The position numbers were made by a program, and so were the translations under genes. Source: Vampirovibrionaceae bacterium NZW_1234 (lineage in GTDB: Bacteria > Cyanobacteriota > Vampirovibrionia > Vampirovibrionales > JAGQHJ01). From it: a stretch of 64,000 nucleotides of DNA. Shown piece by piece: positions 1 to 64,000 of this stretch. A model generated the notes under the pieces. It had not been told where the DNA came from. It saw only the letters and a program-made list of their open reading frames with translations, and did no database searches. The stretch's first letter is position 1; each line of letters starts with the position of its first letter. The stretch spans positions 159,151 through 223,150 of the forward strand of contig JBGUGD010000035.1 of the NCBI GenBank assembly GCA_041697335.1. The letters are read 5' to 3'.

Positions 1-233
1 AAACCTTTCGGCTTACCGCACGAGCCCAATCTAAAGCAACACTAGGATGAGTCGTATATCCAGACATCGCTGCCTATACAACTAAAATAGAGCCGTCTTA
101 ATTGCGACTTGTTACAGTTCCCGAAAAGAAAATGAGTTGAGTTGCTGTGTTACCGTTTTCGTCTGAGGAGACAAAACCTAAAGAAAATTTCTTCCGGGAA
201 CCCGTTTTTTGTTACAAAGTTTTACAGACAAAT

Positions 234-264
234 CAAAAAAGGCCCTCGAAAGGGCCTTTTTTTG
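234..264 (-). terminator. Intrinsic terminator after flagellin 1 (potentially bidirectional)
   Basis: AAAAAA-GGCCCT-CGAA-AGGGCC-TTTTTTT, 26 nt past the flagellin stop; A and T tracts on both sides. Confidence 0.9.
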
Positions 265-289
265 AGCTAGGGACAAAGGCGATTAATTC

Positions 290-1132
290 TTATCCAATTA
301 ATTTCAAGGCCAGGCCAGGGGCTTGGTTGGCCTGCGCTAAAATGCTAGCAGATGCTTGTTGTAGAATCTGATTCCGAGACAGGTCTGCAGATTCTCTGGC
401 CACGTCCACATTGCGAATGCGGGATTCGGAAGAGCTGAAGTTTTCAGACGTGACTTGCAAGTTGCTAATCGTACTGAGGAACCGGTTTTGGAAAGAACCG
501 ATAGTCGATCTACGACTAGAAACAGCACTTAGCGCAGTATCCACTGTAGCCAGGAAGGCTAAGGCACTTGAGTTACTGATAACGGCACCAGCTGATGCAA
601 TAACGCCAAGGGTAGTTGCTGTAGCATCACCCAATGCACCAGAAATATCTACGGTGTCCAGGGATTGTACAGCATTCGCTCCCACTTGAATTCTCAAGCT
701 TGCGGGGGTGCTGGAAGATAACAGCCTGATTCCGTTAAATTCGGTTGATGCTGCAATCCGGTTAATGTCAGCCAAACGGGCATCAATTTCCTGCTTAATT
801 GCAGTCCGTTGGTTTGTACCGTTCGTGTCGTTTGCCGCTTGAACCGTGAGTTCCCGAATCCGTTGGAGGTTATCGTTAATAACACTCAAACTTCCTTCAG
901 CTACTGACAATAAGTTCACCCCATCTTGAGCATTGCTAACAGCTTGGTTAATCCCTCGGATCTGGGTGCGTAAATTTTCAGAAATTTGCAAACCAGCAGC
1001 ATCGTCCGACGCTTTATTAATCCGAAAACCAGAAGCCAAACGTTCCAAATTTTTCTGTAAAGCTTCGGTATTAGACGCTAAAGCACGTTGAGCATTAATA
1101 GATGCCGTATTAGTATTGACGACAAGTGCCAT
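290..1132 (-). CDS. fliC: Flagellin (short, 280 aa)
   Basis: N-terminal MALVVNTN..LERLASGFRINKASDDAAGLQI; C-terminal SRIRNVDVA..QILQQA..LAQANQ; AAGGAG RBS. Confidence 0.97.
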   Translation of the reverse strand: MALVVNTNTASINAQRALASNTEALQKNLERLASGFRINKASDDAAGLQISENLRTQIRGINQAVSNAQDGVNLLSVAEGSLSVINDNLQRIRELTVQAANDTNGTNQRTAIKQEIDARLADINRIAASTEFNGIRLLSSSTPASLRIQVGANAVQSLDTVDISGALGDATATTLGVIASAGAVISNSSALAFLATVDTALSAVSSRRSTIGSFQNRFLSTISNLQVTSENFSSSESRIRNVDVARESADLSRNQILQQASASILAQANQAPGLALKLIG

Positions 1133-1288
1133 AAATTGACTCCTTCTTTATGTTCACTTTCCTTCCAAAGAAAGTGTTATTTCCTTCCTGTTTTACTATT
1201 AGCTCCCATCTGACGTTGGGAGAAATCGATTTAGGGTAAATGATTTAGGTAGTTATGTGATATGGATCAGCTCCTTTCTTGGGCTTTT

Positions 1289-1316
1289 TTATCGTGAGTA
1301 ACCGGACTTCTCATGA
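1289..1316 (-). promoter_or_regulatory. Putative sigma-28 (FliA-type) promoter of flagellin 1
   Basis: Minus strand TCATG-N15-CACGATAA; same spacing as the element upstream of flagellin 2. Confidence 0.45.
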
Positions 1317-1449
1317 ACCGGGGGGAGGGAGATAGAGTTCCCAAACCATTTCCTGCCTTCCGAAGGGCCACGCATATAGCTCTAATACTGTGCTAAGCAA
1401 ATGCAAGGATTCAGCAGCAGCTCATGGTTAACCACGGCAAGTATTCAAT

Positions 1450-1930
1450 TGTTTTCCCCAAGCCGAGCAAAAACACCCGCCTGGGGCTGTCTGTTGCGCT
1501 TCCCAAGCCCGTCAACCTGATACATCAATCAAGTTGAGCGCATGTAGAAGCCCAAGATACGGTATATACATGCCGAATGTGTCATACCACTGCCACTCTA
1601 AAGTTGTTTGCCAAGAGTGGGGTAGTAAATACCCTAGGGCAGGTAACATCGGTCTCTTGAGATCGAGAAGAGAGAATACGGGTATCAACCGGCACTCTGC
1701 ATGCTCGACAACAGACGAGAGCTATTCAATTGACACAGGCTAATTCACCTGACAGAGGTGTCTCCCAAGGATCAATTCAGATCCCAGACCTGTGGTGGTT
1801 CATGCGAAGACAGGTTCGGTCCTCACACGGGTCTGATTCAGAGGAGGTTTAATCTGGATGCGTATTGAATCAGGCCCACACGAGGGGGGAGGATTGGGCT
1901 TGCCAACGATTCTCGTTGACAAGCCCAAGG
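1450..1930 (-). ncRNA. Candidate large structured non-coding RNA of unknown family
   Basis: More than 10 nested or adjacent helices and no credible ORF; most G-U-compatible pairs favour the minus strand (see findings). Confidence 0.55.
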
Positions 1931-1934
1931 AGCC

Positions 1935-2804
1935 TTACTGCAAGAGTCTTAAAACAGCTTGCGGTGTCTGGTTGGCTTGAGATAAGACACTAATAGAAGC
2001 CTGCTGTAGGATTTGATTCCGAGTCAGCATGGCGTTTTCCGAGGCAATGTCTAAATCTCGAATACGGGATTCCGATGACGTAAAGTTTTCGATACCAAGC
2101 GTAATGTTCTGAATGGTACTATCCAACTGGTTTTGGAATGCCCCAATTAAGGCTCTTCGAGAGGATACTGCCGCCAAGGCAACATCAACATCGTTTAGGA
2201 ATTTTCGGGCCACAGTACCGGTTGAAAACAAGATACTCGCCGTGGTTGTAAAGCCAGAAGACGTAGTAGCTCCTAAAAGGCCTAATGCCGTTGCTGCCGC
2301 ATTGGCCAACGCATTAGCAATATCCAAGGTATCTGTCGATAAGCCGGAATCAGACCCAATTTGCAGACGAGCATTGGTCGTTGATCCCGTCAGCAATGAA
2401 ATGCCATTAAAACTGGTAGACTGAACAATGCGATCATTGTCTTCTAAGCGAGCTTTGATTTCACTTTCAATGGCTGCCCGCTGATCTCGGTTATTGGTTG
2501 CGTTTGCAGCTTGAACTGTCAATTCCCGAATCCGCTGAAAGTTTTCGTTAATAACACTCAAACTTCCTTCAGCAATCTGTAAGATACTGATCCCATCTTG
2601 AGAATTCTGAAGTGCTGTTTTCAAACCACGAATTTTACTTCTGAGTTGTTCAGAAATGGTCAAGCCAGCAGCATCATCAGACGCTTTATTGATTCGAAAA
2701 CCGGATGATAAGCGTTCCAACGATCGATTTAAGTTAATGTTATTGACGGACAAATTGCGCTGAGCAATAAGCGACGCCATATTTGAATTCACAACTAAAG
2801 GCAT
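1935..2804 (-). CDS. fliC: Flagellin, second paralog
   Basis: MPLVVNSN..LERLSSGFRINKASDDAAGL; SRIRDLDIA..QILQQAS; AGGAG RBS supports the start at 2804 rather than 2858. Confidence 0.96.
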   Translation of the reverse strand: MPLVVNSNMASLIAQRNLSVNNINLNRSLERLSSGFRINKASDDAAGLTISEQLRSKIRGLKTALQNSQDGISILQIAEGSLSVINENFQRIRELTVQAANATNNRDQRAAIESEIKARLEDNDRIVQSTSFNGISLLTGSTTNARLQIGSDSGLSTDTLDIANALANAAATALGLLGATTSSGFTTTASILFSTGTVARKFLNDVDVALAAVSSRRALIGAFQNQLDSTIQNITLGIENFTSSESRIRDLDIASENAMLTRNQILQQASISVLSQANQTPQAVLRLLQ

Positions 2805-3005
2805 ACGCGTGTTCTCCTTAACTCGCTTTGCTACTTCCATGTAGCCCACAGCAATCATTGCTATGGGAGCTATTGAATTGAAAAATTTAAACGGATATTA
2901 CAAACGAACTCTTGTTCCCTGTTATTTCCTTCTATGACTCCTGTTTTCCAAATTCTCCTTCCTGTTTTCCTGTTCCAATACGTGTATTTTTTTCTCTTAT
3001 CCGGG

Positions 3006-3033
3006 TCTTCGGATAAGGGTTACCGATTCTTGA
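3006..3033 (-). promoter_or_regulatory. Putative sigma-28 promoter of flagellin 2
   Basis: Minus strand TCAAG-N15-TCCGAAGA. Confidence 0.4.
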
Positions 3034-3263
3034 AATTTAATCCCAATAACTCCTCCACATGGTGCAGTGCCCCCTGCTTCCTCAATCGACGGGTTTGTGC
3101 TAGAGTGAGCCATACAATGACACTTGCCTCTGTTGGATGCTTTTGAAGCATCGATATACCCGATACAGAAGAACAAATAAGCAGTGTTTCGTAGTCGTAT
3201 CGCGGGCTTTGGGCAAGCCGCCATTACAGGCAACTCACATGATTGGTTTAAGGAGAGGACAGT

Positions 3264-4640
3264 ATGAAAATCGCAGTCATTGGCGCCGGATACGTTGGCA
3301 CTGTTACAGGCACCTGCCTGGCTGAGCTGGGGCATGATGTTTCCTGCTCGGATATGGATGAAGCCCGCATTCAAAAACTGAGTCGCGGGGAAGTTCCCTT
3401 TTTTGAAGCCAATCTTGAGCCTCTCCTGAAGACTAATTTGGAAGACGGGCGACTCACCTTCACGACCGATACTCGTGGCATTGTTAAAGATGCGGAAGTT
3501 GTTTTCATCTGTGTAGGTACCCCGCCTTTGCCCAATGGCAAGCCCGATATGAAGCCCTTGGAAAAAGCTATTCAAGATGTATCTGCAGCACTTACAGGCT
3601 ACACTTTGGTTGTTGAGAAAAGCACTCTACCCATTCGCACTGGTGAGTGGCTGGAGCAAAAACTACGAGAAGGCATGGCCGCTGATGCCGAGTTTGATAT
3701 GGCGGCAGTGCCTCAGTTTCTGAGAGAAGGTTATGCTGTCCATGACTTTATGAAACCTGATCGGATTGTTATCGGCGCCAACAGCCAACGAGCGATGGAT
3801 TTGTTAGTTCAGATTTACAACCCGCTCAACTCACCTATCCTAATTACGGATATTAATAGTGCTGAGCTGATTAAACATGCCTCCAACGCCTTCTTGGCAA
3901 TGAAAATTTCCTTTATTAACTCTATTGCCCAAATCTGTGAAAAAACCGGAGCCGACATTATTAAAGTGGCCAAAGGCTTGGGCATGGATAAACGAATCTC
4001 CCATGATTATCTGAATGCCGGTGTGGGCTATGGCGGTATCTTTTTTCCAAAGGATATTGCCTCATTAGTCGCTATTGCCGACGAGTACAGCTTGAACCTC
4101 GACATTTTGAAATCAGTAGAAACCATTAACCGTTATCAACGATTAATGTTTATTGAAAAAATTGAACAGGCCTTGGGTGGAGCCTTAGAAGGAAAGAAAA
4201 TTGGCCTCTGGGGACTGGCTTACCGCCCTTACACTGATGATATGCGAGATGCCCCCAGTCTCACCATTATTCGGAGCCTCCAAAACCGAGGTGCCAAAAT
4301 TAAAGCCTATGACCCTCTGGCTATGGAAGCCACTCGCAATATTTTTCCCCATTTGGAATATGCAACAGATGCCTATGAAGCTGCTAAAGATGTAGATGCT
4401 ATTGTTATTCTCACCGAATGGGATGAGTTTGAACGGATTAACTTCAAACTTTTAAAAGAAACAACAACGTGTCGCGTCATTGTAGATGGTCGGAACCTTT
4501 ACCAACTGGAACGCATGGCCGATTTGGGCTTTAACTATATCAGTATTGGTCGTGTGCCTGCAAAAGCAAAGGCTGACAAGCCAAGTGGTAAAAATACAAA
4601 AGCTTCATCCAGCAAGACAAAATCCCTAGAAAAAGTCTAA
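3264..4640 (+). CDS. ugd: UDP-glucose/GDP-mannose dehydrogenase family protein with the catalytic Cys substituted
   Basis: IAVIGAGYVG, FICVGTP, KST, SAELIKHASNAFLAMKISFIN, VDGRN; GYGGIFFPKD instead of GYGGSCFPKD. Confidence 0.9.
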   Translation: MKIAVIGAGYVGTVTGTCLAELGHDVSCSDMDEARIQKLSRGEVPFFEANLEPLLKTNLEDGRLTFTTDTRGIVKDAEVVFICVGTPPLPNGKPDMKPLEKAIQDVSAALTGYTLVVEKSTLPIRTGEWLEQKLREGMAADAEFDMAAVPQFLREGYAVHDFMKPDRIVIGANSQRAMDLLVQIYNPLNSPILITDINSAELIKHASNAFLAMKISFINSIAQICEKTGADIIKVAKGLGMDKRISHDYLNAGVGYGGIFFPKDIASLVAIADEYSLNLDILKSVETINRYQRLMFIEKIEQALGGALEGKKIGLWGLAYRPYTDDMRDAPSLTIIRSLQNRGAKIKAYDPLAMEATRNIFPHLEYATDAYEAAKDVDAIVILTEWDEFERINFKLLKETTTCRVIVDGRNLYQLERMADLGFNYISIGRVPAKAKADKPSGKNTKASSSKTKSLEKV

Positions 4641-4779
4641 ACATATCCGCATATCCTTTTTCGTCTCTCCCTCTGCAGGGAACAGTCTCATCCATATTGC
4701 CCTTTTCAGGGAGGGCTTCTAGAATATGGAATAAGATCGAGTGGGTTATACAAACTGCCCCACGGATGGAGAGTGCTGG

Positions 4780-5439
4780 ATGTCGCCGGACCTGGATCAC
4801 ATTACCCGACTTAGCCAAGATACCGGACTGATCAAACTGGATAACCCCGCTTACAAGCCTGATTTGTTAGGCCTGGGGATGCGCAAGCGCATTGATTTTA
4901 TGGCCTCCCATATGTTCAACCAGTTGAAAGAACATGAGGCCGCACAAAAACGCACCGCCATTTTGTTTGAACAACTTCTCTGCCAACTAGAAGAGACTGT
5001 CACGTCATTTCAGGACGCTTTTTTTCGGCGAGATATACCCACGGGCAGCATTTATGCCCAAATCGATGCAGATCGTTCAGTCGGAATTCTGCATTTGCTT
5101 TGGCATACCTTAAGTTTTACCACCCGAGGCAATACTTGCCCTATGGCGTTAAAGCGAAAAGGGCGTGATCCACTCTTTGCCGGCCGTATTATTGCTCTAC
5201 TAGGCGACTATCGTGACAACGTGCATCAGTTAAATTCTCAGGATTACCCGGATGTCCTTGAAGATGAGCTGGCCTCTCTCTATATTCCCGCATCACTCAC
5301 TCAGCCGGCTGTCATGAGGTTTCGCTACCGGGACGAAGAATATTTCTTCCACCCAGCTGAGGCCACTCAACAGTTTTTACTCAAGATTCTAGAAACCGTT
5401 TGTGGTGGCGGCTATTACCACGAAAATATGCAGCATTAA
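4780..5439 (+). CDS. Hypothetical protein
   Basis: 219-aa ORF with GGAG RBS, co-oriented with its neighbours; no recognisable motif. Confidence 0.75.
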   Translation: MSPDLDHITRLSQDTGLIKLDNPAYKPDLLGLGMRKRIDFMASHMFNQLKEHEAAQKRTAILFEQLLCQLEETVTSFQDAFFRRDIPTGSIYAQIDADRSVGILHLLWHTLSFTTRGNTCPMALKRKGRDPLFAGRIIALLGDYRDNVHQLNSQDYPDVLEDELASLYIPASLTQPAVMRFRYRDEEYFFHPAEATQQFLLKILETVCGGGYYHENMQH

Positions 5440-5569
5440 ACTTGAACCACCTCCATCATCTGTTTCTGGTGTTTCTGGGGAAAAACTAACGGTTTGGGCA
5501 GTTTTCGACCGTATTGTTTTAGGCCAAACTGAAAAGAGATTAGAGAAGGCGACGAGGGTAAACTCAACT

Positions 5570-6376
5570 ATGACTGTTCGTATTGGCCCGCGTGGCGCAC
5601 GCATTGCACTTAACAATCGCCGAGAACTAGCTCAGCGTCTTGATGAGACAATTTTACTCTTCCCATCCCAGGAAAATACAGAAAGTATCCTTCAAAAGCG
5701 GTGTACAATCGCCGGAAAAGAATCGATTCGCGCTGTTTGTGTTCGACCAGAACACGTGCATCTCGCCAAGGGTTTCCTGGAGGGAACTTCAACCAGGGTA
5801 GCAGCAGTGATTGGGTGTCCTCCATCTTCTCTTGATTTTGATCAGGAATATCAGTCGCCCACGTTGGGCCAAATGTCCATCGAAACCAAAGTAAACCAGG
5901 CCCGCCAAGCCATTCTGGACGGGGCAGATGAAATTGACATTATTATGGATATGTCCGTTTTTAATCGCGCTAAACACACAAGTGGTGATGATCCCATGCA
6001 ATATGAGATGGCCTTCCTGCAAGAGGCCTCTCTGGATCTTCCGATAAAGATCATCGTTGAATCTCAACTATTGAGCCAAGAAGATTTGGCCCGGGCCACG
6101 ACGGCAGCCCTCAATGCTGGGGCCAGCATGATTCAAATCGGCACTGATTTGTTCTCAGCACAGCAGGGTGATTTAGTACAAAGCATTCAACTCGTTCGTA
6201 AAACACTTCAAGGAGCATTGGTACAACCTATTCCCTGGGTTAAGGCTGTTGGAGGAATTCATACTATCAAAGTTGTGCTGCAATGCTTAGAAAATGGGGC
6301 TGATATCCTAGGTTGCCAGAATTGCAAAGATCTGCTGGATCAATTTGAATCTCACTATGAAAGCACTTTTCAATAA
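5570..6376 (+). CDS. Deoxyribose-phosphate aldolase (DeoC)-like protein lacking the Schiff-base Lys
   Basis: AVCVRP, AAVIGCP, DGADEIDII, IKIIVE, VKAVGGI; ASMIQIGTD replaces ADFIKTSTG. Confidence 0.8.
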   Translation: MTVRIGPRGARIALNNRRELAQRLDETILLFPSQENTESILQKRCTIAGKESIRAVCVRPEHVHLAKGFLEGTSTRVAAVIGCPPSSLDFDQEYQSPTLGQMSIETKVNQARQAILDGADEIDIIMDMSVFNRAKHTSGDDPMQYEMAFLQEASLDLPIKIIVESQLLSQEDLARATTAALNAGASMIQIGTDLFSAQQGDLVQSIQLVRKTLQGALVQPIPWVKAVGGIHTIKVVLQCLENGADILGCQNCKDLLDQFESHYESTFQ

Positions 6377-6467
6377 GCGCTTTGCCATCACCGTAGAAAC
6401 CTCTAGTATCTCCCCGGTTGAGTACGTATTATAATAGGACCAATATGGTTTGTAGAAGCACCCAATA

Positions 6468-7523
6468 ATGGCCATTTTCACTGCACTTTTGATCACCTTG
6501 GTATTACTGATAGCCATTGTCTGGGCCTGTACAATTTTCACCAATGCAATTGAGTGGCTCGGCCACCGTTTCAAACTATCTGAAGGTGCTGTTGGAAGCG
6601 TACTAGCGGCTGTTGGCACTGCTCTTCCAGAAACCCTGGTTCCAACTGTGGCTCTGATTCAAGGCGCTGTTGCCCAATATACCGGCCACGGAGCTCAGGC
6701 AGCTGAAAACGCCGCACATATTGGTATTGGAGCCATTCTGGGTGCACCATTCCTTTTAAGTACTCTAGGCTTTTGTCTGGTTGGCGGATCGGTCATCTAT
6801 TTCTCCGCAAAACAGGTTCGCGGGCATGTTCTCCATATCGATTTGCATTTATTCAAACGGGATCTCAAATTCTTCTTCCCAGCCTACGGTATGGTCTTTT
6901 TGGCCAGCTTTGTGCCCTCCATGTTGTTTAAATGGGCCTTGGCCATTGGATTAATCGCTTTTTACGGCGTTTATGTTTACCAAACACTTCGAATTGAACA
7001 TGTGCCTGATGAAGAATTCGAGCTTGAACCCTTGATGATTGCTCGCAAATCTTCAGAGCCGGCAACAGCACTCATTGTGCTTCAAACTTTTTTAGGTCTT
7101 GCTGCTATTGTTCTGATGGCTCACTTATTTGTTGGACAAATTGAGTCTCTTTCCACTCTCTTCCAGCTGCCCCCCTTGCTATTAAGCTTGATTATTGCAC
7201 CCATTGCCACAGAGCTACCAGAAAAGGTTAATAGCGTGTTCTGGATTGGCAAAAAAAGGGATAATTTGGCCCTAGGGAACATTACAGGAGCCATGGTCTT
7301 TCAAAGCTGTATTCCACCAGCCCTTGGGCTGGCCTTTACACCTTGGGTGTTAGATTTTCAAGGCCAGTTGAGTGTCATTCTCTGTTTCCTATCTGCAGCC
7401 GTGGCTTATTTTGGTGTCATGATGCGAGGCCTCTTATCACCAAACTATTTATTAATAGGTGGCCTCTTCTATTTAGTCTTTCTTGTTTACAGTGTGGTAA
7501 AGATTCTTCATGGGGGCTCTTAA
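6468..7523 (+). CDS. Ca2+/Na+ antiporter (YrbG/CaCA family)
   Basis: Alpha repeats AAVGTALPE and APIATELPE..ALGNITG; about 10 TM segments. Confidence 0.88.
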   Translation: MAIFTALLITLVLLIAIVWACTIFTNAIEWLGHRFKLSEGAVGSVLAAVGTALPETLVPTVALIQGAVAQYTGHGAQAAENAAHIGIGAILGAPFLLSTLGFCLVGGSVIYFSAKQVRGHVLHIDLHLFKRDLKFFFPAYGMVFLASFVPSMLFKWALAIGLIAFYGVYVYQTLRIEHVPDEEFELEPLMIARKSSEPATALIVLQTFLGLAAIVLMAHLFVGQIESLSTLFQLPPLLLSLIIAPIATELPEKVNSVFWIGKKRDNLALGNITGAMVFQSCIPPALGLAFTPWVLDFQGQLSVILCFLSAAVAYFGVMMRGLLSPNYLLIGGLFYLVFLVYSVVKILHGGS

Positions 7524-8680
7524 TGGCGCTTCCTGGCCGGCTTAAAGTTCTCACGGTGTTTGGCACTCGCCCAGAAGCCATCAAAATGGCTCCTGTGGTT
7601 CAGGCTTTACAAGCCCATCCCGACGAGTTTGAATCAGTCCTGTGTGTCACAGCCCAACACCGAGAAATGTTGGATCAAGTACTCCACTTGTTTCAACTCA
7701 AACCTGATGTCGATTTGAATCTGATGCAGCCGAATCAGGACCTTTATGATTTGACTTCTCGGGTCCTGCTGGGCATGCGAGACGTCTTAGCGACTCACCA
7801 GCCTGACGTGGTGCTGGTCCATGGGGACACAACAACGACTATGGCTACAAGCCTGGCTGCCTTTTATGCCAAAATCCCTGTAGGCCATATTGAAGCTGGC
7901 TTACGAACCTTTGATAAATACTACCCCTTTCCAGAAGAAATTAATCGGGTCATCACTGACAGTATCGCTACATTATTCTTTGCCCCTACAGAGCGGTCTC
8001 GTCAAAACCTTCTCAATTCGGGGGTACCAGATGAAGCAATCATTCTGACAGGCAACACAGTGATTGACGCCTTATTTTATACACTGCAAAAAACTCAGGA
8101 TACCCTTCTTCCCTGGAGCCCGGATCCCCATAAGCGGATGATTTTGGTCACTGTACATCGTCGGGAAAACTTTGGCTCTCCGCTAATTGAAATTTGTGAA
8201 GCCCTTCAAACCATTGTCGATTCTCACCCGGATGTTGAATTGGTTCTTCCAGTCCACCCGAATCCTAATGTACGCTCCACAGTACAAGCAATGCTTAATA
8301 ATCGGCCTCGTATTCACCTGATCGAGCCTTTGGAATATGCTCCGTTTTGTCAACTCATGAGCCGCTCTCACCTAATTCTGACGGATTCGGGCGGCATCCA
8401 AGAAGAAGCGCCCTCCTTACAGAAACCGGTCTTAGTTTTACGAGATGAAACCGAGCGCCCAGAAGCTGTCGAGATGGGCACTGTAAAACTGATTGGCCCC
8501 CATCGCGATAAACTCATTGCCGAAGTCCATCGTTTGCTGACGGACAAAACGGCTTACGATCAGATGGCCAAAGCGGTTAATCCTTATGGTGACGGCCAAG
8601 CTGCAGAGCGCACCCTTGATGCACTGAGACGCTTCCAGCAGCGGAAATTAGGAGCCTTAAGCACAGCTCAGTCTGGCTAG
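7523..8680 (+). CDS. wecB: UDP-N-acetylglucosamine 2-epimerase (non-hydrolysing)
   Basis: VFGTRPEAIKMAP, VLVHGDTTT, HIEAGLRT, PFPEEINR, TVHRREN, LTDSGGIQEEAP, NPYGDG; TAATG coupling with the upstream gene. Confidence 0.97.
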   Translation: MALPGRLKVLTVFGTRPEAIKMAPVVQALQAHPDEFESVLCVTAQHREMLDQVLHLFQLKPDVDLNLMQPNQDLYDLTSRVLLGMRDVLATHQPDVVLVHGDTTTTMATSLAAFYAKIPVGHIEAGLRTFDKYYPFPEEINRVITDSIATLFFAPTERSRQNLLNSGVPDEAIILTGNTVIDALFYTLQKTQDTLLPWSPDPHKRMILVTVHRRENFGSPLIEICEALQTIVDSHPDVELVLPVHPNPNVRSTVQAMLNNRPRIHLIEPLEYAPFCQLMSRSHLILTDSGGIQEEAPSLQKPVLVLRDETERPEAVEMGTVKLIGPHRDKLIAEVHRLLTDKTAYDQMAKAVNPYGDGQAAERTLDALRRFQQRKLGALSTAQSG

Positions 8681-8726
8681 GGTCTATTTCCGACAATATT
8701 CATGAATGCCAAGGTATGAGACAAAT

Positions 8727-9002
8727 CTATCGCTGCATCTCAGCTTGGAGAGCGACCCCAGAGATTTCGGTGTCTTGGAGACACACTTTCTTCAAAGGAC
8801 CAGCGCCAGGCTTCTCGATGAGCTTGGGGGCACTAGGGTTCGCTTGCTGGATATGCCGCTTAATTTCTTCGTACAACGAAACAGGGTTATCGCTATAGAG
8901 CACCACAGGGGCCGCTAGGGACTTTACAAAAACTAAAACTGTAAAATTGGTTGGGGCTTGTTGCTGCTGGGGCATGCCGGGGTTTGGATTCATGGATCCC
9001 AT
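8727..9002 (-). CDS. Small conserved protein, resembles the cyanobacterial UPF0367 family
   Basis: 91 aa; C-terminal KKVCLQDTEISGV pattern recalled from UPF0367 proteins. Confidence 0.55.
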   Translation of the reverse strand: MGSMNPNPGMPQQQQAPTNFTVLVFVKSLAAPVVLYSDNPVSLYEEIKRHIQQANPSAPKLIEKPGAGPLKKVCLQDTEISGVALQAEMQR

Positions 9003-9065
9003 TGGTGTCTCTCTCGCATCGTTGTTAATATATAGAAGATTTACAAAGGGCTGAAGAAAAAACTA

Positions 9066-9139
9066 TGGCATAGGCAGGATTCGAACCTGCGACACCGCGG
9101 GTATGAACCGCGTGCTCTAGCCAACTGAGCTACTATGCC
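9066..9139 (-). tRNA. tRNA-Met(CAT), elongator type; CCA not encoded
   Basis: GGCATAGTAGCTCAGTTGGCTAGAGCACGCGGTTCATACCCGCGGTGTCGCAGGTTCGAATCCTGCCTATGCCA folds as a cloverleaf with a paired 1:72 position. Confidence 0.95.
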
Positions 9140-9244
9140 ATGCAGCATCCTGTGCAAGAATTTATTATTGGTCTAAATGAAGCAGAAAGTCAACAAACTC
9201 GGCTGCTATAATGAGAAGACGAGAAAACATAGAGAAGGCATTTC

Positions 9245-9601
9245 ATGAACTCTTCAGAGCCAAAACGCTGGTATGATCAAGATCCTGCTCTCAAGCAAGC
9301 CTTAGAATGCCTAAGCAAAGCCTCTGACAAGTACCAAGCTCAAATTGCACTCAATATTATTTTAGTCATTGTTGAACATCAAATTGAAACTCGAAGCCTT
9401 ACACGCGTCGATGATCTCATCCAGTCCATTCAAACCTCGAATACTATCTCGCAGCAGTATTTTCGACGTTGGTATGATGTTAATGAAAGCCTCAGAGCCG
9501 CTATGCAAATGCTCCAAGACTGCCCAGCCGATGTTCAAAAGAAGGTTATACCCGATATCTGTCGATTGGTGGAAGATACCTTAAACTCTGCTTACGAATA
9601 G
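9245..9601 (+). CDS. Hypothetical protein with an internal RWYD repeat
   Basis: 118 aa; KRWYDQDPALKQAL and RRWYDVNESLRAAM; TGCTATAAT extended -10 upstream. Confidence 0.8.
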   Translation: MNSSEPKRWYDQDPALKQALECLSKASDKYQAQIALNIILVIVEHQIETRSLTRVDDLIQSIQTSNTISQQYFRRWYDVNESLRAAMQMLQDCPADVQKKVIPDICRLVEDTLNSAYE

Positions 9602-9729
9602 CCTTATTTTTCGCATTCATAAGAGGTTCTGTTAATACTTTGCAACAAAGTATCATCAGTTTCTCATTAGATTGTTTTTATATAAATACAGTATTATTTT
9701 TTGGAATTGGAGTTTTAGGAGACCTACCC

Positions 9730-10239
9730 ATGCAATTTCCAATGATGCAACAGCCAACTTTGCGCCCTGTTGGCTACGCCTTGGTCCCTACAGGCCAGCA
9801 GCAACCTCGCCAACCAGCATTTTCAGGTTTTCCCCAACAGCAATTTTCTCCCCAGCAATCTGCATTTCCGATGCTGGCTCAGTTCCCAAACCTGATTGGG
9901 CAATTTCCTCAATCCTTTGGGCAATCACCACAATCGTTTTTCCCGCAGCAACAGATGCCGCAATTCCGCCCCCCTCAATTCGGCCCCATGCAACCTGGAC
10001 TGCCTTTCGGCGGCTATCCTTCGCAAGTGGGCGGATTCGGTCAATTTGGCCCTGCCATGGCTGGCGGATTTCCGCCACAACAAGGAGGGTTTGGCCAATT
10101 TGGACCTTCAATGGGCAGTGGCAATCGCGTGGACTTCAGACCGGTTATTGTCCAGAACCAAAGCAACTCAGCACCCTTGGGCTCTGCCGGTATCAATGCC
10201 ACGATGTCTGCACAAGCGGCCCTCGGCTACAACGCTTAA
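9730..10239 (+). CDS. Low-complexity Q/P/F/G-rich protein
   Basis: 169 aa with AGGAG RBS and a downstream hairpin; repeats such as GGFGQFGP. Confidence 0.75.
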   Translation: MQFPMMQQPTLRPVGYALVPTGQQQPRQPAFSGFPQQQFSPQQSAFPMLAQFPNLIGQFPQSFGQSPQSFFPQQQMPQFRPPQFGPMQPGLPFGGYPSQVGGFGQFGPAMAGGFPPQQGGFGQFGPSMGSGNRVDFRPVIVQNQSNSAPLGSAGINATMSAQAALGYNA

Positions 10240-10271
10240 GACTCCCCCCTTTTCCAGAAATCCAATTCCAA

Positions 10272-10303
10272 ATCAAACGCTCCGAAGCCTCGGAGCGTTT
10301 GAT
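10272..10303. terminator. Hairpin between convergent genes
   Basis: ATCAAACGCTCCGA-AGCC-TCGGAGCGTTTGAT, perfect 14-bp stem. Confidence 0.75.
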
Positions 10304-10329
10304 GCTTTAAAATCATACAGACAAAGAAG

Positions 10330-11214
10330 TTATAACGTTGCTACTGGAATTCCTTGTAAGTCAAAGGTCTCTTTAATACGGCGCAAATAATTCCGACGCA
10401 AGCTATCCTGATGATTCGGCAAGGTCTTGGCATATACCTTAACGACCATCCCACGAGCCCGCAGCGCATCCACCCCTAACAGCGTAGGCCCTTCGACTAA
10501 CTCCTTGCTAAAATCCCGAGTAAACTGCTGATGCAATTTGTTCAACTGCGAATACAGACTTTCAACTGTGAGCTCTGGAGCAAAAAACTCCAAGGTAACC
10601 ACCATTCCCGAACGCTCACGGGTATAAACCACAACCTTTGAAGCTTCGCCCGAAGGAATTACATGCACGCGCTGCTCCAAATCTCGCAAAGTAATTGCCC
10701 GTAAGGTCATCTTTTCTACTTGCCCGATCGCCTCCCCAATTTTCACCACATCCCCAATCCCAAACTGATTCTCGAGAATAATACAAAACCCATAAAATAA
10801 ATCTTTTACTAGCGTTTGCGTCCCCAAACCGATAGCCACACCTAAAATACTGGCCCCTGCCAGAAAGGGAAGCAGATTAATCCCCATTTCTCCCAGAATT
10901 AAGAGACCAGTCCCCACCATCACAACTGACATCAAGACATTTCGGAGAATTGTTGCAATCGTTTCCACCCGCTTTGCACTGGGGCTTACGACCAAAGAAA
11001 CATCATTTCCAATATATAGCTTACGATACCGCTCAATAATCCCGGTTATTACTTTCAACGTCAGGCCACTGATAAGCAAGATCACAGAAATACGAATTAA
11101 ACTGGCCCAAATATCGTCTACCGAGGTCCAAACATGGGTTTCCAGAGTTTTCAAATTGCTAGGGGGGTGCCCGGAGATGGCTCGAATTAGGGAATTGACC
11201 AAATCTGTAGGCAT
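10330..11214 (-). CDS. mscS: Small-conductance mechanosensitive channel (MscS family)
   Basis: LAGASILGVAIGLGTQTLVKD, ENQFGIGDVV, GQVEKMTLRAITLRD. Confidence 0.9.
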   Translation of the reverse strand: MPTDLVNSLIRAISGHPPSNLKTLETHVWTSVDDIWASLIRISVILLISGLTLKVITGIIERYRKLYIGNDVSLVVSPSAKRVETIATILRNVLMSVVMVGTGLLILGEMGINLLPFLAGASILGVAIGLGTQTLVKDLFYGFCIILENQFGIGDVVKIGEAIGQVEKMTLRAITLRDLEQRVHVIPSGEASKVVVYTRERSGMVVTLEFFAPELTVESLYSQLNKLHQQFTRDFSKELVEGPTLLGVDALRARGMVVKVYAKTLPNHQDSLRRNYLRRIKETFDLQGIPVATL

Positions 11215-11429
11215 TTTATCCTCAAGAATTGAATAGGCTATGTTGCCCACCTCTAAGAACGACAAGCACAAGGAGAGCTTTTTTAGATATACCATTCCAT
11301 GAAATTCGGGGCAACTTTCCACGTCCCTTCCGATACCCTCTGGACAGATTTCGCAGATCCACTGCCTTTATGTCATAATGCGAAAAATAAACTTTTGAAT
11401 CGTGAGGATTCAAACATACTGGAAAGGAT

Positions 11430-12551
11430 GTGCATATGGTGGTAAAAACTTTAGGCGAACTGGCTGAACTCTTGTCCTGTGATATGGTTGGAGATGCATC
11501 TCAAGCCATTGAACAGGTAGTCCACCCCAAATTTGCATCTGGCCCCCAAGACTTAGCTTTGCTTTTGGATAAAAGTCTTTTAGAGTCCCTTGAACAACAT
11601 TCCCTTCAAACAGTTTTGCTTCCGGCGGATCTGGATTTACCTCAAATTCCCAATCGTTTACTTGTCAAACGCCCTAAAGTTGCCCTTGCAATTCTGCTGG
11701 ATATCTATGAGAAGCCCACTTACGTGGCTCCGGGCATTCACCCTTCTGCCGTGATTGATCCGACTGCGCTAATTGAAGACGATGTTTCCATTGGCCCCTT
11801 ATGCGTTGTGGGCCCAAGGACACATATTGGCACTGGAACAAAACTTGTCGCAAACGTGACTATAGGGGCTGATGTCGTTATCGGATCAGACTGTTTTTTC
11901 CATCCTGGTGTCGTGATTGGTGACCGGGTTCACATCGGGCATCGCAATATCCTCCATCCCAATGCCAGTATTGGCAATGACGGCTTCAGCTTTGTTACAC
12001 CGGAAGCAGGCAGCGTCGAAGCGGCGCGGGCACGGGGCAAAGTAGATGCCCAGAATACCCACTTACTGCGCATTAATTCAATTGGTACCGTAATACTCGA
12101 AGATGACGTAGAAATTGGAGCCAACAGTTGTGTTGACAGGGCCACCCTTGGGGAAACCCGCATCAAACGAGGCTCTAAACTGGATAACCAGGTTCAAATT
12201 GCTCATAATGTTGTCTTAGGTGAAAACTGCCTACTGGCAGCCCAAGTTGGCATTGCGGGAAGTACGACCATTGGCAATCGCGTGGTCATGGCCGGTCAAG
12301 CAGGCGTCAAAGATCATGCAACTATTGGTGATGATGTCATTGTCATGGGCAAATCTGGCATTGCCAGTGATGTGGTTGAACCTAAAACCATTATTGCCGG
12401 CGTCCATGGCATGCCCCACCGAGAGTATCTGCGTTATGAAATGGGGTTAAAGCGTGCTGCGGCGCTCCCACCCAAGGTAAAAGAATTAACATCCCGCCTT
12501 GAGGCGTTGGAAAAGAAATTACATGAGCTGGAGGCCCACCAGCCGGTATGA
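11430..12551 (+). CDS. lpxD: UDP-3-O-acyl-glucosamine N-acyltransferase
   Basis: GIHPSAVID, hexapeptide repeats, IGNDGFSF, VEIGANSCVDR, KLDNQVQIAHNV. Confidence 0.95.
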   Translation: MHMVVKTLGELAELLSCDMVGDASQAIEQVVHPKFASGPQDLALLLDKSLLESLEQHSLQTVLLPADLDLPQIPNRLLVKRPKVALAILLDIYEKPTYVAPGIHPSAVIDPTALIEDDVSIGPLCVVGPRTHIGTGTKLVANVTIGADVVIGSDCFFHPGVVIGDRVHIGHRNILHPNASIGNDGFSFVTPEAGSVEAARARGKVDAQNTHLLRINSIGTVILEDDVEIGANSCVDRATLGETRIKRGSKLDNQVQIAHNVVLGENCLLAAQVGIAGSTTIGNRVVMAGQAGVKDHATIGDDVIVMGKSGIASDVVEPKTIIAGVHGMPHREYLRYEMGLKRAAALPPKVKELTSRLEALEKKLHELEAHQPV

Positions 12552-13378
12552 CCTCCCCAACGGTTGCCACAATCAAGGGAAACGGGCTTATTACCGGGCT
12601 CCCAATTACAGCTTCTGTGACCCCAAGGCCTGAGGGGTCCGGAATTAGGTTTGTTTCTGAAGGAATAACTTTTCCAGCAAGCGCCACCTATGTGGTTGAT
12701 GCGAACCGGGGCGTAACGCTTGGGCTCGACGGTAAAACGCTAAGCATTGTAGAACACTTTTTGGCAGCCTGCGCCATAACCCAACGCCTTGATCTGTGTC
12801 TTACCTTAGAGGGAGGCCCTGAACTCCCCTTATTAGATGGCTCGGCTCAAGACTGGGCTTCTTTTTTGATAGCCAACTTACCGGCTCGCTCCCAATCCCA
12901 AACGCTCTGCCTAACGGCGCCTGTTCGCTACCAAGATCCTAAAAATCCCGATATTTTTATTACTGCTTTTCCCTCGGACACGCTGGGGATCACATACCTA
13001 ATGAACTTTAATCATCCCAGCCTGAGAAGCCGCTGGTGGCGCTGGACATCAGCAACATCAGGATCTTTGTTGGAAACCGTAGCTCCGGCCCGAACCTTTG
13101 GATTTGTTTCGGATTTACCCAAACTCCAGGCTCAAGGCATGGCCCTTGGTGTAACGGAGGAAAACACCTTGGGGCTTTTAGATGACGGCGGGCTGACCTC
13201 GGATCTTCGGCTGGAAGATGAACCTCTTCGACATAAGGTTCTCGATTTGATTGGCGATTTAATGCTCTGCGGTATTCCGATTGAGCAACTGCGAGCAGAA
13301 ATTCTTGTATCCTGTGGTGGTCACGCATCACACCTAACATTTGGTCAACAACTATTTAAAATGCTAATCCCTGTTTAG
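12548..13378 (+). CDS. lpxC: UDP-3-O-acyl-GlcNAc deacetylase
   Basis: IVEHFLAA, ELPLLDGSA, APARTFGF, DEPLRHKVLDLIGDL, GGHASH; ATGA overlap with lpxD. Confidence 0.93.
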   Translation: MTSPTVATIKGNGLITGLPITASVTPRPEGSGIRFVSEGITFPASATYVVDANRGVTLGLDGKTLSIVEHFLAACAITQRLDLCLTLEGGPELPLLDGSAQDWASFLIANLPARSQSQTLCLTAPVRYQDPKNPDIFITAFPSDTLGITYLMNFNHPSLRSRWWRWTSATSGSLLETVAPARTFGFVSDLPKLQAQGMALGVTEENTLGLLDDGGLTSDLRLEDEPLRHKVLDLIGDLMLCGIPIEQLRAEILVSCGGHASHLTFGQQLFKMLIPV

Positions 13379-13415
13379 AATACCTCTCCGATCCCTGTTT
13401 TCATTTCAAAAGGGG

Positions 13416-13443
13416 TTGCAAAATGAGATGACTCCGCTATAAT
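13416..13443 (+). promoter_or_regulatory. Sigma-70-type promoter of the leader-aroF-tyrA operon
   Basis: TTGCAA-N16-TATAAT. Confidence 0.7.
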
Positions 13444-13503
13444 GAAGCCAATATTCAATTTTATTGCGCTTTGAAACTAAATTTGATTGGAGCTTTTGAT
13501 CCA

Positions 13504-13617
13504 ATGGCACAACGCCAGTTTAATCTAACTAACACCCGATGGTTCGTTTCCCAAAACGACCGGGTTTCTGGCGTTTATTTTTATAGCTATTTTTATTTCC
13601 TCGGCAGAGGGCAATAG
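13504..13617 (+). CDS. Attenuator leader peptide, 37 aa, Tyr/Phe-rich (not in the ORF track)
   Basis: MAQRQFNLTNTRWFVSQNDRVSGVYFYSYFYFLGRGQ; GGAG at 13489-13492; lies upstream of aromatic amino acid genes. Confidence 0.85.
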   Translation: MAQRQFNLTNTRWFVSQNDRVSGVYFYSYFYFLGRGQ

Positions 13618-13686
13618 CGGCATTTACAACACAAAAAGTTTACAAACCGCTGAACCCTCTGACAAAAAACAGGTTCAGCGGTTTTT
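13605..13686 (+). terminator. Attenuator terminator/antiterminator
   Basis: Terminator AAACCGCTGAACC(13644-56)/GGTTCAGCGGTTT(13672-84) plus T-run; antiterminator CAGAGGG(13605-11)/CCCTCTG(13655-61) and AGCGG(13616-20)/CCGCT(13647-51). Confidence 0.88.
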
Positions 13687-13731
13687 CTGATGTTACCCCC
13701 TCATCAAAAACCCCTGAAAGGAGTCCCCATA

Positions 13732-14586
13732 ATGACAACTCGTAAAGCCTTACACCTCAACCAAGAGTCTAAGACGACCACTAGTGTCGCTATTAATGAC
13801 ACAATCTGCTGTGGCAACACTGATTTATGGATTGTGGCTGGCCCTTGTGCCGTGGAAGGCCTGACTCAATTAGAGCAAGTCAGCCAAGCCCTCATAAAAA
13901 ATGGGGTCACTTCTATCCGCGGAGGGGCATTTAAGCCTCGTACGTCACCCTACACCTTCCAGGGACATGGGACCGAAGGTCTCGAAATGCTGGATGAAAT
14001 GCGTCGTCTGCATGGCTTGGCTGTTGTCACGGAAGTGATGGCGATTGATCAAATTGATGCCGTTGCACAGCATGCCGATGTGCTCCAGGTGGGCAGTCGC
14101 AATATGCAAAACTTTGATCTTTTGAAAGCCTTGGGCACGATTGATAAACCCATCCTCCTCAAGCGAGGTCTTGCCGCAACGCTGGATGAGTTCCTCTGGT
14201 CTGCCGAATATATTATTGCTGGCGGAAACGAGCGAGTGATTCTGTGTGAACGAGGCATTCGGAGTTTTGATTCTGAAACCCGCAATGTTTTGGACCTAGG
14301 AGGTGTTGCTGTCTTAAAAGAAAAAAGTCACTTGCCCGTTATCGTTGATCCGAGTCACGCTGCCGGTCGTCGAGACATCATCCCCGCCTTGTCACGAGCT
14401 GCCTTAGCTGTTGGAGCCGATGGTTTAATCGTCGAGATCCACCCCGTCCCGGATAAATCGGTCAGCGATGCCAGCCAAGCTTTATCTTTAGACGCCTTTG
14501 ATAATTTGATGCAAGAACTGGCTCCTATTGCCAATGCCATGGGCCGCTCTTTGGTTCAACGACAAGACGTATCGGTTCGGGCGTGA
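13732..14586 (+). CDS. aroF: DAHP synthase, type I-beta, without an N-terminal regulatory domain
   Basis: VAGPCAVE, RGGAFKPRTSPYTFQG, QVGSRNMQNF, LLKRG, LCERGIR, VDPSHA; AAGGAG RBS. Confidence 0.95.
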   Translation: MTTRKALHLNQESKTTTSVAINDTICCGNTDLWIVAGPCAVEGLTQLEQVSQALIKNGVTSIRGGAFKPRTSPYTFQGHGTEGLEMLDEMRRLHGLAVVTEVMAIDQIDAVAQHADVLQVGSRNMQNFDLLKALGTIDKPILLKRGLAATLDEFLWSAEYIIAGGNERVILCERGIRSFDSETRNVLDLGGVAVLKEKSHLPVIVDPSHAAGRRDIIPALSRAALAVGADGLIVEIHPVPDKSVSDASQALSLDAFDNLMQELAPIANAMGRSLVQRQDVSVRA

Positions 14587-15482
14587 TGTCGACTGAAAAC
14601 CCTAGCGCGTTTAATACAATTGCCATTATTGGCCTCGGCCTGATTGGAGGCTCCTTAGCCAGGCTGATTCGTCATCAAACTCCCCAGGTTCGTATATTCG
14701 GCTTGGATCAACCATCAGTGGTCACCCAAGCTTTAGTTGAAGGCGTTCTGACAGATGCATTGACGGATCTGTCCGATCCCCGGTTACATGAAGCAGACCT
14801 GATTGTCATTGGGACCCACCCCCACCAAAGTTACACCCTCTTACAATCTTTGGCTGAATTAACGACATCAACGCTAACGATTATGGACCTGGGGAGTTCC
14901 AAAGCCACTATTTGCCGAATAGCTGAATCACTCCCGGCACATATTCAATTTATTGGTGGGCACCCTTTAGCCGGTCGGGAAATCAGTGGTTTTGACAATA
15001 GCCGCTGGGATCTCTTTTTCAAGAAACGCTTTTTGCTTTCAACCTGTGCTCGCACACCTGAGCCATTACTCTCCCAAGTTGAATCCTGGCTAAAAACGCT
15101 GGGAACCATCCCCATTGTTGTAGGAGCAGAGGACCATGATAGACTCATGGCCTTGGTCAGCCACTTTCCTCAATTTTATGCCATCGCTCTGGCTAATCTG
15201 TTAGCTCGAAACAACCCAGAAGAAGCTTTGAACTTCTTAGGTGGGGGGATCGATGATCAAATGCGGCTGATGATCAGCCCCTTCGAGATCTGGCATGACG
15301 TCTTTGAAGACAATCGAGCCCATATGAATACCATGCTCGATCAATTCATCGCCATCCTGACCCAGATGAAAACCGATTTAAACCAAGATTCTCTGGCTTC
15401 CTGGTTTGAAACCAGCCATTCCATTTATCATATGTATCAAGAGCATAAAGCAGCTCAATACCGTGTTTTTTCCGAGAACTGA
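14583..15482 (+). CDS. tyrA: Prephenate/arogenate dehydrogenase
   Basis: IIGLGLIGGSLA, MDLGSSK, FIGGHPLAG, HDRLMALVSHFP. Confidence 0.92.
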   Translation: MMSTENPSAFNTIAIIGLGLIGGSLARLIRHQTPQVRIFGLDQPSVVTQALVEGVLTDALTDLSDPRLHEADLIVIGTHPHQSYTLLQSLAELTTSTLTIMDLGSSKATICRIAESLPAHIQFIGGHPLAGREISGFDNSRWDLFFKKRFLLSTCARTPEPLLSQVESWLKTLGTIPIVVGAEDHDRLMALVSHFPQFYAIALANLLARNNPEEALNFLGGGIDDQMRLMISPFEIWHDVFEDNRAHMNTMLDQFIAILTQMKTDLNQDSLASWFETSHSIYHMYQEHKAAQYRVFSEN

Positions 15483-15578
15483 ACAGGGCCTTTTCAATCA
15501 ACCCACACGCCAAGCGTTCCAACATATAACCCCTAGCCTAAGCAGGGCTTGCGACCAAAAATGAACCGAGTACCAGAC

Positions 15579-15872
15579 TTAGTAAGGGTTGTTGCGCTGA
15601 GCTTCTTGCTGCTTTTTTAAATTCTCTTGGGCCTGTTTTTTCATCGCCAGATAGGCTTCAAACATCACTTTGGAGTGCTCTGCTTCAATCTCAGAGGCCA
15701 AGCCCATTTGACCAAACCGAACCGTATCGGCCGGGGTCAATCGTCCAGCAATGGCGTCATTGGCAGCCTGATTTGCCAAACCCAACTGCGCATTCATCGC
15801 TTGGTAACCACGCATTTGGAAATGGTTGGCACCGGATATGGATTGATACATTTGCATGAGGGGGAGAATCAT
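15579..15872 (-). CDS. Small helical hypothetical protein
   Basis: 97 aa, Q/A/M-rich; strong GGAGGTG RBS. Confidence 0.8.
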   Translation of the reverse strand: MILPLMQMYQSISGANHFQMRGYQAMNAQLGLANQAANDAIAGRLTPADTVRFGQMGLASEIEAEHSKVMFEAYLAMKKQAQENLKKQQEAQRNNPY

Positions 15873-16106
15873 GGATCAGAACACCTCCTACGCCCTTTGT
15901 AATAAGTCAAAATAGTGACTATACTTCCTTATAGTATCGGATCGATCGGGGTTTGGCAAGCACATATTGCCAATCTTAGTACTATTCCCATGGTTTATTA
16001 AACAACCAGACTATCTCCCATTGCCACCTCGGCTAGACCTCGGGGCCTACGGCTTCAGATGCCCTCTCCATGCAAGAATGCTATAATGCCACCTGGAGAA
16101 CACGTT

Positions 16107-17048
16107 ATGTCACATTCACCGATCTTTACCATTGATTCCTTTCCGACCCCCAGTGGTCCTCTACGCTATGGAATTGTACGAGACGAGCTTCGTTCAGCTG
16201 AAAAACCGGCTCGCCCTGTTGTCTTCGTTCCTGGCCTTGGAGGCTCCGTCAAAAACGCCCTCAGTTTTATGCGTCTCATGGCCCAAGAATTTGGCGTGGT
16301 CTACAGCTTGGACGCACGAGGCTTTGGCATTAATGAAGGTCGAAAGCCAACCCCCAACCCCTCAGCCTATCTCAAGGATTTTCAAAAGTTCATTTTATAC
16401 TTGCAGCAAATCAATGCTATTGATGAAAATAATAAGCCAATCATTATTGGTATCAGCTTGGGAAGTGTATTATCGACCCTCTTTACGACAAGCTATCAAC
16501 ACCCGTTCACTGCTCAAATCCTTGTTGCACCCGCTTTTCGACCACACCCTCAGTTGTTTGACACGAGTTTTAAACTCAAAAACTATTCCCAAGTCTTCAT
16601 TAAAGGCCCTTGGGCCTTAACTCGCCTACCCTACGGGATTCAGGACTTGACCCGTAATGCGGACTTATATAACGACCCCTTGTTCCAGGATCCACTGGTC
16701 TTGCCGACGTTTTACCTCTTTTTCGTTGACCTGCTATGCCGCAAGGCCCTGTCTCGCTGTAAGCGAATTGCCATTCCCACAGCCGTGGTCGTTCCGGAGA
16801 AAGACTCCATTTGCGATCCGGTCACTATGACCCAAGCCTGTAAATGCATTAACCATCCTCAAACCCGGCTCCTGAATTATCCTGACCTTTATCATGATGT
16901 TTTCATGGAGCCAGAAGAAGACCAACGCCATGTTGTGACAGACTTGGTTCACTGGCTCAGCGACCTGGAACCCTCTCAAGATGTGCCCCATCAAGCACGT
17001 TCAACCTCGTCAACCCACCCATACTCATCATCTTCGGATCGCCTCTAA
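16107..17048 (+). CDS. Alpha/beta hydrolase (lysophospholipase-like)
   Basis: VPGLGG, LDARGFG, GISLG nucleophile elbow, EKDSIC and LYHDVF triad residues. Confidence 0.85.
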   Translation: MSHSPIFTIDSFPTPSGPLRYGIVRDELRSAEKPARPVVFVPGLGGSVKNALSFMRLMAQEFGVVYSLDARGFGINEGRKPTPNPSAYLKDFQKFILYLQQINAIDENNKPIIIGISLGSVLSTLFTTSYQHPFTAQILVAPAFRPHPQLFDTSFKLKNYSQVFIKGPWALTRLPYGIQDLTRNADLYNDPLFQDPLVLPTFYLFFVDLLCRKALSRCKRIAIPTAVVVPEKDSICDPVTMTQACKCINHPQTRLLNYPDLYHDVFMEPEEDQRHVVTDLVHWLSDLEPSQDVPHQARSTSSTHPYSSSSDRL

Positions 17049-17120
17049 CAAAGACGGGATGCTCTGCCCTGAAAAATCCGGTATACTCATACTAAAGAGT
17101 TGGTATAAGGACAGGGTGGT

Positions 17121-18179
17121 ATGCAGGGTTCAGGAGATAAATCACGCAAAACGGACACCATGCAAGCTGTTGTTCAGGTGGGCACCATCGGCTTTTACCC
17201 GATTAACAGTCTTTCGATTTCAGCGTTCCACCACGGACAATGCCAGGTTCTTATCCACTCCCCATTGGCACCAAACCAAGAGCTTGTAAAACAAAAGGGA
17301 GATCTATCCGTTGATGGAACAACGGTGCCCCTCCAGGGGAACGTGTTCAGTAGCTTCTCTGATGCCTTTTACCGGGGCAGACTACCGGAACTGGTTGTCA
17401 TCACCTGCAACATGATGGAAACCCCACAGTTTCTGGAGGCATTTCTGGATTTTTGCGAAAAACTCTGCACCCTTGGCTTTCTTTCGCCAGAAACGGATGA
17501 CGATTTTTCAATCCTGGATCGCTATGTTCCGCAAGTCATCATTGCCTCGTATGGCATTGTGTTCGATGTCATTCTTGACAAGATGAATACGGCTTTAAGT
17601 CTCATTTCCGGGATTTCTCCGAGACACCGCGAACGTATACTGCAAAAGGTGTCTCGCGGCATGTGGGCTTTTCCCGAAGAGGGGTATGATCTCACATTGA
17701 CACCCTTGACACTCTATCCCAAGCCCTTGGCCTTAAATGTGGCAGGCTCCTCTTCCATCTATACACTTCGGACCACTCAGCTGTTGGAAACCCATGGTAT
17801 ACCGTGTGAATTTAACCCCAACGGTTCCCAAGGCATCCTGGAGTGGGAGATCAATCTTGCCTACAAGCATGTTCTGCACCGTCTTTTGCCCCTTGTCAAC
17901 TTGGGTGATGCTTCGTCCTTGGATATCAACGAACATTTCGAATCTCTGGCTAAGGCATATGATATTCTTCCCGGCCAAGTAACGTGCCTGGATAATGCCG
18001 GCAGCAAGTCGAAAAAATCCTCGCCCTTTAAAGACTACACATTGACCACCCTGGATTTGGCGATTCTTCATCAGCTTCACCAACTGGCTCAAGGGGCCTC
18101 GCTCAATTCTGTCGCTGAGTTTTTAGACACTTTAATCCATAAGATACAGCCCAGTGTTATGACTTCCACCTCTGCCTAA
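17121..18179 (+). CDS. Hypothetical protein
   Basis: 352-aa ORF co-oriented with its neighbours; no recognised motif. Confidence 0.75.
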   Translation: MQGSGDKSRKTDTMQAVVQVGTIGFYPINSLSISAFHHGQCQVLIHSPLAPNQELVKQKGDLSVDGTTVPLQGNVFSSFSDAFYRGRLPELVVITCNMMETPQFLEAFLDFCEKLCTLGFLSPETDDDFSILDRYVPQVIIASYGIVFDVILDKMNTALSLISGISPRHRERILQKVSRGMWAFPEEGYDLTLTPLTLYPKPLALNVAGSSSIYTLRTTQLLETHGIPCEFNPNGSQGILEWEINLAYKHVLHRLLPLVNLGDASSLDINEHFESLAKAYDILPGQVTCLDNAGSKSKKSSPFKDYTLTTLDLAILHQLHQLAQGASLNSVAEFLDTLIHKIQPSVMTSTSA

Positions 18180-18218
18180 ACCCTGCCTCCAGACTTAAAC
18201 CAAGGATTTCCAGCACCG

Positions 18219-18515
18219 ATGCCTTCACCTCGTCCAGTCAATTATCCCAAACCCCTTCAACGAATCCGGATGTTTCAAATTTCCGGGGTGTCTTTGATTA
18301 CTCTTGCCATCCTCAATACGTTATTTCGAGCCCAAATTACCTTTGCAGCCGATTTAGCCTTGCTTACCACCGGCTTAGGGCTCTTGCTTCTTTCTGTGCT
18401 CCTTTGGCGTCGTTACCGAATTCAGCAAAAATTGAAACTGAAGGTGCACGATAAGCGCTCCAACAACAGCACGCTTACCGCTACCAGGCAGCATCGTCAC
18501 CCTCTATCTTTTTGA
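18219..18515 (+). CDS. Small membrane protein (2 TM)
   Basis: Two hydrophobic segments followed by a basic tail. Confidence 0.65.
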   Translation: MPSPRPVNYPKPLQRIRMFQISGVSLITLAILNTLFRAQITFAADLALLTTGLGLLLLSVLLWRRYRIQQKLKLKVHDKRSNNSTLTATRQHRHPLSF

Positions 18516-18657
18516 ACAACTTTCTGTTATAAATACAGGACTTATTTCGAATTGAAATAACATTGGGTTGGGGAAATGTGGGATGCTTGAGACAACGCTT
18601 TGTCCATCTGTGAGAAAAGCAATTTATGCTGTCCATGATAGACCAAAAAACATCGAT

Positions 18658-19827
18658 ATGAGGCCACAGGCCTCGGATACTCACCTTGCCCAATCACTTC
18701 GGTTTGGGGAATCCGTGTTATATACGGAACAACACACTAAACGCCCTCAAAATTTGATCTTGAACGCCTTTCAAGCTCGTTTTCCTAAAGGCACAAAGCT
18801 CCTGGGAACGTTTTCCCCCCTGTCTCCAGTTCGGATCATGGAAATGGTCCGGAATCAGGGCCGAGAAATTCGGCTACGGGATCCTGAAAGTCAGATAGAG
18901 CATACCATTACCTATCGCAAACACCCTGAGCTCTTTGAAAAAATCCTTGCCACTAACCTGGTTTTGTTGAATCGATTGATTGACAGCCCCCAGAAACTAT
19001 TAAAAATAATTGAGCAATGGGAAACACAAGCCAAAATAAAGGCATCACAGGAAGCCATTGCCCCTCGTCGTACAACATTTTTTCATGCCAGCGACATTGA
19101 TCGGCTAAATCCTGAGTTGATTAAAGCCTTTGTCCGCCGATTTCCTGCAGGCAGCCGCATGTTAGCCGCTTCCCAGTGGAATAGCCCCGTAATGGTATAT
19201 CAGGTTGCGAAAAATAACGGGCGCTATCTTGCCCTGAATCACCCCTCCCTCCCCAAGCGGGAACGAAACCTTCTCAAAACAGATGCGGAACATTTGAAAG
19301 AACTTCTAAGACTTAACTTACCCTTGATCAACGAGGTCATAGATACGCCGGAAGAGGCCTATGCCTTAGCTTTGGAGCGTCACATCGATCGGGTTTATGC
19401 CGAGAATCAGCGCCAAAATCGCCCCGAAGTTCAATACCACACCATTGATAATAAAGATGCGATTTACCACCCCTGGGGCTTTACTCTGGAAGGTGACTTG
19501 ATTCTGGGGATGAATGCCTTCTTCCATCCGGAAGAAACCTTGCCCATCACTCGGCATACAGGCCATCCACCTGAACTTAAAACTCAGTTTGTTGCGCTGC
19601 TGCCACCTGTGTTACGTGCCCCGTATGTTGATGATCCGGCGAACAGGGACATGGATCTCATGGAGGTCATGCGAGAGAGGCTGGTTACGGCAAAAACCCG
19701 AAATTTGCGCCCAGTTGTGTCTGAAGGCCTTCGGGAAAAAACACCTTTTATTATCGTTTCTCCTGACCAGCCTGATACGGCGCTGACACCGGAAGAGGCG
19801 ACTCGTCTCTTCCGATTGAAAATATAA
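18658..19827 (+). CDS. Hypothetical protein with a tandemly duplicated domain and an N-terminal LRFG motif
   Basis: NAFQARFPKGTKLL / KAFVRRFPAGSRML and NLVLLNRLIDSP / NLPLINEVIDTP. Confidence 0.75.
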   Translation: MRPQASDTHLAQSLRFGESVLYTEQHTKRPQNLILNAFQARFPKGTKLLGTFSPLSPVRIMEMVRNQGREIRLRDPESQIEHTITYRKHPELFEKILATNLVLLNRLIDSPQKLLKIIEQWETQAKIKASQEAIAPRRTTFFHASDIDRLNPELIKAFVRRFPAGSRMLAASQWNSPVMVYQVAKNNGRYLALNHPSLPKRERNLLKTDAEHLKELLRLNLPLINEVIDTPEEAYALALERHIDRVYAENQRQNRPEVQYHTIDNKDAIYHPWGFTLEGDLILGMNAFFHPEETLPITRHTGHPPELKTQFVALLPPVLRAPYVDDPANRDMDLMEVMRERLVTAKTRNLRPVVSEGLREKTPFIIVSPDQPDTALTPEEATRLFRLKI

Positions 19828-19925
19828 CACATCGAACATTTTGGCCTTGGAAGACAGTGGGTTGTTTCTACTCGTCTTCACGTTACACTGATATTATTCC
19901 CAACTTGTTGTGATGAGGAAGGATA

Positions 19926-21077
19926 ATGAGGGATCCCTCAAAACGCATTCTAATTCTTTCTTCCAGCACTGGCGGAGGCCATCAAAGCGCTGCATGGGCG
20001 CTTCAAGATAGTCTAACCCGGCTATCTTTGGGTCAGGTCCTGGTAAACATTACCCAAGTTTTAGAAGAAGCCACCCCCATCACACGTCATTTGGCCACGT
20101 TTTATAACTATCTGCTGCGATATAACCAGCATTACATGCGTTATTACTACTGGGCCATTGAGAAAATCCGGCCCTATGAGTCCCACATGCTTTTTCAGCT
20201 TTGCCGCAAATATGGTTCTCAGGTCATTGATCACCTCGCTCCAACCACATTGGTTTCCGTGCATCCTATGACACAGCACTTTTTCGCCTACATGCTGAAG
20301 AAACTCCGGCTGATCGATCGAATCCCCCTGATTACAGTAGTGACCGACCCTTGCCGGGGCTTCTGGAAAGGCTGGGCGTGTCCGGAAGTGTCGCAATACT
20401 TTGTGGCCAGCGATGAAGCCAAAGCCCAACTGGAGGAGTTTGGTATTCCCAATGAGCGCATTGCCGTTTCTGGAATGCCCGTTCACAGTCGATTTCAACC
20501 CGTTTCATCCCTTGACGAGAAATATGTCCTTCGTCAACAACTTCAGCTGGATCCCCATCGTTTCACCATCCTGGTTAACGCAGGCTGGGCAGGTGGTGGC
20601 AACATCCCGCAGCTGTACGAAACATTGATGCAGGGGTCGCCCGAAAACATTCAACTGGTTTTCATGGCAGGCCACAACACAGCCCTCTTTGAAGAAGCGT
20701 CTAAACTGGCTCAAAATGTACCTTTTCCGGTTAATGTTCTGCCCTTTACAACCAACATGCACGAGTGGATGAATGCAAGCGACGTGATGATTTCCAAAAT
20801 GGGTGGACTGACGACCTTTGAAGCTATGGCGTGTCAACTCCCTATTCTTGCCGATTGCTTGACACCGCCCATGCCTCAAGAGCAAGGGACAGCTCGTTTT
20901 GTGGAATCCAACGGGGCAGGTATTCTCATACAAACCCCTCACCAGCTGGTTCAAGAGTTAGATACCCTCATCCATGTACCGGGCCGATACGAGCAAATGA
21001 AGCAAGCCGCCGCACGAATCGGCCGCCCGGGGGCATCCGATCATATTGCCCGTGAGATCCTCCAGTTCTCAGCTTAG
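19926..21077 (+). CDS. GT28 diacylglycerol glycosyltransferase (MGDG synthase/UgtP family)
   Basis: ILILSSSTGGGHQSAA, VSVHPMTQH, TVVTD, GMPV, SKMGGLTTFEA, PQEQG. Confidence 0.88.
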   Translation: MRDPSKRILILSSSTGGGHQSAAWALQDSLTRLSLGQVLVNITQVLEEATPITRHLATFYNYLLRYNQHYMRYYYWAIEKIRPYESHMLFQLCRKYGSQVIDHLAPTTLVSVHPMTQHFFAYMLKKLRLIDRIPLITVVTDPCRGFWKGWACPEVSQYFVASDEAKAQLEEFGIPNERIAVSGMPVHSRFQPVSSLDEKYVLRQQLQLDPHRFTILVNAGWAGGGNIPQLYETLMQGSPENIQLVFMAGHNTALFEEASKLAQNVPFPVNVLPFTTNMHEWMNASDVMISKMGGLTTFEAMACQLPILADCLTPPMPQEQGTARFVESNGAGILIQTPHQLVQELDTLIHVPGRYEQMKQAAARIGRPGASDHIAREILQFSA

Positions 21078-21201
21078 CAGGCACCCCCCATGAAAAAATT
21101 GCCTTTGCACCATGGGCCACGTTATGATGAGAAAATACCTGATTCCGCTGTTTTGGTATTGGGCTCCGCCCGTCATTGTTAACGCCTTGTTGAATGGATG
21201 T

Positions 21202-21951
21202 ATGGGACTTCTAGACGGTAAAAAAGCATTTATTTCCGGTGGCTCCCGCGGCATTGGAAAGGCCCTATGCGAGGTCTTTGCCCGTGAAGGCGCCGATGTG
21301 GCCTTTAATTATGTGAGTTCCGAAAAGCAAGCCCAAGACACACTCGAGGCCATTCGTCGCCATGGTCGAGATGGGTTGGCTTATAAAGTCTCTGTGACCG
21401 ATAAGCACGGCATTGTGAAAATGGTGGATGACATCCAAGAGAAATTTGGCGAAATCAACGTCCTGGTCAACAATGCGGCGGTCAATAAAGCAGACAATTT
21501 TGCCACAACCACTGAAAAATCCTGGCTCGAAATCGTGGATGTCAATATCAACGGGTTGTATTACATTACAAAACCCATTTACAAGAATATGCTCCGGGCC
21601 AAAAATGGCGGACATATCCTGAATGTTACCTCTATTGGTGCAATACGTGCGTTGCCAACGTCGGTCCACTATGCAACTACCAAGGCCGCTGTGGTTGGCT
21701 TTACTAAATGTCTGGCTCGAGAAGCTGCAAACTTTGGTATTTCAGTCAACGGGATTGCCGCCGGTATCTTTGATACAGACTTGGGGCACTCTTTGCCCGA
21801 TTTATTTAAAAATACCTATGAAAACTGGTGCATGAAGGGCCGCTTTGGCAACCCGGAAGAGTTGGCCGAATTTGCCGCCTTTATGGTATCCGATCGCAAC
21901 TCCTATATGACTGGCGAAATCATCGTAGTTGACGGCGGAACGGTTATTTAG
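21202..21951 (+). CDS. Short-chain dehydrogenase/reductase (FabG-like)
   Basis: SGGSRGIG, LVNNAA, YATTK catalytic motif, VDGG. Confidence 0.92.
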   Translation: MGLLDGKKAFISGGSRGIGKALCEVFAREGADVAFNYVSSEKQAQDTLEAIRRHGRDGLAYKVSVTDKHGIVKMVDDIQEKFGEINVLVNNAAVNKADNFATTTEKSWLEIVDVNINGLYYITKPIYKNMLRAKNGGHILNVTSIGAIRALPTSVHYATTKAAVVGFTKCLAREAANFGISVNGIAAGIFDTDLGHSLPDLFKNTYENWCMKGRFGNPEELAEFAAFMVSDRNSYMTGEIIVVDGGTVI

Positions 21952-21966
21952 ACCCTGCTGGACACG

Positions 21967-22950
21967 TTAAGGGCAAATTCGCCCAGGCAAGACGAGGCGT
22001 CCTCCTGGGGGTAGTACCAAAGGCATTCGATGCTGAACCTCGACCATCTGTTTCTGCAAGCCCTGGAGTCGAGTCTCTAGATTGACCATCTGATCGGTTA
22101 GAGATTTGAGCTGTTTGGCCCGAGCCAGGTCCAAATCTTTTTGGGCTGCCTGGGATTTCTCCTGGGCAGCAGCCACAAGAGACACTTTCCTATCCATCTC
22201 GTCCTGGTTTTTTACCTGGGCCGTTTGTCCTTGCATGACGGCTTCAATCTGCTGCTGCTGAGCCTGAAGTGAAGCCTGCATTTGCTTTATGTCCGCACTC
22301 AAATCTGCCATTTTGGTTGATAGTGTGCGAAGGCTTTTGTGATTGCCCTCGAGTGCGTCCGCCTGGTTCTTCAGGGCCTCTGCAAACTTACTATCAGATT
22401 GCTTCTTCTCTGCTTCCCATTGAGCTTTTACCTGGTCCTGCTGCCTTTCGAGTTCCGCTAGCCACTCAGCCAGATTTTCAAAGTGTTGTTCAATCAACGC
22501 TTGGTGCTTCTTCAATCGGGTGGTCCAGGCCAAGTCCATCATGTGTTCCCGATTCTTCGCTAGAGTGTCGATGACCTCGAGACGATGCAAAAAATCCTCT
22601 CTAAGCTTTTTTTCTCGAGCCAAACTGTCGGCTTGATGCGACTCCAATGTCCTTTTCAGCTCGGTCAGATCGGCCTGATGCTTTCGCTGAAGCTGACCTG
22701 CTCGGTGATACCCATCGAAGGCAACTAGACCGGACACCCCTAGAAGCGAGGCAATCCAGACAAGCCGACCCCGCCATGGTGAGGATGTTGTGGAGGAGCC
22801 GCCGGCCTTTACAGAAGACGAAGGCAATGTGGGCAGGCCCTCTACACTGTTCCTGGGCGTCTCCCGACTGGCATTGTCCTGATGCCCGAAACGAAACGGT
22901 GCCCTTTGGAGTTTCTCGGTCACAATCGACGTCACAATAAAGTTACCCAT
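21967..22950 (-). CDS. Single-TM coiled-coil protein with an N-terminal FRFG motif
   Basis: GGAGG RBS; TM segment LVWIASLLGVSGLVAF; long Q/E/K/L heptad region. Confidence 0.8.
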   Translation of the reverse strand: MGNFIVTSIVTEKLQRAPFRFGHQDNASRETPRNSVEGLPTLPSSSVKAGGSSTTSSPWRGRLVWIASLLGVSGLVAFDGYHRAGQLQRKHQADLTELKRTLESHQADSLAREKKLREDFLHRLEVIDTLAKNREHMMDLAWTTRLKKHQALIEQHFENLAEWLAELERQQDQVKAQWEAEKKQSDSKFAEALKNQADALEGNHKSLRTLSTKMADLSADIKQMQASLQAQQQQIEAVMQGQTAQVKNQDEMDRKVSLVAAAQEKSQAAQKDLDLARAKQLKSLTDQMVNLETRLQGLQKQMVEVQHRMPLVLPPGGRLVLPGRICP

Positions 22951-23070
22951 CCACAATACCTCCCCAAAACGCAACCCAGTTCCAAGGATATCACAACTCC
23001 AAGCAATCACGCCAACAGGGGGACCCTTTTACAGAGTCCCCGTCATGAAAAATCATTCAATGCTGAAGAG

Positions 23071-23298
23071 CTAGGAGGCTTTAACCTCTTTGACAAACTC
23101 ACGGCTGTCGCGGTTTTTCTTCAACAAGTGCCAAGCGGTACCAAAATCCCGCAGTGAATCCCGGTATTGTGGAGAATCTTTTCCATAATTTGCAGCAAAA
23201 TACGTTAAATGCAGCTCCGCTGCCATCACTTGAGCTGTTAACTCACCAATCTTGTCGTCCAAAAGAAAGTTCTCCACGATAAACTCCTTTAACACCAT
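23071..23298 (-). CDS. Small hypothetical protein
   Basis: 75-aa ORF after an AT-rich promoter-like tract. Confidence 0.55.
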   Translation of the reverse strand: MVLKEFIVENFLLDDKIGELTAQVMAAELHLTYFAANYGKDSPQYRDSLRDFGTAWHLLKKNRDSREFVKEVKAS

Positions 23299-23411
23299 TT
23301 TACATTACATTTATATTTATATAAAAACAATTTATATTCATTTAATGCTACTCAGAGCTCGTTTTGCCTCCTAAACGGGAAAAAATACTAAACCTATACC
23401 GGGCCTGAGCC

Positions 23412-24308
23412 TCAAGCACCAGAAGATGAAGGTAAAAAACGACACAATTGGCAAAACCAGGCCTCTTTGGGAAATGCCGATTGAATCTTCGGCCATTGCT
23501 CCTTTGTATCTGATATGAGTGCAAACAAGGTGGGTCCGCTGCCACTAATAATTGCTGATGTAAGACCTATGGCATTCAGGCGTGCCAAAGCCTCAGCCAG
23601 AATTGGATATCTAGGCAACAACACCGCTTCAAAATCGTTAGCCAGTAACGGGGCTAAAACATCAAATGTCACTTCAGAGGAAGGCTTGACCAACAGGGCC
23701 TCCCAGGCTGAAAAATCTCGCTCCTGATAGCTGTCAGCGTCCCGCATCCAACCATAAGCTTCCGGGGTGGAGATACCGAGGTTTAAGGGTTTGAGGAGCA
23801 CCCCTTGTAACGGGGGTAATGGCGGAACAGACTGAACTTTCTCCCCACGTCCTAAGGCAATGGCAGTCCCACCCACCAAAAAAAAGGGGACATCCGAGCC
23901 CAGGTTAGCTGCTAAGGCCAACAACTCCGCCTTGGGTAAGGGATTCTCGTGCAATCGCTGGAGTGCGCGAAGCATGGCGGCCGCATCCGAACTACCGCCC
24001 CCCAATCCAGCGGCCACCGGAACGTTTTTTTCCAGCCTCACAGTCATCGGCAGAGGGGCCATACCGGTGTGTTCATAGAACAACTCATAGGCCTTAACCA
24101 CAAGATTATCCGAGGTCTCCAAAGCTAGCTCTGAACAGCGAAAGCTCAGGCCTGAGGCTGACGCATCCAGGGAAATATCCAGCACATCCATCCAATCCAA
24201 AGTCTGCATGACAAAGCGAACCTCATGAAAGCCATCCTCTCGGACCCCAAGCAGATTTAAGAAGAGATTGACCTTAGCTGGGGCATTAAGACGAAGGATA
24301 GAGGGCAT
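23412..24308 (-). CDS. ispE: 4-diphosphocytidyl-2-C-methyl-D-erythritol kinase
   Basis: APAKVNLFL, DGFHE, KNVPVAAGLGGGSSDAAA, LGSDVPFF, SGSGPT. Confidence 0.96.
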   Translation of the reverse strand: MPSILRLNAPAKVNLFLNLLGVREDGFHEVRFVMQTLDWMDVLDISLDASASGLSFRCSELALETSDNLVVKAYELFYEHTGMAPLPMTVRLEKNVPVAAGLGGGSSDAAAMLRALQRLHENPLPKAELLALAANLGSDVPFFLVGGTAIALGRGEKVQSVPPLPPLQGVLLKPLNLGISTPEAYGWMRDADSYQERDFSAWEALLVKPSSEVTFDVLAPLLANDFEAVLLPRYPILAEALARLNAIGLTSAIISGSGPTLFALISDTKEQWPKIQSAFPKEAWFCQLCRFLPSSSGA

Positions 24309-25143
24309 CACATAAAGCTCCGAACGAGGCAATTGAAAGTTCTTGAGGACGGCTTTCCAAAGGAATTCCCGCCTGAACCATAGCTTGCTGCAGAGATTCC
24401 ACTGAGCCCAACTGGGCAATTTTGAAATTATTGAGCACCGTCTTACGCCGGTGCGTAAAGGCAATTTTAATCAACCGAGCAAGAGCCTTCAGGTTAGAGG
24501 CATCAATGGCAGGAACTCTGCGTGGTATAAGCTGCACCACCATGGAGTCTACCTTGGGTGACGGATAGAAAGCCCGGGCAGGGACCAAGGTCACCGGCGT
24601 TATGGTGAACCAGAATTGGGCTTGGAGGCTAAGCTGTCCGTAATCGGTGTCCCCAGGTTGGGCAATCAACCGATCGCCAACCTCCTTTTGAACCATCAGA
24701 ATGACTTTGTCCATCACTCCACGCAGAGGATATTGGGCATCATCTAACTCGCCAATTAATTGAAATAAAATTGGTCCGGTCAGGTGATAAGGCAAGTTTC
24801 CCACCACCACACCATGAGGATGCAACAACGGCATAAGATCCACTTGGCGAACATCCTGGTGGATTACTGAAAACCGGGGATGTTGGCCATATTGAGCTTC
24901 TAAGTACCGCACCATCTTGCTATCCACCTCAATGGCCGTCACCGGATGGCCCAATGCCAACAATTTCTCTGTCAAAAAGCCAGAGCCCGGCCCAATCTCC
25001 ACCAAGGGCATAGACGAATCCCCCAGTTCGGCAGCCGCTTGAATTCGAGTGATATAAGTCTCATCCACAAGAAAATTCTGAGAGAGCCCTTTCTTCAGGC
25101 GCAAGTCTTTAGCAATGCGGATAAGGTCGGGATTAGCAGACAC
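24286..25143 (-). CDS. rsmA: 16S rRNA m6,2A dimethyltransferase
   Basis: KKGLSQNFLVD, VEIGPGSG, GNLPYHLT, MVQKEV, FYPSPKVDS, RRKT. Confidence 0.96.
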   Translation of the reverse strand: MSANPDLIRIAKDLRLKKGLSQNFLVDETYITRIQAAAELGDSSMPLVEIGPGSGFLTEKLLALGHPVTAIEVDSKMVRYLEAQYGQHPRFSVIHQDVRQVDLMPLLHPHGVVVGNLPYHLTGPILFQLIGELDDAQYPLRGVMDKVILMVQKEVGDRLIAQPGDTDYGQLSLQAQFWFTITPVTLVPARAFYPSPKVDSMVVQLIPRRVPAIDASNLKALARLIKIAFTHRRKTVLNNFKIAQLGSVESLQQAMVQAGIPLESRPQELSIASFGALCDALYPSS

Positions 25144-26131
25144 GTTCCAACGCCAGCAAGGCCGCTCCCATAATTCCAGCCTTGTTGCCCAAGGCAGCCG
25201 GAGCCAGCTTGATTCCTTGATACATGGCCCGCTCTTGCGTCAGACGATGCAATTTATTCATATCTACAAAGGGCGCCATCCCGCCGCCAATGACCGTGAT
25301 TTCCGGATCCAGCACATTCAAAAGGCTTCCCAGGCCCACGGCAATATGAGCATGCCACTGGTCCATAACCTCTGCTGCAATGTAGTCGCCATGCTGATGG
25401 GCTTCAATCAAATGATGTGTGGTTACCTCGGAGATGGTTCCGGCGGCTCTCAAAATCAAGGAGCTTTCAGCATTAGGAGCCGCCCGCAATTGCTGCCGGG
25501 TGGTCTCGGCCAAGCCGGTTCCAGACGCAAAGGTCTCCCAGCAATCCCAGCGTCCACATGTACACAACCGCTCTTTGTGCATGGATACAGCAATGTGCCC
25601 ACCTTCAGCCGCCGAAAAATGAGCGCCTCGAACTAGGGCATTGTGAATCAACATTCCTACGCCTACACCCGTGCCTAAGGTAATGGCCATAACTTCGGAA
25701 TACCCTTTAGCCGCACCCATTCGGGCTTCGCCATAGGCAGCGGCATTGGCATCATTTTCGATATAAACCGGCATTCCCAGATGGGTTTCCAAGGTCTCGC
25801 GCAAGGATCCGATATCTCTCAACGCCGGCAAATTGCCGGTAGCCCCAAAAATTTCGCCGGTATCACTATTAATGGTACCAGCAGAGGCAATACCCAAACA
25901 TAGGGGCTTTAAATCCGCCTGGGCTATTAAAGGCTTTACCAGGGACTCAATGGCATCCACAAAGGCAGGCCCTTCATCCGGAGTGTTGACCTTGTGAAAA
26001 TGCTGCATGCCATCTTTCAGGCTAACCAATGCGGCACTGATCTTCGTGCCCCCAATATCCAGACCAACCGCAACAGCGGTTTCCGGAATACGTGGCATTG
26101 GACTGGTGGTTAAGGAAGGCTGCATCATCAT
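25133..26131 (-). CDS. ROK family sugar kinase (glucokinase-like)
   Basis: GLDIGGTKI, IENDANAAAYGE, TLGTGVG, EGGH, CTCGRWDCWE; start uncertain. Confidence 0.9.
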   Translation of the reverse strand: MMMQPSLTTSPMPRIPETAVAVGLDIGGTKISAALVSLKDGMQHFHKVNTPDEGPAFVDAIESLVKPLIAQADLKPLCLGIASAGTINSDTGEIFGATGNLPALRDIGSLRETLETHLGMPVYIENDANAAAYGEARMGAAKGYSEVMAITLGTGVGVGMLIHNALVRGAHFSAAEGGHIAVSMHKERLCTCGRWDCWETFASGTGLAETTRQQLRAAPNAESSLILRAAGTISEVTTHHLIEAHQHGDYIAAEVMDQWHAHIAVGLGSLLNVLDPEITVIGGGMAPFVDMNKLHRLTQERAMYQGIKLAPAALGNKAGIMGAALLALERVC

Positions 26132-26321
26132 ACATTTCACTCTAGGCCAAAGACATTGGGTTGGCAAGCTCATGAGCGATAATGAGGTTTAAAACGCCCT
26201 CAAACTGAGAGTAATTGCTAAAAAAAACCAACAAGGGGGCTCTAACCATACACAGTGTAAAACACCAGAGCAAAACTCTACCTAGCCAACATAAGCTTTT
26301 TCAGGAGCTTTATTCGGCGAT

Positions 26322-26349
26322 AAAAAAGGGACCAGCCCATGCCAGTCCC
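26322..26349 (-). terminator. Intrinsic terminator after rplA
   Basis: Minus strand GGGACTGGC-ATGG-GCTGGTCCC-TTTTTT. Confidence 0.8.
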
Positions 26350-26404
26350 CAATAATAATGTGTGTGTATAAAAAGCAACCGGATTGCGACGACTCGTTGG
26401 TAAA

Positions 26405-27139
26405 TTATACCCCCAAAATGTCGCGAATCTCGGTGGAAACCTTGCTGGCATCAACTTTGATGCTGGGCCCCATGGTGCTGCTCAGGTAAAGCGACTTGAC
26501 ATAAGTCCCTTTGGCTGCAGAGGGCTTCGCCCGAAGGACCGCATCCACCAAAGTAGCAAAGTTGCGCAACAATTGAGTTTCATTAAACTGAGAACGCCCA
26601 ATGGGAACGTGGACAATCCCTTGTTTGTCTGCCCGAAACTCCACTTTACCAGCTTTAATCTCTTTAATTGCGTTGGTGAGATCAAAGGTAACTGTACCGG
26701 TCTTGGGGTTGGGCATCAAACCACGGGGCCCCAGGAGTTTACCCAGTTTCCCCAACATACCCATGGCATCCGGAGTGGCGACCAGGACATCGAAGTCTAA
26801 CCAGTTTTCTTTTTCCATTCTTTCAACTAAATCTTCAGCACCTACAAAGTCAGCGCCAGCTGCTTTGGCTTCTTGCAGCTTTTCACCTTTAGCCACAACA
26901 GCAATACGAACCTCTTTGCCGGTGCCCTCGGGCAACACCACAGTGCTCCGCACCTGTTGATCAGCATGCTTGACATCAATCCCAAGACGCATGTGGACTT
27001 CGACGGTTTCGTTAAATTTTGCCGTATCGCTCAACGCCTTTTTCAAGGCCGCAATGGCCTCTTTTGAGGACGCTGGCTGAGCCAAGTCTTTCAACAGTTC
27101 TTGAAATTTTTGCTGACGTTTCGTTAACTTACGAGCCAT
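26405..27139 (-). CDS. rplA: 50S ribosomal protein L1
   Basis: [44 protein letters not shown]. Confidence 0.99.
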
Positions 27140-27154
27140 GAGACAAACTCCTTT

Positions 27155-27187
27155 CGTGGTACAAGCGAGCGTTTAACACTCTCCCAG
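27155..27187 (-). promoter_or_regulatory. L1-binding autoregulatory leader between rplK and rplA
   Basis: Minus strand GGGAG-AGTGT-TAA-ACGCT-CGC..ACCAC directly before the rplA RBS, matching the L1 site pattern. Confidence 0.6.
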
Positions 27188-27211
27188 CTTCTATAACAAG
27201 GAAAAAAGAAA

Positions 27212-27637
27212 TTAATCGACGACGTTGACACCCATGCTGCGGGCTGCACCACAGACCATTGAAGTCGCCGACTCAATGGTGTGTGCATTCAGGTCAGCCA
27301 GCTTGGTTTTGGCGATTTCTTCAGCCTGAGCACGAGTAATGGAACCCACTTTGTCCATGTTGGGTTTCGAGGAGCCTTTGGGAATGCCAGCGGCTTTGCG
27401 AATCAAGAAGGACACGGGAGGGGTTTTGAGGGCAAACGTAAAGGACCGATCTTCGTATACGAAAATCTCGACCGGAATAATCTGGTCACCTTTGTCGGAT
27501 GTTGCCGCGTTGTATTGCTTACAGAACTCCATAATGTTGACCCCGTGCTGACCAAGAGCCGGACCGACTGGCGGAGCCGGATTGGCCTTGCCCGCAGGCA
27601 ACTGGAGTTTAATTTTACCGATGAGTTTCTTAGCCAC
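27212..27637 (-). CDS. rplK: 50S ribosomal protein L11
   Basis: [30 protein letters not shown]. Confidence 0.99.
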
Positions 27638-27667
27638 TGGATAAAACCTCCACCTGAATCATTTTCG

Positions 27668-28321
27668 TTAAGCTTTGACAACCTGATTGAAGGCCAGCTC
27701 AACAGGCGTTTCCCGACCAAAGATAGACACCGTGGCTTTGAGTTTTTCTTTTTCGGCGTTCACTTCGGTCACCGTTCCTTCGAAATCGGCAAACGGCCCG
27801 CTGATAATCTTGACGTTCTCTCCGACCTTCAAATCGATTTGAATCTTTGCCGGTGCCGGTGCGCTCTTCATCAGAATGCGGCGAATCTCAGATTCCTTGG
27901 CTGGAATCGGTTTTTTCTCGGCACCCACAAACTTGGTGACTCCAGGCGTGTGGCGAACCACGTACCAGGAATCATCATCCATAACCATTTCAACCAACAC
28001 ATACCCGGGGAACAGACGCTCTTCACGCTCAACGCGCTTGCCTTCCTTGAGCTTCGTCACGGTTTTCTGAGGGACTTCCACCCGGAAGATCTTGTCCTGC
28101 ATGTTCATAGACTCAATCCGGCGTTCCAGGTTCACTTTGACCTTGTTTTCATGACCGGAATAGGTATGAACGATATACCACCGTTTCACCTTGGGACGAG
28201 CCGCCGTAGCTGCCTGACGTGCAGCACGGCTTGGCGCTTGACCGTAGTCAATTTCCTGCGGCGGTTCTTCTATTTGGGTTAAGGGCTCTAACCCTTGGAG
28301 GTCTTCTCTTTCAGCCATCAC
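27668..28321 (-). CDS. nusG: Transcription antitermination factor NusG
   Basis: [40 protein letters not shown]. Confidence 0.98.
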
Positions 28322-28348
28322 GGTCTTACTCGTTTCCTTCTTTTTCCC

Positions 28349-28621
28349 TTAGGTAATTGCTTGGATTACCAGCTGAAACACTTTATCAATGACAAACACA
28401 AAGAGACTAAACAAGGTAACCACCACCAAGACCACACCGGTTTCGGCAATCACCTGAGTGCGGGGGGGCCACGTAATCTTGGACCACTCCTGGCGAACCC
28501 CTTTAAAATACTCTTTTAAGTCAAAGGGTTTCTCCGCATTGGATCCAGAAGACCCTTTAGGAGTGTTTTTCTTGCTTTCTCGTGATGCGTCCAATTTTTG
28601 TCTCACAGAGGTTTGCGGCAT
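28349..28621 (-). CDS. secE: Preprotein translocase SecE
   Basis: EWSKITWP plus a single TM; located between tRNA-Trp and nusG. Confidence 0.95.
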   Translation of the reverse strand: MPQTSVRQKLDASRESKKNTPKGSSGSNAEKPFDLKEYFKGVRQEWSKITWPPRTQVIAETGVVLVVVTLFSLFVFVIDKVFQLVIQAIT

Positions 28622-28683
28622 TTCAACAGTTAATCCAAATGGTTGATCGTTATTGTATCGAGAAAGTCCCTAAAAAACAAAAT

Positions 28684-28755
28684 CGCGCCCTGGAGGATTT
28701 GAACCCCCGACATTCGGTTTTGGAGACCGACGTTCTGCCACTGAACTAAGGACGC
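28684..28755 (-). tRNA. tRNA-Trp(CCA); 3' CCA not encoded
   Basis: GCGTCCTTAGTTCAGTGGCAGAACGTCGGTCTCCAAAACCGAATGTCGGGGGTTCAAATCCTCCAGGGCGCG. Confidence 0.96.
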
Positions 28756-28780
28756 CCATGGGGAGTATGCACTCCCACAA

Positions 28781-28945
28781 CTACTTGGTTTCCCGATGCA
28801 AGTGGTGACCATTGCAACGTGAACAATATTTTTTCAACTCCAACCGACCGGTGGTGTTCTTTTTGTTTTTCACCGTGGTGTAGTTGCGTTCCTGACACTC
28901 GGTACAGGCCATTGTAATAATTTTGTCTTTCTTCTTAGCACCCAT
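28781..28945 (-). CDS. rpmG: 50S ribosomal protein L33 (Zn-binding form)
   Basis: [33 protein letters not shown]. Confidence 0.97.
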
Positions 28946-29284
28946 TGGTATGACACACCTTTCGTCAGTATGACTGTGGACTGATATGGTAACGTCAACA
29001 CATGGGCATGTCAACCTCTGCCCCAGAGCCTGAAAAGCCGAGAAAAACAGTGCAAATCATCCTCTTAATGACAGTTTTGTTACATCGCCCATGATTTACA
29101 GAGTGGAAGCGGGGCTGATAGAATTTTCAATCATATGATATAAAACTGCACCGAGGGGCCTTTACCCTCAGCATCACCACCGGTTAAACTCATCAATTGC
29201 GTGATTCGAGTAGAGGGGACCATCCATAATGATAAGCACTTGCTATGGCATTTTATCAACCTCATTTCAAAAGAGGGCTTACTA

Positions 29285-30085
29285 ATGTTGCCAAAGCTCC
29301 TACCCATCCTGGGCCCCAACGCGCCGGTTCTGTTTGGGGTCTCGCGCCGCAAACGCAATTCACTGCTCGGGCTTAGCCCAAACTGTGCTTATTGCGGAGA
29401 TACGTTTATTGCCAGTGTTCACAAACCTCATATCAAACCCCAACCCCCCACTTACGACCATATTCGACCCAAATCTGCCAAAGGAACCAGCCTCTATCCA
29501 AATGGCATTCTTGCTTGCCCACCCTGCAACAATGTGCGTCGCCAGAACATTCCTCTGCTGGAATTTATTATGGGCGATCGCAGCAAGTATTACTACAGCC
29601 AGGATGGGGAAATGGTTCTTCAGGTCGCAAGCCATGACCCACCAACCCCGGAAGCCGAGATTCAAGCCCGAAAAAAAGCTTTTTCGAATTACCTGAAGCG
29701 ATTTGTCAAGCGCCGCTATCGAATCAATACTGCTCATTCCAAACGCTGGTTCCCGCTGACCTTAGATAATCTGCTCTACCCTGTTTGGAAAAAAGGGGCC
29801 AAACCCTCAGACCCTGCGACCCTGAATACCCTGCTCAAAGAGCGTATCCATCAATTTATGAGTATTCTTGCCGACGCCGATCCGGGATTTTGGCTAAGCC
29901 AACACTTTCAAAAAATCGTCCGCCACGATTTTCGCACCCAACCCGAGCGCCGGGATATGTTTTTGGAGGCCTTACGACACCTGCGAGGTCAGCCCAAATC
30001 ACATGCAGGCCATGGACAGCCTCCTGTTATGCTATCCTTAGACCTGAAATCCCTACCCTTCCCGAAAACCGGAAGTGATGCTTAG
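29285..30085 (+). CDS. HNH endonuclease domain protein, paralog 1
   Basis: CAYCG..TYDHIRPKSAKG....NGILACPPCNN. Confidence 0.85.
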   Translation: MLPKLLPILGPNAPVLFGVSRRKRNSLLGLSPNCAYCGDTFIASVHKPHIKPQPPTYDHIRPKSAKGTSLYPNGILACPPCNNVRRQNIPLLEFIMGDRSKYYYSQDGEMVLQVASHDPPTPEAEIQARKKAFSNYLKRFVKRRYRINTAHSKRWFPLTLDNLLYPVWKKGAKPSDPATLNTLLKERIHQFMSILADADPGFWLSQHFQKIVRHDFRTQPERRDMFLEALRHLRGQPKSHAGHGQPPVMLSLDLKSLPFPKTGSDA

Positions 30086-30818
30086 CTTTTTTATCAGTTC
30101 AAGCTCGCCGCAAACACCCTCGGTATTGCACTTCAAAGGGCGCCTCGACCATGCCTCAGTCACAAAGAAACTAGGCCGGTTTGCCCCTCAGTGTGCTTAT
30201 TGTAGCGTGGCCTTTCTCCCTCCCTTCAAACAAGACCCCAAGCCAACCTTTGATCACCTCAAGCCAAACACGGCTCAAGGTCCCAAGACCCTGGAGAACG
30301 GTGTCCTTAGCTGTGAACCCTGCAACACACTGCGCCAAAGCACCCCTGTTCTTAACTTTCTTCAGGGCATTGCCGGGAACTATATTTATTCCAGGACAGC
30401 GGATGGTTATCTGGTGACGCCGCCCAGATCTGCCACCATGGCCTCCACCGATACGGTTTTAGCCCGACAGCGTTCTCTCTCCTCCTATTTGAGACGCATG
30501 CTGGAGCGCCGGGTTAAAGCCGAAGGGGATCCGAAGCCCAACAGTTGGTTTGCCCATGCCCTAGATAACCTACTCTTTCCTACGTGGGGCGAGGGACTAC
30601 AGCCAAACTCTCTATCCGTGCAAAATGCAGCTTGGCACCAACGGGCAACACAGTTATTTTGCCTTCTGGGAAAAGCTGATCCTCGTTTTTGGCTAGGTCG
30701 CCCCTTCCGAGTCCTTCTTGACAGAGACATTAAAGCGTTTCCTGAGCTGTATGGGCGTCTTGGTAACGTCATGACATATGTTCGACAGAACTTGTCCGCC
30801 CAGGGTCGTCAGCATTAA
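30078..30818 (+). CDS. HNH endonuclease domain protein, paralog 2
   Basis: CAYCS..TFDHLKPNTAQG....NGVLSCEPCNT; overlaps the stop of paralog 1. Confidence 0.85.
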   Translation: MLSFFISSSSPQTPSVLHFKGRLDHASVTKKLGRFAPQCAYCSVAFLPPFKQDPKPTFDHLKPNTAQGPKTLENGVLSCEPCNTLRQSTPVLNFLQGIAGNYIYSRTADGYLVTPPRSATMASTDTVLARQRSLSSYLRRMLERRVKAEGDPKPNSWFAHALDNLLFPTWGEGLQPNSLSVQNAAWHQRATQLFCLLGKADPRFWLGRPFRVLLDRDIKAFPELYGRLGNVMTYVRQNLSAQGRQH

Positions 30819-30975
30819 GTTGTTCTTGTACCTACATATCCCGAAAGCTCAGTCTCACTTCGGCCTTCTGCTCTGCGTGTAAAGAAATGCTACAGCTTGC
30901 ATGAATTCATTAGACAACAGGTTGTTTAGGCTCAGTTTCCTATAGTAAACTGAGCCTAGAGTATTCTCGGAGGAC

Positions 30976-31467
30976 ATGTCACCCATGAGCGTCACGGCCA
31001 TTTATCCCGGCAGTTTTGACCCGGTGACCAAAGGCCATGTGGATGTGGTAAGTCGAGCCAGCCGCATGTTTGACCGTATTGTTATGGCCGTGGCCCTGAA
31101 TGCTGAAAAAAAACCTCTATTTGAGCCACGTCACCGCTTGGAGTTATTAGAAAAAGCCGTGAGCCATTTACCCAATGTCAGTGTAACGTCCTTTCGAGGT
31201 CTAACCGCCGAATTTGCCAAGCAAAACAATGCCACCGTGATTATTCGAGGCTTGCGGGCAATTTCGGATTTTGAATTTGAGTTTCAAATGTCTCAGATGA
31301 ACAAAATTTTATTTCCTGAATTGGAAACCGTATTTGTCATGGCCAATTTGGACTATACTTTCTTATCATCCAGTATGGTCAAGGAAGTGGCGATGCTGGG
31401 GGGCAATGTCACCCAGTTGGTCCCGGAGGCCGTTCAAGAAGCGTTACGTCAAAAGATAAGCTCATAG
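30976..31467 (+). CDS. coaD: Phosphopantetheine adenylyltransferase
   Basis: AIYPGSFDPVTKGH, IIRGLRAISDFEFE, SSSMVKE. Confidence 0.97.
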   Translation: MSPMSVTAIYPGSFDPVTKGHVDVVSRASRMFDRIVMAVALNAEKKPLFEPRHRLELLEKAVSHLPNVSVTSFRGLTAEFAKQNNATVIIRGLRAISDFEFEFQMSQMNKILFPELETVFVMANLDYTFLSSSMVKEVAMLGGNVTQLVPEAVQEALRQKISS

Positions 31468-31500
31468 AGCACCAGAAAGGGGAGATGCGCCATTAATACC

Positions 31501-32139
31501 TTGTATAAACTACTCGATCGATTGGAAAGCGTCATCATGGATGGGATCCCCATTCCCTTCCTACCGTACTCCATGGTCAATCAAGAAAAATTGATCGTAT
31601 TGCTGGACAAAATTCAGACTGCGATTCCCGATGAGATCCAAAAAGCCGATCAGGTTCTGACTCAGCGGGATGAAATCCAGCTGGAAGCACAACGCCGTGC
31701 CCAACAAATGTTGCAAGAGGCCAAACAACAGGCCGAATCCATGTTAAGCGACTCCGAACTCTTAAAAGCAGTACAATTGGAAGCTGAACGTGTTCGCCAG
31801 CAGGTGATGGCAGAATTACAATCCCTGCGTCAACAAACCCTGGACGAAACCGAAGAAGTTCGCCGGAAAGCCTATGAAGAAGCTCGCTTGGTACGGGAAA
31901 GTGCTGATGACTACGCCGAAGGTGTTTTAAAGACTTTAAGCCGTAACCTGGATGAATTCCAAAATGTGGCTCGAAACGCCCAGAAGCAACTGAAAAAAGT
32001 GCGAACAGATGCCATGCAGGCTCAACATGGAACCAATGCTATTACCTCAGGCAGCTATGCGACTGGCAAGACTAAAGACCCAGGCGCACGGGCCCACCGG
32101 GTTGATCGTCTTTCCCAGCCCCAGGAGCTGGAAGTGTAA
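31501..32139 (+). CDS. DivIVA/Cdv3-like coiled-coil protein
   Basis: LLDRLE..IP..LLDKIQTAIPDEI, long coiled coil, ADDYAEGVL; sits after coaD; TTG start. Confidence 0.7.
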   Translation: MYKLLDRLESVIMDGIPIPFLPYSMVNQEKLIVLLDKIQTAIPDEIQKADQVLTQRDEIQLEAQRRAQQMLQEAKQQAESMLSDSELLKAVQLEAERVRQQVMAELQSLRQQTLDETEEVRRKAYEEARLVRESADDYAEGVLKTLSRNLDEFQNVARNAQKQLKKVRTDAMQAQHGTNAITSGSYATGKTKDPGARAHRVDRLSQPQELEV

Positions 32140-32171
32140 GACGAAACCAGACAGTACAATACATCATAACT

Positions 32172-32206
32172 AAATTGACTCGAGTGTCTCTCACTCGGGT
32201 CAATTT
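32172..32206. terminator. Hairpin between convergent genes
   Basis: AAATTGACTCGAGTG-TCTCT-CACTCGGGTCAATTT. Confidence 0.75.
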
Positions 32207-32230
32207 GTATCTAGCCGGGTTCCTATCGCG

Positions 32231-32425
32231 TTACGCGGTTGCGCGACGCTGGGTAACCGCCCGCTTAATAACTTGTGATGCTTGATTCAACGCCGCTAAA
32301 ACGTCCATGGCTTCCTGTAACATGCCATCATCGTTTAAGCACACTGGCTGATAGCCAGCATCGTTCAAATCGCGCAAATAGCGATTTGCAACATACTGTT
32401 CCAACGTAGGTTGATTATTAGCCAA
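32231..32425 (-). CDS. Small hypothetical protein (64 aa, TTG start)
   Basis: GGAGGAGG RBS 8 nt upstream of the TTG at 32425. Confidence 0.65.
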   Translation of the reverse strand: MANNQPTLEQYVANRYLRDLNDAGYQPVCLNDDGMLQEAMDVLAALNQASQVIKRAVTQRRATA

Positions 32426-32618
32426 ACCGTTTTCCTCCTCCAAAAAAATCCAAGTCAAAAATGTAATTCGATAGTATACAAGTATATAAAAACGAACTTT
32501 TCGTTAAAATTGTCTCTGGTGCCTGTTTTATTAAGATATATGTATCCAAACCCAGTCGGAGAATTGATCTAATTCGTTTAATATGTAAAATGAGAATACT
32601 CTTTCTAACATGGGAGGA

Positions 32619-32802
32619 GGGAAGGAGGTTCTCTCCAACGCTGTTGACCCGAGCTAACGTTTCTGTGGCTTAGCGTGTCCGCTTTCAGCGAATCGGATAT
32701 TCCGAAAACAGCTCTCTCTCGCTGATTCCGAGTCCCCCCTGAGCCGACACGGTTCACAATCAGAAACCTTTCAACAGCCTCTTAGGGACAAACCTCTTTC
32801 CC
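32619..32802 (+). ncRNA. ssrS: 6S RNA-like long irregular hairpin (184 nt)
   Basis: Closing stem GGGAAGGAGGTT/AACCTCTTTCCC; inner GCTGTTGA/TCAACAGC, GTTTCTG/CAGAAAC, CAGCGA/TCGCTG; TAACAT -10 at 32606-11; length typical of 6S. Confidence 0.7.
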
Positions 32803-32904
32803 TTACAGCCCATTTTCTCGCTCTAATGTTGAATCTCCCCCTACTGACTTGCAAAAACTTCTTTTCTTATAACGAACATTTTCTTTTACCTACAGAACAT
32901 GTCC

Positions 32905-32953
32905 AGTCCAGCATTTGTGTGAGGTAATTCCTCAACCAGCTGGGCTTTTTTTT
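32905..32953 (+). terminator. Terminator-like hairpin, possibly ending the 6S precursor
   Basis: AGTCCAGC..TGAGG-TAATT-CCTCA..GCTGGGCT followed by a T-run. Confidence 0.6.
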
Positions 32954-33139
32954 CGGCGGACTCGAATGTTTGCATTGTCATAAGGACAGCCAAAGACGCT
33001 ATCGCCTTATCGAAGCCTTTCTTGGTTAAGAACCGGACGGAGAGAAAAATCTGCGCTAAAATAAGGGGGTTTCCAGGTCAGACTAGCGTTCTGAGCATCC
33101 AAACATCCAGACCCATCTGTGAAGAAGAGGAATCGCTCT

Positions 33140-35938
33140 ATGTCATCGTCATCCTCCAAATCTCGAGCTATCACCATTCAAGGGGCCCGTACCCATAACC
33201 TCAAAAATATCAGTTGCGATATCCCGCATGGGACTCTCACAGTGGTCACGGGACCATCGGGCTCAGGAAAGTCTTCCTTGGCATTCGATACATTATATGC
33301 AGAAGGCCAGCGCCGCTTTGTCGAATCCATGTCAACCTATGCCCGACAATTTTTGGAGCGCATCGAAAAGCCGGATGTCGATCAAATTCAGCATATCCTG
33401 CCCACCATTGCATTAGAACAGAAAAATCACATTAAAAACGCCCGCTCCACCGTGGGGACGGCGACCGAAATTTATGACTTTCTCAGGGTTTTAATGGCCA
33501 CCATTGGTAAGACCCATTGCCCTCAATGCGATCATATCGGGATTAAAGCCTCGCCCAGCCGAATCGATGCAGAACTGAAGACATGGCCTTCGGGGACCAA
33601 AGTCATCGTGGCCAGTCGGGTCTCTCTGAGCGACTTTACTCTGGAACAACTCATCAGCCAGGGCTATTTTCGAGTTCAAGTGGAAGGCGAAACGGTTGAC
33701 CTGAATGATGGCCTGCCAAAGGGTTTCAAAGACACGCACCTGGATATCGTTTTAGACCGCTTGGTCTTGAAAGGCGAACAAACTTCGGATCGCTTGCTGG
33801 AATCCTTGCGAAAAGCCCTGGAATTGAATCCCCATGAAGTTCGCTGTTATTTCCCTGGCCAGGAACAGGATTGCAAAGTCTTTCAGACTCAGTTTGCCTG
33901 TGGCCTGTGTCTGACTCCCTTAACCGAACCGTTTCCGAACCTGTTTTCGTTCAATAACCCCTTAGGGGCCTGTAAAGCTTGTGAGGGGTTTGGCAAAATC
34001 ATTGGGCTGGATCTGGACAAAGTGATTCCCAACCGAAAACTCTCCCTGGAAGAAGGTGCTGTTCATCCCTTTAACACCCCGGCAAATCAGGAAATGTACG
34101 ACGCCCTGATGCGGGAAGGGAAAAAACGGAAAATCCGTCTGAATGTCCCCTTTGAGGATCTAACCGATGGCGAGAAAACCTTTGTGTTGGACGGTGCCGG
34201 AAGCTATGAGGGAGTCAAAGCCTTTTTTGACTGGCTTGAAACAAAGAAGTATAAAGTCCATGTCCGGGTGATGCTGGCTAAGTATCGAGGCTATTATCTG
34301 TGTCCCGACTGTTTTGGCTCTCGGCTTCGACCTGAGGCCCTTAGAGTCAGACTGCAGGGCAAAAACATTCATGATTTATGCACGACACCGGTCTCCCAAT
34401 TGGTTACTTTTTTTGAGACCCTTGATCTGTCCGAAGAAGACCGCCAGGTGGCTCAACGCCTGCTTCGGGAAATCCAAAGCCGCCTCAGCTACTTAAATAC
34501 AATTGGTCTGGGGTACTTGACCTTGGCCCGTCAATCCCGAACTCTATCTGGCGGAGAAGCCCAGCGTATCAACTTATCGACAGCCCTGGGAAGTGCACTT
34601 ACAGACACATTGTATGTTCTGGATGAGCCGACAGTAGGACTTCATGCCCGTGACACTCAGCGTCTTCTAACAGTCCTTCAAGCTCTTAGGGACTATGGCA
34701 ATACATTGGTCATTGTAGAACACGACCCGGAGATGATTTTAGGTGCCGATCGAATTCTCGATATTGGTCCTACGGGTGGGCGAGAAGGCGGCCACGTAGT
34801 CTTTGAAGGAAAGTTGAAAGACTTTCTGAAGGCCAATCACTCCCAAACCAGTTATTACCTGAAACACCCGCCCAAGGTAAAATCCACACCCCTTTCCTTG
34901 TCCTCTGACGCTTCGAATTGGATTGAAATACTAGGGGCCCAAGGCAACAACTTGAAAAATATCGATGTTCGGTTGCCTAAAAACGCCTTAGTTTGTGTCT
35001 CCGGGGTTTCAGGCTCTGGAAAGTCCACCTTAATCAAACAGACTCTGTATGCCAACTACCATCAAGCCAAAGGACAAGAGCTGACCTTGGACTTAGGCCC
35101 TTGCGTCGGTCTTAATGGCTTAGATGACTTTTCTGACGTTATTCTTGTAGACCAGACGCCACCCGGACGGTCTATTCGTTCCAACCCGGTGACCTACGTC
35201 AAAGCGTATGATGAGATCCGAAAGCTCTTTGCCGGCACTCGCCAGGCCCAGGCATTGGGCATTACACCTAGCCATTTCTCTTTTAATTCCGCTGGCGGGC
35301 GTTGTGAGACCTGTGAAGGCTTAGGTGTTGTAACTATTGACATGCAATTTATGGCCGATGTCACAATGACGTGCTCGGATTGTCAGGGCAAGCGCTTTTC
35401 TCCAGCGGTACTTGCTGTGGAATTTGAAGGCAAGACCATCAATGATGTTTTAAATATGACTATTGACGAGGCCTTAACCTTTTTTCAGCGAAACAACCGG
35501 GTGACTAAAAAGCTCTTGCCTTTACGTGAAATTGGCCTGGGTTACTTGCACCTGGGACAATCGACAGCCACCCTATCCGGTGGCGAAGCCCAACGCCTGA
35601 AACTTGCCTCTTATCTGAGCACCAGTGACAATCACCAGGCTCCTCACCTGTTTATTTTTGATGAACCAACCACAGGACTTCACTTGACTGACATCCAAGT
35701 GTTGGTTGCTGCATTGCGCAAGCTGTTGAAATCCGGGCATTCCGTCATTGTTGTGGAACATAACATCGAGTTCCTAGCTCATGCTGACTACATTATTGAC
35801 TTGGGACCTGAGGGCGGCGAAGGTGGGGGGCAAATTGTGGCTCAAGGCCTTTTAAGTGAGGTTATGGCCAATCCCGATTCGGTGACTGGGGCCTTCCTGA
35901 AAGAACGCATGCAAGCCCCACAACTGGTGAAAGCCTAA
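33140..35938 (+). CDS. uvrA: Excinuclease ABC subunit A
   Basis: [31 protein letters not shown], two LSGGEAQR and DEPT motifs, Zn-finger cysteines. Confidence 0.96.
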
Positions 35939-35997
35939 TCGGGTACGCCCAGCCAGAAGTTGGGTTTTTACCGCCACCGTTCTAAAATAGTCCCATC

Positions 35998-37404
35998 ATG
36001 AAGATTGTCTTTTGTGCCGCAGAAGCGGCTCCCTATGTAAAAGTCGGTGGTCTTGGGGATGTGGTGGGCAGCCTCCCCAAAGCCCTCGTTAATGTCGATC
36101 CCAATGTTGAAGTCCTAGTGATGTTGCCTCAGTACGGCTCCCTGCTGGATCCATCCTTGGAGCTTCTGGATAGCGGTGTGAGCTTTCAGGTGGAGTATCA
36201 TGGACAATCATACCCGTTTCGAGTTCTAGAAAAAACGCTACCAGGCTCTAGAGTACCCATTTATTTTTTTGCCAATCATGAGTTGTTTGGCCAGTACCCT
36301 GGTCCCTACCCGGGCTTACATCCCACCCACGAGGCCCTGCGCTTTGAAGTGTTTGCCCAGGCGGTTTATGCTTTTTTAACCCATCAACACTGGGACGTCG
36401 ATATTCTCCATCTTCATGACTGGCACACGGCTCCCTTGGCTGTGTTTCTCAAAGACCACTATCAAAAACACCCTCTGTTTCAAGGGACAAGAACCGTCTT
36501 ATCTATTCATAACTTAGCTTACCAAGGCAATACCGGCTACCATGACTGGCTAGCCGAAGGCCTTGAAGCGAGCGATGCCCTGGTTGCTGTTTCGCCCACT
36601 TATGCTCACGAGATTCTCACCCCGGAAGGCGGCGCCAATCTGGAGCATATCGTCCAACGCCAGCAGCACAAGCTCTGTGGTATCCTCAACGGGATTGACA
36701 CCGACCTGTTTAACCCAGCGACAGACGTCTTTCTCCCGGCCCGTTATGATGCTTCAACGGTCCAAACCGGCAAAGCGACTTGTAAAGAGGCTCTTCAAAT
36801 GCATATGGGGCTACCCGTTCAACCGGATGTTCCCTTGATTGGCATGGTCTCCCGCTTGGCTGAGCAAAAAGGTCTGGACTTAATTCTGGAAGCCATGCCT
36901 CAGCTTCAGGCCTTGGACGCTCAGTTTGTATTTTTGGGCTCGGGTGAGCCCGTTTATCAGGATGGACTTAGACAGTGGAACGAAACCAGCCCCAACATCC
37001 GCACCATGGTGGGCTTCAATATGGCCTTGGGTCAGCACATTTATGCAGGGGCGGATGCCTTTTTGATGCCCAGTCGTTTTGAGCCTTGCGGCCTGAGCCA
37101 AATGATCGCCCTTCGCTATGGTACTGTTCCCATTGTGCGCCAAACCGGTGGCTTGGCTGACACCGTTTTTGACAGCAATAACAGCTCTGAGAAAGCCAAT
37201 GGCTTTTGCTTCCGAGACTACACACCGGAAGCCATGATAGCCACTGTAAGACGAGCATTGGCCACATACACTCAAAATCCTTCATTATGGGAATCCTTGA
37301 TTCAGCGGGGGATGACAACAGACTTCAGTTGGGCGAAAAGTGCCCAAGCCTACCTTAATATCTATGCCTACGTCAAAAACAAAGCAACCTTAAGGACCCT
37401 GTAA
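35998..37404 (+). CDS. glgA: Glycogen synthase
   Basis: KVGGLGDV, HLHDWHT, IHNLAYQG, SRLAEQKG, PSRFEPCGLSQ, TGGLADTV. Confidence 0.96.
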   Translation: MKIVFCAAEAAPYVKVGGLGDVVGSLPKALVNVDPNVEVLVMLPQYGSLLDPSLELLDSGVSFQVEYHGQSYPFRVLEKTLPGSRVPIYFFANHELFGQYPGPYPGLHPTHEALRFEVFAQAVYAFLTHQHWDVDILHLHDWHTAPLAVFLKDHYQKHPLFQGTRTVLSIHNLAYQGNTGYHDWLAEGLEASDALVAVSPTYAHEILTPEGGANLEHIVQRQQHKLCGILNGIDTDLFNPATDVFLPARYDASTVQTGKATCKEALQMHMGLPVQPDVPLIGMVSRLAEQKGLDLILEAMPQLQALDAQFVFLGSGEPVYQDGLRQWNETSPNIRTMVGFNMALGQHIYAGADAFLMPSRFEPCGLSQMIALRYGTVPIVRQTGGLADTVFDSNNSSEKANGFCFRDYTPEAMIATVRRALATYTQNPSLWESLIQRGMTTDFSWAKSAQAYLNIYAYVKNKATLRTL

Positions 37405-37407
37405 CCC

Positions 37408-38004
37408 ATGGCAAACTTGATTTCGTTTATTCGCGCCTTGTTGGCCTGCTTCGTTGTGGTGCTGTTGCAAATTCACACCCAGGCCATTTATCTGACTTGT
37501 TTCTTCCTCACCATCATCGTCATCTGGATGGACGGGTTGGATGGGTATGTTGCCCGTAAACTTAATGAATCATCCAAAATGGGGGCGGTCATCGACATTC
37601 TCTTTGATCGAGTGGTTGAGATGGTTTATTGGATTGGGTTTCTGGCTTTGAGCTGGGTTCCGCTCTGGATTCCCCTGCTGGTGTCCGTTCGAGGCATTCT
37701 TGTGGACGGATTTAGAAGTGTGGCCTTGGAGCAAGGCTATACCGCCTTTGGCTCAACCTCAATGATGCAATCCAAGCTGGGCGTCTTCTTTGTCAGCTCA
37801 CGGGCCAGCCGTTGGCTGTATGCGGCCTTCAAGGCCATCGCCTTTTCGCTGACCATCCTGGCCTTTACCCCGGATCTCCCATCCTCTTGGGTGACTTGGG
37901 TCAAACCTGTTGCTTACCTCAGCATTTATATCACGGTGTTCTTTTGTGTGGTCCGGGGGGTTCCGGTTCTGTTGGAATCCCGGCGCTTTTTTGCCAAGAC
38001 CTGA
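37408..38004 (+). CDS. CDP-alcohol phosphatidyltransferase (PgsA-like)
   Basis: DGLDGYVAR..S..GAVIDILFDR signature; several TMs. Confidence 0.88.
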   Translation: MANLISFIRALLACFVVVLLQIHTQAIYLTCFFLTIIVIWMDGLDGYVARKLNESSKMGAVIDILFDRVVEMVYWIGFLALSWVPLWIPLLVSVRGILVDGFRSVALEQGYTAFGSTSMMQSKLGVFFVSSRASRWLYAAFKAIAFSLTILAFTPDLPSSWVTWVKPVAYLSIYITVFFCVVRGVPVLLESRRFFAKT

Positions 38005-38675
38005 TGTGGCCCCAATCGGGTTCGTGTGAGGACACTGGCATCGTCGAGACCATGACGAGTGACCCGACACGTCGGCATATAGACCTCCGGCCCATTACTC
38101 TGGTCTTCTTGAACCTGACTTGGGAAATGGGCTTTCAACGCTTTGGACCACCACCCATTGGGGAGGCCAAAAGAGCGGGTATCCAGGTCCAACAAATCTT
38201 TGCCGATACTTACTCGGCGTCGACGAAGGATATCCGCCACTTCAGCCATGGCCTGCTTCAAGGCAATGGACTTCTTCTGATCCTTTTCAAGCACATCAAA
38301 CTGGGCTTTGGCTTGCTCCGGGTTCTTGAATTTGCGAAGGATATAAATATCTGTGACCTCAGGAATGTCAGTGGCTCTGGGGAATAACCCATGCCAGCGA
38401 CCAAACTTGTTTTTAAAAAAGTACATCCGAATCGACAAGCCATCCATCAGCCAGTTCCATGCTTTTTGGATACTATTCCAAACAGGGATCTTACTTTCGG
38501 AACGAACAAAGCAAAGCCTCGGGTTTAGCGTTGGCTCCTTCGACCAAACACGGGCAGCTTTCTCGATCTGTTCCATCTCGGCTTTCGTGGCTCGTCGACC
38601 AAAACGTAACGGGTCTGAAGAGGTAACAATGTGCGATTGACCCATCCGACTTAGGAGGGGAGGAGATAAAGGCAT
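37926..38675 (-). CDS. Basic hypothetical protein with an N-terminal LRFG motif
   Basis: 249-aa ORF filling the gap; its 3' end overlaps the pgsA-like gene by 79 nt. Confidence 0.65.
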   Translation of the reverse strand: MPLSPPLLSRMGQSHIVTSSDPLRFGRRATKAEMEQIEKAARVWSKEPTLNPRLCFVRSESKIPVWNSIQKAWNWLMDGLSIRMYFFKNKFGRWHGLFPRATDIPEVTDIYILRKFKNPEQAKAQFDVLEKDQKKSIALKQAMAEVADILRRRRVSIGKDLLDLDTRSFGLPNGWWSKALKAHFPSQVQEDQSNGPEVYMPTCRVTRHGLDDASVLTRTRLGPHQVLAKKRRDSNRTGTPRTTQKNTVI

Positions 38676-38904
38676 GGCGGGGGTTCCTTCTAAAGGCTTG
38701 CTGCATCAACGCCCCTGAAAGCCAAATGTTGCGCCCAGAGTCTGATATGGCGTGACATTTGTTTACATGAACAGGGCTTACAATCGTTCCCTTAGATACC
38801 ATCGTCTTGGACTTTCCTTCGTTGGGTCGGGTTGCCAGACGAATCAATCCATACTACAGTCAAACGTATCGATATCGTGCCAAACAGAATGAATCACCCC
38901 TGCC

Positions 38905-40686
38905 ATGATCAAACAAACCCTGCTGACCCATTTGCGTAACGCGTTGCATCAGCATGCCGCTCAATTGAACTTGACCGACCCCGACGCTGCCCTGGGGCTT
39001 CTGAACATTGAACGCCCCCGACAGGCTGAGCATGGCGACTATGCCGTCAATGTCTCTCCGTTGGCCAAGCTGGCCCGGATGGGGCCACCACAAATTGCCC
39101 CCATTATTGCGTCCGGCCTCAGCGCCGAAGACTGGTCTCCCAGTGTGATCGGTGGGTTTATCAACGTCCGCGTTAGCCCAGCCCTCTTGCGACAAGCACT
39201 GACCACTATGGCGCTCGTTACAAAACCTGGCCAAAACACATCTCTTGCTGAAACACAGTGTCTGCTGGAGTTCGTCTCGGCTAACCCCACCGGCCCCTTA
39301 CACATTGGCCATGGACGCTGGGTGGCCTTAGGTGACTCCTTGGCACGATTGATGACCCACTGCGGCGCACATGTTACCAAAGAATTTTATATCAACGATG
39401 CCGGCAGCCAGATGAACAATATGGCCCAGAGCCTTTGGTATCGTTGCCTTGAGATTCTGGGAACCGGTGGCAAGCTGCCTGAGCCCATCGAAGGTCAGAA
39501 ATACCCATTTTATCCTGGTGAGTACGTGATAGACGCCGCAAAAGTCTTCCTTGAGACTCATAAGGACCGCGTGTTGGCTTGGGACAACCCCGAACATCAA
39601 GCCCCTCCGGATGCCATTGATGCTTTGAAAGCTTACGGAAAAACCGTCATGTTGGACCAACAGAAAACCTTGATGGCCCAATGCCGCCTGGAATTCGATG
39701 TCTGGTTCTCCGAATCGACCTTGCACGAACAAGGGCAAGTCAAAGCTACATTGGCAACTCTCCAAGACCGCGGGATGACCTATGAGCAAGATGGGGCAAT
39801 CTGGTTCGCGTCCTCTCGTTTTGGCGATGACCAGGACCGGGTTTTAGTCAAATCTGACGGCAACTATACATATCTGACTGCCGACATTGCCTACCACGAC
39901 AATAAATATCGTCGAGACAACGGGAAATATAACCGCTTCATCAACATCTGGGGTGCCGATCACCATGGCTATATCCCGCGCATGAAGGCCGCTGTAGAAG
40001 CCTTGGGCTTTAACCCGGACCAGTTGGAAATTCTATTGGGCCAATTGGTTAACTTAATTGTAGATGGTGAGCGAACTAGGATGGGCAAGCGCAAAAAAAT
40101 GCTCACACTGGGAGACTTGGTCGACGAAGTGGGTGTCGATGCAGTTCGTTTTTGGATGGTCTCGAAAAGTCAGGACACGGCTTTGGACTTCAATGTTGAA
40201 TTGGCTGCATCTTCTTCCGATGAAAACCCGGTGTTTTATGTTCAGTACGCCCACGCCCGTTGCGCCAGCATCTTGCGTAATGCCTTCCAACCACGTCTGG
40301 ACACCAATACCCAGGAGACCCGTCCTGCGATTCTTGAAGAAACTCAATGGCAGGCCTATTTAACTGGGCTTAGTCCAGACAGCCTGGTTGCCCTGTTCGA
40401 AACCCTGGACAATAAGCAGGCCCAGGCTGCTCTGCGGGAGTTGATCCTAAAAATTGACAGCTTTGATGACCGCGTTCCCGAAGCCGCCCGCCAACGTTTA
40501 CCACACATCATCGCTCGCTATACCATGGACTTGTCAGCCGAATTCCACCGGTTTTATAATGTCTGCCGCATCCTCGTCCCGGATCCCCAGCTGGCTCAAG
40601 TGCGTTTGGTCGTCATTTATACTTTAAAGCGAGTTCTGGCGCAGGCACTGGATCTCTTGGGGGTTTCAGCTCCAGAGCAAATGTAA
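38905..40686 (+). CDS. argS: Arginine--tRNA ligase
   Basis: EFVSANPTGPLHIGHGR, YLTADIAYH, WGADHHGY, YVQYAHAR, LLGVSAPEQM. Confidence 0.98.
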   Translation: MIKQTLLTHLRNALHQHAAQLNLTDPDAALGLLNIERPRQAEHGDYAVNVSPLAKLARMGPPQIAPIIASGLSAEDWSPSVIGGFINVRVSPALLRQALTTMALVTKPGQNTSLAETQCLLEFVSANPTGPLHIGHGRWVALGDSLARLMTHCGAHVTKEFYINDAGSQMNNMAQSLWYRCLEILGTGGKLPEPIEGQKYPFYPGEYVIDAAKVFLETHKDRVLAWDNPEHQAPPDAIDALKAYGKTVMLDQQKTLMAQCRLEFDVWFSESTLHEQGQVKATLATLQDRGMTYEQDGAIWFASSRFGDDQDRVLVKSDGNYTYLTADIAYHDNKYRRDNGKYNRFINIWGADHHGYIPRMKAAVEALGFNPDQLEILLGQLVNLIVDGERTRMGKRKKMLTLGDLVDEVGVDAVRFWMVSKSQDTALDFNVELAASSSDENPVFYVQYAHARCASILRNAFQPRLDTNTQETRPAILEETQWQAYLTGLSPDSLVALFETLDNKQAQAALRELILKIDSFDDRVPEAARQRLPHIIARYTMDLSAEFHRFYNVCRILVPDPQLAQVRLVVIYTLKRVLAQALDLLGVSAPEQM

Positions 40687-40846
40687 CATTCCATTGCATT
40701 GTCACTAACCCATCGAAAAGAGGGTCAGTGGGCACTTTGAGCCTCACGCTCGTCTGCACTTCCATTTTTTTCGCTAGTCATTCATGCCTGTTTTATCTAT
40801 AATTGCGACCTCAAAGTGAGGATTGGGATGATCTGGGGAGGATCAC

Positions 40847-42586
40847 ATGACTATTCATGCGTTGGGTATCAAACGCCCGCATTTGGCTCAAGCGCCACAA
40901 CGGATGTTCTTTGGCAACAACCCCGTCAATTATGAAAAAGACATCCAGGTCCAACTGGAACCACAACCCCTCAAGACGGTTCCTATTCAAGAACAATCAG
41001 GAATTGCCCGCTTATTTCTGCAGCCAACCAATCAGGTGAGTAATCTCTTTACCCCGGAAGGGCCTGTAGGTACCCATGTGGCTGCGCTCTTGCAAAAGCT
41101 GATCAATGAACGCCGACCCGAGCCCTTGAAAGACACCGTGGGCAATATTATTAGTCCCTTTAAACCCGATAGCAAGAAGATGGATCATAGCGTTCTACAA
41201 GCCCTGCGCCAAGGCTTAAATACGTTGCCCAATCAGTCGAAGACGGTTCACATTCAATTGCCTCCTCAAATAAAATCACCTGGTTTTTTAGCAAGAGAAA
41301 TCGCAGAAGAAGCGACGTTACGCGGCTACAACAATCGACTACACCGACAGAACAATCAATTTGAGTCGCAATTAAGCAGCATCCAAGTCCATGCGCTCGC
41401 CCCCTATCACCACGTGTTTCAGCAACTTTCTGAAGGACAGGCCATTGGCAAAGGCACTAACCTAGCCAAATTTCTGGTAGACGCCCCACCCAACCTAAAA
41501 AATCCTCAATGGGTCAGTCTTCAAGCCAAGACCATGGCCGATGCCTTCCCGGAAATCAAGACCCATATCCATGAGCGCCCTTGGATTGAAGCTCAGCGGA
41601 TGGGTATGTTCCTGTCTGTGGCCGCCGGGAATCAGCAGCGCCTGGAAGACCAGCCACGTCTTCTGGAAATGATTTATACCCCTCCCGGAGGCAACTATGA
41701 CAAAACCATCATGCTTGTGGGCAAAGGCATTATCTTTGATACCGGTGGCACCAATCTAAAAAACGGCAGTGATGCCAAGAGCGGCAAACTCTATATTCAT
41801 GGCATGCATGGCGATATGGCCGGTGCAGCTGCTGTCATTGGAGCCATGAAGACAATAGCGATGATGAAAGTACCTCATGTTCGTGTGGTGGCCCTAACCC
41901 CATTAACCCCCAATCGCATTGGCGAAAACGCCACGTTGCCGCACAGTATTGTTACGGCCAGAAGCGGCAAACGGGTTGAAGTGTCCAATACGGACGCTGA
42001 AGGACGCTTAATCCTGGGTGATGCCATGCATTACGGTGCAGAGAAGTATTCGCCAGACTTGATTATCGATATTGCCACGCTTACGGGCGGGAAAGTCGGG
42101 GCGCTGGGGGATAAAAATTCCGTAGCGGTGATGGGCAACTCCCTGGCCTTGACCAAACGCTTTACCAAACTTGAAGAATCCTTAGGGCGTAAAGCGGCGG
42201 CCGTGGAACTGACAGACGCCCATCGACGCTGGGTCACCAAGGATGGGAAAGGAAAAGCCGATATCTACAATTCGGTTGCCATGAAAGCCGGATCACAATT
42301 CGGTGTCTATGGAAAAGGCGTCGAGTTTGAACGAGAGAAGCATATCATCCATCACTCGGCTCAAGGTGGCGCTTTCCTCAAGGAATTTCTACCAAATCCT
42401 AAAACACCCTGGATTCATCTGGACATTGCCGGAGCCGAATTTGAAGCACAGGAGCACTTGGGCAACGAAGAGTATGCCACGGGTTTTGGGGTAAAAGATC
42501 TGTATATGATGGTTGATCAGGTGAGCAAGAACCAGCTGAAACTGACTATGCCATCAAGACTGTCGACCCCAAAAACTTCTGAATAA
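40847..42586 (+). CDS. M17 leucyl aminopeptidase family protein with a divergent N-terminus
   Basis: VGKGIIFDTGG..LK, DMAGAA, NTDAEGRLIL, DIATLTG, WIHLDIAG. Confidence 0.92.
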   Translation: MTIHALGIKRPHLAQAPQRMFFGNNPVNYEKDIQVQLEPQPLKTVPIQEQSGIARLFLQPTNQVSNLFTPEGPVGTHVAALLQKLINERRPEPLKDTVGNIISPFKPDSKKMDHSVLQALRQGLNTLPNQSKTVHIQLPPQIKSPGFLAREIAEEATLRGYNNRLHRQNNQFESQLSSIQVHALAPYHHVFQQLSEGQAIGKGTNLAKFLVDAPPNLKNPQWVSLQAKTMADAFPEIKTHIHERPWIEAQRMGMFLSVAAGNQQRLEDQPRLLEMIYTPPGGNYDKTIMLVGKGIIFDTGGTNLKNGSDAKSGKLYIHGMHGDMAGAAAVIGAMKTIAMMKVPHVRVVALTPLTPNRIGENATLPHSIVTARSGKRVEVSNTDAEGRLILGDAMHYGAEKYSPDLIIDIATLTGGKVGALGDKNSVAVMGNSLALTKRFTKLEESLGRKAAAVELTDAHRRWVTKDGKGKADIYNSVAMKAGSQFGVYGKGVEFEREKHIIHHSAQGGAFLKEFLPNPKTPWIHLDIAGAEFEAQEHLGNEEYATGFGVKDLYMMVDQVSKNQLKLTMPSRLSTPKTSE

Positions 42587-42591
42587 GCGAC

Positions 42592-42634
42592 ATGTTCCGG
42601 CTCAGCTCTGAAGACAGAAACCGGGCCGGAACAT
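42592..42634. terminator. Hairpin between convergent genes
   Basis: ATGTTCCGGCTC...GGGCCGGAACAT. Confidence 0.6.
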
Positions 42635-42659
42635 CGATAAATTTAATGGATGCTATAAA

Positions 42660-43199
42660 TCAGTCCGTGTAGGCAATCATGGCATGGATGGGCACATCTG
42701 CCGGCAAGGCCTGACGGCCATTCAGCGGAGATAATTCAATCATAAACAACACGCCCACAATGTCGGCTTGCAAACGACGAGCCAGGGTAATCGTGGCATT
42801 TGCCGTGCCACCCGTGGCCAGCAGATCATCAATAATGGCGATCTTGCTGTTTGGAGGAAAGGCATCGGCATGCATTTCAATACAATCAGAACCATATTCC
42901 AAGTCGTACTCATGGCGTTCAACCAACCCAGGTAATTTCCCCATTTTCCGAGCCGGAACGAAGCCTACACCCATGCGCTGAGCCAGTGGCGCTCCCAGAA
43001 TAAAGCCTCTGGATTCGATACCCACGATGTATTCAACACCGCTATCTTTCAGTTGCGCTTCAAACCAACGCAAGGTTTCTTCAAACAGCTTGGCATCTTT
43101 TAAAATCGGTGTAATGTCCCGGAACAAAATCCCGGGTTTTGGGAAATCAGGCACATTGCGAATGGTCTCTTTAATCTGATCAACGGACATTAATGGCAT
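42660..43199 (-). CDS. apt: Adenine phosphoribosyltransferase
   Basis: VPDFPKPGILFRDIT, GIESRGF, RKMGKLPG, IIDDLLATGGT. Confidence 0.97.
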   Translation of the reverse strand: MPLMSVDQIKETIRNVPDFPKPGILFRDITPILKDAKLFEETLRWFEAQLKDSGVEYIVGIESRGFILGAPLAQRMGVGFVPARKMGKLPGLVERHEYDLEYGSDCIEMHADAFPPNSKIAIIDDLLATGGTANATITLARRLQADIVGVLFMIELSPLNGRQALPADVPIHAMIAYTD

Positions 43200-45819
43200 G
43201 GTGCTCCCTTTCTTGGTTCACTCGATAAGTTCCAGACATAGCTTCCAGGGCGACAGAGGATTTGATAACTTGCAGCGGTGCAGTCATCAACCACTCCCGG
43301 AATTGATGGACTTCTTGCAAGGCCGTACGAAAAGCTCGGTACTCAATAAACTCGTGAAGGGCTTGCTCGGTTGACATCTGATCCGGCAAAGGCTGAATCT
43401 TTACAGTATCCTCTTCGGCTAACACAGTAACTGCCGCCCATCCCAGGCGACTCAGCATACTAAGCGCTGTCATCACCACATAATGTGTGGTAGAAAGATA
43501 CATAGCCAGCTGGTTTAGGCAAATGACCAAGCTACCCTCGGGGTGCGACTTGGTAAGACGAAGCAAGAGCTTCATAAGCCCTTCTAAAAATTCTCGAGGC
43601 GGTCGATATAACGGAATGGTCTCATATTTGCTGCCCAACAAATGAATCACTTTGGGATCCTGGGCACGCATCACCTGAACCAGTCCGACCATATCTGGAG
43701 GCAAATCCCAAAAAATAAGATTATGAGCTGGTTTATCAGGCTTATCGTCTAAGCGACTGCAAAAATCAGGTTGGACAACCGGGAACGGTAAAGTCTGCTG
43801 GGTTCCCTCGCAAAAGATGCGGCAAATTACACTTGTCTGACCTGCTTGAGTCGAAGGGAGAATAACTTGGGTTAAGAAACTCTCAATGCCGTCTCGCCCA
43901 CGATGATCAATCCATTGCACTGACTCAGGTAACTCAGGAACAGGGATAGGTGCTGTGGTTACCAGAGACTCTGACTTTACCACACGGCTACCCAGCTCAA
44001 CAGCAGAGACCGTTTCAGGCATATCAACCGAAACAGGTTGTGGAGAAGGCATCGCCTTTGGAGCCACCAAACTCTGAACCGCAATGGCCTCCGGACGGGA
44101 TTCATCCTGAAGGTCTTTCAAAATAAGTTGAACTTTACTGCTGCCATTAAACGTATTTAATTCAGCCGTGAAGGCCGCACGATAAGTGCTATTTGCATTC
44201 AGTTTGGCACGTTCACGCCCCCAATCCCAGTAAACAGCTTCCAGATACTGGCCAGGTTCTTTGCCGGACAATATCACTTTCAAATGTCGCTGATCCTCAC
44301 CCATCATGCGCTGAGCACCCACACCAGCATGCTCGAGGGCGAAAATGGGCATTGGGTTGTTTTGCCCAAAGGGAGCCATCCGATTCACAATGTCAACCAG
44401 GTGTGTATTGATCTGGCTGGCGTTTAACGTCATATCCACCCAGGTGATGGGTATCATATCGTGCTCGGCAATACGCTCGGCACAAAGCTGAAACAGGCGG
44501 GACTTCAACTTTTGCAGATCGGATTGCTTAATGGCAAACCCAGCAGCACCGGCGTGCCCTCCCCAACGCAAGAATAAATCCTCTAAAGCCTGTAGATTGT
44601 GATGCATGTCAAAGCTCTCAATACTACGGGCTGAAAACCGGACTTCCTGACTGGCATCATCAACATAGCCTAAAAATGCAGGGCGTTGGTATTTATCGAT
44701 TAGCCGGGTTGCGACCAAGCCAACAATACCCTGGTTCCATTCTTTGCTGGCCATGATAATGGCTTTCTGATCCGTCAGCTCCCCTGTGGACAGCAGATGC
44801 CGCTCCGCTTCAAGCAGGCATTGTTCAACCAGGTCCTTACGACGCCGATTAAGTTGCTCAAGCTTGGCTGCCAATTGACGAGCCCGATCTTCATCGGAGG
44901 TGGTTAAAAGTTCAACTGCTTCTGCGGCGTTCGACAGGCGACCAATGGCATTCAGACGGGGACCAAGACCAAAACCTAAGACTTGTGTCGTCATTGGGGC
45001 CGTTTCGTTAATATTGGCTTCCAGCAATAAGGCCCGAATACCAGTTCGCTCACGACGAGCCATCACATCCAGGCCACGCCATACCAAATAGCGATTCTCG
45101 CGAAGCAAGGGCACCATATCTACGACGGTTCCCAGGGCCACCAAATCCAACAGAGCATCAATTTGGGCTTGAGGCATCTCATAGGACGCCATCAATGTTT
45201 CACAAAGCTTATAGGCAACCCCCACCCCAGCCAAATGTATCAATGGCGAGGATCCAGGCAAGAGCTTGGGATTCAAAATGGCAAAGGCCGGCGGCAAATG
45301 TTCCGGAAGCTCATGGTGATCCGTAATAATAGTGTCCACACCCAGGCCGTTTAAAAGCGACACCTCGTTAAAATTGGTAATCCCCGTATCCGTCGACACC
45401 ACCAGCTTGACCTGACGTGTGCTGACCAGGCGAATGAGTGCGGTTGTATTCAAGCCATGGCCTTCGGTATGCCGATCTGGCACATAATAGCTGACATTTG
45501 CCCGAAGGGCTGACAATGCCTCATAGAGAACCGATGTGCCAGTAATACCATCCACATCGAAATCCCCGAAGATCAAAATATGTTCTTGAGCCTCAATTGC
45601 CTTCTGCAAACGCTGAATCGCCTTCTCCATATCCGGAAAAGAAGACCCAGACGCAGGCGCATAATTCTCAAGGTTTAAAAAGGCACGAGCTTCTTCAGGG
45701 TCTGTAATTCCTCGGATGGCCAACAGCTTGGCTAAAATCGGTAACCCATCCGCTGCATCAATCAACTCTTTAGAGACACTTGAAATATTTGCCTCTTTAT
45801 ACTTCCAGATACGGCTCAC
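43180..45819 (-). CDS. recJ: Single-stranded DNA exonuclease RecJ with a long C-terminal extension
   Basis: GDFDVDG, TDTG, TDHH, GTVVDMVPL..ENR, PRLNAIGRL, GGHAGAAG, PFGQNNP. Confidence 0.94.
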   Translation of the reverse strand: MSRIWKYKEANISSVSKELIDAADGLPILAKLLAIRGITDPEEARAFLNLENYAPASGSSFPDMEKAIQRLQKAIEAQEHILIFGDFDVDGITGTSVLYEALSALRANVSYYVPDRHTEGHGLNTTALIRLVSTRQVKLVVSTDTGITNFNEVSLLNGLGVDTIITDHHELPEHLPPAFAILNPKLLPGSSPLIHLAGVGVAYKLCETLMASYEMPQAQIDALLDLVALGTVVDMVPLLRENRYLVWRGLDVMARRERTGIRALLLEANINETAPMTTQVLGFGLGPRLNAIGRLSNAAEAVELLTTSDEDRARQLAAKLEQLNRRRKDLVEQCLLEAERHLLSTGELTDQKAIIMASKEWNQGIVGLVATRLIDKYQRPAFLGYVDDASQEVRFSARSIESFDMHHNLQALEDLFLRWGGHAGAAGFAIKQSDLQKLKSRLFQLCAERIAEHDMIPITWVDMTLNASQINTHLVDIVNRMAPFGQNNPMPIFALEHAGVGAQRMMGEDQRHLKVILSGKEPGQYLEAVYWDWGRERAKLNANSTYRAAFTAELNTFNGSSKVQLILKDLQDESRPEAIAVQSLVAPKAMPSPQPVSVDMPETVSAVELGSRVVKSESLVTTAPIPVPELPESVQWIDHRGRDGIESFLTQVILPSTQAGQTSVICRIFCEGTQQTLPFPVVQPDFCSRLDDKPDKPAHNLIFWDLPPDMVGLVQVMRAQDPKVIHLLGSKYETIPLYRPPREFLEGLMKLLLRLTKSHPEGSLVICLNQLAMYLSTTHYVVMTALSMLSRLGWAAVTVLAEEDTVKIQPLPDQMSTEQALHEFIEYRAFRTALQEVHQFREWLMTAPLQVIKSSVALEAMSGTYRVNQEREHHAINVR

Positions 45820-45994
45820 AGGGGCCGATACTCCCTTCTTTCATATGACAACCATTCCCTACAGGGCGTGTCCTGATTGTACTGTAATATTCTACCAATC
45901 GCATCAAAAATAATCCGGGTTTCGCCAAACAACGTACCGCTCTCATCATGGACCATTTTTGAAGTCAGGCACTTTTTTGCCTATAATGGCCGCT

Positions 45995-46624
45995 ATGAAT
46001 TCTCCGACTCATCTTCCCACTGTTGTGGCCATTACTGCAGCCTCCAGTAGCATTCTCGGGTTTGAAATGATCAAAGCCTTGCTCCTTCTGGATCAGCCTG
46101 TGGAATGCATTATTAGTACCCACTCTTACCAAGTGATTCAAGAAGAAATGAAACTGAACTTGACAACTGGTTCAGAACAGGAGAAGGCAATTCTGCACAG
46201 CCTTAATTTGGACACAGATCGGTATCGACCACTTCTCCAGTGCCATAATAATAAAAATATTGGTGCTCCACCTGCCAGCGGAACTCACTTAACCCGAGGC
46301 ATGGTGATTATCCCCTGTTCCATGGGAACATTAGGGAAAATCACCGCAGGTATTTCAGACAATCTCATTACCCGCTCGGCAGATGTCATACTCAAAGAAC
46401 GTCGCCCTTTAATTCTTGTTCCCAGAGAAAGCCCGCTCAACCAGATCCATCTTCAAAACATGCTGACATTGACCCAAGCCGGAGCCCTCATTATGCCGCC
46501 TGTCTTGTCGTTTTATCAGGAGGCGTTTCACTCCATCCAGGGCCAAATCAACTATACAATTGGAAAAGTCCTGGACCACTTAGGCTTAACCCACCACCAC
46601 CTATTCCCGAGATGGGGCATGTAG
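45995..46624 (+). CDS. ubiX: Flavin prenyltransferase
   Basis: PASGT, IPCSMGTL, NLITRSADVILKERRPLILVPRESP, FY; start uncertain. Confidence 0.9.
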   Translation: MNSPTHLPTVVAITAASSSILGFEMIKALLLLDQPVECIISTHSYQVIQEEMKLNLTTGSEQEKAILHSLNLDTDRYRPLLQCHNNKNIGAPPASGTHLTRGMVIIPCSMGTLGKITAGISDNLITRSADVILKERRPLILVPRESPLNQIHLQNMLTLTQAGALIMPPVLSFYQEAFHSIQGQINYTIGKVLDHLGLTHHHLFPRWGM

Positions 46625-46954
46625 CCGATCTTCATCCGGATCACCATCAAAATCCGCATCCGAAAAAGGAAATGGAGCAGGCGGCTGCTTAAAGGTGGAC
46701 TTGTACAGGAAAGAAATGTCGAACGCCACGCCACTTTCTTCCAAGTGATGCTTAACGGTAAACATCTCATACAAGGCATTGGCAAAGGCTTGACCCAGAT
46801 TTTCCGGGAAAACCTGCCCACAAATCTGGCATTCAACAATTTCTTTGTCTCGAAACCTTAGAACGCTAACGTTAAATTCATTGCCACAGATGGAACAATG
46901 CACGGTTACCCGGGGGTAACTATTGGCAGGCCGATTCATATAACCGCGAGGCAC
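46601..46954 (-). CDS. Small Zn-ribbon protein
   Basis: CSICG and CQICG pairs; acidic tail. Confidence 0.7.
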   Translation of the reverse strand: MPRGYMNRPANSYPRVTVHCSICGNEFNVSVLRFRDKEIVECQICGQVFPENLGQAFANALYEMFTVKHHLEESGVAFDISFLYKSTFKQPPAPFPFSDADFDGDPDEDRLHAPSRE

Positions 46955-47021
46955 TTTACTTCCCCTATTTTTTCAGTATCGTTGAAGGGTATTATACACG
47001 GACAAAGCGCTTGTTAACAGA

Positions 47022-48617
47022 ATGACCTGGCTTGATTCTCTGGACGTCTCAATTGCCGAGGCTCTTGAATGCTACCCTGACGCCGTAAGCGTTGCATCGG
47101 TAACCACACCCCATGAGACCTTCCTGGTGTCTCGTGATAGCCTTGCAGATATGCATCATATGCAACTTGGGCATCTACCTCTCTCGGCTATCACTCTGCC
47201 ATATCACCAAAGTGAGATCTTGACTCGCTCTCATGAAGAAAAGCTGGTCCGAAACTTCTCGCATCATCTCACGGACTACTTCCCCAATTATTTTGTGGCG
47301 GCTATTTATGAATTACAATCCTTGTTTGCCCAGACTGGCTTTAAAGCCTATATCATCGGCGGTATCACCCGGGATTTATTGCTGAGCAGCGAACGGCGTT
47401 TTGAAGTTCAGGATGTGGACATTATTATTGAAGGAAAAGCCCTGGATGCCGCCCGTTCAGTATGTGCTCGCTCCAGAAATTTCTCTCTGGAGCAAACCTT
47501 TACCCCCTTTGGTACCCTTAAGCTTGACTACCGTAAACAAATTGCCTTGGATTTTGCCTCAACCCGTAAGGAAGTCTACAGTCATTGCGGCGCACTGCCT
47601 GAAATTGTGGAATTGGGGGTTCCCCTTGAGGTCGACATTATTCGCCGAGACTTCACCATTAATGCTCTGGGCCTCTCCATTGTCCATCCAGGACAAGTTA
47701 TTGACTACACCGGTGGTCTCCAAGACTTAGAGGCTAAAGTGATTCGTATTATTAAGCCCCCCTCTTTCTTTGAAGATCCAACGCGAATTATCCGAGCCCA
47801 TCGCTTTGCCATGCGCTTGGACTTTGCCTGGAGCGACGATACGCTATTGCTGCTGGACCAATTTCTGACTTGGATGCCTGAGGTATACAAAGGTGGAGGC
47901 GATCGGATTCATGAAGAATTGACTCGATTTTTCTCCCATCCGGAAACCGCTTTCAAGCTTCAAGCCTTGGAGTTTTTCCTCTCTAAAGGTCTGCATCGAC
48001 TGATCGATACATCGCTTCCGACCAAAATAGAACTTCCAGTGCCCTTAGGCAAAATCAGTGAACGGATCGAAATTCTTCAACATGCCCTTGGTGATCTGTG
48101 GCGAGAATCCTTAAGCTGGGAGATTTATATCAGCTTTATTTTTATGAGTATTCCCGCAGCTCAGGTCCAAACAGCGATGCATCGTTTGAATTTAAGTCGC
48201 CCCGAGATTGAAACCGTCGAACGCAGTATCCGCTTACTCCATGAGAATATCATTTGCCCCTTGAGTGCGTCTCAAAATCCAATGATGCTGTATGATGTGT
48301 TTCACGGCAAACCCTTAGGAACCGTTTGTGTGGGATTAATTCTGTCCCCTCAGTTTACAGATCCTCTGGAAGCGTTTCTCACCTATAAGCGTACGCTTGA
48401 GCCAATTAAGCTTGAAGTAAGCGGAGATGATATTATAAAACTGGGCGTGCCTCAAGGTGAGCAGGTGGGACGGCTCCTAAAAGCCCTTCACTATGCAAAG
48501 CTACAGGGCAAGGTTGCCCATCGGCTGGATGAGCTAGCCTGGCTGAAAAACCAGTTAGAGAAGGACCAACAGTCCACGCCAGAAGAGTCTGTGGGCACGG
48601 AGAATCCAATACCGTGA
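47022..48617 (+). CDS. cca: Class II tRNA nucleotidyltransferase (CCA- or A-adding)
   Basis: GGITRDLLL, DVDII, RRDFTINAL, EDPTRIIRAHRF. Confidence 0.88.
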   Translation: MTWLDSLDVSIAEALECYPDAVSVASVTTPHETFLVSRDSLADMHHMQLGHLPLSAITLPYHQSEILTRSHEEKLVRNFSHHLTDYFPNYFVAAIYELQSLFAQTGFKAYIIGGITRDLLLSSERRFEVQDVDIIIEGKALDAARSVCARSRNFSLEQTFTPFGTLKLDYRKQIALDFASTRKEVYSHCGALPEIVELGVPLEVDIIRRDFTINALGLSIVHPGQVIDYTGGLQDLEAKVIRIIKPPSFFEDPTRIIRAHRFAMRLDFAWSDDTLLLLDQFLTWMPEVYKGGGDRIHEELTRFFSHPETAFKLQALEFFLSKGLHRLIDTSLPTKIELPVPLGKISERIEILQHALGDLWRESLSWEIYISFIFMSIPAAQVQTAMHRLNLSRPEIETVERSIRLLHENIICPLSASQNPMMLYDVFHGKPLGTVCVGLILSPQFTDPLEAFLTYKRTLEPIKLEVSGDDIIKLGVPQGEQVGRLLKALHYAKLQGKVAHRLDELAWLKNQLEKDQQSTPEESVGTENPIP

Positions 48618-49315
48618 CAATAAAAACCCAACAAGGCATCATGATCCTGGGAACACATCCCACTTGCGGAAAAACCGCTGTGGCGGCGGGCTTGGGTGCG
48701 TCCATGATTGAAGCGGGGTTTCGTGTTCAGGCCTATAAACCCTTGATATTCCGAGACGAACCTCTCCTCGGCCCCGCCCCTGATCAACGATTTTTAAACC
48801 TTGTTACTCAGCAATATATTCAGGCAGATACATTATGCCTACAGTCCGCCTGGGATCTGTCTATGCCGTTGTGGAACCGCATGATTGAACAATGCAAATC
48901 ACTACAATACCCATGCCTTTTGGAAGGTCCCGGCATTGCCAGTACACCCTGGCAACTACTGAATCACCGCTTAATAGACGGGGTCGATGTTGCTCAGCAA
49001 TTGGGCCTGTCAATTATTTTGGTTGCCCCAGCCGGAGAAGACTTTTTGGCCTCGACTCGAAGTGCCCTAGCCTTTATCCGTAGCAAACAGATGGACGCTA
49101 TCGGTATTATTCGGGTTCAAACACAAGCATCCCAAGACCTCGCCCCGGCAGATGCCATGCTCCTCTCTCAACTGGATAACATTACTTTTTTGGGCGATTT
49201 GCCTTACAGCCCCAGCATTGTGGTTTCTAACCAACAGCAAGGAAACCTAATCCGACTGACGCAGGAAAATATCGATCTACTACCCTTACAACTGGGTATT
49301 GGTTTAAAACTATAA
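48614..49315 (+). CDS. bioD: Dethiobiotin synthase-like protein
   Basis: GTHPTCGKT P-loop, AYKP, LLEGPG. Confidence 0.7.
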   Translation: MTIKTQQGIMILGTHPTCGKTAVAAGLGASMIEAGFRVQAYKPLIFRDEPLLGPAPDQRFLNLVTQQYIQADTLCLQSAWDLSMPLWNRMIEQCKSLQYPCLLEGPGIASTPWQLLNHRLIDGVDVAQQLGLSIILVAPAGEDFLASTRSALAFIRSKQMDAIGIIRVQTQASQDLAPADAMLLSQLDNITFLGDLPYSPSIVVSNQQQGNLIRLTQENIDLLPLQLGIGLKL

Positions 49316-49320
49316 CGCCC

Positions 49321-50922
49321 ATGACCAAAAAACCAAAAAAAGCCGCAGTCCCAAGTCTCTTTCGATCGGCCTCGCTGATAGCCGTGGTGACTGTTGTGAG
49401 TAAAATCCTGGGCCTCCTCCGGGATCAGGTGATGGCACATGCCTATGGGGCAGGCGTAGTCAGCGATGCTTATAACTATGCCTTTCAAATCCCTTCGTTT
49501 GCACTCGTCCTTCTGGGCGGTCTAGGGGGACCCTTTCACACCGCTACCGTATCGGTATTAGCAAAGCTCACCAAGGATACGGCCCCACCCTCTGCTCAAA
49601 CACAACAACTGGTCAATACATTTGTTACCGTCACTGGGGTGGTTGCTACTGCTTTAGCATTGATCGTATTGGTCTTCGCACCACAAATTATTGGGGTCAT
49701 TGCTCATGAAGCGTCACCCGATTTGAAAGCCATCGCCGTACTTCACCTTCGATGGATGACGCCAATGATTATCCTAGGGAGCATTATTGGCATTTTTTAT
49801 GGCATCGCGAACATCTATCATCGGTTCTTTTGGTCTTCTCTCTCACCCTCAGCCATCAATATTACACTTATATTATGGATCTGGTTCCTGGGCCCCGACG
49901 ATTTAGGTTTGGCCCTAGCCATTTCAACCATGCTAGGTGCCGTTCTCCAAGTCCTCTTACAGTTACCAGATTACATCACAACAGGCTTTCGCTATAAACC
50001 TGCTTGGCAGCTACAGGACAAGGACTTGAAAACCATGGGAGAACTGCTTTTTCCAGCAACAATTGGCACCACTATTGGACAGTTGAATATTTATACAGCC
50101 ATGTTCTTTGCCTCGCTGCTTCCTGCTGGGGGCTGGACAGCCATTACGTTGGGCAACCGCCTGATTCAATTGCCGATTGGTGTCTTAATTATTGCGATGT
50201 TAGTCCCCTTGTTCCCACGGTTTTCGAGACTTGTAGCAGACCAAGACTTTGACTCTCTCAGAAACAGTTTTCGGGATGGAATTTTGACGTTATGGTTGCT
50301 CAGCTTACCCATCATGGCTCTGATTTTTTTAGTTGGCACAGATGGGGTTGCTCTCCTGTTTCAACGAGGGGAGTTTAATGCGGAAGACACCCATATGGTT
50401 AGCACCGTATTGGTTGTTTTATCTGTTTCCATGCTTCCCTATATGCTTCGGGACGGGATTACTCGAATTTTTTATGCGTTTAACGATTCCAAGACCCCCC
50501 TTATTGCAGGCTTATCCTCCATTGGCATCAATGTGCTCTTTAACTTTTTATTGGTCAAACCCTTTGGTATTGGCGGCATTGCCATGTCCACCGTGATTGT
50601 GAGTCTATGGAACGCAACACTGTTGTGTTTGCTGGTACGAAAACATATTCCTTCGATGGGCTTTGGCCAATTTGTTTCGCCCACCTTCAAGATGATTTTG
50701 GCAGCGATTGTTGCGTTTGCTGCAGGTTATCTGGCTTTACAGGCTTGTGCCATTTTGTACGCCTATTGGCAGTTGAAACATTTGCATCTTATTTCGCTAA
50801 TCAATATTCTGGCTGCCCTGATCACGGTCGGTGGGGTTTATGGGGTTTTGTTGATTATACTGCGGGTGACGTTGGTTCATCGCGTCACTGAGCGCTTGTT
50901 AAAGCGCAGAGCAAGCTCTTAG
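49321..50922 (+). CDS. murJ: Lipid II flippase MurJ
   Basis: SKILGLLRDQVMAHAYGAG..DAYNYAFQIP, RLIQLPIG, LFQRGEF, RIFYA..D.KTP. Confidence 0.95.
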   Translation: MTKKPKKAAVPSLFRSASLIAVVTVVSKILGLLRDQVMAHAYGAGVVSDAYNYAFQIPSFALVLLGGLGGPFHTATVSVLAKLTKDTAPPSAQTQQLVNTFVTVTGVVATALALIVLVFAPQIIGVIAHEASPDLKAIAVLHLRWMTPMIILGSIIGIFYGIANIYHRFFWSSLSPSAINITLILWIWFLGPDDLGLALAISTMLGAVLQVLLQLPDYITTGFRYKPAWQLQDKDLKTMGELLFPATIGTTIGQLNIYTAMFFASLLPAGGWTAITLGNRLIQLPIGVLIIAMLVPLFPRFSRLVADQDFDSLRNSFRDGILTLWLLSLPIMALIFLVGTDGVALLFQRGEFNAEDTHMVSTVLVVLSVSMLPYMLRDGITRIFYAFNDSKTPLIAGLSSIGINVLFNFLLVKPFGIGGIAMSTVIVSLWNATLLCLLVRKHIPSMGFGQFVSPTFKMILAAIVAFAAGYLALQACAILYAYWQLKHLHLISLINILAALITVGGVYGVLLIILRVTLVHRVTERLLKRRASS

Positions 50923-50923
50923 C

Positions 50924-50954
50924 AAAAAGAAACCCCACCGACTTGCGGTGGGGT
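50924..50954 (-). terminator. Intrinsic terminator of the repeat-protein gene
   Basis: Minus strand ACCCCACCG-CAAGT-CGGTGGGGT-TTCTTTTT. Confidence 0.85.
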
Positions 50955-50985
50955 AAGGCTAGAATGAAATGTAGGAAAACTATGA

Positions 50986-53900
50986 TTATGCTTCGTAGGT
51001 GATATCGCTGCCTTCGTAAAATACGGAGGTGTTGAGGTTGCGGTTGTAGTAGAAGGTCTTGCCATTGGCATCGGTTTTCTTCTGCCAATCGGAAGCACTC
51101 CCTGCCAACTTGATATCGCTGCCTTCGTCTTTGACTCGAACTGTACTGTTACGAGCCGTAACGAAGATAACATCATCATCATGCTCATCATCAGTTTCGA
51201 TGGTGATATTTTGGTTTTGACCGCTTACATTCACAATGTTGCGACCGCCACCCAAATCAGCGGAGAAGTTGTTGTTACCGCCACCGATGTTGACGACATC
51301 GTCACCGTTGCCGACGGTCAACTTATCCCGACGGTTACGTCCGGTAATATCGATGTTTTGGTTGCCATCAGCACCACCAACTACGGTACCCTGGTTGTTG
51401 TTACCTGCCAAGGTCACATTGTTGTTACCAGAACCGGTCGTAATGGCTTGGCCATTGTTATTACCAGCGACGGTAAAGCTGTTGTTACCGCTTCCGGCTT
51501 GGATAGCCTGGTTGTTGTTATTGCCTTGCAGGCTTGCCGTGTTATTACCTGAACCGAACTGAGTGCTAACACTGCTGTTCAGGGAGCTGTCTTGGTGCGA
51601 GTTGTTACCTTCACCGGCCACCACTTGAGTACTACCGTTATTGTTGGCTGTGACCGTGGTGTTGTTGCCATCGCCAGCCGTAATGGTGGTGTTGGCGTGG
51701 GTAGTGGTCACCGTAGTCGTATTGTTGCCGTGGCCTGCATTGATGGTCGTGTTGCCTCGGTCATTGTTCACGGTGGTGGTGTTATTGCCATCACCCAATT
51801 GAACACCCACTTGGGTCCGATCACCTTGAACTGTTACTGAGTTGTTGCCATCGCCAGAGCGGATGGTAGCACTGCCTCCTTGGCTTTGCTGATCCACGGT
51901 GTTGTTGGCGTGTCCAAGGTTCATCGTCGTATTGGAATTGGTATCTCGCTGAGTTACGCTGGTGGGCGTATCATTAGAGGTAATGGTGGTCGTACTGTTG
52001 GAACTATTGCCCACAATACGAGTGTCACCGCCATCGTTTCGGGTATTAATGTTCACCACTCCGTTTTGGGCTTGGGTAAAGATGCTGGTGAAGCCATTAT
52101 TTTGAGTACCGACATTGATGCTACCACCGTTCGTATTGGTCCCGATGGTGGTATCACCATTGTTCTGAGTACGGATGTTGGTATTGCTACCAGTGCCTCG
52201 GTTATCTACCGCTACAGTAGTATCACCGGTATTTTGTGTTGCGATGTTGTTGGTGGCACCGTTACCGTTATTAACAACCGCCATTCCGGTATCACCTTGG
52301 TTGTTCAAGATAGCATTAGTGGTTGAACCATTACCGGTGTTGTTGACAGCCACTGCAGTAGTACCACCGGAATTCTGGGTGGCAACAGCCGTGGTCGCAT
52401 TATTGCCAGTGTTATCAACTCGAGCGGTAGTATTGCCCGTGTTGTTCGTTGCCACAACCGCAACCGAGTTATCGCCCTGGTGAGTAATTTGGTTGCTGCT
52501 GTTTCCGGTGTTTTGGCTTACGATAGCAGACTGCGAGCCGGCACCATTACTGTTAATTTGAACCTGGGTATCACCTTGATTTTGGGATTGAACCACAGTA
52601 ACGTTGTTGGCCCCGGTATTAGCAACCGTCACTTGGGAGTTACCCTGGTTGGCCATAGCAACGTCGGTCACATTGCCATTGCCTGTGTTAGAAATATTTG
52701 CCTGGGTGCGACCTGTATTAGCGGTTTGAACGATGTTAGAACCACCATTGCTCTGGTTCATCACATTCAGGAAGGTATCACCCACGTTGTTGGTACCAAT
52801 TTGAGTATCATGATTGTCACCATTGTTGCTTACCCGCACGTTGGTGGGTCCACCCTGGTTCTGTGTCAAAACGCCATTTTGGACACCATTACCCTGGTTA
52901 GCAATGGTCACATTGGTGGTACCTTGATTTTGGGTCAGAACAGCGGCATTTGACTGTTGAGAATCAATGGCCACGTTGGTGGTACCTTGTGGGTTGGTGG
53001 CACCTGTTGCGACTTGAACATTACTATTGTTGCGAGCTTCCACCGCCGTGGTGACGTTGGACGAAGCCTGCTGAATGTTGACATTACTGTTATTGGCTCG
53101 GACACCCACTTGGGAGTCGCCTTGTCCGCCCGTAATCTCAACATTGACATTGCTGTCTCTTACATCTGCAGCCACAATGTGGTTGGATGTTTGAGACGTG
53201 CCGGCTTTCACATTCAGCGAAGCATTTGCAGCCGTCGTAATGGATGCCAGGCTATTCTGTGCTCCTGCATTAATATTCAAAGCACCGCCATTAATGTTGG
53301 CTTGAACACCCGTATTGCCTTGGCCTGTTGCATTAATGGTGGTTGTGTTTCTAAGACCTCCCACCTGGAACAAACCGTTGCCGTTATTTGTAATATTGGT
53401 GGTGTTCTCGGTACCGCCAATTAAGAATTGGCTGTTGGAAGCCAAGAAGGTAGAATTGTTCCGGCTACCAGAGAAATTCGCCGTTAGAATGCCTTCTTGC
53501 TGAGCACCATTCAAAGTGTTACCAGTGCCATTCACATTGAGTATGTTACTACCATTGCCTAAAGACAGACTGGTGGTGTTGCCGCTGCCAGCCAAATGCA
53601 CTTCGGAACGGCCGGCACCCGTTTGGATGTTCCCGCTACTTCCAATACTGTCATCGACAATCAGCGTGTCACCGCCCTCATCTAGAATAGTGCTAGTACC
53701 TTGATCATTTTCAAGATAATAAACATCTCGGCCAGTGCCACTTTTCGCTTCAATTATATTTCGCAACCCCGCAAACACAAAGGAATTGCCATCGTTTCCA
53801 GCAGTAAACAAGATTCGGTTATCACTGCCACCACCATATAAATAGTTTTGGCCACCGCCCAGGTGCAGCTCATGATGATTGCCGCTGCCGATGACAGCAC

Positions 53901-54150
53901 CGAAATCGGCTCCTAAGCCGGTTTGCGAATAATTGGTATTGCCGACACCACCGGCTAAAATAACGGTGGATGCGTCATTACCAAAGAAGAAGTTATTTTG
54001 CTCTTCACCACCCTGTGCCACAATATTGGTAAATGGGGGTAAAGACACCGCTTGGTTAAACTGGTTCTGCGCAGCCGTGTTCCGGAATGCTGGCAAGTTT
54101 GCCAGAATAAACGATACATGATTATTCGGTACAATATTACTATTACTCAT
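50986..54150 (-). CDS. Large N/G/T/Q-rich beta-solenoid repeat protein (adhesin or surface fibre candidate), 1054 aa
   Basis: About 23-aa TxNxGxTxVxVxNxGxG repeats centrally and GxGNN/GDD repeats at the ends; no cysteines; no obvious Sec signal. Confidence 0.85.
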   Translation of the reverse strand: MSNSNIVPNNHVSFILANLPAFRNTAAQNQFNQAVSLPPFTNIVAQGGEEQNNFFFGNDASTVILAGGVGNTNYSQTGLGADFGAVIGSGNHHELHLGGGQNYLYGGGSDNRILFTAGNDGNSFVFAGLRNIIEAKSGTGRDVYYLENDQGTSTILDEGGDTLIVDDSIGSSGNIQTGAGRSEVHLAGSGNTTSLSLGNGSNILNVNGTGNTLNGAQQEGILTANFSGSRNNSTFLASNSQFLIGGTENTTNITNNGNGLFQVGGLRNTTTINATGQGNTGVQANINGGALNINAGAQNSLASITTAANASLNVKAGTSQTSNHIVAADVRDSNVNVEITGGQGDSQVGVRANNSNVNIQQASSNVTTAVEARNNSNVQVATGATNPQGTTNVAIDSQQSNAAVLTQNQGTTNVTIANQGNGVQNGVLTQNQGGPTNVRVSNNGDNHDTQIGTNNVGDTFLNVMNQSNGGSNIVQTANTGRTQANISNTGNGNVTDVAMANQGNSQVTVANTGANNVTVVQSQNQGDTQVQINSNGAGSQSAIVSQNTGNSSNQITHQGDNSVAVVATNNTGNTTARVDNTGNNATTAVATQNSGGTTAVAVNNTGNGSTTNAILNNQGDTGMAVVNNGNGATNNIATQNTGDTTVAVDNRGTGSNTNIRTQNNGDTTIGTNTNGGSINVGTQNNGFTSIFTQAQNGVVNINTRNDGGDTRIVGNSSNSTTTITSNDTPTSVTQRDTNSNTTMNLGHANNTVDQQSQGGSATIRSGDGNNSVTVQGDRTQVGVQLGDGNNTTTVNNDRGNTTINAGHGNNTTTVTTTHANTTITAGDGNNTTVTANNNGSTQVVAGEGNNSHQDSSLNSSVSTQFGSGNNTASLQGNNNNQAIQAGSGNNSFTVAGNNNGQAITTGSGNNNVTLAGNNNQGTVVGGADGNQNIDITGRNRRDKLTVGNGDDVVNIGGGNNNFSADLGGGRNIVNVSGQNQNITIETDDEHDDDVIFVTARNSTVRVKDEGSDIKLAGSASDWQKKTDANGKTFYYNRNLNTSVFYEGSDITYEA

Positions 54151-54506
54151 CTCTTCTCTCTCTAGCCTCCTACTTTCAAGGCGTGCAACAAAGGCACCCC
54201 TATACTCTCTTCTTAGTTTTCCTTCCATAATAAAAACAAGTATGAGTATTTTATTAACCTTTTGTATCTAAATGTAAATACGAATTTTTATCCTTTGCGA
54301 AGAATACAGATATAATCTTTATTTAACGCACAAGAACTTGCGTAAAACGCCCTGAATGCATTAAATACGAGCAAATGGGCTGGAAAAAGCTGAACCAGAG
54401 AAGGAACTATTTAACAAATACATTGAAGGCGTCATCAACATCCGGTATACTGTTACGCGGGATTAGCCTATTATCTTTGAGTTAGTTTGTTTACAAAGGT
54501 TGGCGT

Positions 54507-56273
54507 GTGTCAGTGCCAAAGGATGAAGCCATTTGTAAAGCTCCTCGTATCCTCGCTATAGAGAATACTGATAGTTTGTTGCGGTGTCTTCGCAGTGCGC
54601 TTGCTTTTGATGGGCTCGAGCCAACCTTTAAACAGGTTGATACACCAGAAGAGTTGCAGCAGGCCTTATCAGCAACCTCTTGGGACTTGGTCGTTGCTGA
54701 TACTGAAACCAAAGGGTTTGAACATTGGAGCCGCTCGCAACTGGAAGCACTGTGTGGCCCCAAAACTCGAGTAATATGTGTGGCAGAAACTCCACAACCC
54801 CCAGAAGTGCTCGATAAATCAAAACCTAACCAGTGGCTTCCTTTAGTTACCCGCTCAATACAACCAGCCCTTGTATTATTGACTTGGCAGAGTGATGCTA
54901 CAGGCAAGATAGTGTCCTTAAGCTCTTCTTGGGAAGAATTTACAGGAGTACAAAACAGCACTCTCCTGGCAGAAGGTTTTTTCAACACGATCTTTTTCGA
55001 GGACCGTCCCATCCTTGAAGAACTCTTCAGTATTATACGTAAAGCTCCTCAGCCCCTATCGGCTCAGGTCCGTCTACAAGGTAAAGACACCATCAGCCAA
55101 TGGTTCACGGTAACCCTGGTGCCCTTGGAATCTGGCTTCTCGGGCGTGTTTACAGAGTTACCCATGTACCAGATGCTTGAGCATCAACTCAACTTGGAGC
55201 AGGCCAAAGCCCAGTATGCTTCGGATATGGCTGATACAATTCTCATGATTGTGGATCGCCATTTTAATGTGGTTGCTATCAATCGCAAAGGGAGCCAACT
55301 ACTAGGACGCCCCAAGCAGGATATCATTGGCCAGAATTGGCTTGAACAGTTTATCCAACCTCAGGATGCTACAACTCTTAAAGCCTGGCTTACCCGCCTT
55401 GTGGAAGGTCAATCCAATGTTGACGAACAGATTGAACATGCTGTTTTCGGCCATAACCGGGAATCTAAAACTATAGCGTGGCAAACACCCTTTGTTTTTT
55501 CCAATGCCCACTATCAACCACTAATCTTTCTTTCCGGTCGTGATATTACAGAAGAGCGAGCGCTTCAAAATCGCAAAGAGAGCTTTGTAGCTACCTTAAC
55601 CCATGACTTGAACACGCCTATTCGTGCCGAGGTTCAAGTACTGGAGCTCCTGCTTTCCGAACATTTTGGACCTTTAACGCCAGAACAGCACGAAGTGCTG
55701 ACCGAGATGCTGCATTCGAATCGCTTTATGCATCGTATGGTAGATAGTCTACTGAGCATCTATAAGTACGAAGATGACCGAGTTGAGCTAAACTTAACCT
55801 GCATTGACATAAACGATTTCCTGCAAGCTTACTTGGCAAAGTATATTGAACCAATCCTCTCTGAAAAACAGCAAGCCCTTTCTCTTCAACTTGCCTCGTC
55901 TTTACCTGCCATTTGGCTGGATACGGAAGAAATCGGTCGTGTATTAAAAGCATTGCTAAACAATGCTATGTTTTTCTCCCCGACAGGAAGCCAAATTCGG
56001 GTTTCAACCGAGCATCATGAGCACGGCATTTGTGTGACCGTTAGTGACGATGGCCCGGGTATTGATCCTGATATAGTCCCTTCACTGTTTAGCCGCTATA
56101 GCAGTGTCACCAAAAAGTTTCGTCAAGTCGGTACAGGGCTAAGCCTTTATCTGGCCCGTCAAATTGTAGAGGCCCATGGCGGGCAAATTCAAGTGGACAG
56201 TACACTGGGCCGAGGGAGTCGGTTTTACTTTGTTTTACCATTAGCCCCGGCCAACAAGGCAGCATTGGATTAA
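54507..56273 (+). CDS. Cytoplasmic PAS-domain sensor histidine kinase with a degenerate N-terminal receiver-like region
   Basis: TLTHDLNTPI H-box, LLNNA N-box, DDGPGI, GTGLSL, HGG..GSRF; two PAS-like segments. Confidence 0.9.
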   Translation: MSVPKDEAICKAPRILAIENTDSLLRCLRSALAFDGLEPTFKQVDTPEELQQALSATSWDLVVADTETKGFEHWSRSQLEALCGPKTRVICVAETPQPPEVLDKSKPNQWLPLVTRSIQPALVLLTWQSDATGKIVSLSSSWEEFTGVQNSTLLAEGFFNTIFFEDRPILEELFSIIRKAPQPLSAQVRLQGKDTISQWFTVTLVPLESGFSGVFTELPMYQMLEHQLNLEQAKAQYASDMADTILMIVDRHFNVVAINRKGSQLLGRPKQDIIGQNWLEQFIQPQDATTLKAWLTRLVEGQSNVDEQIEHAVFGHNRESKTIAWQTPFVFSNAHYQPLIFLSGRDITEERALQNRKESFVATLTHDLNTPIRAEVQVLELLLSEHFGPLTPEQHEVLTEMLHSNRFMHRMVDSLLSIYKYEDDRVELNLTCIDINDFLQAYLAKYIEPILSEKQQALSLQLASSLPAIWLDTEEIGRVLKALLNNAMFFSPTGSQIRVSTEHHEHGICVTVSDDGPGIDPDIVPSLFSRYSSVTKKFRQVGTGLSLYLARQIVEAHGGQIQVDSTLGRGSRFYFVLPLAPANKAALD

Positions 56274-56746
56274 AGCATTTTCATCATCTTGACGTGAAGG
56301 ATACCCGCTTCATCAAAAGGCTCCTTGTCTATCACGACATAGCCGAGTTTTTCATAAAATCCTTGGCTTTGAACTTGACCATGAAGATAAACATAGTCAA
56401 ATCCTTGTTTTTTTGCCGCATCAGCCACATGAATCATCAATTGCCTCCCAATACCCGCCCCTCGGTAGTCTGGCAGAACAGCCACTCGTTCCATCTTACC
56501 GACACGTCCCTTAATCCCATAAGATCCGGGCACATCCGTTTTTTCTCGAAAGCGCATGGTTGCAATCGCTTGCCCGAATCCGTTTCGTACTAGCCAATGT
56601 TGAGATTGATCTTCAAACGCATCTACTTCTTCTTCCAATGACACGCCTTGCTCTTCTACAAAGACCTGGAAACGAATTTGCATGGCCTCTCGTCGTAAGT
56701 CAGGCGTCTCGGCCAATTGAATTTGAAAGGTGGAGGATGTGTTCAT
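56270..56746 (-). CDS. GNAT acetyltransferase (ElaA/YjcF-like)
   Basis: IRFQVFVEEQGV, RVAVLPDYRGAGIG, FYEKLGY, FDEAGILH. Confidence 0.9.
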   Translation of the reverse strand: MNTSSTFQIQLAETPDLRREAMQIRFQVFVEEQGVSLEEEVDAFEDQSQHWLVRNGFGQAIATMRFREKTDVPGSYGIKGRVGKMERVAVLPDYRGAGIGRQLMIHVADAAKKQGFDYVYLHGQVQSQGFYEKLGYVVIDKEPFDEAGILHVKMMKML

Positions 56747-56862
56747 TGCCTCTGTACCTCCTCTTTGATGTAAAACGCCCTACATACTAACAAAAACCAC
56801 CGCCGATTTCAGGCGAATTAACAAATAATTTAGACCTTTAAACCCTGAAGTCAGTTAAGCCC

Positions 56863-57342
56863 TTATGAGGCAACGAGTTTAGCCACATGAGGCACAAATA
56901 CACACACACCACAAGCTAGGGCGGCAATTGCAGTTACAAACACCGCACCTGCAGCCGTGTCCTTTATGGCCTTTGCTCTTAAGTCAAAACGGCCTTCGGT
57001 AAGCATATCCACCAAGAGTTCTATAGCCGTATTCATCAGCTCAGCAAACAAAACAATCCCGATACAGCCCCAAATAATCGTCCACTCCACCAGAGAAATT
57101 TGCAGAACCGAGGAAAGAGTAAGGGCAAACGCCCCCAAAGCTAGATGAATCCGAAAGTTTCGCTGGGTCCGGGCCGCATACAGGATCCCTTCCCAGGCAT
57201 AAGAAAAGCTGGCTAACAGATTTTCAGACTTAAACCCAACGCGAAAGCTACCCAGTTTAGAGAAGGCAGACTTCTTTGACAAGGGAGAGGTCTCAGGAAC
57301 CTCAGCTTGCAAGAGTTTAGCAGGTTTATTTAATAAGTGCAT
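56863..57342 (-). CDS. dgkA: Diacylglycerol/undecaprenol kinase
   Basis: SFSYAWEG, QRNFRIH, ELMNTAIE, KAIKDTAAGAV. Confidence 0.93.
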   Translation of the reverse strand: MHLLNKPAKLLQAEVPETSPLSKKSAFSKLGSFRVGFKSENLLASFSYAWEGILYAARTQRNFRIHLALGAFALTLSSVLQISLVEWTIIWGCIGIVLFAELMNTAIELLVDMLTEGRFDLRAKAIKDTAAGAVFVTAIAALACGVCVFVPHVAKLVAS

Positions 57343-57934
57343 GAATCACTGCTTTTTGGATGGCTACCACTTTATTATAGTCGGGTATTGTGTCATGGTG
57401 AACCCCTAGGAGATGGAGACAACCATGAACGAACCGTTCCATGATATATAACGTCAATTCATGAGAAAAATTGAGCCCATTTTCCTGAATCTTAGGCTTT
57501 TCTTTACATACGTGATCCATCGCCCAGGTCAGGGATAAATATACTTCCCCCAGGTTCAGTTCTGGTACAACAAGTTCTGCAGCAATTTCAGACACGTCCT
57601 CAAGCAAGGAAAACGTCAGGACGTCTGTGGCGCTATCCTTTTGACGAAAGTCACGGTTCAATTGATGAATCTCCTGGTTTTCGATGACAATGGCACTGAA
57701 TTGAACTGTTTGGCGGTTTTCATGCGCCTGGCGTAACCATGGATTGTCTGACAGTTGCTCGACCAAGAGCTTCCATAACGATGGAAAGTTATCCACAAGG
57801 GTCTTAAAGATCGATTCAGCCCAAGTGGTCTGATGATCTAATACTGCTTGACTGAGAGCAAGATCCACAGATACGGGGACTGGCTCATCCAAGATGAGGG
57901 TTTCGCAGTGGGTTTCTGCTAACGTTAGCAGCAT
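57326..57934 (-). CDS. ybeY: rRNA maturation endoribonuclease YbeY
   Basis: LNRDFRQKDSATDVLTF, LGEVYLS, HGCLHLLGVHH. Confidence 0.93.
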   Translation of the reverse strand: MLLTLAETHCETLILDEPVPVSVDLALSQAVLDHQTTWAESIFKTLVDNFPSLWKLLVEQLSDNPWLRQAHENRQTVQFSAIVIENQEIHQLNRDFRQKDSATDVLTFSLLEDVSEIAAELVVPELNLGEVYLSLTWAMDHVCKEKPKIQENGLNFSHELTLYIMERFVHGCLHLLGVHHDTIPDYNKVVAIQKAVIHALIK

Positions 57935-60315
57935 CCTGTCTCCGGCTCATCGGATTCGGATGACGCTGTAGCTTGAGAAGAAGGCTCCTGATGCTGTAAC
58001 TCGGCTAAAGCATCCAAATCCAACACAGGCTCAAGCTTAACAGCAGTAGCCGAAATACCGCTCTCTCCCGACACTTGAGACAAAGCGGTTTCAGGCAGGG
58101 TTATGGCAGGCATTTGAGGCTTTGGCACCTCTTGAGTCGACTTACGCCCTAATTCCTGCAGAATGTTTTGCTGGTATTCAATCCGATTATGCTGAATTCC
58201 TCGTAAAATGCGAACAAAGGTATCTCGTATCTGTTGAATATCCTGAAATGTTATTGGGCATTCGCTAAACTGCCCATCATCAACCCGTTGCTTGATAATT
58301 TTATCTACACGCTCTTCTACTTGAGCCACTGTGGGGTTCTTTAAGGCCCTAACCGCAGATTCACAGGCATCAGCAATCATCACAATGGCGGTCTCTTTGG
58401 ATTGGGGTTTAGGCCCAGGGTAACGGAACTGGGCTTTGTTTACATTCTCCTCACCTTCCTGAAGAACAGCCTTGTTATAGAAATACCCCGCCACCAAGGT
58501 GCCATGATGCTCGGGCATAAAACGCATAATAACTTTAGGTAGGCCCAGTTGTTTGGCCATTTCAATCCCATCTCGAGGGTGAGCCGTGATGACCATTTTA
58601 CTCAAGCGAGGAGTGAGCTTATCGTGCGGATTTTCAACTCCAAAATAGGCTTGGTTCTCAACAAAAAACAGGGGCCGCTTTAGCTTGCCAATATCATGAT
58701 AGATAGCACCCACCCGAGTCAGAATAGGATTCGCCCCAATTGTCTCAGCCGCAGCCTCTGCCAATGTGGCCACCATCAAACTGTGGTGGAACGTTCCAGG
58801 AGCTTCCATTTGCATACGTCGTAGAATGGGCCTATCGTGGTTTGCCAGTTCCAAAAGCGTGTAAGACGTCACTAACTTAAAAAAGCTCTCAACATAAGGC
58901 AGAATTCCCAGTGTAAAAATGCCGCCGATAATACCTGAAAAAATGCCCCCAACGACCTGATAGAGCAAACTCACTTGTTCCATATTGATAATAGGCTCAT
59001 ACAAAAAGCTAATGGCCAACAATGCTATTCCTTGAGCCATCCCAACACCTAAGCCCGCTATCAGCAAATCGTTGCGATCCTTTGGAACCGGCTTTCGAGC
59101 CAAGACAAAAATCCCCATCATACTCCCGACAATGAGAACTGATAAGGAATCCAGTGGAATTTTTAATACCAAACCACATAAAAGAAGCAAAATCATAATG
59201 TTAAGAATGGCTATCCGAGGGTGAGTAAAGATGCTGATTGTCAAGGCAAAGATAGCAACAGGATAAAAGGACATATAACTGGGTGCCCAATCTAGCAGAA
59301 GTGTTAGCCCGCCCACACATAAAACCATTGTCGTTGCCAGCAGTCCACAATAAGCCGGTTTAAAGAAATTGCTGTGCTCAAAGCGATAAAGATAGCCCCA
59401 CACAATTGACAACAAGCTAACAGACAGAATGCTAATGCCAATAAGGGATAACCAACGACCACGACTGGATACAATACCCTGGCGTTTTAGGGCCTCTCGC
59501 TGAAGGTGGGTAATGCGCTCGCCTTTTTTGACCACCAAATCACCCTTATTAAAGGTCTCAACAACAGGTTTAACATGAGAGGAGGCAATGTCTCGAGCAG
59601 CCTCTGTGGAAACATCATCAATAACCAGCGTCGGACGTAAGCGAGTAGCAACCAGCAAGGCCACTGCATCTTTTTCCGAGGAGGACAATGCCTTATTGGG
59701 GGTTACTTCTTTCAGAATCAGCAGGTCTTTGCGTAGACGAAAGTCCTCTGAAGTGACGCCACGGGTCACCAATGCCTCGGCCACATCAATAGAGACTTCG
59801 TAGATATGAGGCCAGTGAGGACTTTGCAGAACCACTTGCAGTGTTTTAGGAGAGACTCGATCTGAGGAATTAAGCAAATCCTTCAAAGCCTCCAGCTTTG
59901 CCTCTAAAGCCAAATCCTGTCGATTCCGAAGAGCTGAAACGTCCTCAAGGAGTTCAACCATGCGCTCCATCACTTGACGCTCGGCACCCACCGGCTTTTT
60001 GTAAATCGGGGCAATTAACTGACGCGCTTCATAGCGCAATTGCCGAGTAGCATCCTTATCCTCCACTTTCAGCATCTTTGTAGCATAGATGTCGTGGTTG
60101 CTAATATCTGCCTGGCTCAAGACATCTATGGACCAATAGCGCCCCCCTAAAATCAGTGTGATAATGATTACCGACAGGGCCGCTATCACAAACGAAATAC
60201 CCAACTCAGTTGAGAAGTATGTTTTTAGACGCTTTTTAAGCTTATAAGGCAATTGTCCAGTAAGGCCTTTGCCATAGGACGGGGTGGGATGCAACGAATC
60301 AGTTGGGGTTTTCAT
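57925..60315 (-). CDS. 7TM-HD phosphodiesterase (PgpH-type, c-di-AMP)
   Basis: Extracellular 7TM-HD region, TM block, EAPGTFHHS, YHDIGK, ENQ, EHHGT, RYPGPKPQSKETAIVMIADACE. Confidence 0.9.
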   Translation of the reverse strand: MKTPTDSLHPTPSYGKGLTGQLPYKLKKRLKTYFSTELGISFVIAALSVIIITLILGGRYWSIDVLSQADISNHDIYATKMLKVEDKDATRQLRYEARQLIAPIYKKPVGAERQVMERMVELLEDVSALRNRQDLALEAKLEALKDLLNSSDRVSPKTLQVVLQSPHWPHIYEVSIDVAEALVTRGVTSEDFRLRKDLLILKEVTPNKALSSSEKDAVALLVATRLRPTLVIDDVSTEAARDIASSHVKPVVETFNKGDLVVKKGERITHLQREALKRQGIVSSRGRWLSLIGISILSVSLLSIVWGYLYRFEHSNFFKPAYCGLLATTMVLCVGGLTLLLDWAPSYMSFYPVAIFALTISIFTHPRIAILNIMILLLLCGLVLKIPLDSLSVLIVGSMMGIFVLARKPVPKDRNDLLIAGLGVGMAQGIALLAISFLYEPIINMEQVSLLYQVVGGIFSGIIGGIFTLGILPYVESFFKLVTSYTLLELANHDRPILRRMQMEAPGTFHHSLMVATLAEAAAETIGANPILTRVGAIYHDIGKLKRPLFFVENQAYFGVENPHDKLTPRLSKMVITAHPRDGIEMAKQLGLPKVIMRFMPEHHGTLVAGYFYNKAVLQEGEENVNKAQFRYPGPKPQSKETAIVMIADACESAVRALKNPTVAQVEERVDKIIKQRVDDGQFSECPITFQDIQQIRDTFVRILRGIQHNRIEYQQNILQELGRKSTQEVPKPQMPAITLPETALSQVSGESGISATAVKLEPVLDLDALAELQHQEPSSQATASSESDEPETGCC

Positions 60316-60422
60316 AATCCATCACGCCAATTAATTCTAGTATTATACCCAAAAGCTGACCCAATTGCCCTCCTACATCTCACGGAGACAACTGGCTGCT
60401 TAGACCTTTTTCAGGTTTTGAC

Positions 60423-60908
60423 TTAAGGGTAAAGCCAACGCTGGTAAATTTCTTGGATTGAGCGAGAGCGGATGGTTTTGGCGCTGGCTACAGCTAACCG
60501 TATATTCACAATCCGACCTTGACGGTTCACCATAAAGTGAATGATATCCCCAGGCCGATCGGAAATAGCACGATCCACTTGAAATGCAGACAAACCACGT
60601 AAAGCTTGACGATTGACTGCTAAGATCTGATCACCCGGATAAATTTGCGCTCGCGATGCCGGCGTTCCGGGATACACTTCCATAACCACCGGATCCTTGT
60701 TTGGTGTAATTTCCAGATTGAACCCCACAATACCCGGGGAATTGTCGTTCATATCCTCTAAGACAGGCTCTGGCATCGTTCTCGTTTCAGAGACCTGTCC
60801 TCGTAATGTCGTGATGGCCTGTACAGGGTGCAGGCCGAACAAAACCATGAGCCAAGCCATACTCAGGCTCACCCAGACTACGCGATTAAGGATATCATAT
60901 CGTTTCAT
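60423..60908 (-). CDS. Secreted PDZ-domain protein
   Basis: Signal peptide ending VQA; GIVGF, EVYPGTPASRAQIYPGDQILAVN. Confidence 0.85.
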   Translation of the reverse strand: MKRYDILNRVVWVSLSMAWLMVLFGLHPVQAITTLRGQVSETRTMPEPVLEDMNDNSPGIVGFNLEITPNKDPVVMEVYPGTPASRAQIYPGDQILAVNRQALRGLSAFQVDRAISDRPGDIIHFMVNRQGRIVNIRLAVASAKTIRSRSIQEIYQRWLYP

Positions 60909-61046
60909 GCTGTACCTGCTTACATCCTAAACCCCTGAAGGTAGTGTAAAGCGTATTTCGCCTAATGCAACTATCGGCCAAATTAGCAATTCTTGAAGCC
61001 ATTTCTTATAATGGAAAACAGATCCCCCCTATATGGATGATTCTCG

Positions 61047-61358
61047 ATGACCCTCAATCCCACTTTTACTACCGATGACATGCGAGTTTGCCATGTACGC
61101 ATAATGGGTCGAGTGCAAGGCGTCTACTACCGCTCCAGCCTTCAACAACAAGCCCAGGCAATGGGTATTTTAGGATGGTGCAGGAATATGCCGGATGGCT
61201 CAGTAGAAGCCCTATTATCAGGCTCTAAAGAAGCTGTTGACGCCTTAATTCAATGGTGTCACTTAGGACCTCCCAATGCCCAAGTTGAGCGCGTTGAAGT
61301 CACGCCTCAGAATCAGGTCTCCGATAGCTTGGCCAATACCTTTGAGATTCGGCGATGA
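61047..61358 (+). CDS. acyP: Acylphosphatase
   Basis: [29 protein letters not shown]. Confidence 0.95.
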
Positions 61359-61972
61359 GTTTGGTTCTAACCCCTCAGCTTAAACGTCGCCTTGGGATTT
61401 CAATGGTCTTTGCTATAACGCTAGCTTGTGTCCCCTTTTGCCATGCCCAACAACTCGGGACTGAAACCGCATCCGTGGAAGAGACCACCTTCAAATTAAA
61501 TGCTACCAAGACCCTGAATCTCCCGCCTGCGATGTATGGCCTCTGGAGTATCATGGCACGCGTGGTCAAGAGTACTGCCCCTATTGGAATTTATTCCCCA
61601 GACGCCTCCGAAATTTGGGATTTATATAAAGAAAACGATCAAATTTACTTAAAAAATGTGGTTACTAACGCAATTGCCAATATCCATGTCGATCAGGTCC
61701 AAGGCGATACAGCCACATTTCACCACAGCGCCAGCACGGATGATGAACGTATGACGGTAATTGAAACACCAACCATTACAGTACTTGGAAACAAACTGAA
61801 TGGGATTAATCGGCAAGAGATTCGACTATTTCGCCGCGGCAAGCTGATGGCCGTGTATCATCTAGAAGTGCAGCTCCAAGGAAGTCGTTTGGCCGGCTCT
61901 AAAGTCCTTTTCAAGGACCCTGACTTCATTACACCGGACTTTGAGGTGGAACCACTGCGTTTTGAAAACTAA
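61355..61972 (+). CDS. Secreted hypothetical protein
   Basis: KRR followed by a hydrophobic segment ending CHA; ATGA overlap with acyP. Confidence 0.75.
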
Positions 61973-61999
61973 TAGGCCATTGTAACAAAGCAAAATATT

Positions 62000-62029
62000 A
62001 AAAAAGCCCTCGCTCTTGGTTGCGAGGGC
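62000..62029 (-). terminator. Intrinsic terminator
   Basis: Minus strand GCCCTCGC-AACCAAGA-GCGAGGGC-TTTTTT. Confidence 0.8.
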
Positions 62030-62051
62030 CAAAAAGTCTTTCTCAGGCAGC

Positions 62052-62300
62052 TTAGCCCAGGGCTGGCAAATGCAAATTCTGCTTGTCTAACAGCCAGGCA
62101 AAATAACTTTTGGCATCGGTGGTACCTTCAATAACCAAAGCCAAGGCGGATAAAATATCCGAGTCCACGTCTTGGACGAACTGCAAATCCTGAATGATAA
62201 TATTGGCTTCTCGAGCCGCTAAAACAACCTTCTCCAAATCCGGATATACATTCACGTTCACGCGTTCTACTTCCCTCATGATCTTCAAACTCCTCTGCAT
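62052..62300 (-). CDS. Small hypothetical protein (ACT-like size and pattern)
   Basis: 82 aa, alternating beta/alpha pattern, followed by a terminator. Confidence 0.6.
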   Translation of the reverse strand: MQRSLKIMREVERVNVNVYPDLEKVVLAAREANIIIQDLQFVQDVDSDILSALALVIEGTTDAKSYFAWLLDKQNLHLPALG

Positions 62301-62430
62301 TACCCATCATTATACTCTTATTTTTCAGAATCAGGGGACGGACTTACTTAGACCATCGCGTGTCTTTCAATATATTTCAACTATATCGATTTGCCAGATT
62401 TAAATTTTAATATTTTGAATGCTTAAAAGC

Positions 62431-62691
62431 TTACCAATTCTGGACCGAGCTTTCGCCGTCCTCATCAATTGGGGTAGTTTCACCGTCATCTTTTGAGGTC
62501 GATTCAATGACTCGTAAATGCCGGGCAAACTGCTTATAGAACCCGCAATTCTGCACCGTTACTTCACCGTTGAGTTCCACCACATTCAGTGCCAGTGCTT
62601 CCAGTAAGGGGCACATCACGCCCTTCAGGAAGTGCTCGCACGTATAGCACTGATCTGTCTTTTCAATGTGTATGGAGTCATCAGCGTACAT
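62431..62691 (-). CDS. Small Cys-motif protein
   Basis: CYTCEH..CPL..NCG; acidic tail. Confidence 0.7.
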   Translation of the reverse strand: MYADDSIHIEKTDQCYTCEHFLKGVMCPLLEALALNVVELNGEVTVQNCGFYKQFARHLRVIESTSKDDGETTPIDEDGESSVQNW

Positions 62692-62970
62692 AGGAGGCGT
62701 GTTTCCTAAGCAGGGATTACTTAACTATACAAAGTATACTAACTACACTTTAAGTATACCTCTTCTCACATAGAACTTAAAGAGGTCATCTAGCCAATTT
62801 GTCCATGTTTGTCAAGTACCTTCAAAAACGAAGTTTTACAAATCGTTACATTTTCAAGAAAACGATCGCCTCCTGCTCTTTACCTCAAAGCCAACGAAAA
62901 GTCCTTCGACTTTTCGTGTTGGGGTGAGGTATGCTAATAAAAATTGACTCAATCGGCTTTTTGAACAATT

Positions 62971-63594
62971 ATGTCAAAACATGCCCGCCCTCATTTTGTT
63001 TCTTGGATTCTCAAACTCACGCTTTTACTCATCATACTGATTGGGGGCGGCTTCATCAGTTTAATGTTTTGGCCGCAAGACACTTCTGTTTCGAAAAATC
63101 ACAAGCCAGTAGCAACTCTCGGCGTTTCTAACACCAGCCTCTATCACCCCATGCGCTCCGTCGACTTTATGGGTCAGCATTTTGTAATGCTCAAACATGA
63201 ACCCACCAGCCAACGAGTTATTGCCCTTTTGGGCACTGCCGGTAAAGGCTCCACCTATAATCAACTCTATGACAATCCTTTGAGTCCTTTTCAGCTTGAG
63301 TTGATGATGAAACTCTTTAAGCCACATTCTCATTTTGAGAACCGCACCTTAAAGGTAACAGCCGTCACACCAAATAAAACCGGAGTTTTAGCTTCGGATG
63401 CCGATTATTCCATTGCCTACAGGACCTATGATATTGCCCTGACCATTGATGGACAACCGCAGCACTTCGAAGCCTACGTTGGTAAGATCCAGCATCATAC
63501 CCAAACTGAAGGTCTGGTGTTTACCTTTAACCTTAAGGATAATGTATCCCTGGCTGTTTACCGAGATCTTCTTTCGAATCTTCAGACTCGATAA
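62971..63594 (+). CDS. Membrane-anchored hypothetical protein
   Basis: N-terminal TM WILKLTLLLIILIGGGFISLMFW. Confidence 0.75.
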   Translation: MSKHARPHFVSWILKLTLLLIILIGGGFISLMFWPQDTSVSKNHKPVATLGVSNTSLYHPMRSVDFMGQHFVMLKHEPTSQRVIALLGTAGKGSTYNQLYDNPLSPFQLELMMKLFKPHSHFENRTLKVTAVTPNKTGVLASDADYSIAYRTYDIALTIDGQPQHFEAYVGKIQHHTQTEGLVFTFNLKDNVSLAVYRDLLSNLQTR

Positions 63595-63725
63595 CACCTT
63601 TCATTTTTAGTTCAAAATTTGAAATAAGCTTGAAAATATAATTTGTTTCTGATAAAGTAAATTTCACTTTTCAGGTTGATTTAGGTTGATGAAAGACACA
63701 GTGAGGATTTAAAAGGGTGATGGGA

Positions 63726-64000
63726 ATGAACCGTTTGTCCCCAATGCTAGGTTATTCAGGCGTCTTGTTTGGCAAGAACCCCTCGCCCACAAAACGTCGA
63801 GAAGCTGAATTTGCTGACGTTCCCGATTGGGTCAGGGAGGAGCAGCAGGAACGATCCCGCTCAACTGAAAGAGAACTGGCCTATGCAGAACGAGCACCAG
63901 TTCGTCAAAAAGCCGTCCAACAGATACGAGCCACTCATGCCCGACTTGATGTGGTTCGCCCCTCCGCTTTCTCAGAGCAAAAAATTGGACGCTTTGCCAA
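63726..64000 (+). CDS. Hypothetical protein with an N-terminal VLFG motif, truncated by the window end
   Basis: MNRLSPMLGYSGVLFGKNPSPTKRRE... stays open to 64000; alternative in-frame ATG at 63720. Confidence 0.7.
   Translation, partial: MNRLSPMLGYSGVLFGKNPSPTKRREAEFADVPDWVREEQQERSRSTERELAYAERAPVRQKAVQQIRATHARLDVVRPSAFSEQKIGRFA

Follow-up and report, generated by a model that had tools for sequence, protein, structure and literature searches.

A conserved flagellin-linked core with two mutually exclusive pairings in Vampirovibrionaceae, predicted to be a two-state RNA element

A core of about 90 nt, lying between two flagellin genes on the minus strand (about 1797-1885), is, on comparative sequence evidence, a conserved and strand-specific element in which one strand, b, has two mutually exclusive pairings, and fold models predict that it is a two-state switch. 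The core is part of a real element at 1450-1930 of the window, that is, of the whole 64,000-nt stretch analysed (G000:C26:159151-223150, G000 being the label of the source genome). This element would act like an intercistronic regulatory RNA yet fits no described family, and its combination of a conserved strand-exchange core with a large hypervariable fold is unusual. The parts of the core, read 5' to 3', are:

1875-1885, minus strand: core strand a, pyrimidine-rich; pairs with b and extends P1 (consensus fold)
1833-1873, minus strand: core helix P1 (1866-1873 with 1833-1840), 95% of cells paired
1841-1865, minus strand: variable P1 loop, 12-25 nt among the copies (core alignment)
1819-1831, minus strand: core strand b, the shared switch strand; pairs with a or c
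1797-1816 (about), minus strand: core strand c; partner of b in hairpin P2, or of a distal strand d

Five copies of the core are present in four of the only five genomes that make up the family (G000-G004) and represent four genera: one each in G000, G002 and G004, and two in G003. The core always lies directly 3' of the orthologue of the upstream flagellin gene, fla2. Comparison of the syntenic gaps recovered it with BLAST E values of 6e-7 to 1e-4 among G000, G003 and G004, and the G002 copy was added by eye and with a profile; there the sequence 3' of the core ends at the contig end. The gap from fla2 to the next flagellin gene measures 752-1048 nt, and the flanks of the core show no detectable similarity between genera beyond the ribosome-binding region. 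Since the flanks have lost their similarity, the core is under selection. The four core-bearing flagellins form one clade (support 94/90, and 97 SH-like in a second tree), none of the other flagellins of the five family genomes carries the core, and neither a fla2 orthologue nor the core was found in G001 (87% complete). In G000 the element is single-copy.

Helix P1 is common to both folds. In one, b pairs with c as P2; in the other, a pairs with b and lengthens P1 to about 19 bp. Both are kept in all five copies, with 96.5% and 90.5% of cells paired as against 24-41% in slid controls. Hairpin P2 is paired in 44 of 45 cells (97.8%) and has two pairs with two-sided change, a:b forms 8-11 of 11 pairs in each of the five copies (fixed-register chance 0.0001-0.015 per copy), and P1 has one A-U/G-C compensatory pair in two of the five. 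Comparison of homologous inter-flagellin gaps, which the first-pass annotation had proposed as a check on its RNA, thus yielded five core copies and, for each fold, three pairs with two-sided change and a covariation score reached by few shuffles (4 and 2 of 500), although relatedness by itself can, as the tool cautions, give such scores in 5-25% of unstructured alignments, and the sample is one of five copies, two from one genome, with most pairs invariant. The RNAalifold consensus picks a:b unprompted. The two folds are 1.0-4.8 kcal/mol apart, b:c being the favoured fold in two copies and a:b in the other three, and the full-context split between folds at 37 C is 0.60/0.39 in G000, 0.87/0.13 in G004, and 0.20/0.80 and 1.0/0 in G003. 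On the minus strand the core has 17 G-U against 4 A-C cells (p 0.004 if cells are independent), a ratio that fixes the strand and favours RNA over DNA sites. Two copies have peculiarities of their own. The P1 loop of the second copy in G003:C166 (L054, about 2776-2796) contains a terminator-like hairpin with six U. In G002:C62 an 8-nt word after the fla2 stop (L034 2359-2420) is predicted to compete for the 5' strand of P1 (p 0.98), and a ribosome sitting on that stop could thereby influence the core.

A plain BLAST search of 60 relatives with 1400-1960 yielded chance matches only, and scans based on flagellins in metagenome and genome contigs (80 loci each) gave no further core copy by profile in 227 loci. 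Two covariance models, R1 and R2, which match their five training copies by construction, found no new copy in 150 genomes of the class (one 24-bit match without P2), in 36 genomes of families f2 and f3 (one 23.5-bit match), in all 44 genomes of these two families or, with filters off, in 23 loci of related flagellins. Phage and plasmid searches gave no match to the element; 38 viral loci picked up with a 20-letter core pattern were attributed to chance, none exceeding 16 bits with R1. A 9-10-nt word common to the G000, G004 and G001 gaps is within chance, and leader peptides starting from an AUG at the end of strand c were rejected, as ORF length and sequence differ (read by eye). No publication on this RNA was found in the literature; the supplements of RNA-motif surveys may contain a matching unnamed motif.

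The source DNA is present in hot-spring and microbial-mat sequencing runs. The nearest named flagellins belong to records labelled Vampirovibrionales and Melainabacteria, in keeping with a Vampirovibrionia lineage. A third flagellin gene sits just left of the window, and the genes and signals on either side of the gap are:

3006-3033, minus strand: inferred sigma-28-like promoter of fla2 (loose consensus scan)
2807-2826, minus strand: hairpin whose loop carries the GGA of the Shine-Dalgarno sequence, putatively CsrA-site-like; motif also before orthologues in families f1 and f3
1935-2804, minus strand: upstream flagellin fla2, 289 aa (Pfam Flagellin_N and Flagellin_C; distinct orthologue clade)
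1894-1928, minus strand: hairpin of 16 bp without U-tract, 3' of the fla2 stop codon (fold prediction)
1133-1200, minus strand: GGA-rich leader of fla1, with a hairpin at 1155-1176 (p 0.95) and the Shine-Dalgarno sequence at 1138-1145; 6 GGA in the last 120 nt
290-1132, minus strand: downstream flagellin fla1, 280 aa (ORF list and Pfam)
235-262, minus strand: intrinsic terminator-like hairpin 3' of fla1 (simple terminator scan)

A sigma-28-like site lies 185-229 nt 5' of the start in all four core-bearing fla2 orthologues, according to a loose scan with the sigma-28 consensus. The same scan, which also misses several other flagellins, gave a weak site before fla1 in G000 (1289-1316) and none before the flagellin next after fla2 in G003 or G004. 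All four fla2 orthologues carry the Shine-Dalgarno sequence in the loop of a hairpin, and the sequence of this hairpin (2807-2826 in the window) is kept across the two families f1 and f3. At the place after the fla2 stop, fold prediction gives G004 a 15-bp hairpin of different sequence and G003 none; in the letters of sequencing run X10, read by eye, the stem of the 1894-1928 hairpin shows a two-sided change. A simple terminator scan of the minus strand found none in the fla2-fla1 gap and one after fla1. CsrA, FliW and RNase E/G are each present in all five family genomes, Rho is over the cut-off in none of the five, and FlbT was likewise found in none.

In the gap, said to lack a credible ORF, the first-pass annotation had described a highly structured, two-domain element of about 480 nt. 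Both properties were borne out: against dinucleotide shuffles, 1450-1930 has a minus-strand energy of -185.8 kcal/mol (z -6.01, equalled by none of 100 shuffles) and a plus-strand energy of -180.5 kcal/mol (z -5.60), and the gap has only two ORFs of 50 or more codons (58 and 69 aa), without Pfam match. With the first hairpin and the core removed, 1450-1794 still has a z of -4.3. A z of -6 was attained by one of 40 other ORF-free stretches of G000 (40 of 196 sampled, 8 shuffles each, fixed sd). Outside the gap, the ORF-free stretch G000:C3:21834-22436 folds with a z of about -6.7.

The helices drawn in that description fared unevenly. Six of seven named arm pairs are exact complements; the seventh, 1512-21/1528-37, has one mismatch, and this turns into G-U when the minus strand is read, as had been stated for several mismatches; the helix itself pairs with p 0.99. 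Roughly half of the nesting is probable in the minus-strand ensemble (p for the element alone/whole gap): 1512-21/1528-37 (0.99/0.99), 1593-99/1614-20 (0.98/0.98), 1489-96/1709-16 (0.44/0.94), the hairpin at 1768-1785 (0.97) and the two flanking hairpins at 1456-86 and 1894-1928 (0.92 and 0.98). The remainder is not, namely 1508-12/1678-82 and 1540-46/1567-73 (both 0), 1620-24/1630-34 (0.02-0.03) and 1785-90/1830-35 (0.19/0), and 1762-66/1887-91 forms in the isolated element (0.79) but not in the whole gap (0). A helix at 1834-40/1866-72 is also among the well-supported ones, at 0.78/0.97. The complementarity noted between 1548-57 and 1277-86 is exact over its 10 nt and is part of an 8-mer that occurs four times in the gap (0.08 expected). 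The four occurrences (1279-1286, 1548-1555, 1894-1901 and 1921-1928) alternate in orientation and could permit a second set of exchangeable helices in G000. As to the suggestion of a new large ncRNA or cis-element tied to flagellin expression, a structured RNA of flagellin sense, so tied and outside Rfam, is supported, but the 480-nt architecture is not conserved: homologues in other genera are confined to the core, within 'domain 2', and the syntenic spacers show no sequence similarity to 'domain 1'. The earlier account also overlooked the main feature, a core whose alternative pairings are conserved, as well as the long-range contacts that folding predicts with 1300-1319 and with the fla1 ribosome-binding site. 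The parts concerned, downstream of the core and just after the fla2 stop, are:

1927-1934, minus strand: 8 nt directly 3' of the fla2 stop, predicted partner of the fla1 Shine-Dalgarno sequence (p 0.91-0.95, strong only in G000)
1445-1796, minus strand: large variable folded domain (z -4.3), not alignable between genera
1647-1741, minus strand: stretch unusually conserved in run X10 (4 other letters in 95, 96%)
1294-1319, minus strand: distal strand d, the complement of c in the core (inverted repeat); overlaps the weak sigma-28-like site at 1289-1316

A 10-nt direct repeat (1442-1451 and 1723-1732) flanks part of the variable domain. Folding of the first domain 3' of the core is stronger in sense than in antisense in G003 (z -4.3 vs -0.6) and G004 (z -6.9 vs -3.0); in the second unit (u2) of G003 and in domain 1 of G000 the antisense fold is equal or better. 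In the whole-gap fold of G000 at 37 C, c pairs with 1300-1319 (p 0.59-1.0) and this helix encloses most of the 1450-1930 element; at 55 C c:d is predicted to yield to b:c. The d-c duplex has an energy of -23.9 kcal/mol in G000 (shuffle mean -16.9, sd 2.5; best of 60 shuffles -24.7), and shuffle tests gave strand d significance in this genome alone, with none in G003 or G004. Judged from its sequence, strand d could instead be a sigma-28 promoter for fla1. The duplex of the post-stop nucleotides with the Shine-Dalgarno sequence reaches -12.9 kcal/mol in G000, which puts it at the extreme end of the distribution for 3918 post-stop 13-mers (printed fraction 0.0); it is weak in G003 (-6.6 kcal/mol, 9%) and at background in G004 (-3.8 kcal/mol, 52%). 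In run X10 a related organism, whose coding pieces are 82-90% identical, keeps all 26 letters of 1294-1319, and the conservation of 1647-1741 set against the 15% difference in seven coding pieces gives a binomial p of 0.0008, a value inflated by local-alignment trimming.

That the element lies outside known families, as had been suggested, agrees with the lack of any Rfam 15 match overlapping the gap at E up to 10; three homologous loci gave four weak matches far under the cut-off. The gap matches neither a profile of the tmRNAs of four relatives nor RF00023, and the genuine RNase P RNA (RF00010) and 6S RNA (RF00013) lie elsewhere, on contigs C9 and C20. G000 itself (94.75% complete) has no tmRNA by ARAGORN, Rfam or the relatives' profile and all four relatives have one; the absence is probably an assembly gap. 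Self-cleaving ribozymes and group I/II introns gave no Rfam match, and comparison by eye with their catalytic core motifs gave only partial words that the homologues do not keep. The many loop GGA motifs of a CsrB/RsmZ-type sponge were not found, nor were the multiple copies, terminal inverted repeats or phage or plasmid presence of a mobile element or MITE.

Several described systems share part of the design. Riboswitch and attenuator expression platforms have mutually exclusive helices that share one strand, are of near-equal energy and lie upstream of a gene. The core resembles them in its exclusive conserved helices (in five copies only), their one common strand, their near-equal energies and the gene downstream. 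However, it has no aptamer-like conserved loops and no terminator or Shine-Dalgarno sequence among the competing strands, the next start codon is 650-900 nt away, and no terminator or Shine-Dalgarno-sequestering platform conserved in the homologues was found. The gap is an intercistronic stem-loop region in a co-directional gene pair without a strong terminator, as are the stem-loops of selective RNA processing and stabilisation (SRPS), for example in the cip-cel operon of Clostridium cellulolyticum, where the passages of PMC4423207 on them describe structured intercistronic RNA in a polycistronic message. The likeness extends to genes for subunits of one complex, making a role in stoichiometry plausible; unlike those single short stem-loops, the element has a strand with two exclusive partners and a further 300-900 nt of fold, and processing is only proposed. 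Like FliX and FlgO of E. coli, as portrayed in the relevant parts of PMC11187230, it lies in the 3' part of a flagellar gene that depends on sigma-28, but it is much larger, lies between two flagellins, and has no sequence or Rfam match to them and no conserved terminator. It is a long, richly folded intergenic RNA nearer to its upstream gene, as are the raiA motif (described in part of PMC5737381) and OLE; these are conserved at full length across phyla, in contrast to the 90 nt conserved here in one family. The Min Jou interaction of MS2 plays a role in translational coupling. The G000 contact is like it in being a predicted short helix from a translated region to a distant initiation site that encloses nested folds, and unlike it, so far as the account in PMC12143590 goes, in being chromosomal, in starting after a stop codon and in being predicted in G000 only.

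The reading that we favour, tentatively and with confidence somewhat short of even, is a cis-acting two-state element that lies in a read-through fla2-fla1 mRNA and adjusts the output of the downstream flagellin, with processing and stabilisation as the most likely means. Transcription would start at the sigma-28-like promoter before fla2 and continue through the gap. Read-through is to be expected because Rho is absent and the fla2 hairpin has no U-tract, and it may be partial because of the weak sigma-28-like site in G000 and the P1-loop hairpin with its six U in G003. During synthesis, a and the first strand of P1 would pair with the second strand and b as a hairpin of about 19 bp, and c would then compete for b by strand exchange. 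Were the RNA cut in the single-stranded P1 loop, the downstream RNA would keep b:c as its 5' hairpin; were it cut behind b, the fla2 message would retain a long 3' hairpin. Since b can cap only one side, the fold state would decide which message escapes decay. The relative stability of the two, with RNase E/G present, would set the flagellin ratio, the way simpler stem-loops act in SRPS operons (PMC4423207), and the variable domain would serve as a folded, decay-resistant spacer. In G000, strand d and the post-stop anti-Shine-Dalgarno nucleotides may in turn influence the fold state and the initiation of fla1. Candidate triggers are folding kinetics, a ribosome at the fla2 stop, temperature and the CsrA-FliW circuit. 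Against a switch of the classical kind, neither an intrinsic terminator nor a fixed anti-Shine-Dalgarno sequence is present 3' of the core in all genomes.

The RNA might instead be cut from the fla2 3' region and act in trans as a stable large ncRNA, as a base-pairing regulator like FliX or as a protein scaffold, with the core as a maturation or protein-binding module and the freed C-rich strand a as an anti-Shine-Dalgarno or anti-GGA seed. We regard this as possible if somewhat unlikely. It would account for the constant position directly 3' of fla2 and for the large sense-strand folds in all three complete gaps, the two tandem units in G003 fit a self-contained RNA, and the same slot in family f3 encodes a product that is likely to act in trans; 3'-UTR RNAs are known from flagellar mRNAs, on the evidence of the passages of PMC11187230 devoted to them. 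Yet a conserved 3' end or terminator was not found and the downstream domains have no common sequence between genera. GGA motifs, moreover, number 8 against 8.7 expected in G000 and 18 against 15.3 in G004, with a mild excess in G003 (10 against 5.7), which argues against a CsrB-type sponge. Long-distance translational coupling, in which the spacer fold joins the fla2 stop to the fla1 start, the 8 post-stop nucleotides hide the Shine-Dalgarno sequence and the terminating ribosome opens it, draws on predictions for G000: the Shine-Dalgarno sequence is unpaired at 3% in the free RNA and at 61% with a ribosome footprint on the stop, and against the genome background the post-stop duplex falls at the extreme tail. 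For coupling to span a gap, long-range pairing is required, as the pertinent section of PMC10666635 has it. The predicted opening is not seen in G003 (0.27 to 0.29) or G004 (0.33 to 0.25), the post-stop letters of X10, read by eye, weaken the pairing, and the conserved core is left unexplained; coupling is quite improbable as the explanation.

Readings in which the RNA has no role fare worse still. The folds could be those of a mobile or selfish relic without present function, such as a non-autonomous transposon or an intron remnant; a 10-nt direct repeat surrounds about 1452-1722, and the gap varies in length from 752 to 1048 nt. But the element is single-copy in its genome and has no phage, plasmid or Rfam intron match, no terminal inverted repeats lie within the direct repeat, whose two copies are predicted to pair with each other, and the core is kept at one orthologous site in four genera amid diverged flanks. 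This very improbable reading is, for the core, already largely refuted. Equally hard to credit is that a, b and c are three half-sites for DNA binding or recombination, in direct-inverted-direct order, and not RNA pairings. Strands a and c are indeed near-direct repeats with b as their inverse, and the motif is semi-palindromic, yet pairing is kept through G-U on one strand only (the 17 to 4 above), the a-b spacing varies by 13 nt and P1 has a compensatory change.

The slot behind fla2 is occupied differently in the sister family f3. Its fla2 orthologue (16 rows) is followed, in place of the core, by an ORF of 61-91 aa:

L300-L310, L313-L315, L317 and L151, directly after the fla2 orthologue (e.g. 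L307:2463-2711): mini-ORF loci of family f3

A profile of these mini-ORFs matches residues 222-267 of fla1 (E 2e-11 against that one protein, 2.6e-6 across the genome), and the mini-protein resembles the flagellin C-terminal helix; none of four tested has a Pfam match. A Glu-Asn pair is kept in 16 of 16, and its asparagine is presumably the FliW-binding asparagine of flagellin. FliW binding depends on a conserved flagellin asparagine, according to the passages of PMC12327847 that deal with it, and the mini-protein is a candidate FliW-binding flagellin mimic. Because a mini-protein of flagellin C-terminal type is found there, the slot may hold a regulatory module in f3 as well. The f1 gaps have no counterpart of the f3 mini-ORF or of the f3 leader of the next flagellin.

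The boldest form of the argument is that of a new large flagellar RNA class, in which the strand-exchange core drives a hypervariable fold of 300-900 nt and, as an either/or stabiliser or a released regulator, sets filament composition in predatory Vampirovibrionia; the RNA would stand in the slot where f3 keeps its flagellin-mimic mini-protein, two solutions to one CsrA-FliW step. Taken as a whole this is doubtful, and we hold it to be unlikely. How bacteria with more than one flagellin adjust the ratio is understood only in part, and conserved two-state RNAs that lack a known trigger are where new switch chemistry might be found. The core is small, at 90 nt, and offers natural variants from four genera. 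Together with the mini-protein of the neighbouring family, it points to post-transcriptional control of motility in a non-photosynthetic sister lineage of cyanobacteria. The f3 loci also carry, 3' of the mini-ORF terminator, a conserved leader of 300-500 nt with a sigma-28-like promoter, repeated CAGGG/CAGGA and a conserved hairpin, which by its sequence looks like a multi-site CsrA target.

Follow-up and report, generated by a model that had tools for sequence, protein, structure and literature searches.

Seven proteins encoded in one stretch of 64,000 nucleotides (the window) from Vampirovibrionaceae bacterium NZW_1234, a non-photosynthetic cyanobacterial relative whose genome is 95% complete, open with a similar short leader, which raises the question of what such a leader is for. 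An earlier note had described these leaders as 12–22 residues long with at most one acidic residue, followed by [LVFM]-x-F-(x)-G. We recovered all seven N-termini with the sequences and coordinates given there, each at an ATG, and leader length and D/E content held in every case. They are listed here with scores in bits from the matrix described below.

18658..19827, + strand: orphan protein of 389 aa; leader followed by LRFG (codons 18697-18708); score 17.4; no Pfam match
21967..22950, − strand: 327-aa protein; leader followed by FRFG (22896-22885); score 5.6; no Pfam match
29285..30085, + strand: HNH nuclease 1 (PF01844, E 7e-8); leader followed by VLFG (29327-29338); score 10.3
30078..30818, + strand: HNH nuclease 2 (PF01844, E 2e-5); leader followed by LHFKG (30126-30140); score 3.0, a weak variant
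37926..38675, − strand: orphan protein of 249 aa; leader followed by LRFG (38609-38598); score 13.6 from this start and 18.6 from the second Met; no Pfam match
40847..42586, + strand: third copy of an M17 leucyl aminopeptidase; leader with MFFG (40904-40915); score 5.7
63726..64000, + strand: beginning of a gene truncated at the contig end; leader followed by VLFG (63762-63773); score 3.5, a doubtful member

Three of the seven starts (18658, 38675 and 29285) scored at least 10; the other four (22950, 40847, 63726 and 30078) are weak, non-Arg or atypical variants, all below 6 bits. The M17 peptidase was retained despite its low score because the motif is conserved in its orthologues, occurring in 26 of 31 full-length homologues vs 19 of 331 body windows, at residues 2-41 and often in two copies. 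This peptidase has an intact NTDAEGR and two leaderless paralogues elsewhere in the genome. HNH nuclease 1 contains CxxC..H..N..CxxCN and shares 33% identity with nuclease 2. In the 327-aa protein FRFG is followed by a short hydrophobic stretch and then by a long Q/E/K/A-rich region, a predicted coiled coil judging by its composition. A Sec-like signal peptide with VLFG, at 60908 on the − strand of the window, also fits the looser pattern of the earlier note.

A Phe-centred tag across the genome

We compared residues 2-36 with 35-aa body windows across a set of 3214 genes, produced by a codon-model gene caller built for this analysis. This unbiased word screen ranked RFG first (121 genes vs 20.3 expected, z 22) and PRF second (67 genes vs 9.8 expected). 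The tag noticed in the window is therefore real, but its consensus, [P/V/L/I]-R-F-(S/Q/A)?-[G>S,A,K], is centred on Arg (present in 92% of cases in this genome) and allows Pro at the first position, the commonest form being Pro/Val/Leu-Arg-Phe-Gly. The Phe lies at residues 4-50 (median 18) behind a Ser/Pro/Thr/Arg-rich, acid-poor leader, and the motif is often doubled within one leader. With a refined matrix, 298 of the 3214 genes scored at least 10 bits vs 24-42 in five block-shuffled N-terminal controls of preserved composition, and 274 scored at least 12 bits vs 11-19, which confirms the expected positional enrichment genome-wide. Given this null about 260 of the 298 matches are real and some false ones are among them, such as an Obg GTPase and an S1 paralogue, both scored from upstream frames; some gene starts were misplaced by the caller. 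Thus some 260-300 unrelated proteins open with a common Phe-centred tag, in line with the suggestion that the leader is portable. Housekeeping proteins were said to lack it, and only 1 of 287 broadly conserved genes was tagged vs 297 of 2927 others (Fisher p = 1e-11), while the looser pattern matches 9 of the 287.

The tagged leaders were enriched in S (13.7%), P (10.8%), T (8.5%) and R (7.4%) vs 7.4, 5.7, 6.6 and 5.0% in other N-termini, and depleted in D (1.8%) and E (0.9%) vs 4.4 and 5.0%. I, L or V occupied residue 3 in 51% of tagged proteins vs 21% of others. Median net charge was +2 (≤ 0 in 15 of 298) and the hydrophobic moment was 0.46 vs 0.44, with no excess of amphipathic helix. As claimed from the window, a Sec/Tat h-region is rare, a hydropathy window finding one in 6 of 298 tagged proteins vs 532 of 2916 others. 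Ser/Pro/Thr-rich, acid-poor N-terminal leaders are the chemistry of type III substrates, and the tagged set has this chemistry. C-terminal composition differed little from that of other genes. A DNA- or RNA-level motif was ruled out, the motif codons roughly matching genome usage; the tag is a protein-level signal, since orthologues retain the motif while their leaders diverge.

Nucleases and peptidases, the cargo proposed from the window, are present, but the range is wider. In a Pfam search covering 81 of the 298 motif proteins we found nucleases, proteases, AAA+ machines and enzymes of TCA, NAD, purine and glucan metabolism, a large share being second copies of enzymes from central metabolism and proteostasis. 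Paralogues of Lon, Clp and FtsH and a two-domain M16 peptidase with HxxEH belong to the tagged set, and a sigma-70 protein of 719 aa also has a motif-like leader. A motif-less paralogue exists for 57 of the 298, and catalytic motifs were intact in those tagged duplicates that were checked. The tag was joined to duplicates of cytosolic enzymes (citrate synthase, MDH, IDH, PurA, Lon and FtsH), which would show how cytosolic enzymes are recruited for export through the addition of about 20 residues. The motif occurs in 4 of 4 members of a citrate synthase leader clade, sister to the clade with the genome's housekeeping copy; a fifth gain is independent of the leader clade, and short homologues carry the motif in 2 of 107 cases. 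A eukaryotic origin of the tagged citrate synthase was unsupported, as the nearest homologues listed were bacterial, including the genome's own copy.

A promoter-like element, GCAA[T/C]TTT-N4/5-TTGAGGG-TT, was found upstream of 53 of the 298 motif genes (about one fifth) vs 21 of 1864 others, and the signal was replicated in two other genomes. The window holds one copy:

38706..38735, − strand: promoter-like element, starting 57 nt upstream of the ATG at 38675; score 18.2

Its presence on part of the tagged set shows probable co-regulation. A sigma-54-type reading was rejected because the spacing misfits that consensus.

A second flagellum-derived export apparatus

The earlier note saw no export machinery in the window, and candidate machine genes do lie elsewhere in the same genome. 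A complete export gate with ATPase, characteristic of type III systems, is present twice: in the flagellum (system 1) and in a second set (system 2). System 2 comprises gate and ATPase genes (FlhA/B, FliO/P/Q/R, FliI/H/J), MS ring and rod genes (FliF, FliE, FlgB/C/F/G) and genes for a short FlgE-like protein, a FliK-like protein, a SctQ/FliN-like protein and a lytic transglycosylase. We found no L-ring, stator or filament belonging to it; the only FlgH gene of the genome sits in the flagellar operon and both secretins are encoded in type IV pilus and Tad loci, so no route across the outer membrane was identified for system 2. No needle or translocon was found in the genome, nor a CesT-like class I chaperone (PF05932) at E ≤ 1, although divergent chaperones could escape that search.

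In a FastTree phylogeny, a method that makes deep placement provisional, FlhA2 formed a single clade (support 100) separate from FlhA1 and injectisome SctV, and it lay on the flagellar side of a split with support 100. Its scores were better against FlhA models than against SctV models, under the cut-off of both, and no injectisome SctV or SctC was found. System 2 does not look like an injectisome (NF-T3SS), having a gate outside the SctV clade, no dedicated secretin and rod genes; nor does it look like a motile flagellum, for which a filament, L-ring, stator and canonical FliG of its own would be expected. At the position of fliG lies a gene whose product shows a weak FliG_M trace only; the model of this protein (pLDDT 73, pTM 0.46) had no Foldseek match at E ≤ 0.001, and its Atlas matches below 0.9 were Melainabacteria hypotheticals and FliG_M-bearing clusters. 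A motif on the system 2 transglycosylase was dropped as a link between tag and machine, being absent from seven closer homologues. The predicted complex of the 18658 leader (residues 1-34) with the FlhB2 cytoplasmic domain scored 0.08 (mark 0.32) and was given no weight. VirB4, VirD4, T6SS sheath and phage-type sheath gave no match above cut-off in the 95%-complete genome; with no VirB4 or coupling protein and C-termini close in composition to those of other genes, the tagged proteins do not resemble T4SS substrates.

Distribution across Vampirovibrionia

The earlier note proposed correlating the motif with flagellar type III genes; motif abundance did not follow the candidate machine in every sampled family. 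The remaining families were covered by 20-kb samples totalling 100-400 kb per family (f10 was left out), and the heaviest motif loads, those of f1, were in flagellated genomes, with the reservation that some samples were picked at FlhA, flagellar or M17 loci, which biases the f1 percentages. The motif was found in 1 of 229 genes (3.4 expected) in f5, which lacks both gates, and in 0 of 147 in f2, even though FlhA2 is present there. FlhA2 is also carried by f3 (3 of 230 vs 2.8 expected), f4 (3 of 73 vs 1.3), f6/f11 (5 of 241 vs 3.5) and f8/f9 (9 of 328 vs 4.9, p = 0.09).

Family f7 clusters with Gastranaerophilales in the FlhA tree. A motif variant occurred there in 13 of 531 genes vs 7.2 expected (p = 0.049, marginal, the regex having been widened post hoc) and, with the same post hoc widening, in 8 of 181 orphans vs 2.9 expected (p = 0.022). 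In one f7 family the variant was found in 108 of the best 120 of 866 homologues, with Phe invariant, Arg absent and the form INFSA in 63 of the 108; this family shows weak homology to a gene of NZW_1234 that carries the motif (E 3e-6). Across f7-f9, flagellin was present in 0 of 38 genomes and FliP in 37 of 38, the second apparatus thus being retained in 37 genomes without flagellin, and FlgH and MotA were present in 0 of 4 genomes checked. The variant persists in genomes G144 and G225, whose single full FlhA is of the second type and which have no FlgH/MotA.

Interpretation of the tag

On balance, we lean towards the tag being a sorting or export mark for the second, filament-less flagellum-derived type III apparatus, probably directed into a prey or host cell. 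The unstructured leader would be the type III signal, in which an alternating hydrophobic-x-Phe strand may be read by a putative chaperone or gate component. Cargo requiring ATP, NAD or CoA would then work in a cytosol-like host compartment and turn host contents into absorbable nutrients. Against this, motif load does not track system 2 in several families, neither an outer-membrane exit nor a translocon or chaperone turned up for it, its rod subunits are untagged, and its operons lack the promoter-like element save for a weak 12.1-bit site 28 nt before fliH2; the element was not found on the system 1 operons either. A bolder version, which we rate somewhat short of an even chance, gives Vampirovibrionia a flagellum-derived injection system whose origin is separate from that of the injectisome. 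The family of NZW_1234 would use it to read a true consensus motif and to send almost one tenth of its proteome into prey, among it the duplicated enzymes for TCA, NAD, purine and glucan metabolism and the AAA+ proteases, so that the prey cell became an external metabolic compartment; the flagellum-less gut Gastranaerophilales would use the same machine with an I-N-F-S-A tag on some host.

An export signal that uses the ordinary flagellum or some unrecognised route instead is unlikely in our view. Some pathogens do secrete non-flagellar proteins through flagella, the outer-membrane passage of system 1 is complete, the flagellated f1 genomes are the most heavily tagged, and both FliD caps begin with a similar word (IQFGG, LSFGG). 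However, that word is the FliD family's own N-terminus, flagellins, FlgK and FlgL lack the motif, the flagellated f2 and f6 samples are unenriched, and the variant survives in G144 and G225, whose one full FlhA is of the second type and where FlgH and MotA were not found. Less likely still is a role inside the bacterium or its envelope, as a degron, a protease adaptor site or a periplasm-only export tag used at one life-cycle stage. Co-regulation through the promoter-like element, the missing outer-membrane exit of system 2 and the tagged Lon, Clp and FtsH paralogues would fit this. It is hard to reconcile with tagged nucleases, orphans and second enzyme copies beside untagged housekeeping copies, or with tags on only 1 of 287 conserved proteins. 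ATP-, NAD- and CoA-dependent enzymes would not function in a periplasm.

We give the same low standing to a processing or organelle-targeting site acting after delivery, at which an M16 peptidase (host mitochondrial or plastid, or co-delivered and bacterial) cuts Arg-Phe before Gly/Ser/Ala/Gln, the leader doubling as a transit peptide. Formally, R-F/(G,S,A,Q) matches the rule R(FNESG)/(ILFSAGQ) that PMC2597178 gives for the short presequences of hydrogenosomal proteins, the leaders are net positive, and the cargo resembles organellar enzyme sets, down to the M16 peptidase and sigma-70 protein. The Arg-less Gastranaerophilales form, the frequent doubling, the unraised hydrophobic moment and the overlap of the motif with the start of the homologous domain in several enzymes weigh somewhat against it. 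Since this reading also needs an export route, it is compatible with an export tag. Chance or an annotation artefact (wrong starts, compositional bias) is very improbable: the four low-scoring window cases and the misplaced starts speak for it, but the counts at 12 bits under composition-preserving shuffles, the orthologue conservation and the independently replicated promoter signal do not, and at genome level it is refuted by the word screen, shuffles and conserved-gene contrast.

Comparison with known systems

The tag resembles the type III signals of injectisome effectors and Chlamydia in being N-terminal, Ser/Pro/Thr-rich, acid-poor and free of an h-region, with an aliphatic residue near position 3. 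To our knowledge, known type III signals have no common linear consensus, unlike this four- or five-residue motif on hundreds of proteins, which would therefore allow recognition of the signal to be probed directly with point mutations and effector repertoires to be deduced from sequence. The tagged cargo is also like that of Chlamydia, for which PMC4829429 describes metabolic enzymes, such as MalQ and glycogen enzymes, as type III substrates. With the flagellar gate recognition motif (PMC8983047) the tag shares a leading Phe, a disordered N-terminus and small non-polar residues at the extreme end; it differs in consensus and in being absent from the system 2 rod subunits, and its Phe (median 18, range 4-50) departs from the rule given there. 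Mitochondrial, hydrogenosomal and mitosomal presequences with P2 Arg (PMC2597178) likewise combine a short positive leader, R-F followed by G/S/A/Q and metabolic enzymes, but here the genes are bacterial, a hydrophobic residue or Pro is required before Arg, and Arg is absent from the Gastranaerophilales form.

In having a gate and ATPase with no filament or motor, system 2 is like the Myxococcales NF-T3SS (PMC3459982), Buchnera basal bodies and Lysobacter FT3SS. It differs from these in coexisting with a full flagellum in many genomes, in its own FlhA clade outside SctV and in its spread over most of the class, and it keeps FliE and FlgB/C/F/G where the Myxococcales systems lack FlgBCDEK and FliEG. 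A literature search, mostly of open-access texts, turned up nothing published about the motif, about an additional type III system in the class or about a link between them; the duplicate genes may appear in the tables of flagellar genes in PMC4451040 and PMC3787301.

For Vampirovibrio chlorellavorus, a conjugative T4SS has been proposed to deliver hydrolytic enzymes into algal prey through a spike seen by electron microscopy (PMC4451040). The export-tag reading shares delivery into prey with that model and offers an alternative to it for predation on algae; the T4SS model names no signal, and NZW_1234 has no VirB4 match. PMC3787301 interprets the partial flagella found in gut Melainabacteria as a sign of ongoing genome reduction; on the export-tag reading they would be a conserved secretion device, which suggests that these uncultured bacteria rely on a host or on prey cells.

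A genome-wide N-terminal motif

Genes of the NZW_1234 genome (G000; 3.70 Mb in 41 contigs, 95% complete; window at C26:159151-223150) were called with a hexamer model only, giving 3214 genes, and for this reason some starts are wrong. Homologues that bear a name are labelled Vampirovibrio or Vampirovibrionales, which suggests the order Vampirovibrionales. The seven window N-termini listed in the earlier note were recovered exactly as quoted there. The enrichment it had proposed was borne out by an unbiased word screen that compared residues 2-36 with windows from protein bodies: RFG was the top word (121 genes vs 20.3 expected), followed by PRF (67 vs 9.8) and LRF (67 vs 14.7). The iterated matrix has P26/V25/L22/I10 at position -2, Arg at -1 (92%) and then Phe, followed by an optional S/Q/A in 27% and by G80/S13. 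At a score of at least 10 bits 298 genes matched, compared with 24-42 after N-termini were shuffled in 12-residue blocks; at 12 bits or more the numbers were 274 and 11-19. By this score three of the seven window cases held up as strong while four were weak. The motif was, as claimed, rare in housekeeping genes, being found in 1/287 genes with clear distant-family homologues and 297/2927 others. We conclude that the N-terminal candidate sorting motif is real and genome-wide, and that nearly a tenth of the proteome carries it. A low-complexity Gln/Pro/Phe/Gly ORF at window 9640-10239 (+), with PAFSG and several QFG words, was left unscored because the caller took the opposite-strand frame.

Among the 183 motif genes with confident starts, the position of the Phe ranges from residue 4 to residue 50, with a median of 18. 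Ser, Pro, Thr and Arg are frequent in the leaders while Asp and Glu are scarce, residue 3 is I/L/V in 51% vs 21%, and 24/298 leaders contain two or three motif copies. Codon choice within the motif is roughly that of the genome. The reported lack of an h-region was confirmed (present in 6/298 motif genes vs 532/2916 others), and 264/298 motif proteins have no transmembrane segment. The C-termini of motif proteins resemble those of other genes.

Cargo and conservation

A Pfam search covered 81 of the 298 motif proteins, of which 30 had a match and 51 did not. The matched proteins included citrate synthase and isocitrate, malate and glutamate dehydrogenases; adenylosuccinate synthetase, guanylate kinase, NAMPT, CinA, a NadD-like protein and a nucleotidyltransferase; MalQ, enoyl-CoA hydratase, RtcB and ADP-ribosylglycohydrolase; M16, S8 and calpain peptidases with FtsH-, Lon- and ClpB-like ATPases; and, within the window, a pair of HNH nucleases along with the M17 peptidase. 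A motif-less paralogue exists for 57/298 motif proteins, the leader often being a plain extension. Catalytic motifs are intact in the tagged MDH, PurA, M16, M17, FtsH, IDH, GDH and both HNH proteins, and were matched in part only in tagged citrate synthase and Lon.

For the M17 peptidase of the window, 34 close homologues were found; leaving out a pair of fragments and a fusion with an ostracod label, 31 were kept. The motif occurs within the first 50 residues in 26/31, compared with 19/331 body windows; its position shifts (residues 2-41), doubling is frequent and the leaders are dissimilar by eye. In citrate synthase it was found in 4/4 leader-bearing nearest homologues, which form a clade sister to that containing the G000 housekeeping copy, and the tree shows a fifth gain at another position (short homologues match in 2/107). 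These separate gains indicate that the tag has been put onto gene duplicates more than once.

A shared promoter-like element

Motif genes are operon-internal in 7% of cases vs 28%, and GCAATTT lies upstream of 37 of them vs 5.8 expected. The full element, GCAA[T/C]TTT-N4/5-TTGAGGG-TT, is mostly 60-80 nt upstream of the start. It scored at least 12 in 53/298 motif genes vs 21/1864 other leading genes, and in two-fold cross-validation was found in 39/298 vs 12/1000. The window copy is:

38706-38735, minus strand: promoter-like element, with about 60 further sites in G000

Outside the training set, G146 and G161 (same family, f1) have the element in 7/170 genes, five of which carry a leader by eye (IHFSG, IHFAG, ITFAG, PQFSA, PRFG; the regex flagged 2); G152, also of f1, has it in 0/60. 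The element would define a regulon of mostly motif-bearing genes, and its shape suggests an alternative-sigma promoter. Eight sigma-70 region-2 matches were found in G000. A sigma-70 family protein of 719 aa at G000:C2:10943-13102 (+) adjoins two tagged genes and has a motif-like leader, ARFSPLTFGG (score 5.0); it could be an exported sigma factor.

A second flagellum-derived export apparatus

G000 carries two each of FlhA, FliF, FliP and FliI. System 1 is a full flagellum, and system 2 is split over four loci (L007-L009).

Loci of system 2 in G000 (C, contig)
G000:C32:9387-20950: main cluster, with flgF/G-like pair, flgB, flgC, transglycosylase, fliE, fliF, divergent gene in fliG position, fliH, flhA, fliI
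G000:C8:66046-69852: SctQ/FliN-like gene and fliO/P/Q/R
G000:C29:178730-180600: flhB and sigma-28-like gene
G000:C30:50562-52826: fliJ, FliK-like and short FlgE-like genes, recognised through homologues in G001, which adjoin the main cluster there

The FlhB autocleavage site of system 2 is NPIH in the G000 and G225 copies. FlhA2 is 37% identical to FlhA1, and in a FastTree phylogeny of 93 proteins it formed a single clade of 29 sequences (support 100) apart from FlhA1; where SctV splits off, this clade stays with the flagellar proteins.

Across the class, 112/151 genomes have an FlhA match, but 1/39 in family f5 (which we take to be Obscuribacterales) and 0/1 in f10. Genomes of f7, f8 and f9 mostly have one match, of the second type, with FliP in 37/38 and flagellin in 0/38; some other f7 genera keep the flagellar FlhA alongside. 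A single-query search for the system 2 rod protein matched 13/13 f7, 5/9 f9 and 1/7 f8 genomes, and neither FlgH nor MotA was found in the four f7-f9 genomes checked. Flagellin-less f7 genomes have two or more FHIPEP matches yet one full-length FlhA. At L118:12926-19999 in G034, five tandem orphan genes (400-500 aa) with similar N-termini directly follow flhA2; they have no G000 match.

Distribution of the motif across families

Matrix matches were found in f1 (G146 9/87, G161 4/74, G152 2/56), f3 (G116 2/81, G017 2/82, G029 1/77) and f5 (2/245), with none in f2 (0/150), f4 (0/74), 343 f7 genes or 211 named Gastranaerophilales genes. A lineage-tolerant pattern, widened after data inspection, gave 13/203 vs 3.6 in other f1 genomes, 13/531 vs 7.2 in f7 plus named genomes (p 0.049; orphans 8/181 vs 2.9) and 9/328 vs 4.9 in f8/f9. 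In f5 it gave 1/229 vs 3.4, so that the tag shows no enrichment in the absence of both gates. The idea that the motif tracks secretion machinery was thus upheld only in part, f7 being marginally enriched and f5 not, while sampled f2, f3, f4 and f6/f11 showed no enrichment.

In one f7 protein family with 866 homologues, 108 of the best 120 retain hydrophobic-x-F-x-[A/G]; all of these rows have the Phe and their flanks vary, although this is a single family whose rows are kin and not independent. The family has weak homology to G000 gene g0137, which carries PAFG and a top-scoring promoter-element copy. The tag is thus probably present in bacteria that lack a flagellum, but its mass expansion is peculiar to f1.

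Possible function

The motif, its cargo bias, its conservation, the co-regulation and the machine genes were all observed. The motif most likely marks proteins for export by a secretion system that derives from a flagellum and differs from the injectisome, and we give export through system 2 itself a little better than an even chance. The leader would act as a type III signal, its Phe strand perhaps being read by a chaperone or gate component. Since the enzymes depend on ATP, NAD or CoA, their destination may be a host compartment that resembles a cytosol.

Export through the true flagellum or another route is unlikely. A search of the 95%-complete G000 found no VirB4, T6SS sheath, phage-type sheath or CesT and no VirD4 above the cut-off, and both secretins sit in type IV pilus and Tad loci. 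We also doubt that the motif is a processing or organelle-targeting site, although a tagged two-domain M16 peptidase (L011:11668-14724 (-), 1019 aa, HxxEH intact) is a candidate for leader removal after delivery. An internal or periplasmic role seems equally doubtful. That the motif is an artefact is highly improbable beside the shuffled counts.

Flagellum-derived systems are reportedly on record in Buchnera and Lysobacter. Related ground is covered by PMC4829429 on type III secretion of metabolic enzymes in Chlamydia, PMC8983047 on the flagellar gate recognition motif, PMC3459982 on the NF-T3SS of Myxococcales and PMC2597178 on short organellar presequences. Literature searches turned up no work on type III effectors in Vampirovibrionia, none addressing a T3SS in Vampirovibrio and no description of the motif, which is apparently new. 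The sections concerned of PMC4451040 give a T4SS model of predation in which spikes enter the alga, and those of PMC3787301 interpret the partial flagellum of MEL.A1 as reduction and list ACD20 with two flhA, uncommented there.

Flagellins and other proteins

Two flagellin genes lie at window 290-2858 (-), with a third just beyond its edge, and a class-wide search gave as many as 31 flagellin-domain matches in a single f6 genome. FliD paralogues at G000:C5:100662 and C5:141547 are 48% identical, each with a motif-like word at its start. An Asn/Gly/Thr-rich repeat protein of about 1050 aa at window 50986-54228 (-), without the motif, appears adhesin- or RTX-like by composition.
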